A stretch of 64,000 nucleotides of DNA, taken from contig NMRA01000564.1 in assembly GCA_002633005.1 (NCBI GenBank), positions 1 to 64,000 of the forward strand, written 5' to 3'. The translations under genes were made by a program, and so were the position numbers. The notes under the pieces were generated by a model. The model was not told the origin of the DNA. It worked only from the letters and a program-made list of their open reading frames with translations, and searched no databases. Each line of letters starts with the position of its first letter. Within the stretch, counting starts at the first letter, position 1. This document shows positions 1 through 64,000 of the stretch, one piece after another. Source of the stretch: Phoronis australis. Taxonomy: Eukaryota; Animalia; Phoronida.

Positions 1-139
1 CCGCTTTTTTGTTACCAAAAGGTCCACAACGTCTTCAATCCGACCCCCCTATATTGAAGACTGAGTGCGTGCATGTGTTGAGTTATAAATGTTAATGGGA
101 AACCTTCTGCAAAGAGTGGATACCTATTAGGGACACATT

Positions 140-310
140 GGCTAATTGCACAAAGGTTGTCATTACACTGGGAATGCCGAGAACGCAATGGAATAGTTGT
201 GAACACTGAGGTCTGTGCACTCATTGAAGAGAACAGCAAACCAACGGATGCCATTATCTTCACAGATGGGTCAGGCGTCAGGGGTGTCAAATCAGAATGG
301 GGATTGACCT
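140..310 (+). mobile_element. Non-LTR retrotransposon RNase H fragment
   Basis: ECRE..NTEVCALIEENSKPTDAIIFTDGS..SEWG; frameshifted and stopped. Confidence 0.7.
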
Positions 311-765
311 AACGCCAGGATTATGACTGACGACTTAACTGACCAATCAGAACGTAATATTCCTGACGCACCTTCGTCTGCGTTTCCAAGCCGCCATTGT
401 ATCCGACAAACAACACGTTGTCGGTAAAGCTTGTTTTAGTCTATAGGTCAAGAAATTGTGCGATAAGAATGTTGAAACGGAGTTGAGATGGCGTGTGTAA
501 TTCTGACAGCCGTTATACTGCTCGAGAAGAATATCCCGTCACTTTTTGTGACTCATTTACAACATTCCATCACAAAATTTAGCGGAAATATCAAGTGTAT
601 GTATAAGATGTACAACGTACGTGTTCGAACCAGGGGTTATCGTATCGAGATTCGTGATATGCTTACCCGGTAGGTATTTGAACGAGGGCGAATCGAGATA
701 TGTACTAATGGATTGAAAAATAAAGTGCCTAATCTAATCCAAATTTACACATTGTCTTATTACAG

Positions 766-939
766 TTGACGGATCATGGTCTGTTTCGGGAGACTGGGAG
801 AACTGCAGCATTAGCTGCGGCGTCGGCAAGATTTATCGACGACGGGCTTGTGACCTTCCGGCACCTCACTACGGCGGCAAGCCGTGTACAGGGGACTCGG
901 TACAGTCGAAGTTCTGCCAAGCAACACTAGCTTGTCCAC
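766..939 (+). CDS. TSP1 exon of upstream paralogous receptor (copy A)
   Basis: DGSWSVSGDWENCSISCGVG..RRRAC..PAPHYGGKPC; 174 nt, phase 1-1, same size as 31323-31496. Confidence 0.75.
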
Positions 940-2628
940 GTGAGCAACGTTTTTCACTTGTTTATTCATACAAGTTTAACTTAACAACCGGAAATAATAA
1001 ACATTTTCATTGCACAGTTATTGAAAATCCCAAACTGTTCGAAAGGACAAGTAACCAGAGAAATTTTGATCGGCATCGATTACTGAGAAAGAGTAAGCTT
1101 TAGCCGAGGAATTGTGCATCCTGAAGTTATCTGTGTTAGAGAGTTCAAGTGTATATTGCAACGTTTCAAAATCCCTGGTTTTCTACACTCCAGACATCGA
1201 CGGCGCATGCTGTAAAAAACTTTGTTGGCCATTCTTGCTCCAGATTTGGAAACGTCAGGTGAAATCTTCTGACTCGCGAATCCGTTCCGACTCTGTTCGT
1301 CCAGTAGTTTTTCTACGGAGTTCAAGTCGGTCACAGTATGCAGGCCACAGCATCAGATTACTTGGTTGCTGATCCAAGAACGTGTTTACTTGGCCGCCTG
1401 CTGTGCTATCATATGACGCGACGAATGGTGCCAGGATCTCGTCCCTGTAACAAACAGGTGGCAGCTAATGGTCTAAGACCACGGTTCAGGCCCTTGTAGC
1501 TCCCCCAAAAATGAAGAAAATGGGGTGGGTGGTGCTTGTCGGTAGTTTAGTGGACTAAATGGGACGTGATTGCCTGGAATGGTCTTCAGTAGCTTCTTGA
1601 AGTTGTTTTGAGTAAAGCGGGTCCAAAAATTTGGCCTCAGCTCTTGTTTACTCGGATACGGATGTGCCGCCATTTTCAGAGCTCATCCATGTTCAGTCAT
1701 GAATTCTTGGCGTAAATCCAGGTACCCTTCAGGCAAGTGGAAATTGTCAAAAACCTGATAACTAATGACATAGTTTAACCTAAATTCTGTAATCTAGTGC
1801 GAAATGGCATTCGGCTTATGCTTCACTTTTTTGCACAATGGCTGTCGTAAATTTGTTATCTTTGGTAAAAATGGCTAAAATCGCACTTTTTTGGTCAATT
1901 AGGCATCTCAATTTTTTCCCGGTGGACGCAGCAAAGTAAAAAGACATAACATCGTTGAATTTCTTCATCTTAGAGAAACCCGACAGAGAGTACTTTTTTC
2001 AGTTATGCATTTTTTCAGGTGCCTTGAGACATGGTGCAAACAGGGGCTTTCATTGGCCCAGATCAGTTTTAACGTCAAAATCAGTCACTGGAACTGTGCT
2101 CTTAATCCCAATGTGTAGATCAGTGTTAACGTTAACGGAAGCACCGTGGTATTCGCTCCACTATAGCTGCTATGTGATTGAACTAAGCCGTTGACATAGC
2201 GACCGGCAATTCTTCGCAAGACTTCCCTTCCATCACCAATTCTCAGAACAAAAACTGTCACACCTTTGAATACAATATTTGACTTTTGTCCAATCGCGGT
2301 GAAAAGCTGCGAATGCAAATACGGCAGCTTTTGTCGATCTGATAGCGACGGTGTACGAGCATTGTTGCCCTGGCACTACTACTGCTCGGGATATGCTCTT
2401 AATGCGGCGTGGGTTTACATTTAGCATGCTACACCGTAAGCGATTGCCGTAGGTCAGTCTCTAGGTGTGGTTCTTGGTGAACGACCACTTTTCAATTTTC
2501 CTTCACATTTTCAANTGCGTCGGCACTTACAGTGAATGTATAAAGTCTAAAAAAGTAGGTCGCACAGTATGGGAAGGAACTATAAGTACTGCAACTGTCT
2601 TTCTCTGATTACTTTGCAAAGGACTTTT

Positions 2629-2935
2629 CATAGACGGATTTAGGGGGAGGGGGGGCAGGCCCCCCCGCTTGGCTGCCGCAAGCAAAATGAAACAGCAACA
2701 GCGTGAAGAAATATAGAATTCATTAACTAGGACTGGTAGCGGATGAGGGGGGCTCAGATCCCGGAAGAATCGTGTTCCCGTTTTTTTTTTAGTCCAACGA
2801 TAGATTTTCTGAACGGGAAGTCCACATCCCAATCCCCGCAACTTTCGGGCCCCTGTGCACACACAGTCGCCCTTTGCCCAATGACCCGAAGCAACATGTT
2901 GGGCCCCCCGTTGTGGTATCCTAGACCCACCACTG
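2629..2935. mobile_element. MITE with 5-bp TSD (hAT5-like)
   Basis: catagacggatttagggg...tagacccaccactg flanked by ctttt/ctttt. Confidence 0.65.
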
Positions 2936-3964
2936 CTTTTACAGGACATCTGACGAATTCAGCGACCTCAATTAAGATACTTAAAAAATGTTCCTTTGTT
3001 TCTGCCTTCCGTTGCTAGCAGGGTATGTAAGACGAGTACGTTGTTTCTCTATTTTCTCCGCGATCACGTTACAGATGACTCTGTCAAAAATACATGTGCA
3101 TCATGGAGTCATACATTCGTCCGAACAAAATCCGGGTAAATTTGGTCTTTGAAACAAAATGTAGCTGCACCCATTAAACTGTAAAAGACTTGCTGGTAAC
3201 TTGCTGAACCCAACGACATGCACTATGGAGCACTACAAACGGTCATGTCACCGATTCCTATACCGGAATGTTTTAGCGAACACGTGTACGAACACAGAGT
3301 TGGTGACCTGTGTTTTCCAATATACTTTCAAGGTTTCATCGGTCATGTGTTGCAGTGTGTAATCAGTTCTTGTGTGTGTCCAAGTCAACAATATATATGC
3401 CATCTCTGTTACAAATAGCATATTTTTTCAAAAATAAATTGACGTCTTGTCCACAGCTATAGTCACCAGAAGTGGTAATGTAAATTTGTCTGATATGAGG
3501 AAGCGTTAGCATCAGCACAGACGCCTTTTTAAGGGGAAATTGTCGATAACAGCATCAACAGCAACTATAATCATGTACACGAGATAGCACAAAACAGCAC
3601 GATTGAAAACATGAAATGAACGATGATTTTTCCGACTTCCAATTACTCATGTAACCAAATGGGCTGGATAGAACTTTATATTAGATATGGAAACACAAAT
3701 TCAAGGCTTTCTGAAAGTCTATCCAAGTTTATTTATAAATGCGCATGAAACTCATTTACAACATTCCATCACAAAATTTAGCGGAAATATCAAGTGTATG
3801 TATAAGATGTACAACGTACGTGTTCGTACCAGGGGTTATCGTATCGAGATTCGAGATATGCTTACCCGGTAGGTATTTGAACGAGGGCGAATCGAGATAT
3901 GTACTAATGGATTGAAAAATTAAGTGCCTAATCTAATCCAAATTTACACATTGTCTTATTACAG

Positions 3965-4138
3965 TTGACGGATCATGGTCTGTTTGGGGAGACTGGGAGA
4001 ACTGCAGCATTAGCTGCGGCGTCGGCAAGATTTATCGACGACGGGCTTGTGACATTCCGGCACCTCACTACGGCGGCAAGCCGTGTACAGGGGACTCGGT
4101 ACAGTCGAAGTTCTGCCAAGCAACACTAGCTTGTCCAC
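3965..4138 (+). CDS. TSP1 exon of upstream paralogous receptor (copy B)
   Basis: DGSWSVWGDWENCSISCGVG..; cag/gtgagt; near-identical to copy A. Confidence 0.8.
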
Positions 4139-5191
4139 GTGAGTAACGTTTTTCACTTGTTTATTCATACAAGTACGGCAGCTTTTGTCGATCTGATAGC
4201 GACGGTGTACGAGCATTGTTGCCCTGGCACTACTACTGCTCGGGATATGCTCTTAATGCGGCGTGGGTTTACATTTAGCATGCTACACCGGAAGCGATTG
4301 CCGTAGGTCAGTCTCTAGGTGTGGTTCTTGGTGAACGACCACTTTTCAATTTTCCTTCACATTTTCAATATTGGCCGATATTGAAACAATTGTCTAGACA
4401 ACACTTTTGTTCACATTAAAATTATTGACAACTTGACTATGTCAAGTGTGGTCTTGCCCTGGTGATGATGTGTAGGGTTATGCATTGGCTGAGCTCTGAT
4501 AGAGCTTGCCATCAAATGGAACATTCTAGCAATTCATTGTTTTACACAGTCGCATTTGGGCACATTATTATCCAAATCCAAAATATTCTTTAATGTCTTA
4601 CAGACGAGAGTTTGTTGGCAAAGTGCATTTTAGATTATGAATGCTTGCCAAAAAGATGTCTATTGAAAAAATCTAGAAAAAAATTTGATTTTTCAGTATA
4701 TCCATTGAACCATTGCCAACCGTGTGTAATATTGCAAGAACCTTCATATTAAGGATTTCCTTGCTTTCCTACTAAATATGGAGACGTGTAACTTCGTGAC
4801 AACGACTCTATATACGAAAACATTTGTACCTAAAAGATTACGAATCAAGGGTATCTGGAACCATTCTACTTTTGCATCGAACGACAAATCAACCGAACAT
4901 TTGCACGCTATAGTCCATCACTCATTTGATAGCTGAGTGTTTAGAAATTTTTCACTATTTGTTTCCGTTAACTTGTGTGTGTTTGAACAATTATTAATTT
5001 TTCCAAACAGTATTTTCCAGGACTTTAACTAAATACCTGAAGAGTATTAAGAAAAGCAACCGAAAACTACTCGATATCGAGCTAAATAAGTCCGCCATGC
5101 GTTTCTCAAACTCAAGAATTTGATAAAGGGTGGAGGGAATTCTAAACTACTTGAGTCCAAAAAAACAGGGTAGCATGCACGCACCCAGCCT

Positions 5192-5249
5192 TCAATATGG
5201 GGGGCTCGAATTCCTGACGTTGTGGACCTTTTGGTAACAAAAAGGCGGG
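5192..5249. repeat. Interspersed repeat, inverted copy of window positions 1-57
   Basis: tcaatatgggggg..gacgttgtggaccttttggtaacaaaaaggcgg is the reverse complement of 1-57 with few mismatches. Confidence 0.75.
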
Positions 5250-5467
5250 CGGACTAAAAAGCCGGGGCACCACTGTGAATTGCGCGTTTGTGCTTGTTCA
5301 GTGGACGTTTGTCGCATTTTCTCGGACGTTTTCTTTCTCAGGGGCGGACCTTTTTGCCCACTTCGAGCCACCGCGCGCATGGGTAGTTGGCATTTTTTAT
5401 GCAAAGCGAATGTAAATAAGGGTTTCTTTCGTTGATGTTTAGCAAATTCTCCTTTGATACATTTCAG

Positions 5468-6015
5468 AAGGTTCATTAATAGCCGCAGTGAGTTCCCTGG
5501 CAGTAATCTTCCTGTGCACAACAAGTGGGTACTATTTTATTCTGTAGCGACGAAAGTTATTCGAGCAGCGAAAGCTTCTTGAGGTTAAAACTGGTCAAGT
5601 ATATCCAAAGGACAGGGGTCAGAACGGTCCAAAGTCAGTTTATGAGAAAGAACTCTATGTTAACCCAGCGGAGTCGGTGGAATCATTTCAGGACAAACAC
5701 CTGGTGTATGACAGTCTCATAAACCTCGTAGACCACAATGAATATGCGAAGAATCGAATAAGTTCAACAAGTGTCACAGCTGTTGAGGAGGACTCGCTCG
5801 TCGAGGTGTCCAGTGAGGAATCAGGATCCTCAGAGTCAACCTTTGAGATAACTCAACGCCTAAGAACAGGCCGTCATATACGTTTCGCTCCGTCAAAGGA
5901 GATGGCTGAGAATGAGTTGAGTAGAGACGAAGGAAGTACGGAGGATGTGAATTCTAAACAGAAAAAGAACACGAAGCACAAACCAAAAAGCAAGAAAAAC
6001 AAGTCGCTGTTGTAG
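5468..6015 (+). pseudogene. TM plus short cytoplasmic terminal exon of upstream paralog, with in-frame TAG at 5545-5547 (possible pseudogene or truncating allele)
   Basis: tttcag|GSLIAAVSSLAVIFLCTTSGYYFIL*RRKL..VYPKDRG..DSLINLVD aligns with GSLTAVV..AWRRKR..IYAGDRG..DSLVNVVD of the 33272 exon. Confidence 0.7.
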
Positions 6016-6699
6016 AAACGTGCCACACTTGCAGAGACTAATTACGCGTGTTTGGTAATTAAGGTGCACAAATGTCTGAAGGTGCGCCCACTATCATGAA
6101 TTAGACACACGGGCATGTTTGTGAAACATTTGAGTAAAACCAGGGATTTCGATGTTAACGTGTATTCAATTGAACCGTTTACAATATCAGGACCTGAAGA
6201 GACGACGATCCCTAATGCTTCTTTTCTCATCTATTTGTACTAATTAGCTTAATGTGTTTTTGCCTGATTTGATGTACTGTCATCATCTTCTGGCTTTGTT
6301 TGCACGCTCATGAGTTCCCTCATCCTAAAGAGTGTGGTTGGTCAGTTAAGGAATAACAATCAGTGTCAACAGATTCGCAACTCCGACAGCCGAGTTGGTA
6401 ATGAACTATTGAAACCGCAAATATAAGCGTTGTCAAGTTTATAGTGCCTATAACCCTTGAGATGCCATCAAGATCATTTCACGTTATGAAAAAATGAAAC
6501 CAATAGCAGGGTTGTTATTTCCTCAGACAATTTCGGATTACATGTTAAATATAAAAAACAAGTGCAGGCGCTTTCGTGCACGTTGCATCAGACGTGCGCA
6601 GGCCGCTCAGGTGTGTAAATTGTACTGATCACCTAAAACTAGTTCCTGCGTCTATAAAATTTAGCTTCGGAGCTAGATACCTGACTCAAGGATCTGTCA

Positions 6700-6770
6700 G
6701 TGGGCCTCGATGGGACTCGAACCTGCGACCTTGAATAAAGAAAGGGCACACTTATTTCACTAGGGCACAC
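6700..6770 (-). mobile_element. tRNA-derived SINE head (degenerate)
   Basis: B-box ggttcgagtccc on the minus strand. Confidence 0.4.
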
Positions 6771-7376
6771 TGCTTTCTCTTACACATAACATTACGATCC
6801 ACCGCTGTGTTCAGCTTGCGGAACTTTCCCGTGTTTTAGTAATGTTACGTTGCGTGTGATTTAAGTCTCAAAATACAATGTCATGTTTTTCACAAAGGGG
6901 CCATTTCTCACACTTCGAGGAGGGCACCGGACGTTTAGGCCGCCAGGCATTGTCCAAATGTTTTTAAGACCGGTTCGCCCTTGCGATAATGTAGTTACAT
7001 GTATGTATATCATATTTTAATAACAGGATGTTAGTGGAAATGGTTAATTAATATTGAAGGAATTGTCTAAGTTACATTTTCGTTACATAATAGGAGCAAA
7101 AGTAACCCCTTGTTTTGTTGAAATGTTCAATACTGAAGAAGTTATCATAGTTATGATTGATTGTTATATTTTCGTTACACAATAGAAGCATAAATAACCC
7201 ATTGTCTAAAGAGTTTTGGTTTCATAAGAATTTTAATGTAATTGAAGCCTAATTTTTATTGATAGCGCTTTGCAATGCTTAACCTGCACAAGTATGCAAT
7301 CAAACCGACTTATTGACCATTCGACCATAACATGAAACAGTAAACGCCATCCAGCGCTTTGGATGTTGCATCTATA

Positions 7377-7798
7377 GTCACGACCTCCGACCTCGGGCCT
7401 CTGACATAGAAAGTTGTTACAAAGCCGAGGCGAGTAGAGAAAGGTAGATCAATTCATTGCAATGTTTTTCGTTCAGTATGTGGTGTAAATAGATTATTAC
7501 ATGTTCTCAGTCGTTATTCCCCTTATCTAGAGCCCGAGTGGATTTTGGAGAATTATCACCCTCGGGGCTAACGCCCCTCGATCGATAATTCTCCAAAATC
7601 TAGATAACGAGGGATAACGACTTCGCCATGTAATAATCTATATTTATTACATGGGGGATAACGGCTGAGAACATGTAATAATCTATTTATACCACATACT
7701 AAACGAGAAACATTGCAATGAATCGATTTACCTTTTCTGACTCTCCACGGCTTTGTAACTACTTTCTATGTCAGAGGCCCGGGGTCGGAGGTCGTGAC
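7377..7798. mobile_element. Palindromic MITE / foldback element
   Basis: ~145-bp inverted arms (gtcacgacctccgacc..ctgacatagaaag / ctttctatgtcagagg..gtcggaggtcgtgac) with an internal hairpin. Confidence 0.85.
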
Positions 7799-8232
7799 CT
7801 TTTAAGAAAAGCCGGGCTATTTTTGTCAAATAATGCTTTTACTCAAAACCAATTGAAAACTTAAATATAATAGAAATAAACTGAATTTATAAATTAAGGT
7901 TTACCAACTATTATAGCTTAAAACACGTTTTTTTCACGCTAAGCTTCGACCGGGAAATTATCGTCTGCTAAAGTAGGTTACCACTGGTAACTGAATATAA
8001 TTCTCAAGCCAAAGATCCTGACGACACGATACCCGCATTCAAACTGGAGATCGGTGATTTACAAGTAAGAGGACATGAGAGAAATATTTCATTGAATTAA
8101 GATATCATTTTTATGAAATTATGTGTCTTATTTCTCGTAGCGTATACGTACAGTACAATGCGGTTTGTTGAACGTGCGATTATTGCGCGTGCTCATTTAA
8201 GTATTATATTTTCACTCTTGATGACGTCAGCT

Positions 8233-8305
8233 GCTGCGTGGTGTAGTGGTTAAGGTCGGCGACCAGCTAACTCAAGGTTCCGGGTTCGACTCCGTCCTCG
8301 GTTTC
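8233..8305 (+). mobile_element. tRNA-derived SINE head / pseudo-tRNA
   Basis: A-box tggtgtagtgg and B-box ggttcgactcc; acceptor and anticodon stems poor. Confidence 0.6.
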
Positions 8306-9037
8306 CCGCCAAATCGTTATCTCACTAGTGAGATAACTGTATGGGTTATTACACGGTTGTATCTGTCATTTGACGCCTATATTGTGGTATAATATATATT
8401 TACACAAATCCACAAATGGTTGCAAAATTATAACAATCGCCGTAGGCGCGTTGCACGTTCAGATGTCATTCACCGAACACGTTAATTAAACACAAAATGA
8501 ACACAGAGTAAAATGGTGGTAAAGACACCACTCATTTGTTTAGTAGTATACCTTCACCATATCCGCATAGCAGTGCTCCAACTGGTAAAAACTTTTGATT
8601 GGGAAACTGGATATACTGCGCAAGAGCGACTGTCAACAGATTTAAGTAAGTGACGAATCGGTTCTCTGCGACCTAATACGTGACGGGAGGAGGTGTACTT
8701 GTCAAAATAACCATTCCATTAACCTTGGGTCCAAACTGGATTCAGGGTTGATATTCATACTGCTTTAAAATAACCGCGCGAGTCATTATAAAACGCCATT
8801 CATGAAAAGCGTCGTCAACTGTGTGACGCCATTTATATTGGTTAACGCAAGCTAGGTGATCTCCCGACAGACCATCACACTTTGGTGAGCAATTTTATGT
8901 TTCCAGAAAAAGTTCAGAGAATGAACAATCAGCACTCTGCTAGTATTAATACCCCAGACAACCACAGAAAAAATAATCTTCAAAGAGTCCATTACAATAA
9001 GAACACAAGGGTCACAGTTCACTTGGTGCTTACCGAT

Positions 9038-9275
9038 GACCTTTCCCAGAAAACTGAATTAATTAAGACAAATGTTAAATTTCCACCAATTTTAAGATAA
9101 AACTTAAGTTTGCCTCAAGTCCGTTGCAAAAAGATATCTGAAGTTTAACTTTTCGACTTAAGTTTTGTCTTATTTTGACTAACTTACCGGATATAGAAGT
9201 TTTAAAGTTTGAAAGTTGAGACAAATCTTAGATTTAAGTAAAAAATGAACTTAAGCCAGTTTCTTGGAACGGGCT
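9038..9275. mobile_element. Probable degenerate MITE rich in ttaag/aacttaag motifs
   Basis: ccagaaaactgaattaa ... ttaagccagtttcttgg imperfect inverted ends. Confidence 0.4.
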
Positions 9276-10062
9276 CCAGGTCCGAATACTCGAGATAAGT
9301 CTCAATTCCAAGGTGCATGTAAACACAGCTTTGTAACGATCTGGGTAACAAATGACCAAAACAAAATCTGACGCGAGTTCGACGTACTGGGTTTTTTGCC
9401 AGAATGTGAAGACAAGAAATATCAGTGGTTAAGAGATGAAAAGACGAACTTTGCTCAAATTGCCAAAATCGTTCACTAGCTGTGTTTGACCGTTCAGTCA
9501 TATAAAGCTAACTAGTGGGTAGGTCGAACGAAGTCTACTGGTGGAAATTTGAATTAAACAGCTTATAAATTTTAATGAATCATTTTATTAAAATGACAAT
9601 AACCTCATAATCATACAACCTAGGTTTGTGTTTTGTACAATTTCCTGTTCCTCTCTCTGGATCCGTGTCAAATCTCTGGCAATTAGCAACACATCGGAAG
9701 GGCTAAAATATTGTCAGTGTTCATCACATATTGTCGCCCAGACAACAACATGTGTCGATGTTTACGCCATATGTTAGTCGCCCCTGGCATATGTTGTCAC
9801 CCAGGTGACAAGATATGTCGAGTGCGACAAAAGTATGTCACAGGTTACATAAACGTGTATGCATCTTGGTGCGATATTTTACGAATTTTTTAAAATGCCG
9901 TCTACGAAAATTGTATTTTGCTAATAAAGGCTAGACACGAAACAATTGAGCTTTTGCCAAGTAAAGCGTATTTATATTGTGCTCTGCAGCCTTGCAGTTC
10001 CACATCAATTTACATTTATATGTTGTTGCGCAACAAGCACTAATAAGAGTTGTTTTACGTAG

Positions 10063-13000
10063 TTCCAGATATAACTTGCTATCTTCAAATTGGTGAAAAG
10101 TACAAGGGTTCATACAAAACAACTGTAAATCAGCGAGCATGTATGCTGTGGAAGAATCTAATGCACCTCATGTCTGAGGAAGAACGAAATGTCTATAATT
10201 CGTGGACGAACGAAGAGAAGAGAAGCGTCACCTTTTGTCGAAATCTGGCTGGCACAATGACGTCTCCGTGGTGTTTTGCAGATAGGAACGGCAAAATGGT
10301 GAAGGAACTATGTGGAATTCCGAAGTGCAAAAGTAATAGTCCAACTGTAACAAAACGTAGTTGTTTGATCCATCCATGAAAGCTCATTGTATTCGAATTA
10401 AATCTGGTCTGGTGGACACAAAATTGAAATCCTAGCACGTCGAAGGCATCACGCTTCCTTCAAAGGGAGCATATTATTGAAGATTGGCATGTTTTATTTC
10501 ACCTGAAAAAGAGCTGAGGTCATTTTTAAGTGACATGTTCCTATCAATCACAAAAAAACACCTAGCCTACGTCATTGAATAATATGACTTCTTATTCAGT
10601 CGTGAGAATGTGTAAACCCAGTTTGACCAACGTTTCAAGCGACCTAACATCGAACCCCAGGATCTTGGCTCTAACCTTGATACTCGAAATGAAACGGGAA
10701 CTTTTTGACATATCACATTCTTTTTTGGGTAAATTTAGGAAGTGTCTATAACTTTGTATTCTAGTATTTTGTTGTATGTGTATTAATGTCTTGTAGATGG
10801 TCAAACTCGATGAGCCCATGATTCAAGGCACATATGTACCACCCAGAGTAAAAAGTCAAAATTCGAGTACAGACTCGAAAATTAAGTTATAACGTTAATG
10901 CTCGCGTAATCAAGCACACGCTAGGATTGGACAGTCTTCCGCGTAAACCACATTGTGCTAGAACACAGAATAATAGACATTTATCTTAAATCAAAAGAAG
11001 AGCAAACCGGGAAAAATGTAAAACATAATTTCGAGTTTCAATTCGATTACAAAAATAATATGTTGGGCACAGGCATGTGACAAAAAAGAAGTAATAAGCT
11101 TCATTATGGTTATTAAAGATGAAGTCACTATGTCAGGACTCTGCACCCTTTTAAAGCATCCATTCTGACCACACAAGTGACTACTACTGAAATTTGCTTG
11201 GCGAAACAATACTGCAATGACTGATCTGCTTGCCCGTCAGAATGTAAAACATAGTTTAAAGCACAAATGCTGCAGAAGACGAAACTAGCATAGTTTGATA
11301 ATTGACCGCATGGTGTCGCGTCAAATTCCACCCACGGTCTACAGCAACTCTTTGGACTCCACGGATAATGCCATTTGATTTTGGAAACAGCAATGCAGTT
11401 TCATTTGATCCCGTCAATTGCTTTTGGTGTCAATAAACCTATTGCCATTGTTCATTTCAGAAAATTATCTTCGTGGAATCGCAGCTAACTTTTCTGTCGA
11501 CGGTGTTTTCATTGAACAAACAGAGAAAATAACAGATGGCGACAGGAATGAGTGTTTTAGAACGCTGCAGGAAGGCCAGAAGGAACTGCAATTTTCATAC
11601 CAACATAATCCAGCAAACGTGACACACCTAAGACTTACTGCAGCTCTGCACGACACCGACTGTAAGCTTCCATTGAACAACAATTATTCTCAGTACATTT
11701 TAAGGTCTTTCCAAATGCGGGTGTAAAATCAAGACAGTCGTGACTGCTGTAACAAATTTATTTGCAATGATGATGATAAATGAGCATACGGAGTGCATTC
11801 CGTAAACCAAGTTTCTAGCGAGAGAGGCGAGATCACGTTACTCCACGCATAGTTACGTGAGTGAAAGATGGACGTTTGGCGAACATGTAGGTGACTTCAT
11901 GAGTGTGAACTAGCAAAAATGCAGCTATGGATATGATTAGTCTTTGACGCTAGAATGTTGATTTATGTACTGGAAATCCTGAATTATGGGATGGGATAGA
12001 ATTTGCCGTTTTTATCTAAAAGCGAAGATTTTTGTCGTCATGCATGTTACCCGGCCGGCGGTTTGTGCGGAATGATCACTCTGACTCAGTGTGTGGTTAA
12101 AATATAATTTTAATGAAACTAATAAACCATGTTAAACTTGTTTAAATGAGAGTTCCTTATAAAGTTCCCGAAGCACCACGCTGAACTAAATGTCAATGTC
12201 TCGATTGAAGTGTAACTGAATTTAGAATTAGGCCCATGCTATACGAAATGGTTCCATTTTCCACATATGATTTGTCCCCTGAAACTGAAGTTGTTCACAA
12301 TCCGTCGAACTCGTACGGTGTCGCACAACAGTTTTAAAGCTTTTTATTTCATAACAGCTGAGTTGACTGTCCTTCTCACACCACAAATCCACTGGACAAT
12401 ATTCCTGACATTCAAAATTGTGTTCTCTTCTTGTGTCTCAGCGTCTCGTGCCACCGCCCGGAAGTTTACTAGCGCCACCTGGTTAATATCGTCTGCAACA
12501 GCGCCACCACTCTCCTACGCAGCGAGTTATTGTTCACTAAATCCAATTCCTGGCAGTGCACAGGTGACGAATGTTAAGGTCTCACTTCTTTTCAGGGAAC
12601 CATTTAAAGGGTTTCCAAGTGTTCTTGTTTAGCGGACAAAACACTTCATTGTGTACATCGCGAACCGGCGCAGTTCTCCAAGGTCAAACAATCCTTCTGG
12701 AGTGTGAGAGCATGCGTGAAAGTGCTTCACTTGTTATTAAATTTGTAGCCGGTATCCAAAACATTGAAATTTGCGAGGTAGAGGCTTACAGCGAACAACC
12801 GCAACCAGGTATGTACCTATTGGTTTTTGGGCAAGCAGAAACATTCGAGCAGGCATGTGGGCATGGTCAGTGTCCTATTTTAAACATGTTAGGTGATGCA
12901 CTTAGCCACTCTGAGGTCTGATCTTTGTATTTGAAATAGAGGTTGCATGTTTGACATTTTTCGCCATCGTTTGGCTCAAATCCAAGACGCGTGTCTTTTA

Positions 13001-16000
13001 TGCAATACTGGAGTACATTGCGGGTTACGAAGATGAGTTTCCAGTTCATTTCGAACCTGATGACATCAAGGCCGGGATCGAATATTTTTATTAGAAATCG
13101 AAACAGAATTAGATTAGAATCATTTGTCCATTCTTCTAGACTGGCTTGTGTGGAAAAATAGCGTGTACTCGATGACCCCAGCATTAAGGCTACAAGTCTG
13201 AGTCGGACTCGTGTTTTATTCGAGTTTGTAGCACGAAAAGAGGAGTCGTCAGCTACAAACTCGTCATGAAACCATTATACAAGAACCAATGTGTACTCGA
13301 GCACACACCAATAGCTGCTTATCTTGAGTAGGCACAAAATAGTACAGTAAAATATAGCTATGTGCTTTAAAACGGAATGTTTCCAATGTTTATCCAATAT
13401 TCACGCCTTTTATTTCACCCAGAATGTAACTGACTCCACATGTAGTGTGAAATATAATGCCTTAGTCGAGTTTTAAAAAATCAAGGTGCTTCTGTAATAG
13501 GAGCACCGCATTCACCTCATTGCGGAATTTAAGGGTAAGCTTTTTTCGGGGGCATTTAATTGGATAAAGGGTATCGTTTCGCATATATGCGTATGCGCTA
13601 TTATGTTGAACAATACGATAATAGTCATGGTTTTTCAAACACACGTCAAGTTATTGGGTGCACGATATATCACAACAGGCACTTTAAGGTCATACAGTCT
13701 CTTTTCGCATTCCAGTGTTCGATTTTGAATGCTTGCACCCGCTTGACCCAAATGGGGTTGGCTATTCAGGCTCAGAATCTAAGCTTCCGGCTACACGAGG
13801 CTTGCAAGAAGCTACATGTATCAATTGGTATGCGGCTGACCAAGACGATGAAGTAGGGTCTGTCCACTCATACGCGAAAAGAGTAGGAGGAAGACACAAC
13901 TACTGTCGAAATCCTAACTTTGAACGTCTACCGTGGTGTTACTATGGCGACGAGGGAGGTTTCCGGTCGTGCTCCATTCCCGTTTGTTCGTGTAAGTGAG
14001 ACACGTTTTTCATTCGGCCTCAATAATGAGGATATTGCAGACTTTTCAAATTTTGGAGTCTCTCAAGTGGAGTTACACTCATGCTATCAATTTCCAAAAC
14101 ACCGAACGGATTCTCTGACATACGTGTCCGAAATTTACATACTCCACAAAAGACCTTGGTTCAGCCAAAGGCATTGACACTTCGCGAATACTAAGAGGTT
14201 GTGGTAAGTGGCATGTAATTTTGGTTGGCAAATTTATGGGAGACCGAATGCTTCAAAGGCAGTAAACTAGCGGCACCGTCCGTAAAATGAAGGAAGTAAG
14301 AATTGGTGAAATGTGTAGGCCTATTGTTGAAACGAGATGTGGCAGAGAGAGCAAACGGAGACGCAAAATTGAACGGACGTTTTACCCGCCACAAAAATGT
14401 CAAGACATTGATGATTTAAATTACACAGATGTAGGCACGCCTGCTGAAGTCCTATTGAGACGCATTTCTTATTGCAATCAGCCCGATCAACGCTATTCTG
14501 GAGCAGAAGAAAATACTGGCAATGTTGTTATTCTGTTGTGCAGTAGAAATTTCTAAGACACTATGGTTATTGTTTGAAACGGACGATTAACGCAAATATG
14601 CGCATGCAGTCTCGTCCGCACCAGTGTCACGTAGAGAGGGAGAGAGAGGGATAGATAGAGAGAGAAGTTGCAGCATTATGACGCTGCGAAGGAACGTTGT
14701 TTCAGTTAAGTTGTTGAAAATGATTAGCGCTGTGGCACTTGGCAACTACAAAGCTGCGGCGTGTGCTTTAAACTGAGAAATTGCTACATCACTTTTTAAA
14801 ACTTCTCAGATGGACCTACCGATGTCATTGTGACTGCTGAGGTTGGAAAACTGCAAAGACGAGGAAGTTCATTGTTCTACCTTATCCAGGAAGGTCTGAC
14901 TGCTGCTTTGGCGTGTACCACTCCGTGCACTTACCCGAAAAAGCCAGTTGTACGCTGGCGTTCAAATCCATCATCGGGTCTAAGTGCAGAGAAACCAACA
15001 TATACACAGTGCCAGGATTTTGGCGGCGCCACTTCTCGTCGTTTGCAATTCACCGCAACTGCTCGACATAATGGTGACATACTTTCGTGCGAAGGCAAAA
15101 ACTTGAACCATGCTTACGTCTCGGCTCAAAGCCAAGTAAAAGTCATTGTCGTGTGTAAGTACATAAATTTGCGCAGTTAAGAGCACTCCGACAAGGGCCA
15201 ACTTACGTATTATATGAGCCTTAATAAATGATTTTTGTCAATTTCCATCTTTTTGAAGTGCATCTAAGTTGATATTGCCTATGAGAACTATATTTGCCTG
15301 TTGTTACCATTTTAATTGTGAAGAATAACAAACAAAAAATCCCAGTCACAAAAAACAAAAAAACAAATATTCCAATCACTAAAGTGTCGACTATCCTAAA
15401 TACGGTACAAGCCGAGTCTGGAGAAACAAATATTAGAGGCGAAAGATTGTGTTGTCACGTAATATAATACTCGCAGTCAGGGAATTATGCGAAGTATGAG
15501 AAATGTGATGCCAGGGATACTTCTTTCGCCAGTAGGACCAGGGCATTTGACGGTAAAAGACCAGCTTTCCCACGGCTACCAAAACGGACAAATCGTAACC
15601 GTGGTCGAAGGCTTTACTTATACATTGATTTGCTCAACCGATTCTGTGTCTCCTGGTGGTACAGTGAAGTGGCAGGACATTGCACCGCCTGACCATACGA
15701 GCTTCGAAGTTCATGATGGGGACCACAACGCGTCGGTGTTTGTCAGCTATTTGACCTTTAAAGCCAACAGGAGCAGACATCGTCAACGTATTCGTTGTCG
15801 TTCGACTAACAGTGAAGATCCAACACTAATGGCAGAGATATCACTATCACTTGATGTTTACTGTAAGATTTCTTCACTGCATTGATAGACCGTAACAATC
15901 GCAGTCATGGCTCAACCTGCTTGAAATCTTACTTGCAATGAAGACAAAACATGAACACATAGTCCCTTCCCACAATCCTATCTTGGATTTACACAGTTAT

Positions 16001-19000
16001 TTGTGAAATTACACCTTATAAGTTACGAATGTTTTAACCTTTTTGTCATATAGCATGTTTTTTTCCAAAAAAGTGCCATGCAATTGCGGTGTAATTAAAA
16101 TGTAAGAACATACAATCAGTAGGCAATACAATGCCCGCTGAGTGGTCCTAAAAACGCTTTAAAATGTGACGAAATTTAAAGGTCCAACGTTACTAAATGA
16201 ATTTCTATTTTTATATTGTTAAGGATAATACCTCATTGTAGTCGCTATCTGGTGGATATCCAGTCGCCCATTCTCATTGTTACGCATTGCTTTTGTATTT
16301 CACTAAATTATTTCGGAGATAACAAATCTGACCGTAGCTGACCACAGATATGTTTTAAGCATATTAGATCTTGGGCAGTGTTGTAGGACTATCGTCTAAT
16401 TTCAGTGGCGATAGAAAAACTCCGTCAAAATAAACACGTGAGCTTACGGTTTTGTATGTACCTGAATGTGTGTAGCTGGACCCACCAAAGTGAAAGTGAC
16501 AAATGGAGGCGGGATAACGTATCAGCACAATCAGTCGATCACAGTGGCAGAAGGGAGTGAGCTTGTTTTCACGTGTACGTCAGATGATATCTATCCCCAT
16601 GGCAATCTAACGTGGACTGGTGGTGGACGGGTTGGAACCGTCATGAGGAACAGCACGCCAGACGGACGGAAGACTTTGTCACTGGAACTAACTGTTCAAG
16701 CATCTAGAGACTTGGGCACACTCACTTGCAAAGCTTTTGACGGCAGAAATGTGTCATTTGTTTCTGAGTCAAGCATCAAGCTAAAAATACTTTGTAAGTG
16801 TGATAAAGTTGTCACGAATCGTTCGTCACTCAGCGTAAATTGAGGTCTTTTGTGGAGAACAGCTTTCTCCCCCACGGTACATCAGTATCAGTTAGACCCG
16901 GTCAAACTAAACTGATAACGCAGCAACGGCGTTGGCACTGAAGCAACTGAATACAGCCAAAGATGTACGCGTGCTGCACAGGTCACGATTTTTCGTCCGG
17001 CAGGCAGGCAAATAGTTGTTGACCAGTCGTCGATCGGTCGGAGAAACAGCAGGCCGGTAGCAGTCCGCAGAGACAATCGCAGCGCCGACAACAATGCAGG
17101 CTGTAGAACATTTCCTTTAAAAAAACAACTGTTGACGTGCCACATCTGTTGCCTGTGTTTTTTGTATTTCATCGGAACTGACTGTATTAACGAAACGTTG
17201 CATTATTGCATGCGCAACTATAACCCTCAGCATGTGGTGATGATTTGTCACTTGTCTTCCATCGAAATTATGGGGAGCCCAGCTAATGACTCTTACTGGA
17301 CCGTTGGTTATCTAGTCCGAGTCGGCTGGCAGACAGGTCAAACAAAGACGCGTGACCCATGTTGAACCCATAAGAAATGGCGTAATAACACATACCGTAT
17401 GTATATATATATATATATTTCAAAATATATACCACCTTAAAAAAGATGAAGTGTAGTTGCTGTTTACTTCTAGTTCATCTGTACCTTTCTATTTCTTATC
17501 GAGTTTGCAGACCATTAGCAATGTTTGGATTGGTCCAAGCATGACAATGATGTGCGAGCTGGTAATGGCAACGTTATCCTAAATTCCTTTTACTCCAACA
17601 CATATGAAATGCGACCTGTCTTCTTTTCCGCTAGACGGACCTTTGTCGCTTACCATAGCTGACCAAAGTGGTGCACCTCTACCTAATACCTATACAGTTA
17701 TAAGTGGTCAACAAATCACTCTCCATTGCCTTACCGACTCCGTCTCGGACACCGGCGCTGTGTACTGGGAGAATGTTCCTGCTCAGCAAGTTACCAGACG
17801 AAAAGCCCTGGGAATCGGCAATGTGTTCTATAGGGTTGCTATTTTTACTCCAACGAGAGGAATGAACAAAGCTGTGTGCCGCTGTAGAGCACGAAACGTA
17901 GACGCTCCTCTAATAAAAGCCTATAAGTCGATAAGACTGAACGTGGTCTGTAAGTACCATTTCACTATTTGACTTGAGCCCGGGATCTTGAGACGCAGCT
18001 TCTTCTTTGTAATTTTCGGTGATCATTCTTCAAACGACTGCCTAGCGAATCATAGAACTGCCTCATAATGTATGTGGGTAGTTGCATTTAATTGTTGTTT
18101 TTACGTAATGATTGTCAAGTGGATCTAATAATCATTAAGGCGATAGACGCATGTTACCCACAATCAAAACATCTCTGCTGTGATCAGCAGCCACTGACGC
18201 AAATTCTTATTTTATTATATAGATGGACCAACAAAAGTAATTATAACACCAAGCGCTGGAACGTTAACTGAAGACGTGCATGTAGTAGACAGCAAATCCG
18301 AATATCAGGTCAAGTGTGAAACGGATGACGTCAACGAGCACGCCACAGTTCTGATGACGACAAACATAGACTCTGCTCACCATGTCAGAGATCCACTGAG
18401 CGGTCAAACCACACGCACCCTCCGATTCACAACAAGTGCATGGCAAAATGGGAGGTTTATCAAGTGTTATGCTGAGAATAGTCAATACCCCAACTTTTAC
18501 GCAGAGAAGCAATTAAATTTATCGGTTACATGTAGGTACATCTAGTTGTAGTTTTAGTTAACTAAACCCGATCCTCACGAATAACTTACGCTCGAAAAGC
18601 AATCTCGTGAGCCTAATTTGTTTCATTCTTTTAATTTGTGGATCAAGAAAGTTGAACGTTAGACACCTGATTTTATTATGTGTTAAACCAAAACTTAACC
18701 AGTGCGTCATGCTTTCAGTTGGACCTACTGAGGTAATCATTGCTAACGATGGATCTTCTAGTGGCACTTTAGAACCATCGCAAGCACGTTTCACAGCTGA
18801 AGACGGAGTTAGATATCGGATCAGATGTCAGACTGACACCATTAACCCTGAGGGATCAGTGCGCTGGACATTTCGCAGGAACACAGGCTGGGAAACGGGA
18901 TCCCATCATGTCCCTGGCATTGCCGGTGGAAAAATCTACACCAGCTTTTTCCATTTTGAGGGCCATCGATCACTGAATGGAATGGTTATCGCCTGCACTG

Positions 19001-22000
19001 CAACTAACGCGAGACGCTCAAGCCTGACGGTCAGAAGAGAAATTACGGTTAACGTAGCTTGTAGGTGTGGGCATCTTATAACCGCTCTTTATTGGTGAAA
19101 TAAGAAATTACATGTATGTGGACGTTATGCACGACTAAACATATATGATCTTAACATGGAATTAATAGGTGACTTGAAATTCAAGGTGGCGCTAGTGTTG
19201 CAAGGGTCCTATCATTTGAAAGCGTGGATTAAGTTAGGCAGTTTTCAAGAAAAACTAGACGGACTTTGACAAAACACTGTCAAATTCTACCGAACTGCAG
19301 TGACGCACATCGTGTTGAAATCGGCAAAATTTCTCTTCCAGTAGAATATCACTTTCGTGGAGCTTCTGCCTGGGATGTTTTAACGTCTTTGTGTATAGCC
19401 ACTAAAGAGGTTATTGCCACGTTATTAGAGGAAATTGCAAAATTCCGGATACGTTGAAGGTGTTACGTCTAGGCGTAAAACTAAGACGATTAATGTTAAG
19501 AAAAACATTTGACAAATGGCAATTGTGATGCGTGAAGATTAAGATATGCTCACATTTTTTATTGTAATTTGTCGCTTGCGCCAATGCATTTTTCTCTTGT
19601 AGGAAGACATTTTATGTTGTAACTCAAGCAATAGAAGTAGATGCTGCTCTCTAACCGTGTGCCGATTACTTGAATCACTCCGTTTCAGATGGCCCTACCT
19701 CGGTTACGGTGTCTGACGTTGGCTTAATGAAAGGTGAAATGAACCGACGTAAAGACCAGTACACGGTGCATAAAGGCGAGATATGCCAACTAGTTTGTGA
19801 AACTGACAATGTCAATTCCATGGCAAATGTCACCTTTCAGTTAGACGGTGGCTCAGAATTACCTTCAAAAACTCTTCAAATGGAAGCATTCTTCAGCCAG
19901 TCTCTTAATTTCGTAGCTCTCTCTTCTCATAATCAACGCTCCATGACATGCGTTGCAAAGAACGCGGAAAGCAGTCGACTACAAGCGAAGAAAAGTATCA
20001 CCGTCATCGTAATTTGTAAGTGTGACAAGATGTGTTTTTAGTCACAATAACAAAGACGTCTCTTCGAATTCCCGACGTGATTGGTCTTGCAATAAATAGC
20101 GTTTAAGCCTCTAGACAAAGAACTCTGGATCTCGCTCCAAAATCCCCAGTGCATGCAGACGACATACAGTATCACCACTGGTTATGTCTGAAAACGTGCA
20201 AATTAGCTGGTTAGTTCTGCGTACTAATGGATTGTAAGGCTTTGTTTCCTATGTGGCTTATAGGAAACCAATCAAGCTTACAGAATGTGTTTATACAAAG
20301 GCCGAAGATTTCATAAACAGCCCGTAGGTGCCTCCATAGGAACGTCCATTTACCTTAAGACGGTCTGTATCCACAAGTTATAGACCATGGCGACCTTACA
20401 GACTGAATTTAGGAGTAGCAGTCATTGTAAATTGTGGCAACATCAGAGGTCACGTTTATTTGTGTTTATTTAACAGTTGGTCCCGAAGCACTGACAATTA
20501 TAGATTCGAGCTCTAAATTGAATGAGCCACTCAGTACGAGATTTACGGTGATTGACGGAAGGGGCTACACCTTGACTTGTGCGACGGACAGTGTCAATTC
20601 GCAAGCTACAATACAGTGGGAGTTCGCCGGCGGCCAAGGTCATGCGCAGGCAATGACATCCGTCATTTCCGAAAATGGCGGACGTATATTTAGAAGAAAG
20701 TTCACGTTTACAGCGCAACAATCCTTCCATAATTTGCAAGTTGTGTGCAGTGCAAGAAATGACAAGAACAGTGATTTTCAGAGGACGGCTTATGTCGCTT
20801 TGAACGTCATTTGTGAGTACATGTTGATCACAAATTCGATATAGTCTTGATGGTGTTTGTATTTAAGCCTAGGAAAATCTGTTTTGGTGTTGCCATTTGT
20901 CATTCCTGTGGCTGAGGCAAGGCATACGTAATCTCTGTTTTGGTCAAAGTACAACTTCACCAACTTATTTTCGCATTTCAAAACAGGAAGGCACTTGAAA
21001 TCATTGAGCAACAATTGAATAAAGACTTGCGACGGAAACCAAAAATTCAACACAGAAAAAAAATATCAATATGAGACAATTTGAAATGCTGAAGTACACA
21101 TACAATTCAAATCTTAGCTTAGCATGTTGCAAACATCGGTTCAAATGTCCTCTTTCTCAAGATTTACACCACACTCGATTGACCTCGTTCTTGAAATTCA
21201 CACCACACTCGAATGACCCTGTTCTAGAGTTTTACACTACTCTCGAATGTTATTGGTATGGAAGCCCAATACTACCATTTTGAAGTAAAGAAAAGCGTTT
21301 TATTATCTGGCGGCTGCCACTTAATTGAACGACATCCGAAGCATCGTTTCCGTACAAAAACTACACTACGGAAGTCGTTCAATCAATTCGTTTTATCGGG
21401 CGGCCGTCGGTTAAAAAACATTTTCTTCATTTCAAAATGGCACTACTGGGCTCCCCTGCCCGAGACTAGTTTCTTCACAACTTGTTTTCGATGCCAAGTG
21501 TTGCAAATCTTTTCGTTGCCAGCTGGCCCAGCTAGCGCCAGTCCCGGAAATTGTGTTGAAAACGGCCTCGAGGTGACCGAAAACAATATAGCCCAAATCC
21601 GCATAATTATTTGGAAGCCGCCTGTTAATAAAATATTTTCTTCACTTCAAAATGGCACTATTTGGTTTCCGTATATTGATCTGTGCCCGAGACTGGATTC
21701 TTTACAACTTGTTTTTGTTGCCAAGTAATGCCAGCCTTTTCGTTACCAGATGGCCCAGCTAGCGTCACTCTTTTGGCCAGTACCGGAAATTTCGTTGAAA
21801 ACCGCTTCGAGGTGACCGAAAACAATAAAGCCCAAATCTCGTGTACACCAGAAGGCATCAACAATCAAGCCATCATCACTTGGCTGACGGATATTTCTGC
21901 AGGAGATTTTATTTCGACGGGAGACATTTTCAAGTTCAAACCACTCAGGCATCACCTTAAAAGATATATCAAGTGCCTTGCGTTCAACAAGGACCACTCA

Positions 22001-25000
22001 AATTTTACAGCAGAAAAAACTATCACACTGGATGTAACATGTAAGTTGATTGGCAACTCTTGACAGAGATCCTGGTGACTGTTGACATTGAGGTCACTGT
22101 ATGCATATGTACTGTACTGCAAGGCTGCCGAGGTCACGTGTATTTGTTATATTTATATCTAAGAAGGAAGACAGTCATTTCATGTTAATGTGTTCTCGGT
22201 ACACGTATGCTATCATTGAAATCATAGATTATAAACAATAGATTCGCAACTCCGACATTTTCTTCCGTACTCTCCAAAATTATTTGGTTCATTTCCGGTT
22301 AGTATATTGTAACTGCAAATTCTCGCATCTATTTTACTGTCCAGAACAAAGAAAACAAAATAGCAATTTCGGCATTGAAACGCTGCTCAAAATCTTAAAA
22401 TAGTAGAAATATTGGTATCGCGAGTACTTTTAGCAATGCTACTATCACCCGACCACACAACAGCCGACCAAGATTGGCAGACGACGTACTGGCCAAAAAT
22501 AATACCAGATAATTTGGCCAGGTGTCGCTAGTGCATAATGACGTAACGTTGTATGGAAGAGCACGTACGGATTTCGTCCATTGAATGTATACGGTGTTGG
22601 CGGTCTATGTACTATAGTCTATGGTGAAATTGAGCATTTAAAAAGCATGTTACGCTACGTTGCCTTCCGTGGCAATGACAACATGACAATACCAGAGTAT
22701 ATGCATGACATGCATACGCTCATGCATTTGAACCGCAAACAAATCATAACGAATTTGCTATTTTAACAGCCCTTAAAGAGGCGTGGAACGCAAAATCTCC
22801 TCAAAGTAACTTGTAGACAATTCCTGGCGAATGTCCTCGCAATGTCTAGTACAGTGCAATTTACTTTCCCTTGTGAGAAAATGTCCAAAAAATGACAAAA
22901 TTTTTGAGATACGCGCGACGGAAAAACTTTCCAATCTCCCTCCCAATTATGATGCATGCGCGCATGTACTCACAGTCAGTTGCTTGAAGTCACTTGAGGT
23001 CAAATTTCACATACTCCATATAAGGAAAATGTGCTACGTCTATCTGTTGCCATACCAAATAAGGAGACGTGGTTCACCTTGTGGTAGAAAATTCGACGAT
23101 GTTGGGAGCAGTTGACAGTTCGTTTTTTTGAAATTTGAAGCTAAAAGAAAATATTTTGATATCAAAAGAATTTAAAGATCTTTACAAACAAACCCTAAAA
23201 ATACCTAGTGAGCAGGTTGAATTCTGTTTCAGTGGCAGAGAACCGTTTTCAATATTGCAATTATTTTAAGCTGTTTATCGCGTTCCAGGCCTCTTTAATG
23301 AGTATTTACGAGTAAGCACATCCTTTCCTTGATAGATGGTCCCACAAAGGTGATCTTATTTGAGGAAGCCAGTCAAAACCAGGACGCATACAAGGACACG
23401 ATATTGGTGGTTGATCAGCAATTTTACAAAATTAAATGCGCGACTGACGCCGTTCATCCTGCCGCTAGTGTGGAATGGACGTTTCCCGGAGACAAGGAAG
23501 TCGGTCAGGTGTGGAACGTTACCAATGCAAGCGGTGTACTATTCCACAAGAGCATCTCGTTTACTGCTAATTTGTTCCACAACGGGAAGACACTAACATG
23601 CGAGGCAGCAAACGTCAGAGATGTCCTGCTAAGTGTGAAGAAGAAGATGGCCATTGATGTCACATGTTAGTAAATGTAAATGTGCAACGAACGCCTATGT
23701 GTACAATGTTTTCCCCACACAACTTGGCGTGAATATTGACACGCTGAAAACAACTGACAGAATTCACTTATTCTGAATTACCAGAAGCTCTGGAACAGTA
23801 GGACCAATAGACGAGTAAATAAATATTGTTTCAACTTATTCACGAACGGATTCTCACAATAATTGAATGCACTCTATACCGTCAAATTTATTGCCAGGTG
23901 CTGGAATTGGTAAAAACTCTCAAAGGTGTTTTTCCAACATATGTAGTTCATGAAACTGAAAGTGCTGATAAAGCGCTGAATGAGTTGATAAATGTACTGT
24001 AAAAACAATTCATGTCACAGTTTAAAAATGTGACGGTTGTGTACTAGAATGTTAATTAAGGTACTATTTGTTTTGTCTTCGTAACAAACTTTTTTGCTCT
24101 AACTATAGATGGGCCTAAGTTTCTGGAGTTCATCGATCCTCAGGATAAACTTAAAAGCCACGGTACGTCAACAATCACAGTAGTTGATGGACAAGACATC
24201 AGCGTGGAGTGTCGCACGGATGGCGTGAACCCGGGCGCCTATGTGGAGTGGACAACTACAGATCACGTGACGCAGGATGATTCAACTAGAAATGGTTCCT
24301 TGACTGCTGCGATGGTCTATTCAAGGAAAGTCCACATTCTTGCCAGACCATCGTTAAACCTCCGAACTATTAACTACTCGTCATGGAACATTAGACATCA
24401 GCAGTTTCGCCTAGAACGTTCCTTACAGATTCGTGTTCTATGTGAGTTATTGCCATATTACGACCGTGATTTCGCTTCGCAAAAGAAAGATAGCAAAGGA
24501 AACGTCTACGAGTTCTCATGTGGCATTTTATACAACAACAGACGGTCTGGTCAGGATTGTGGCCATTTATTTAATATGCATGTTTACATCTCCATCCGAT
24601 GAGCCGTTTTCTATTAATTAGCAAAATATTAAAGCGCAAAATACTGCTGTATCGGCCAATCACGAGCATTCTCTATAAGCGAGCAGAATCTGAAAAGTTG
24701 TGCTATTAAAATGTAGCTTTGTCGAGATAAAAATGCAAGTCTGGTGTCATATGTTGGCTGAGGGAAAGAGATCATATTATGGAGATAGATTAAAAGCATC
24801 ACGAGCGTTGACATGTGAATTTGCGGAGACAGCTTACGTGTACCAGGCGTAACATTGCACTCTTTCACGATATCTAGCACTGTCGAATGTTGCATAACTT
24901 GGCTTCTCATTGGTTAAAGTAATGAGACCGATTTGATAACATTCAATCTTTCCCATTCGTTGAAATCTGCGGAGCCCCTTTCAATTTACAGTTACCGAGT

Positions 25001-28000
25001 ATGGCGACCACCTTTGACTTGATTAGTTGCATTTTATTATAACGGTTAGTAATCGAAGTAAACCGGCAAAAACAAGGGATCCTCGATACAGTGGCTTAAG
25101 CCCAAACAAGTATAGTGCATAAAGGCGTGTGCAAGTGATGGCGATGTGATAGGTATACTTCTGATCAAGGCATGCGCATTGATGCCCACACACGGAATTC
25201 CGTGTGTCGTTCATCATGTTTCCACCGGTTCATTTTTCAGTGTAGGTGGCGCTGTGTCAGAGGGTAGCATAACTTCTGCCTCCTGGCCGGAAGTTATCTG
25301 AGCGCTGCATAACTAATATCTTCTTAGAAGAATTTTGGGATTTTATGGTTTTAAGTCTGAAACATTCCGGGAGGCTCCACAGAACTGATAGCAATTCGTG
25401 CTGTTGTCGTGTGGATGTTTACCACTGGAAATTAAAATCATAAAACAATAAATGCCGATTGATACATGTATGCTCGATCATGTCAATAATTAAAACAACC
25501 AGGATAGTAATGGTGTAACGCTGTGACTCAAAGTGCTTCTCTTGGTCTTCTAACAGACTACGCACTGTTGCAGATGGTCCCGGCAATTTGACCATTTCAC
25601 ACACTGGCGGGATATTGGAAAACAGAACGTTTTACGTCACTGAAGGCGAAAGATACAGTCTCACCTGTTCCACAGATGATGTGTATCCGTCCGGAAATAT
25701 ATCCTGGATATATTCCATTGGAAATACAAGGGATCTTGGCATCGGTCACCTTAGCAACGGAGCACTAAATTATTCGTTGACCATCGACTTTGTTGCCAAC
25801 GCTAGTCAGAATGGTCTAGAACTCAGTTGTAAGGGAGTTAATAACGAAGCGAACTCGCTGAACAAAACGGAGACAATATTGTTGAATGTAACGTGTAAGT
25901 GATTCTTAATAACTGTATGGAACCCGAAAAGGTCTAACTTCCTGTGCAGACATTTAATATGTAAGGCATTTTAAAGCGTTCCTGCAATCAATTTTGCACT
26001 TTTTGATGTTTTAAAGACGTGTAATCTAATATTCAGTAACACAACATCTAAACTCACAACCCATTTTTAGCAAATAATTGAGGAATTTCAAACTTTAAAG
26101 AACAATTTAATTGATGATTTTTTTGGTTTCCCGCCCCGTGATGTCATCAGTGGAAGACGTTGATCTATTTACTGTTTATATTCAATGGTGGATAGTAGGG
26201 ATTTTGTAAGTTACAAAGACTTTGAGAGCAAGCATGATGAATAATATGAAGGCACGCATGGAGATGGGGGCTAAGACAACACTCAGACCATTATGTGAAA
26301 CAGACTTTGCGTGTTTGAGGCCGTACGAATTCAACCCTTCCGCCTCGGCATCTTCAGCGCGAGTGAAACCGAATCGAAGCATACAAAGTCTGCGGACAAT
26401 CGTGATTTCAGAGTGGTAAATAAAGCCTTTTTGTGAATAACAATTTAATTTTCTAACCAATACAGAGTTCAGAAATATATGTCTAGAACTGTAAGTCTAG
26501 GAAAAGTTTCACTCTGACTGTCACATACAGTTGAGAATAGCGGTCACTGATTTTATTTCTTCGAATGCAGAGTGCATTTCTCAGGAGTGATCATATCCAA
26601 TTATAGTGACGGTAACTGGAGTTTATTTCTGGTAAATGATACTCGTTTTTCTCTCGTCTGTTCCAAATTAATGATAGCTTTGTATCATTGTGATTTGTTG
26701 ATTATTTCGGTCCAGTGTCCCGACTCCAGCTTCTGTACCGGCTCCATTCGTGACCTCAAACTATTTGCGTGGAATGTATATCCCATTTTCTACTATTGTG
26801 CATTGACGTATATGTGGATAGCGTGCATTCTAACAAAATTTTAAAACAAGAATAGAGTAATGACATTATAATGCAGTCACATTCATTATCTCATTCACAA
26901 TTTGATGCTGAGGCCCACACTCAATATATGCCTGGCTCTGCGATCTGAGGTTCTTTTGGAAACAAAAAAACTAAATTGTCTGTCTGATTGCTATCACTGC
27001 ATCCTTCATACATGCAACTTTTCACAAAACTCATTCGAACTCAGTTTTCGAGACCACTACGATTGGTGTAGAACAACACAATGGCGGAGACCGGATCCAC
27101 TGATGACGTCACACAATTTTTTATTTTTCTTGCGTTTATTTCTTGATTAAAAGTACGCAAATTGAAAAGGAAATGCATAAGACGTATTACCAGAATTGTT
27201 CGTAACCATTATGTGAAGGATTTTATACCGTTGCCGAGAAACAGCACAATAATAATTGGGTAATTGGAATACTAGGGCTCTACATAAAGAACGGCAGCTA
27301 ATCGTTTGTAATGTTAAAAATATAACGGCTCTCGAAACACTGTATTTTCAGTCGGACCGAGTGCATTGGTTCTTTCTACATCTTCCTCGAGTTGCTTTGT
27401 CGACAGTGGCATTCTGTATATTGCTGAATACACTTCCTGTAGAATCGACTGCAGTACAACGCCATCTTGTCCGCTTGTGCTGGTCAGCTGGAACAGTTCT
27501 TCCGTTGGAGTCATCAAATCCCTAGATACCTCTCCTAAGCTGACTGAAAACTCTGGCCACGTTTATTCTCGTGTGATGGACTACCACCCACGGTCACCGA
27601 TTAAAGGCGTAACTGAGTTCGAATGCTCCGCCAACAACACAGTCAGTGGTCGTCAAGTTAGGTCAACAGTGTCGGTTCAGGTTGCGTGTAAGTTGTGTAA
27701 TATTTGGAACTGGAACTTGATTGCATTCGCAAACAGTGTTCTGTCAAAGAAACAAATTTGTAATTTAGTGAACTAACAATCATTGCCGTTCTCATGAATG
27801 TACAAGAGCTATATTTTTCTTCTTTGAACCAACAATCATAGTCGTTTTCATGAATTTACAAGAGCTACATTTTTTCTTTTTAACCTTTTCGAAAGTGAAA
27901 ATGGTCAAATTGTATAAAAAGTCAGCATTCATGTTACTGCACGTACGTATGATTCAATTATAAATGCTGGTGCTTGTCTGTACAATGACGTAGTAATGTA

Positions 28001-31000
28001 AAGCAAAGATTTTCAACAATAATACGTGTGTTATTTTATTTTAGACTGCATTAGCATAAATCATCATTTATTTAATATGTTTAATTTAGGAGATTGTTTA
28101 ACTTCCATGAGACCAGAACCTTTATAGAGATGTTTCCTTTTACACCATGTCTGCAAAACGTCCGATATGGTGGTTTATTTTTTTATTTCAGACGGGCCAC
28201 GCAGCTTACAACTAAGTTCCTTAGCGGGTAATCTTCAGCAATATAACGAGTCTCAATGGGGATTTGAGGTTTTTGACAACCAGACCTATATCTTAAAATG
28301 CCTCACCGATGCCGTCAAACCATCGCTGCTCACTTTCGACGTCACTGCCGACTTCGGTGAAGAAAAACCGATCGTCTCACTTCGGTCAGCACAGAAAAAT
28401 ATCTTTACGAAGGAACTTGTTTTTACGGCCACAAAAGAACATAATTTCAAGCAAGTCATTTTCCACGCAGTCAATGGTGTCGACAGAACCATGCATGCGA
28501 CTGCAGCTGTTACCATAAAAGTTATATGTGAGTCTTTATGCAATTTAAATGTGTTGCTCTTGAAGTGGCTATACCTAAGCGTTCCGTCGCTAAACAGCAT
28601 CTTGAGACAACGTATTTTAATTAAACCTGTCTCAAGTTACAGTTTTGCCAGGGCTTCGAAGGTACTCGCACTTCGTTACTGTTTGTTAACAGGGTCTAAC
28701 CAATAAGTACTGTACAAGGTGGCTTGCCGCGTCATAACGATTTATGAATTGAGTGCAGTGTCAGGTCTTTGCAAAACCCAGAAGTCACCATCCAATGAGT
28801 AAGTAACAAGCGGCCAGTTCATAGGGAAATTGTCAGTCTTTTGGATGAAACTCTCCGGGACCAAGACAAAAGACGTCACACTTGTGAGATCCATGCGACA
28901 GTCGTGAGCGCGTCGCATGGTTATCGCCTATTGTTTTCCTTTGAAAGCATGAAAATTTTGAGACGTCCAGTTGAGAAAACAGATCAAGTTTGAGTCTAAT
29001 ACTGGAATAAAAACTTACAAAAATTAGCGACGTTGCGTCCGCATCTCACGGACTTCAGTTTGGCTTGTGACGTTATCGTTATTCTGGCCAATTGGTGGCG
29101 TTTTGGCTAAACGGCGCGGCATTGACGTCAGTACACCATCCCATACGTGTAACAAATTGAATCGTAAACCGCCTCTTTTATTTGAAGAGGGACTCTCAAT
29201 GCCCTCATGGAGAGCTTCCTTTACACCCCTTTTGAACCAGTTATCCTCTGCCGCTGAAAGTGTGATGCACAAAAACCCTATCGATTACAATAGTACACCC
29301 TCAAAACTAAAAATAGCCATTTCTTTTAGACGGCTGTGACTTTTTATATTCTACAGTTTCAGAGCCAGTACGTTCCCGCTGTTCATTTCCAATTCCATTA
29401 CGCGGTGATCAATAGAACAACACTAAGACAAAAACATAACACAAGAGGTTACAGATTGTAGTAGGGACCCCTTCAGGCTTCTCAGACACTAGGGAGGTGT
29501 CCAGACTGGCGGGACTATTTCGAATCGTTGCTAGAGCTGACCATCTCAATGAATACAACAATCTAGCACGATTCTGCACCGCAAACATAAACACAGCGAG
29601 AGATCAAGTGAGACAAGTGTACACTATTCAATCTTAAAAATCTTCCTATTCCGCGGTATGTCAGGTCGCGATCAGCCAATCAGATTCATCATTAGCATGC
29701 AAGCTTTCAGATGTACAAAATTATACATGTGTGTACCGTAAGTACTTGGGAATGTATTGGAATGATCTACTTATCGTGATGCCTAATTTTTGTTTTCTTT
29801 TTGAGAAGTTTATCAAAGCACTTGAAAATCCCATGAACAAAAATAGAACTCAATACACTGACCTCTACTTTTCATAGTATTGACATTATTGTGCTTATGA
29901 GCTGAGACCTTTGTTTTCGTCAAACTTCAGACGGTCCAAGCAGAATTGCTCTCGTTCTTTCCGGTCAGAATGGACAATTATGGAAGTTGAGACTTGGCCA
30001 AGCTTACACTTTCGTTTGCGAAGTTGACGAGGTATACCCTAACGTCGCGTTTTCGTGGTTTCCACCCGGTGTTGCTCGACGTAGATCCAAAGGCAAAGGA
30101 CAGTTTGGAGGCGTATTGTACAAAAGCTATATGGAGAAGAACTTGACCAGCACCGACCATCACATTGGATGTGAAGCAAAGAACACCTATCACGAATCGT
30201 TTGCCTTAGAAGTGAACACCACAGTTTTTCATAAAGGTGAGCTGTACTTACGTGTTGGGATGGAAAATAACCTCAATGAATCCATTAGGGGTAAATTTGC
30301 TCAGCCTGGCATAAAAACACGGCATAGGACATATACACGTAGAAAAAAGGCAAATAGCTGACTTGCGAAATAGCCGCACGCTATTTTGAAATTCACTAAC
30401 CCGCCAAAGGACGTTCAAATGCCATGTAATGCGGACGGGAAGTTTCAACCTACTGGTTTAAAAGCCGGCAAATTCCACTGTTATCGGGTGAAATGTACTA
30501 ATGTCTTACAAGAAAAGGCAAACCTTTGGAATTGTTCCATATACATGTCCCTCTTAAAGGAAACAACGGCGACAAAGCAAGTAGCTGCGACTGATGAAAC
30601 GGTACAATTTCGATCCCAGCCGGTGTCAATAAGATAAAATAAGTCAATGAACATACAGATGTAAGCTAATCAACCAATTGGAGGGACTGACAGTGGAATG
30701 TATTGCTGTTTTAACTTAATGAACCATTACATGTATGTTGTCGTTGAATCTGTGTCCACCAAATCTGAGCCGGGATCAACCGGAAGTCACTATCGTGCTT
30801 CCATTACCGTAGAGAGCGCCAATATGGAGAGTCTTCTATTTTAAAAGGATCATGACTCAGAACATGATGGACAAAAACCTCATTAAAGTGATAACACTAA
30901 ATACAAATTCCGAGTTGCATTATCTTTCTTTTAGCTTTATTTGCATTTGGCATAATTTCTTGTACACACACTGCGTGTCGTGTTGTTGCTCTTTCCAAAG

Positions 31001-34000
31001 AACGCATTCACTCAATAGTTACAGCATTACCATTATTGGAGACGGCAGTTCCATCGCCGTTTTTTCACTGATAGAAAATGTCAATATCAGGAACAGAAGT
31101 AGCTCCGTGACCACGCCTCTAAAATCCAGTTAAGATACTCGCTAACTCGTGATCCTGGACAAGCAGGCATCAGACGCGGGTGCGCTGATTACCCAGACAC
31201 TGATCCGTCGGCGTGTTCGGAACTGGCATGTTTTTATGAAGCATTTTTGGCGCGTGTCTGCTGTTTTGGAACTCGGGACGTGAATTGTATTCGGTGGCTT
31301 GAACATCTACTATTCCCTTCAGTTGATGGTAGCTGGGGACTCTGGAGTGACTGGGACAATTGTACTGCATCGTGCGGGAACGGTGCCATCTACCGGCGGC
31401 GAACATGCGACAGTCCTGCACCACGTCATGGTGGGAGGATATGCGCTGGTGACAGCACACAGTCTGCCAGCTGTTCAGTGCCCACTTCATGCCTTCGTAA
31501 GACCTTATGTTTTGGTGGTGAAATGACGCTAAATATGATATTGCTTTAATAAAAACGCGTTTCAAATAGCTGATTTCTAACAATTGAAATTATTCTACAG
31601 TACGGGTGATCTCTGGATGAAATTACTATGTAAGCTAGTTTACCACAAAGTGATTTTAAATAGGCACGGAACGCAAAAGCTCGCCAAAAATGTGTTTTAA
31701 ATTATAACTGACGAAAGTACCATTTCGCAAAGTCTGGTACAGAGTAATTCCCTTTCCCCTGTGAGGGAATTTCCAGAATAAAATTACAAAATTCACGATT
31801 TTTGAAAATGCTCGAAGGATAAACTCTTTACTCACCACAGAGTTTCTTATCTCCCTCTGCGTTCATAGTAATTCGAAAAACACGTGACTGATAAGACGGA
31901 TATTAACAGCAGATTATCGTGCGTGATTGCACTCCGACTCTGAGGTTGACAGCACAGTATTGGGCAAGCCAATGAAGCAAACAAATTTCCAAAAAGAATT
32001 CCAAGTGTATATTAGAATATACTTGAATTCTGCAATACTTGTATAAATAATTTTAAGCAGTAAACACATCAGTTGCTTCTTAATCGGACTGGCTGCTGCT
32101 TGAATTGTTTTGTTAACATCAAAGGTCAAAAATTACACTTCCCATATAAGGGAAATGTGTTTTTGTATGTCCTGCCATTCTCAGCAAGGAGACATACTTT
32201 GCCGTTGGGAGAAAAATTGACGAAGTGGAAAGCAGTTGGCAGATCTATTTTAAATTTGAAACTAAACGAAAAATGCTTTGATATTAACAAAGATTCAAAA
32301 TTTTACGAAAAAAGGTAAAAAAATGCCTGCTGAGCAGGTTAAATTCTGTTTCAGTGGCTGAGAACCACTTTGAATATAGCAATTTAGTCTGCTTATCGCG
32401 TTCCAGGCCTCTTTAAGAGTGTCTATACTTATCAATCAGGCAAAGATTCTTTAAAATTACTACTTCAGGTCTGACTGACGGAAGCACTGCTCAAAACTGT
32501 CTTCGTATTAATTTTTTTAACAAATTAACTTAATATTCTAAAAGCAACAAAACACTGTTAATTAAGGATTACAGCCATGTTTGGTGACATGGTCTTAGGG
32601 TTTCTTCAACAATATATCAAACATGTACGTCAAAGAAGGTCTAACTGCAGCCATATTTTAAAGAGCCCTGGCACGCAATAAACATACTAAAATGCTATAT
32701 TGAAAGTGGTTCTCTGCTACTGAAACAAAATTCAACCTGCTCACCTGCTATTTTTAACGTGTAGGTTTGTTCGGAAAGATTTTTAATTTTTGTGGACTTC
32801 AAAGAATTTTCTTTTATTTTCAAGTTTCAAAAAGCGATATGTCAACTGCTCGCCACTTCTTCGTTTTTTCTCCCACAAGGCAAAGCACTTCTCCTTATTT
32901 AGTATAGCAAGACATAGATGAAGCAAATTTCCCTTATATGGGAAGTGTGGCTTTTGATTTCAAGCGACTTCAAGGAATCGACTGAACGCATGTGCGCATT
33001 TATCACAAGTCGTTGGGAGATTACAAACTCTCGTGGTAACCACAGTATTTCATTCGCGCGTATTTCAAAATTGTGAATTTTGTCATTTTTTGGACATTTC
33101 CTCCCAGGAGAAGGTGAATTACTCTCTACTAGACGTTGCAAGATCGTACTTTCTTAAGGAATTGTTTTGTGTTTTTAAAATGTCTATCGCGTGTTCAAAT
33201 TAAATACGTCTGTCTGTCTCATTGGGTATACGAAGGTTATGCTTTCTCCCGTGAACAATCATGTATTTCAGAGACATCTCCGTTGCTCGTGGGAAGCTTG
33301 ACAGCCGTCGTAATAATAGTTGGGGTTGCGATTTTGTTGATTATCGCGTGGAGACGCAAACGTAAGATACACCACGAGAAAGCCTTGTGCGAGGCTCCAG
33401 AGATATATGCTGGCGACAGGGGCGCAGAACATACGGAACTAGAGAAAAAAGTATTGAGTTTATCCCCATCGTTGCTGCAATCCTCCAATGAAGACCTTTG
33501 TATGACTGATAGCTTGGTAAACGTTGTAGATAGGCAGTCAGACTTCGTCAAACTAGGAGGAACAGTTTTAAATGAGACAGATCTGAAGAAACTGGGGGTT
33601 GATTTGTCGGTAAATGCACTTTCAGACTTGTCTCGGAAATTGGCAGTTGAAGTTAGTTCAAGGTCTACTAAAGAGTTGGAAACAGCATCTGAAGATAAAT
33701 GTTTGAAGCCTTGCAATCGAGGAAGTAAATCCAGCTTGCGACGGAAAAGCAATGACGAAGATCGCAAACCTTATGAAGGTATTTTGACGACGGCACGGGA
33801 TATTTTTTCTAAACTGAAAAGTAAAATAACTCCAATCAATGCAGACAAGCCAAAGCAGTTGACAGTGGACAACGGGAAAGGGCCTAAAGTTGATTTAACG
33901 GATGTCAAGCAAATCAACGCTGCCATATTTGGAGTACTAGAACTGTTTAAGTTTATTGGTATGGACATTTCAAATCTAAAAGCTGCAACACTTTTTGAAC

Positions 34001-37000
34001 AAGTTGAGCTGACGGAGCCTGTGGTGACACGGTGGGCACAAACGGTTGGAATTAATCTGGAAGAGATTTCACGCGTTAACTCAGCCACCGAAACAGAAAT
34101 GGAATGGATTCAAGATGCAGGTATAGAAATGCTAAAACGCGGAGGAATTGACATATCTACACAATTTGGAAGAAAATTGGGCAAAATGCCAGCAAATGGC
34201 ACGACTTTTCTCAAAAACATCGGCGTAGACCTGAGCAGGCATGCCCAAGTTAACTTGAAGGAGAACCATGGTCTCAAGATAACGCGAGAAATTGGAATAG
34301 AATTGTTGAAAATGAGAGGCTATGACGTTCGTAGAATCGCTGAATATAAATTGACTGTTGACGATTCGGCCTCAGCACAAAAGAATCTTCAAAATATGGG
34401 CTTGGATTTGAGGAAATATAGCAAACCCAGTATCAAGCCTAATGTTGACCTCCGAAAAGAGAGTATGCAGATAGCTAATGAGTTGCTGGTACAACTTCAC
34501 ATAGACATCTTTTCTAAACGTAAACTAAAAGTAAAAATAAATACATTTGATGAGCGCGAGCCCATTAACCAGGGAGATAAATTAATTATCAATTATCAGT
34601 CAAAAAAGGAAAGGATTTTACAGCAGTTTGGAATAGAACTCATTCAAAAAGCAGGTATTGACCTACAAAAAGCAATTGGAAAAAGCCTTAATGAAAGCCC
34701 AACTGTCGACATCCTGACACCAGAGGGCGTTAAGGCATTGGAAGAGGTAGGCGTACAGTATGCAAAAGTGGCGACTTGTGAACTTATATCTCAGTTCGAA
34801 ATTGACCTTCTCAGGTATGCCGCTATTCAATTGTTACTGCATGCTAACGTGGATTTGGGGTCTGCAACCAAATTTTTGTTAACTGGTGGATTTCCGACCG
34901 CGGTTTTAACGCCTCTTCTCAAGTTTATGGGCATCAGCTTAAAACGCAATGCGAAGGCTTTGAAAAGGGACAAACTCGCGAGCTCTATTACTCAGCAAGC
35001 TGGTATTGAATTACTGAAGAGGACCGGTATAGACATCACACAGTTTATTCAAACTGTATCAGAAAAGCGTCCTGAGGATACTAATAACCCAGAAGCGCGA
35101 CGAGTATTGAAAGGATGTGGCTTAGATCGAATTCAACTCGATATCGAAGTGTCGAAGTCCAAACATGAAGCTATTGGATTTCTTAGGTCAACGAGCTTGC
35201 GGCTCTTACGGAAGACTGGGGTCGATTTGGATCCAAGCTCAAACAGGCTCGTAAAAATGGTAGATATTCATACACCGTTAGGTAACGCACTTGTTAAACA
35301 TTTTGGTGTAAATTTTGATGTACTTGATAAAACAGAGCGCGTTGATAAACGAATGTGGGATAATATTCGATTAGCTGCATTTGAACTCCTCAAAACTACC
35401 GGAGTAGACCTTACCAAATTGGCTGACTTGGATATTAACCTAATACACAAGATCAATATACGGCAACACGAAACACGGCTTCAGGAAGTTGGAATTGACC
35501 TCAACAAAATGGATTTCACACGGACTACACACTTGGAAATAGACGCCATCCGACAGGCTGGGGTTGAGTTAATGAAACACGCAAGAATCGATATATCCAC
35601 GGCTAATCCTAACGATTTGATCGACAATTCTTTCCACGTAATATCTCCAGAAGTGAATGAAACGCTGAAACTTATGGGCATAGACATTGACAAGGCATCA
35701 ACGGTTTGCTCCAAAAGTCAAAATGAGAGAATGTTGATTTTGAAAGCAGGTATAGAAATTCTGCGGTTGACAGGAATTGACTTGCAAATGTATGTTAACG
35801 CCATAAAGTCTGAGTGTAAAAGTAATCAGAAGAGTCTGCCTTGTGAGATAGAGTTACTAAAGACTTATGGCATAGACCTTGAACGCCACGAGAGATTAGC
35901 GATGGTAGAACCATCATTGCTCGACTTAACTATGCAAGCGGCCATAAGGCTCCTTCAATCGACTGATATCGATTTGAGAAAGGGGGAGTCATGGAAATCT
36001 CCAAACGTTGAGCCATCGTCACTTTTGTCCGCTTTCTCCATAAACGCTCTCTGCGACATTGGTATTGATCTTGAAAGGCATGCCGAAATTGAGAAAAAAA
36101 CTCCACAAATATTTCATTTGACAGCGCGTGCCGGTCTAGAACTCATTAGACGAACTGGTGTGGATACTAAAAAAGTGGAGCATTTGTTGGGTGCCGAAGA
36201 AAAGAAGATCAATGAGATACTCACAGAACAGCGCTTAGAAATCCTTAGAAATGTTGGAATTGACATGCAACGGCACAACGAGGCTGACCTATCACTTCAA
36301 GATTTACTTGATATCACATTTCACGCCGGCATTGAATTGCTGAAGCGAGCTCAGATTAACCCCCAATTTATTCACGCAATCGTTGACGAAGCAAGCAAAC
36401 AATCATCGCAAACTGAAATGCCGGTGGAAGATCTTCTGAATCACCTTTTGTCGGTGGGAATAAACTTGCCGAAGCACTTAAGCACTGCTAACCATACGAG
36501 TATGGAATTGACAAAACTGGCAGGGGTTGAGCTGCTCAAGCACTGTGGAATCGACATAACAAAGCTGAAAGGATTCAGCTATAAACAAACTACTTTTTTT
36601 GACAAACCCTCATTATTGAAAAACAAGCAGCTTCCGGAACTAGGCATAAACCTACTAGCACAAACGAGAGAACACATGCGAGATCATTTGAGGAAACAGT
36701 TGACTAGACAAGCCGGGTTGGAATTATTAAAGCGCTCGGGCGTCAACTTAATTGCAGAAAATGACGAACTGGCACAGCCTAACATTTTTGACTTGTCTTG
36801 TCAATTATCTACTAACATTTTAGCCAGCATGGGAATAGACCTTGTCGCACATTCCATAATAGACTTATCTAAAAAGAATAACCTGCTGCTTACTCAAGAC
36901 TTGGGATTTGAGCTCCTAAGACGAACTGGAATTGATTTGCGGTACGTTAACTACAAAGATTTAAGTTCTCTGAGAGGATCGGTGGATATGAAAAAACATA

Positions 37001-40000
37001 GAGCAGACATGCTTGAAGTAGGAGTAGATATATCGATGAATCAGATGGCGTGCCTGCCGAAAGCAATTGTCTCCAACGTGACGAGGCAAATTGCATTAGA
37101 ACTTCTCAAACGTAAACAACTTCTGGACAATGAGTACACCACCACTGTCATTAAGAACGATTTAAAGGCTCTTGGAATCAACATATCAAAGCTTAATAGC
37201 ATGGACTTATCAAAGAAAAGGTTTATCGACCTGGCGCAACTGGCGGCAGTACATCTACTGAAAGAAACGGGGGTGGATTTGACTAGACTTGATATTAACG
37301 TTCTAAAAAGTCGCCGAAGAATGGATATTGAGAGCGAAAGCGCAATATCAAAGCTACTCAAACTTGGCGTTAATCTTCAAAGACACAGGGATTTGGATTT
37401 GGCGACCCACTTTGCGCTAGACGTCACGCGACAGGCTGCGTTAGAAGTTCTTAAGATAGGTGGAGTAGACCTTAAACCTGACGATGGTTTGACACTCAGT
37501 ATGATAACAGGGCTTGATTTGAAAACGGGCTTTGGAAAGCAGGTCATGAATGAGTTAGGTATTAACTTAGATCAGCTTAGAAATTCAGATCTGCCAACTC
37601 GGCTAATCGGTAATCTTTGCTTTGAAGCTGGTATCCAGCTTATGATGAGATCAGGCATAAATATGAACCCGCAGTTATTGTGTGATATTAAGTGCCTAAG
37701 CGGTAGATATTCTGCACAGGATATGTTCAAGCACCACGAAAACAGCCTTAAGCGTGTTGGTCTTGATTTAAGCAAACATCCAGGGCGCCGTTTCTTAGAA
37801 AAATGTGGAACTGATTCGGCGTGTAAGACAGGAATCGCGGTACTAAAACGTGCTAAGATTGACTTAGATCCAGGCATTTCATTGTTGCGCCTTGAGACAC
37901 CAGCGAATGTTACAGATCGATTAAAATTGATGGGTTTCGATCGATCATTTGACCAAACAACAGACACATTCACCTTGAAAGATAAAAGTGCAATCCAAGT
38001 TGTTGTCATGCGCTTGATGAAGATCACTGGTATAGATGTCAAACAACTTAAAACGCTTGATCTCAGTCAAATTAAAGTTGAAATGAGTCACTTGAAAAGA
38101 CAAGAAAATATTCGTATCGGAATAGATTTGTTAAAGTATCGCAAAGCTTTCCCTCTAAATATTGTGGGGAAACAAATAGCCTATATGGCTGGAACTGAGT
38201 TGCTTAAACGGACTGTGGTTAACTATACCACAGAAGATTACGATCGCTCAAACAGGTTGATGGGTGCTGACGTTTCAAGAAGAGAAGTTCATAGTATGTT
38301 ACTCAACATGGGAATCGACTTAACACTACACGCGGGCATTGAGATGAACGAAGAAAATTCACGACTCACAGCGGAAGCCGCGTTTAAAGTGTTGCTTAGT
38401 TTGGGTCTTGATTTGAAGAAATTTACTGAAACGCTTTCGGATGATGCACTCCAAAATAATATACCTAGGAAACTGCAGAAAAAGGTGAGCAAAAGGATAG
38501 GACTTGATTTAAAAACGTGCTTATCTTATAGGCTTTCCAATGCAACAGATGTAGTATTGCTAAGGGACGCTACCGCAAATCTATTGAAGTTTGCAGTCAG
38601 TATCAATGAGACGAGTGCACCTAAAGCGGAAGTAGCACAAGAACAAATCGTAAGAGAAACCAAGAAGACCGAGGACACTGTCGCTGCAGAAAAGAAGCTT
38701 GGTGAGCTGTTGAAGCATCTGGAAGAATCTGGAAATCGGTTGAAACTTTTGGGAATTGACCTATCGATAAAAAATTCATTGTCAGCCCCGAAACAAAACT
38801 GCCTGAGAGTAATTGCTCTCAGTGAATTGTTGCTCCACATGGGAGTTAGCGTCAGAAAAATTAAGGACGCCAAAATAGATGATGTCGAGGCGCATGAGCG
38901 AAAATTGTTGAAAAACATAGGTATAGACATGGACATTTTTGATCAAGGGTTTCCCATTATTAAAGGTGCAAAGCATGTACTCATACAAGCCGGAATAGAC
39001 TTACTTAAACGCTCTGGCATCGATCTCACCACGGAACAGTACCAACAAGTAAACAAGCTGACAGGCATCGATATGTTAACCAAATCGTATTTGGCAATCT
39101 TAAATAAACTGGGAATTGATATGGCTAGACATGCGAGAATCAGTCAGAACGGAGGCACGAGTGTTTTGACCAAGCACGCTGCTATTGAAATTTTACGGAT
39201 ACTTGGTCTTGACCTGAAAAAAATAACCGGGCTGTTCGCAGCTGGCCCTTGCACAGAGAGCCCATCAAAAGAAATGAAACAAGAAATCAAGAAGATTGGA
39301 GTAGATTTGGATATATGTTTGTCTCGTCCACTTTCTACTGGGTTGGATGTCTTGCTGCTAATGGATGTTGTGCTGACCTTGATCGCCAGCATTGACGTGA
39401 GACAAGGCGTAGCTTCACCAATGTCTTTAGATAAAACACAACCACCCGGTTCAAGTATTCAAGCCCAAGCGAAAGCAAGTGCGGCAAGCGAGTCAAGTGA
39501 ATCGAGCACAGAAGAAAGTAGCATGGATTCAAGTGAAACTGGGTTAACTGAAAAAACTCAAATCATTCACGACGAAACAATAGTAGATACGGCAGAGGAG
39601 TCAAGCACGGAAGAGGAGTCAAGCACGGAAGAGGAGTCAAGCACGGAAGAGGAGTCGAGTACGGAAGAGGAGTCGAGCACAGAAGATGGTGGAAGTGATG
39701 AAGGTATTAATATGACTTTTCAAGAAACTAAAAACATAACAAAAATTCAAATAAACGCATCATCGGACGAGGAAGTTGAAGCCAGTGAAGAAGAGACGTC
39801 GACCGAAGAAAGTGAAGATGATGGCAGCCCAACACTGACTGCTCGGGAAACTAAAGAGACAAGAACAAGATCAGATGAGTCAGACGAAATGGGGTCGACA
39901 AAAGAAGATGATAGAAGTGATGAGGCAAGTGAATCTAATGAAGAAGAGTCGACTACAGAAGATGGCGACAACGATGATTCTGAAGACGAAGGCGATCAGA

Positions 40001-41421
40001 AACCATTTAGACCAATACACTTTTTAAAAAAACTGTCGAGTGATCAATCCATACTGGAATATTTGAAAAGAACTGCGTTTGTTGATTTTTCAAAATGCCG
40101 CCCAGTGTGTGAGGAGGATGTCAAACTGATTAAGTCTGCTGCCACGTGGTTACTTCAGAGAAGTGGTGGCAAACAATCGTCTTTGAAAGATCTGATTCCT
40201 TCGAAGCCAGTCGCGATTACCGACAGACACCACATCGAGAGGTTAAAGCAAATGGGAATAGATATTAATGAGATGAGGCTGCTAAAGTTAGAGGAAGCAG
40301 ACGAAATACTTTTTGTGAAGCTGGCTGGGCTTGAGCTGTTGAATCGTGTTGGTATCAATACGAAATGCCATATTGAAGAGCTTGAAAGCGACAAAGATGC
40401 TATTCGTGCTTGCTCGCGTGTTTTGAAGAACACAACGATAAGCAAGTCGGACTTGCCAAAAAAGAAGTCTAAGTCCAGTGGCACACAAATACAAAATATT
40501 AGCGCAGGAGAATTAATGCGCAACTTTGGTGCAGAACTCCTAAAAAGAGCGGGGATTAATCCAACGCTTTTGCTCAACAATATGAAACCCAAAGTAGATT
40601 TGAGATCATCGAAGTGTATTACCAAGCTTAGAATGTTTGGCATAGACCTTGAAAAGCACGCAAGGAGTAACGTACACTCACAAGATGGGCATAATTTGTC
40701 GATTCAGGCAGGGCTAGAGTTACTAAAAAGAGTGGGCGTGAGCATTAAGAAGTTAAAAGGATTTGTTAAGCCGAAGCAAGTGGACGATCCAGTTCTACTT
40801 GCGGCGGGATTAGATTTAAAGACCCACTCAAAAATGGACCTAGGTATACCAGAAAACTTTGCAGTCACAAAAGAAGCCGGAGCTGAGCTTCTACGTCGAG
40901 CTTCTGTGAACGTGAAAAAACAACTTGCTTTCAAGCGTGCCAAACAAAAGATCCGGAACATAGACTTTGAGTCTGGTGTCGTTACTGAACAAATGAAAAA
41001 AATTGGCATCGACCTCGAAAAGTTTTCGAAGGGAAATCAGCAGACAACAGCAGGACGTGAAGTAAATCTCTCGGTAGGTCTTGAGCTAATTAAGAGGTCA
41101 GGCGTGACAAAAGATGTGTTGACTGAAATTCGTGCACTGGATTCATCTGACAAGTGCAATAAATCGGCAACGAAAGTGGGTGCATTACATCAAACAGAGA
41201 TCCCCATATTGCAATCGCGTTTAACTTCTAAGGGCGCCAATCCAAAGCTGCCAAAATATGAAATTACTAATCGCAAAAACAATAGAAACAGTCGTTCTTT
41301 GAACACGTCAAGTTCACAGGCAAATAAATTGTATGAGATTTCGACTGAAACTGCTGTGAAGAAGAAAACAAACACCAAAAAGACGCCCCCTGTTATTGCA
41401 TTCCTACGAGAACTTAATTGA
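10063..41421 (+). CDS. Giant single-pass receptor, 21 coding exons seen: Kringle-FTP(F-type lectin-like)-Kringle-15xIg-TSP1-TM-~2,700 aa repeat cytoplasmic tail (~4,700 aa; signal exon not located)
   Basis: Chain of AG/GT-bounded phase-1 exons that join in frame, each encoding a recognisable module; the terminal exon carries TM LLVGSLTAVVIIVGVAILLIIAW followed by RRKRK. Confidence 0.85.
10069..10332 (+). CDS. Exon: kringle domain 1
   Basis: TCY..G.KYKG..ACM.W..FCRN..PWCF..LCGIPKC (6 Cys); acceptor ccag (in-frame alternative tag gives start 10063); donor gtaata. Confidence 0.85.
11461..11661 (+). CDS. Exon: N-terminal half of FTP/F5-8C-like (F-type lectin fold) domain
   Basis: tttcag|..ENYLRG..ITDGDRNECFRT..VTHLRLT..|gtaag; 201 nt, phase 1-1. 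Confidence 0.7.
12596..12808 (+). CDS. Exon: C-terminal half of FTP-like domain
   Basis: HLKGFQVFL..C..LEC..IEICEVEAY matches the FTP C-terminal L-CEVEVY pattern; tttcag / gtatgt; 213 nt. Confidence 0.75.
13716..13991 (+). CDS. Exon: kringle domain 2
   Basis: ECL..GVGYSG..TCINW..HNYCRNP..PWCY..SCSIPVC; ccag / gtaagt; 276 nt. Confidence 0.92.
14810..15154 (+). CDS. Ig-like exon 1 (C2/CD80-like)
   Basis: YGP..LACTT..VRW..HNGDILSCEGKN; cag/gtaagt; 345 nt. Confidence 0.88.
15533..15862 (+). CDS. Ig-like exon 2
   Basis: GP..LICSTDSVSP..VKW..IRCRSTN; cag/gtaaga; 330 nt. Confidence 0.88.
16476..16793 (+). CDS. Ig-like exon 3
   Basis: GP..FTCTSDDIYP..LTW..LTCKA; tag/gtaagt; 318 nt. Confidence 0.88.
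17635..17949 (+). CDS. Ig-like exon 4
   Basis: GP..LHCLTDSV..VYW..CRCRARN; tag/gtaagt; 315 nt. Confidence 0.88.
18223..18531 (+). CDS. Ig-like exon 5
   Basis: GP..VKCETDDVN..QNGRFIKCYAEN; tag/gtaggt; 309 nt. Confidence 0.87.
18719..19060 (+). CDS. Ig-like exon 6
   Basis: GP..IRCQTDTINP..VRW..LNGMVIACTATN; cag/gtaggt; 342 nt. Confidence 0.88.
19689..20015 (+). CDS. Ig-like exon 7
   Basis: GP..LVCETDNVN..HNQRSMTCVAKN; cag/gtaagt; 327 nt. Confidence 0.88.
20477..20812 (+). CDS. Ig-like exon 8
   Basis: GP..LTCATDSVN..IQW..VVCSARN; cag/gtgagt; 336 nt. Confidence 0.88.
21415..21600 (+). pseudogene. Degenerate partial tandem duplicate of the acceptor and 5' third of Ig exon 9
   Basis: Aligns to ~21630-21840 (AGPASA-SPGNCVENGLEVTENNIAQI vs DGPASVTLLASTGNFVENRFEVTENNKAQI); small deletion, no donor. 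Confidence 0.8.
21750..22040 (+). CDS. Ig-like exon 9
   Basis: GP..ISCTPEGIN..ITW..IKCLAFN; cag/gtaagt; 291 nt. Confidence 0.88.
22222..22624. mobile_element. MITE with catagac..-type termini; partial copy at ~48488-48644
   Basis: catagattata..atagattcgcaactccg versus cggtgttggcggtctat..tatagtctatg; the 3' ~160 bp recurs in an ABCB intron. Confidence 0.65.
22777..23294 (+). mobile_element. Kolobok-like MITE (TTAA TSD)
   Basis: ttaa|agaggcgtggaacgc ... gcgttccaggcctct|ttaa. Confidence 0.8.
23336..23665 (+). CDS. Ig-like exon 10
   Basis: GP..IKCATDAVHP..VEW..HNGKTLTCEAAN; tag/gttagt; 330 nt. Confidence 0.88.
24109..24441 (+). CDS. Ig-like exon 11 (second canonical Cys replaced by Tyr)
   Basis: GP..VECRTDGVNP..VEW..INYSSWN; tag/gtgagt; 333 nt. 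Confidence 0.85.
25574..25894 (+). CDS. Ig-like exon 12
   Basis: GP..LTCSTDDVYP..ISW..QNGLELSCKGVN; cag/gtaagt; 321 nt. Confidence 0.88.
27352..27687 (+). CDS. Ig-like exon 13 (extra Cys)
   Basis: GP..IDCSTTPSCP..VSW..FECSANN; cag/gtaagt; 336 nt. Confidence 0.86.
27775..27885 (+). repeat. Tandem duplication, ~56 bp x2
   Basis: aacaatcat..tcatgaat.tacaagagcta.att..aacc occurs twice. Confidence 0.75.
28192..28527 (+). CDS. Ig-like exon 14 (second canonical Cys replaced by Phe)
   Basis: GP..LKCLTDAVKP..HNFKQVIFHAVN; cag/gtgagt; 336 nt. Confidence 0.85.
29110..29255 (-). mobile_element. Penelope-like element, GIY-YIG C-terminal fragment
   Basis: EDNWFKRGVKEALH..E.PS.NKRGGLRFNL..VWD resembles the WFERGVKEAI..PSLNRGGGLR tail. 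Confidence 0.75.
29931..30236 (+). CDS. Ig-like exon 15
   Basis: GP..FVCEVDEVYP..FSW..IGCEAKN; cag/gtgagc; 306 nt. Confidence 0.87.
31323..31496 (+). CDS. Exon: thrombospondin type-1 repeat
   Basis: VDGSWGLWSDWDNCTASCGNG..RRRTCDSPAPRHGGRIC.G..C; cag/gtaag; 174 nt. Confidence 0.93.
31660..32412 (+). mobile_element. Kolobok-like MITE, same family as 22777-23294 (longer variant)
   Basis: ttaa|ataggcacggaacgc ... gcgttccaggcctct|ttaa; 3' 300 bp similar to 23000-23294. Confidence 0.72.
32662..33170 (-). mobile_element. Kolobok-like MITE, inverted copy of the same family
   Basis: ttaa|agagccctggcacgc..; reverse complement matches 22820-23294 (shared spurious RKCPKNDKI ORF). Confidence 0.75.
33272..41421 (+). 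CDS. Terminal exon (8,150 nt): TM helix plus cytoplasmic array of ~35 novel ~60-65 aa repeats and an acidic tract
   Basis: tttcag acceptor in phase 1; uninterrupted frame to TGA at 41419-41421; recurrent GIDL / AGxELLKRxGIDL motif. Confidence 0.9.
39595..39684 (+). repeat. Coding minisatellite, 5 x 18 bp (EESSTE)
   Basis: gaggagtcaagcacggaa x3 plus two variants. Confidence 0.95.
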
Positions 41422-41908
41422 AGACGACATCTCGTCTTCGTGCAAATGTGTGAAAGTTGAACCATGTACTGTCTATTTAATGCAGACAACTGCGGTTTGG
41501 TGTCATGTTTGCCTTTTGGATCGACGATTTCCCAGACGTATAATGAAAAGCTGTTCTCATCATTTCTGCTCTAGTTACGCCATGTGACGAGAAGAATTGA
41601 TGTTATGTTTGCGTTTTTCAAACTCAGAAATATATAAACTGATTAGTTATCGTTTATTATTAAGCAAAAATCCTGCATAAATCTTGGTTATTGATATGTC
41701 TAATATTAATGTCTAATTTGACTTTAACCAAGACACACAACATATGAACTGTGTCAAGTTGATTACTAAGTAAACATAACAAAACATGCAGCAGACAAAG
41801 GAAAATGAGCCGACGCTGTAGGTAGATGATGGCAAAACGATAACGAGCATCGATATAGCTATGAGCAATATCCAGTTCTTGTAGATGTGTACAGTAGTGA
41901 TGTCTCGA

Positions 41909-63760
<21,852 letters not shown>

Positions 63761-64000
63761 CTAAAACCAAAAAAACATAACAGATATTTAAGAACTGTTT
63801 GTGCTAGGAAAAGGTATTTATGATCGACATATGTCCAGAATAATGGAAAGGTCAACTTCGGTCTAGTACGTCAAAGTTATCGCCATGGGCCAGCTGCTAT
63901 CGTCAACAAGTTAAAAGGCAGTGTCGTCGATAATATTTGCTAATGTTTCACTCAAGTAATCACCAATCAAACTAGAAATAACTTCTATGCCAATTATAAA

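Follow-up and report, generated by a model that had tools for sequence, protein, structure and literature searches.

Gene organization and transcription

The window, by which we mean the whole stretch of 64,000 nucleotides that was analysed, carries on its plus strand a real, transcribed animal gene that encodes a predicted single-pass membrane protein, here called the receptor. A short-tailed paralog is located upstream of it, and a multi-exon ABCB1/P-glycoprotein-like transporter gene lies convergently on the minus strand (41900-63900), with six of the eight scanned exon frames matching ABC_tran or ABC_membrane. The transporter region also includes a 93-nt tandem repeat with open frames (60571-60842, 2.9 copies) that has no Pfam match. 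The features of the receptor gene, from its likely start to the membrane helix, are the following.

8513..8645, plus strand: likely first coding exon, with an ATG, a hydrophobic signal-peptide-like stretch and a phase-1 GTAAGT donor
10069..10332, plus strand: kringle 1 (Pfam PF00051, E 7e-13; 6 Cys; sense RNA depth about 6 in run X1 and about 4 in run X2)
11461..11661, plus strand: first half of an F5/8- or F-type-like domain (ITDGD, similar to the cation motif; RNA depth about 5)
12596..12808, plus strand: second half of the F5/8- or F-type-like domain (Atlas look-alikes in the F5_F8_type_C clan, 0.90-0.91)
13716..13991, plus strand: kringle 2 (Pfam E 1.8e-10; PDB kringles)
14810-15154, 15533-15862, 16476-16793, 17635-17949, 18223-18531, 18719-19060, 19689-20015 and 20477-20812, plus strand: the first eight of 15 Ig exons, one domain each
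21750-22040, 23336-23665, 24109-24441, 25574-25894, 27352-27687, 28192-28527 and 29931-30236, plus strand: the last seven Ig exons
31323..31496, plus strand: TSP1 domain (Pfam PF00090, E 5e-12, above the curated cut-off)
33272..33534, plus strand: start of the last exon, with the membrane helix (about 33283-33351), basic stop-transfer residues and a juxtamembrane segment (from hydropathy and paralog homology)

Leaving the likely first exon aside, the gene consists of 21 exons on the plus strand (10069-41421), each preceded by AG and the 20 internal ones followed by GT, with introns of 187-1,775 nt. All 20 internal exons have a length divisible by 3 and phase 1-1, and together the 21 exons encode 4,716 residues up to a single terminal stop, in agreement with the first-pass annotation, which had predicted 21 phase-1 exons and about 4,700 residues in frame; its start at 10063 corresponds to an alternative in-frame AG six bases upstream of 10069. 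A control scan without domain knowledge, limited to open phase-1 AG..GT exons 165-360 nt long within positions 6100-33270, returned 33 candidates, all of which (33/33) fell on called exons and none in introns, and recovered 18 of the 20 internal exons at their exact boundaries. None of the internal exons of the receptor gene ends in a stop or has a start of its own, and the last exon has no stop over 2,715 codons, whereas the other five frames have 53-240.

The exons and the frame of the original gene model were thus retained, but a start codon and signal peptide were missing from it, and we have added 8513-8645 as the likely first exon. It has an A at position -3 and joins in frame to give a predicted protein of 4,761 residues and about 529 kDa, in which the membrane helix is preceded by 2,052 residues and followed by 2,689. 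Strict and lax scans of 6016-10060 identified no other start exon candidate with an ATG, a hydrophobic stretch and a donor; the strict scan yields 4 candidates per 128 kb with both strands counted, which corresponds to a chance of about 1 in 10 of an accidental candidate in these 4 kb. A hydrophobic frame at 8101-8250 was rejected as a start exon, as it had no donor in the scan and sits in repeat-like DNA. By eye, we also noted a tRNA-like stretch at 8230-8310 in repeat-covered DNA, possibly the head of a SINE, which had no match at the gathering score in an Rfam search.

RNA data from three raw-read runs (X1, X2 and X3) and one contig set were aligned over positions 3900-23800. In X1 and X2, all exon bins of kringle 1 through Ig8 had sense-strand reads, and the depth per exonic base in this segment, estimated from bin means, was 4-14 in X1, 3-11 in X2 and 0-1.8 in X3. 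This comparable depth across exons indicates that the head and stalk exons share the same level and sample pattern. The joint between Ig2 and Ig3 (15862>16476) was covered by 12 and 4 reads; among the joints listed (15 of 50, mostly from repeats), there was at least 1 of the 13 that connect the exons of this gene from kringle 1 to Ig10, and the joints of kringle 2 with Ig1 (13991>14810), of TSP1 with the membrane exon (31496>33272) and of the first exon (8645>10069) were not among them. Since most joints lie outside those listed and the RNA covers 3900-23800 only, we infer the continuity of the transcript from end to end. Most of the RNA-alignment variants among those listed (40 of 490) also come from repeats.

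A stretch of intron at 11868-12531 was covered by sense reads in X1 and X2 only, at a depth of 11-14, nearly all of which differ from the genome at many sites. These reads likely come from a related locus that is co-expressed with the receptor gene.

An upstream paralog with a short tail

Two exons from the 3' end of the paralog were identified upstream of the receptor gene; the remainder of its outer part lies beyond the window.

3965..4138, plus strand: TSP1 exon, 59% identical to the TSP1 of the receptor, with a 98.6% copy at 766-939
5468..6015, plus strand: membrane helix and 155-residue tail, with the ITIM-consensus LVYDSL and a C-terminal S-L-L

The joint between them (4138>5468) is covered by 7 and 11 RNA reads, and the splicing of this TSP1 exon to a homologous membrane exon supports the same joint in the long-tailed gene. 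RNA continues past the short tail in the manner of a 3' UTR, with an AATAAA at 6734. The juxtamembrane parts of the long and the short tail are homologous (BLASTP E 1e-4), and a comparison restricted to the first 60 residues of the cytoplasmic parts gave a score of 60 as compared with 24+/-4.5 for shuffled sequences, none of which (0/300) reached it. At the site where the paralog has LVYDSL, the long tail has MTDSL and no tyrosine. The S-L-L terminus of the paralog we take to be a class I PDZ-type end.

The genome sequence has a TAG directly after the paralog helix (5545-5547), whereas the RNA has a C at 5546 in 12/12 and 9/9 reads, which makes it a sense codon; the TAG represents either a null allele or an assembly error. 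Duplicated blocks at 551-975/3750-4174 and 2313-2514/4167-4368, with 98.5% identity, include the paralog TSP1 exon and adjoin a single N at 2515. They are probably two haplotypes joined at the gap and not a true exon duplication.

The extracellular head and stalk

Both kringles score above the PF00051 cut-off (49.1 and 41.4 bits versus 34.3) and contain six cysteines each. An acidic pair after the CRNP motif of kringles has a role in lysine binding; plasminogen kringles 4 and 5 have DAD and DGD in this region, and the pair is missing from both kringles of the receptor, which have LAGT (kringle 1) and NFER (kringle 2).

The domain between the kringles consists of 137 residues across two exons and looks like a member of the F5/8 clan, as judged from a clan-level Atlas lead and short motifs. 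Its second half shares 138-140 features with F5_F8_type_C clusters in the Atlas, which is below the 170 typical of matches within a family, and neither half-exon, each searched separately, had a match in Pfam or in PDB sequences. The order of domains in the first-pass annotation, with the kringles, 15 Ig domains, TSP1, membrane helix and repeat tail, is retained, except that its F-type lectin label for this domain has no Pfam or PDB sequence match. In the available part of a review of F-type lectins, the fucose-binding motif is given as HX24RXDX4(R/K) and the cation motif as h2DGx (PMC5712786). The fucose-binding motif was not found in the 137-residue domain even when a spacing of 22-28 was allowed, and the ITDGD sequence has Thr at the second position of the cation motif, where the definition allows V/A/I. 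The earlier suggestion of a lectin head is thus unsupported, as far as the motif given in the available part of PMC5712786 is concerned. With neither the fucose motif nor an acidic pair of the plasminogen type, the head is better read as a putative protein-binding module than as a fucolectin.

The 15 Ig exons have pairwise identities of 12-33% (mean 22%), and eight of them match a Pfam Ig family at E<=0.01, three of these above the C2-set_2 cut-off. In an alignment, the Gly-Pro start and the first cysteine are invariant, and both core cysteines are present in 13 of the 15. The best solved match to a profile of the 15 domains is SYG-2 (PDB 4ofy, E 3.6e-16), and no 16th Ig exon was detected in the window with the same profile. 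In a database search, 3 of 7,995 candidates matched the profile, all of them generic nephrin- or VCAM-like Ig proteins, including one 'nephrin-like' protein of Mya arenaria, and a search for homologues with Ig4 alone gave 0 matches among 133 candidates. By hydropathy, the receptor protein has one membrane helix.

A decayed partial copy (77%) of the acceptor and exon start of Ig9 was observed at 21403-21599, beside an inverted 70-nt block, and is as judged from the sequence a trace of a recent exon duplication.

The cytoplasmic repeat tail

The 2,689 residues after the membrane helix are encoded by one exon of 8.1 kb and contain about 35 diverged repeat units, arranged as follows.

33988..39402, plus strand: repeat block 1, 28 units of about 63-64 residues (25 clear, 3 weak)
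39424..40070, plus strand: acidic Ser/Thr/Glu-rich linker (pI 4.05; 18-nt tandem repeat at 39589-39686)
40081..41130, plus strand: repeat block 2, 5 clear units and 1 weak unit
41131..41421, plus strand: basic C-terminal segment and stop

The total of 35 refers to matches, 30 of which exceed 12 bits, to a profile derived from these same units, and includes one weak unit near the membrane. Independently of this profile, the autocorrelation of the tail peaks at lags of 32, 8, 16, 24 and 64 residues (z 11.0, 10.1, 8.4, 8.0 and 7.3, respectively, versus shuffles). The 63-64-residue unit is built of eight-residue cells in which positions 2-4 are hydrophobic, acidic and hydrophobic, respectively, and outside the three anchor cells this pattern is found in 135 cells with a score of 1.50 as compared with 0.81+/-0.06, a value reached in none of 2,000 shuffles; tested position by position, three of the five cell positions are strong alone and two are marginal (81 and 31 of 1,000).

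The units have a mean identity of only 22%, and identical residues at the repeat lags share codons in 28-34% of the cases versus a background of 32%, both of which indicate that the expansion is old. Synonymous similarity has thus been lost, yet the frame has stayed open over 2,715 codons, which suggests that an old array has been kept as protein. The 64-residue unit displays position-specific conservation, such as an invariant Gly and hydrophobic positions that look buried, and is predicted to fold as a compact three-helix module: an AlphaFold model of two units, for which the alignment consisted of 15 rows of the protein's own non-overlapping two-unit stretches, gave three helices per unit (pLDDT 83, pTM 0.77), as compared with a pLDDT of 35 for a single-sequence fold of the tail without alignment.

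No relative of this unit was found in the resources that were searched. The repeat families in Pfam, such as ankyrin, HEAT, ARM and TPR, gave no match at E<=0.1 to any of 27 units, for which the best match was B5 (E 0.013); an ankyrin identity was rejected because neither the period nor the Pfam result agrees with it, and GIDA_C and B5 matches on the whole tail were rejected in the absence of a passing stretch. In the tail, Pfam revealed no genuine domain of a catalytic or signaling family, and an ITAM was likewise not found. The unit profile identified no true relatives among 1.84 billion representative proteins, the 15 matches at E<=0.001 being sums of short motifs in unrelated proteins (bacterial repeats, a Wolbachia SET protein, a diatom ankyrin kinase and octapeptide repeats), and its best match in a PDB sequence search had an E of 0.14. 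Residues 250-750 of the tail matched none of 7,986 candidate homologues and no orthologue of the receptor was recovered in the homologue searches, which span limited lengths and are therefore weak evidence of absence. Scans of metagenome and viral contigs with a stretch of the tail gave no relative, and an Atlas search gave no usable match, which shows neither absence nor novelty. With the two-unit model, the best Foldseek matches had E 2.0 in PDB and E 2.2 among viral structures, and VIA-align over 48,161 chains gave a best Z of 5.0 (rmsd 6.3 over 91 residues). Fold searches without a match do not make the fold of the tail new.

We tentatively suggest that the tail may be a new helical repeat domain with an origin that is still legible, although we hold this for possible rather than probable. 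An eight-residue unit would have been multiplied into folding modules of 32 and 64 residues and these in turn into about 35 copies in one member of a receptor pair, as a 300-kDa scaffold that replaced the ITIM of its sister. Among the proteins inspected, P0004, P0007, P0012, P0013 and P0014 also have tandem helical repeats, of about 70-85 residues and in one case fused to a type III restriction-like helicase; these repeats have no fitting Pfam family and only a short motif in common with the receptor tail.

A proposed model of a long-reach receptor

We give about an even chance to the hypothesis that the gene encodes a long-reach, non-enzymatic adhesion or recognition receptor, with a kringle/F5-8-like/kringle head, a stalk of 15 Ig domains and an inner helical scaffold or spacer of about 35 modules. 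An Ig domain is about 4 nm long, and a type I membrane protein of this design could carry its three-domain head on the nephrin-like stalk at a distance of about 60 nm from the cell. The head would bind a partner on another cell or in the matrix through protein contacts rather than through fucose or lysine. Inside the cell there would be no enzyme, and the repeat array would take the place of a signaling tail as a scaffold or spacer, while the sister gene may signal through its short tail. As for its history, the long-tailed gene could be a tandem duplicate that lost the ITIM tyrosine and gained the array by expansion of the old eight-residue unit. The hypothesis is supported by the open frame and splice sites, by the similar RNA depth over head and Ig exons, by the SYG-2/nephrin-like Ig profile and by the lack of a signaling domain in the tail.

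Another explanation, which we consider unlikely but still worth attention, is that this is a polymorphic receptor for immune, self/non-self or gamete recognition from a tandem family, paired with its ITIM-bearing neighbor, such that the same outer design is connected to different tails. The homologous TSP1, membrane and juxtamembrane parts of the tandem paralog speak for such a pair, as does the ITIM consensus in the short tail opposite a site without tyrosine in the long tail, and the two genes have the same pattern of expression, with reads in X1 and X2 but few in X3. There is also a precedent in the Alr genes of Hydractinia, which form a tandem family of Ig genes whose ITIM/ITAM tails diverge, according to the available part of PMC9546547. 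However, the fucose motif is absent from the head, neither tail has an ITAM, and the Ig domains are of the type found in junction proteins; moreover, the single ITIM-like hexamer is weak evidence given three chance-level matches within the repeats of the long tail.

It seems more improbable that the cell splices these exons differently, either with the head, stalk and tail on separate transcripts or with the upstream TSP1 exon skipping to kringle 1, so that the two genes would form one transcription unit that can end in two ways. Since donor 4138 and acceptor 10069 share phase 1, they could be joined, but the reads across 4138>5468 (7 and 11) equal or exceed the depth of that exon (7.7 and 6.8), which leaves little for such a skip, and behind the short tail there is 3' UTR-like RNA with the AATAAA at 6734. 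Most exon joints lie outside the RNA joints listed and the first exon could be accidental at the rate of about 1 in 10 given above; against this, it makes a good start exon ahead of kringle 1, and the internal exons have neither a stop end nor a start of their own. Least probable of all, in our opinion, is a tail of mostly inert bulk produced by runaway repeat expansion in a protein that works through its outer part alone, as could be imagined from its octapeptide ancestry, from the simple eight-residue repeats with a similar core in the unrelated proteins P0015 and P0017 and from a paralog that manages without a repeat tail, because the 8.1-kb frame is open despite saturated synonymous sites and the units combine position-specific conservation with a confidently predicted fold.

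Comparison with known receptors

The long-reach receptor that we favor shares parts of its architecture with several well-known proteins. ROR and MuSK have a kringle and Ig domains, with a frizzled domain and a cytoplasmic kinase; UNC5 has Ig and TSP1 domains, with a ZU5-UPA-death tail; hemicentin has Ig, TSP1 and VWA domains and is secreted without a membrane helix. The combination of kringle and Ig is thus shared with ROR/MuSK and that of Ig and TSP1 with UNC5 and hemicentin, but unlike hemicentin the receptor has a membrane helix, and none of its 21 exons has a Pfam match to a kinase, frizzled, ZU5, death or VWA domain. The closest likeness in the stalk is to nephrin, SYG-2 and sidestep, in which there is also an array of C2-set_2-type Ig domains with one domain per phase-1 exon and a single membrane helix after it. 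The receptor differs from these in having 15 Ig domains, a kringle/F5-8-like head and a repeat tail of 2,689 residues, and in having TSP1 as the last outer exon where the nephrin-like relatives have a membrane-proximal FN3 domain (PF00041). The first-pass annotation had stated that the protein matches none of ROR/MuSK, nephrin, UNC5 and hemicentin, and the absence of their defining features from the Pfam scan bears this out. Its description of an exon-shuffled, lineage-restricted single-pass receptor with a long Ig stalk is likewise supported.

The F-type lectins and mosaic F-type proteins such as furrowed of Drosophila resemble the receptor in having a domain of about 140 residues within a membrane mosaic, and perhaps in the cation motif, to which ITDGD is similar, and in the F5/8-clan look-alikes. 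The mosaic partners named in the available part of PMC5712786 are C-type lectin, CCP, pentraxin and FA58C, which differ from those of the receptor, and the fucose motif is missing in the latter. The Alr genes of Hydractinia are tandem Ig genes with one domain per exon and tails that diverge more than the outer parts, with ITIM/ITAM in some. As described in the available text of PMC9546547, which does not mention kringles, Alr proteins combine an Fn3-like region with 1-3 V/I-set domains, and these V/I-set and Fn3 features were not found in the receptor.

A literature search, with most subscription papers outside its reach, identified no published protein with this architecture. The novelty of the architecture that had been proposed at first is therefore upheld in part only: no paper identified in this search describes the whole, but constituent pairs are already present in lancelets. 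The combinations F5_F8_type_C;Kringle and Kringle;I-set are among 638 novel domain pairs common to two lancelets, and kringle, F5/8 and Ig are promiscuous domains, the first two among the most promiscuous ones, that spread via 1-1 phase exons in these animals (PMC4284660, Supplementary Table 21 for the pairs, in the part of the source available). The F5/8-kringle and kringle-Ig pairs make the outer architecture less surprising, although the table gives domain pairs rather than whole architectures; no giant repeat tail is mentioned in the same part of PMC4284660.

The outer mosaic is thus one more product of a process common among invertebrates, in which novel mixes of outer domains are frequent, so that the architecture by itself is a modest result; less well explained than any other part is the repeat of the tail. 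It is rarer to find 2,689 cytoplasmic residues in a single exon with an unrecorded repeat, a nested period of 8-32-64 and a confidently predicted fold. Such a tail could serve as a concrete case for the origin of folded domains from short sequence repeats, and the short-tailed sister gene provides a natural control for the effect of the long tail on the receptor. Taken as a whole, the receptor departs from the defining features of the F-type lectins, ROR/MuSK, nephrin, UNC5, hemicentin and Alr, and is likely an adhesion or recognition receptor with an Ig stalk.

Follow-up and report, generated by a model that had tools for sequence, protein, structure and literature searches.

A single terminal exon in the phoronid Phoronis australis encodes a membrane anchor and a predicted cytoplasmic tail of about 2,690 residues that carries roughly 33 copies of a helical unit of about 64 aa. 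The preferred reading, held at a probability of about 0.5, is that the tail forms a folded, non-catalytic rod of helices beneath a surface receptor, where it would tether or scaffold partners; this role is suggested by the anatomy of the protein. The window analysed is a stretch of 64,000 nucleotides (positions 1 to 64,000 of contig NMRA01000564.1).

The coding part of the exon lies at 33272..41421 on the forward strand, as do all features given below by coordinate, and ends in a stop codon at 41419-41421. It falls within a stop-to-stop frame of 2762 codons (33133-41421); the runner-up frame in the window is 192 aa long. Position 33272 is the first base past a tttcag acceptor. The exon is phase 1, so translation from 33272 itself meets stops; read in phase, it gives 2,715 codons without a stop. 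RNA runs on to about 41700, past the 8.15-kb coding part. The single transmembrane (TM) helix (residues 51-73 of the frame; KD 2.96) and RRKRK occupy 33283..33366. RRKRK follows the sole TM-like segment free of acidic residues. A second hydrophobic window, at residues 2071-2089 (KD 2.12), contains three Asp and lies within a degenerate repeat helix. Because Met is absent between the upstream stop and the TM helix, the TM needs an upstream exon. N-glycosylation sequons number 0.74 per 100 aa in the tail and 1.5 in the predicted ectodomain, and Cys numbers 28 in 2687 aa and 58 in 2003 aa, respectively. From this lower sequon and Cys content and from RRKRK, the tail side is predicted to be cytoplasmic, with the C-terminus inside. 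The initial annotation had described a single 8.15-kb exon with one TM, RRKRK and a tail of ~2,700 aa, and the frame and TM score bear this out.

The tail begins with a juxtamembrane stretch of ~215 aa (33367..34014) that is mostly non-repeat and includes an isolated half-unit (33574-33654). Repeat block 1 (34018..39246) contains 27 copies of the two-half unit detected by a hidden Markov model (HMM), along with some degenerate stretches. Degenerate half-copies run beyond this block to about 39400. An acidic Ser/Thr-rich insert (39430..40062; 32% D+E, 31% S+T) is likely disordered and contains a recent 18-bp tandem array (39589-39686, EEESST). Repeat block 2 (40225..41142) contains 5 HMM-detected copies and is more basic than block 1. 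The C-terminal 92 aa (41143..41418) are basic (19% K+R) and Ser/Thr-rich, and include one TEIP that we take to resemble the SxIP motif. By motif pattern, the long tail contains no ITAM and three ITIM matches, which are pattern matches only and all fall within the repeat blocks.

The repeat HMM, built from 27 units, finds 33 domains in the tail, 28 of which cover both halves and 5 of which are partial; shuffled tails contain 0.13 domains each (100 shuffles). By position, 28 domains precede the acidic insert and 5 follow it. With two further degenerate half-copies recognised by motif near residues 1790 and 2056, the total is 33-35, close to the ~35 copies (30 before and 6 after the insert) first counted by eye. 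In a leave-one-out test, each of the 27 units (10.3-56.1 bits) outscores all 200 shuffles of its own sequence (best shuffle 4.1-12.7 bits). No further copies occur elsewhere in the six frames of the window by HMM. Mean pairwise identity among units is 22% (range 9-37) and is flat at 22-24% across lags 1-11. The unit tree is star-like, with 20 of 24 inner branches open. This low identity and the star-like tree indicate that the expansion is old, as the initial annotation had proposed for its very divergent copies.

The period, put at ~60-65 aa in that annotation, is refined to 62-67 aa in regular stretches. The two-part motif stands and corresponds to two related halves of ~32 aa, both of which close with a helix-G[IV]D[LI] turn. 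Spacing from the first (A) half to the second (B) half is 32 residues in 21 of 27 units (range 30-33). Spacing from the B-half to the next A-half varies from 19 to 35. The halves align to one another in HHalign at 93.9%, a value biased upward because both were cut at the shared motif. Gaps of 117-184 aa separate aligned units in several degenerate stretches. The helices are amphipathic (mean moments 0.17-0.37). In the long helix, hydrophobic residues take up more than half of the circumference and Ala-Gly is conserved, much as in a helix buried in a protein core. Charge follows no shared pattern among the units (net -5 to +7), and their surface positions are poorly conserved.

The fold of the unit was modelled with AF2 from a shallow self-alignment of the gene's own repeats (17 rows of non-overlapping two-unit windows, with rows paired in arbitrary register). 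The two-unit model has a pLDDT of 89.6 (86.5-89.6 across five models) and a pTM of 0.84 over 126 aa. It contains four helices per unit, at 2-10, 15-20, 26-42 and 48-59 in unit 1 and at 67-75, 80-85, 91-107 and 112-125 in unit 2. Strand or bridge assignments are confined to the Ile in the GID turn of each unit's first half, at positions 13 and 78; by DSSP logic these bridge each other, because only two bridge residues exist. Two neighbouring units are thus predicted to touch directly. Confidence is lowest in the inter-unit linker (pLDDT 70-76). Five units modelled from a single sequence reach a pLDDT of 34.6. The initial annotation suggested a helix-turn-helix solenoid or a bead chain; a folded helical repeat is what the model predicts, and it favours touching units over free beads.

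Structural comparisons used the two-unit model as query. Foldseek gives none of 198 PDB matches at E<=0.001 (best E 1.3), which does not prove the fold new, and none of 284 BFVD matches (best E 1.5). VIA-align places none of 48,161 chains at Z>=5, the best being SMG1 at Z 4.8 (rmsd 4.4, 88 aligned), and a second structural comparison places 0 of 198 at Z>=5. From these null results it follows neither that the unit differs in fold from known proteins, ankyrin and SAM domains included, nor that its fold is novel. Tentatively, with the odds tilted slightly against it, the unit may represent a new tandem-repeat fold class in which four-helix units are arranged on a spine of single-residue GID beta-bridges. 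The array would then form a twisted rod of ~30 units, invented by one animal lineage in a single exon as a cytoskeletal tether or spring under an Ig/kringle receptor.

Units or closed pairs of units may instead fold independently on flexible linkers and unfold stepwise under force, as a shock absorber or mechanosensor in the manner of the talin rod. This bead chain is unlikely, and several observations agree with it. The linker varies in length while the unit core is fixed, model confidence falls in that linker, and the array is broken up by degenerate stretches. The same inter-unit bridge would be expected in a closed pseudo-twofold pair, and a closed two-unit bead matches the two-unit model, with its shallow alignment, as well as an open stack would. 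Against independent beads, the pTM holds across two units despite the arbitrary pairing of rows. Identity by lag also lacks the odd/even alternation (22.5% at lag 1, 22.7% at lag 2) that closed heterologous pairs might leave.

It is improbable that the units bind like units on neighbouring receptors and zipper the tails into a lattice attached to the membrane, acting as polymerising SAM domains do. The inter-unit contact in the model and the avidity that 33 copies would provide are consistent with such clustering, as is a juxtamembrane L-x-E-x-D-L-K-K-L-G-V stretch that we take to resemble a SAM helix-turn. No SAM match is found for the whole tail, single units or double units in Pfam or PDB sequences. 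The variable charge and poorly conserved surface of the units also argue against clustering. The modelled unit has four helices and the SAM fold five, a difference that weighs neither way.

Searches for relatives return no family assignment. Across 1.84 billion proteins, scanned in full with HMMER, only short turn-motif matches appear, in line with the earlier statement that the repeat could not be assigned to a known family. Likewise, the tail has no Pfam match to kinase, phosphatase, TIR, death or ankyrin domains, none of which had been recognised by eye. There are no TPR, HEAT, ARM or PPR profile matches in Pfam for the tail, single units or double units. Word-index searches find 0 of 7985 candidates for residues 290-2700 among proteins of 1519-4834 aa and 0 of 7997 for the unit profile among proteins of 108-2000 aa. 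In PDB sequences the tail has 0 matches at E<=10, and the unit profiles reach best E values of 0.42 and 0.24. Nothing in PHROGs or NCBIfam comes near significance or cut-off, Rfam gives no match, and tblastn of phages and plasmids gives none. The ESM Atlas yields no usable match either, at a low recognition that makes this result uninformative. Pattern matches confirmed as close relatives number 0 of 387 in metagenome, 0 of 241 in prokaryote-genome and 0 of 16 in viral contigs. No ortholog is found in these protein and contig searches.

It is decidedly improbable that the unit belongs, as a highly diverged member, to a known helical family (ankyrin, ClpN, GidA C-terminal or B5), or that it is kin of an unnamed bacterial repeat of ~92-97 aa, possibly transferred horizontally into an intronless exon. 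The scan does contain seven matches at E<=0.001, and every family match adds up from short helix-G[IV]D turn matches. Taken singly, no domain in the seven scores above 12.2 bits, compared with 21-56 bits for 26 of 27 true units. The GidA C-terminal profile (PF21680, GIDA_C_1st) exceeds its cut-off of 24.7 bits only as a whole-protein sum (30.2 bits); scored against its segment alone it drops to 20.5 bits, and it matches none of the 27 single units and 3 of the 17 double units (best E 0.0011). B5 reaches 28.1 bits on one piece. The Clp N-terminal repeat (PF02861) reaches E 0.0012 in 2 of 17 double units and E 0.1 in 1 of 27 units, and covers ~21 of 53 profile positions, below cut-off. The half period of ~32 aa is close to the 33 aa of ankyrin. 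The ankyrin HMM nevertheless has a best domain of 0.0 bits on the tail, there is no TPLH-like column, and HHalign gives 7.5-34.8% over 18 columns compared with 99.1% for a self-split control. The bacterial repeat is the nearest sequence look-alike in 1.84 billion representatives. It shares the repeated helix-G[IV][DN][LI] turns, and HHalign of the double unit gives 95.3% over 71 gapped columns. It differs in period and turn spacing and has an extra YRG segment. Its own HMM scores the tail at 2.2 bits (best domain 7.7), within 50 shuffles (5.7 and 8.1).

The exons upstream of the TM exon are consistent with a surface receptor. A TSP1 exon (31323..31496; phase 1-1) matches Pfam TSP_1 at E 8e-11, has RNA reads and is the predicted donor to the TM exon. 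Splice phases match and sites are canonical between the two, and the intervening intron is 1.8 kb and repeat-rich. Further upstream, 15 predicted phase 1-1 exons (14810..30236; splice prediction and profiles) each encode one Ig-like, C2-set-like domain. Ten of the 15 have an Ig-family Pfam match at E<=0.11, and three pass the curated cut-off. Their joint profile matches SYG-2 (4ofy) at E 2e-16 and an insect protein named hemicentin-1 at E 3e-5; these remote matches indicate fold class, not orthology. Kringle exon 1 (10069..10332; phase 1-1; Pfam Kringle E 1.5e-12) probably belongs to the same gene, and kringle exon 2 (13716..13991; E 2.6e-10) is predicted to be part of it. Between them, splice prediction gives two small exons (11461-11661 and 12596-12808) without a meaningful Pfam or PDB match, the second of which presumably resembles the C-terminal half of an F-type lectin or F5-8 domain. 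A crude scan gives signal-peptide candidates at 8113, 8158 and 8513. The predicted product is a single-pass surface protein of ~4,700 residues with two kringles, 15 Ig-like domains and TSP1. The Ig/TSP1 ectodomain of the initial annotation is thus upheld by Pfam and profile matches and by a phase compatible with the TM exon.

RNA was mapped to the window from 23200 onward, and the informative runs, X5 and X6, come from one study. The entire giant exon is expressed on the expected strand, as anticipated: RNA covers 12 of 12 bins on that strand alone (X5 5.1-13.4x, X6 5.2-16.5x). Ig-exon bins, which are about half exon, are about comparable at 1.0-6.4x, and the intron bin 30471-31131 has 0.35-0.56x. 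At 31462, the TSP1 exon has 12 reads in X5 and 6 in X6. As a strand control, a convergent ABC-transporter gene reads on the opposite strand. Run X7 has no reads on the giant exon. Its silence is not read as tissue specificity, because the 3' end of the ABC gene is also blank and only 2 of 1175 reads are at 99%+ identity.

It is very improbable that the giant exon lies outside the kringle/Ig/TSP1 protein as drawn, through another upstream exon or a minor isoform, or that the array is under relaxed selection. The splice 31496->33272 is not among the 15 joints listed of 138, and a small exon might hide in the intron before the TM exon. The matching phases and canonical sites, and the similar depth, strand and samples of the TSP1, Ig and tail exons, argue for the splice, which we infer. 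Four of the five coding variants among the 40 rows listed of 306 are non-synonymous and one is synonymous, a ratio that gives no support for strong present-day constraint, and the upstream paralog has a stop after its TM. Set against this are the long stop-free frame and the absence of indels within the frame among 12 of 14 indel rows listed. The purifying selection claimed earlier is supported for the long run, since copies only 22% identical retain their hydrophobic pattern and the frame stays free of stops; strong constraint at the present day gains no such support.

The 3' end of this paralog lies at 3965..6015, with a TSP1 exon (3965-4138) and a TM/short-tail exon (5468-6015), the same TSP1-then-TM order as in the giant-tail gene. 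The two TSP1 domains are identical at 33 of 57 aa. The in-frame TAG directly follows the TM, and the 155-aa tail contains an ITIM-pattern LVYDSL (pattern match only). The juxtamembrane stretch of the long tail is weakly similar to this short tail (29% over 62 aa, E 2e-4), with an alignment score of 69 compared with a best of 68 in 500 shuffles. The HMM finds no repeat copies in the short tail, and tblastn finds no remnant near the paralog. Most likely, the array was gained in one old burst of intragenic duplication after a short-tailed state such as that of the paralog, although the direction is inferred.

Helices that lie on a membrane or lipid droplet, as in perilipin or apolipoprotein, would suit their amphipathicity and the basic block 2 and C-terminus, and are highly improbable given the confident globular model, the fixed Gly-Ile-Asp turns with exact 32-residue spacing, and the long helix, whose hydrophobic surface is not limited to a single face.

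Under the preferred reading, a folded rod below a receptor, the giant exon would supply the membrane anchor and inner tail of the kringle/Ig/TSP1 protein. Its 33 or so repeats would fold as four-helix units that pack on their neighbours, forming a long rod that would link the receptor to partners deep in the cell. Stacking may be continuous along each repeat block; the degenerate stretches would break a rigid rod. The acidic insert may act as a flexible hinge ahead of a basic five-unit end module. Such a protein would serve as an adhesion-linked scaffold or tether, as the ankyrin arrays do in NompC, instead of in enzymatic signalling.

Nephrin/SYG-2-like C2-set IgSF single-pass receptors share the tandem Ig-like domains, one per phase-1 exon, followed by one TM. 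The giant-tail gene adds kringles, TSP1 and a tail of repeats predicted to be folded. NompC/TRPN has 29 ankyrin repeats that are microtubule-associated and a proposed gating spring (PMC8186909). Both membrane proteins are predicted or known to place about 30 helical repeats in tandem on the cytoplasmic side. NompC forms a tetrameric channel and its ankyrin repeats are 33 aa long, whereas the present protein is a single-pass Ig receptor whose unit has no ankyrin match, so the analogy is of use only. Giant-exon ankyrins gain ~2,000 residues from one very large exon (3'-terminal in Drosophila) as an extended cytoskeletal linker; most of this added sequence is predicted to lack structure, and it contains 12-aa repeats that bind microtubules (PMC7401806). 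The huge exon is shared; here it encodes a mostly folded domain array (predicted) in a protein that spans the membrane. Hydractinia Alr comprises clustered IgSF paralogs in which each domain has its own exon and the tails diverge more than the ectodomains; some carry ITIMs, and pseudogenes occur among them (bioRxiv 10.1101/2022.03.04.482883). The clustering, the ITIM-pattern motif and the premature stop of the upstream paralog are similar. Alr tails are described there as ITAM/ITIM and not as a repeat array, and the likeness rests on organisation, not sequence.

Single-pass Ig receptors usually signal via tails that are short or contain one of a few well-known domains. Neither this architecture nor the repeat was found described in the literature searched, which covered few subscription journals and excluded supplements. 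With its small size, few Cys and confident model, the unit lends itself directly to tests of structure and mechanics, and designers of repeat proteins could use it as a natural template. The neighbouring short-tailed paralog provides a before/after pair for the origin of a large folded array in one exon. The finding concerns a single gene in one species. A receptor with ~33 copies of a folded unit to which no family could be assigned would extend the intracellular repertoire of animals by one repeat family, and perhaps by a repeat fold as well.

A window-wide ORF scan identifies a single stop-free frame of 2762 codons at 33133-41421 (+); the second-longest frame in the window is at most 192 aa. 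Position 33272 lies directly behind an acceptor, tttcag, and is in phase 1. The TSP1 exon upstream shares this phase; its last base is 31496, with gtaaga next. The start of the terminal exon (33272-41421) codes for a single TM helix and RRKRK, followed by ~2,690 aa. This bears out the initial annotation, which described one long, stop-free exon with these membrane features. Met is absent upstream of the TM within the exon frame, so translation of the TM must start in an upstream exon.

The tail is composed of a divergent repeat. A seed profile located 35 stretches, and a profile built from a 27-unit alignment returns 33 domains (28 spanning both halves of the unit and five partial). The same profile returns 0.13 domains per sequence in shuffled tails. 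Because 27 of the 33 domains had built the profile, a leave-one-out run was made, in which each of the 27 units outscores all 200 shuffles of itself. There are 28 domains upstream of the acidic insert and five downstream, close to the ~30 and ~6 counted by eye in the initial annotation. The column consensus is L-x-x-[VML]-G-I-D-L-x-[KR]-H in the first part and [DE]-L-T-x-x-A-G-I-E-L-L-K-R-x-G-[IV]-D-L in the second. The two Gly turns of a unit lie 32 apart in 21 of 27 units, and the spacing from one unit to the following one ranges between 19 and 35; the A-B pair is therefore taken as the folding module and the remainder as linker. The two halves match at 93.9% in HHalign, a value biased by cutting both at the shared motif, and their likeness suggests descent of the unit from a ~32-aa ancestor. 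Mean identity among units is 22%, independent of distance along the chain, and most of the unit tree lacks resolution, with 20 of its 24 inner branches open. The age proposed earlier for the repeat thus stands: by sequence, the expansion is old, and recent block duplication is not evident except in the acidic insert, where an 18-bp unit coding EEESST forms a tandem array (39589-39686, +; 5.4 copies at 93% matches). This array coincides with breaks in the DNA contigs, so its copy number may vary.

In AF2, five units modelled with no alignment have a pLDDT of 34.6. Two units modelled with an alignment of 17 non-overlapping repeat windows reach a pLDDT of 89.6 and a pTM of 0.84. Each unit is predicted to begin with a helix of 9 residues that leads into the GID turn; a short helix and one of 17 residues follow, then a second turn and a final helix. 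The only two bridge residues in the model are the first-turn Ile of each unit; in the model they must therefore be paired with each other, and the predicted units touch via these turns. The unit may represent a new repeat fold class, although we hold this at somewhat below even odds.

The best reading, at a probability of roughly 0.5, is that the gene encodes a receptor for adhesion or recognition with a folded, non-catalytic rod as its tail. The anatomy is observed and the fold predicted; the role we infer by analogy with NompC and giant-exon ankyrins. Block 1, about 27 units, would form the rod and the acidic insert a flexible hinge, positioning the basic five-unit module and basic C-terminus far from the membrane. 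Such a rod would be suited to tether cytoskeleton or organelles and to dock several partners. The 29 ankyrin repeats of NompC are microtubule-associated, according to excerpts of PMC8186909. The inserts of giant-exon ankyrins are described as largely unstructured in excerpts of PMC7401806, whereas the Phoronis tail is predicted to be folded. Units acting as beads that unfold under force are an unlikely alternative to this rod, and lateral clustering of tails is improbable.

The unit profile was searched with HMMER (E<=0.001) against 1,835,955,588 representatives, all of which were read. Seven proteins were returned: two diatom ankyrin kinases, a Wolbachia SET protein with 43-46-aa repeats, three bacterial-type proteins with a ~92-97-aa repeat, and one low-complexity protein. 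None is accepted as family kin: every score adds up brief matches to the helix-G[IV]D turn, and no single domain exceeds 12.2 bits, against 21-56 bits in 26 of the 27 true units. Pfam GIDA_C_1st is above its cut-off only as a sum and below it on its own segment. The earlier failure to assign the repeat to a known family holds in this search. It is quite improbable that the tail is a remote member of a known family or a transfer from bacteria. HHalign of the bacterial repeat with a double unit gives 95.3%, picked from a very large search and the only result in favour of kinship, but in the reciprocal comparison the bacterial HMM does not score the tail above shuffled sequences. The bacterial-type proteins (P0006, P0008 and P0010) carry their helical repeat (PTxEQ...LG[IV]NLE...F.....KL...G[IV]D....T.DTI.TLA.KSGI...KIG......YRG) either by itself or in fusion with a type III restriction-like helicase, and no Pfam family fits it. 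No ortholog of the tail is found among the representatives. With its tens of units, an ortholog would be expected to reach much larger scores; the searched library therefore lacks the family, as it lacks this protein. The family may be lineage-restricted or merely unannotated.

RNA runs X5 and X6, from a single study, were mapped from 23200 onward using about 18-19% of each run. All 12 bins of the giant exon are covered (5.1-13.4x in X5 and 5.2-16.5x in X6), nearly all reads lying on one strand. The exon is thus transcribed on the right strand in both runs, contrary to the lack of expression that the initial annotation named as a refutation. Run X7, with 0 reads on the exon, is treated as uninformative. 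Depth is 1.0-6.4x in bins of which Ig exon makes up about half and 0.35-0.56x in a repeat-free intron bin, and the TSP1 exon has 12 (X5) and 6 (X6) reads at 31462. This fits one spliced mRNA for the tail, TSP1 and Ig exons, with a predicted TSP1-to-TM junction; the 15 joints listed, of 138, are DNA-contig joints and do not include it. A convergent, multi-exon, full-size ABC transporter gene (Pfam ABC_tran and ABC_membrane; presumably P-glycoprotein/ABCB1-like) occupies the other strand from about 41700 to 64000; its reads map to that opposite strand and start right at the point where the receptor 3' UTR stops. An intron of this gene contains a 93-bp tandem repeat (60571-60842; 2.9 copies). Among the coding variants listed (40 of 306 rows), four are non-synonymous, one is synonymous and none is a stop. 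Five variants are too small a sample to measure selection, and they lend no support to strong current constraint. An incorrect gene model, or a relaxation of selection, is very improbable, and binding of the tail to a lipid surface is highly improbable.

All 20 predicted upstream exons are phase 1-1 and free of stops, in the order kringle, two further exons, kringle, 15 Ig-like and TSP1. They sum to about 2,000 aa, giving a predicted protein of about 4,720 aa without the signal exon. The Ig-exon profile has SYG-2 as its best solved-structure match, and a sequence search for close relatives found none. Sequon and Cys densities differ between ectodomain and tail as expected for outside versus inside. 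Two Ig-like exons (24109-24441 and 28192-28527, +) lack the second canonical Cys in sequence, and their domains may be without a core disulfide.

The 3' end of a paralog lies upstream, with a TSP1 exon 58% identical to that of the long gene, a TM exon (5468-6015, +) and a 155-aa tail in which no repeat copies were found. Paralogy is grounded mainly in TSP1 and exon order; between its tail and the opening stretch of the long one, similarity is marginal by itself (69 versus a best shuffle of 68 in 500). An in-frame TAG directly follows the TM, where the long gene has Trp, and may reflect a recent nonsense allele, a receptor that lacks a tail, or an error in the assembly. The frame beyond it is open and contains an ITIM-pattern motif, LVYDSL, and YVNP. 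The paralog TSP1 exon is present twice (551-975 and 3750-4174, +; 98.6% DNA identity across 425 bp) on either side of an N at 2515, which may reflect recent tandem duplication or assembly duplication across the gap. The interval separating the two paralogs contains an inverted repeat, about 420 bp long (7377-7798; 74% identity) and probably a transposon relic. Clustered paralogs with divergent tails are also described, by analogy only, for Hydractinia Alr genes in excerpts of bioRxiv 10.1101/2022.03.04.482883.

The repeat array is real and expressed. The receptor type itself is already known, and the array that it carries is apparently undescribed. The finding, which concerns a single gene, is surprising and structurally easy to test.
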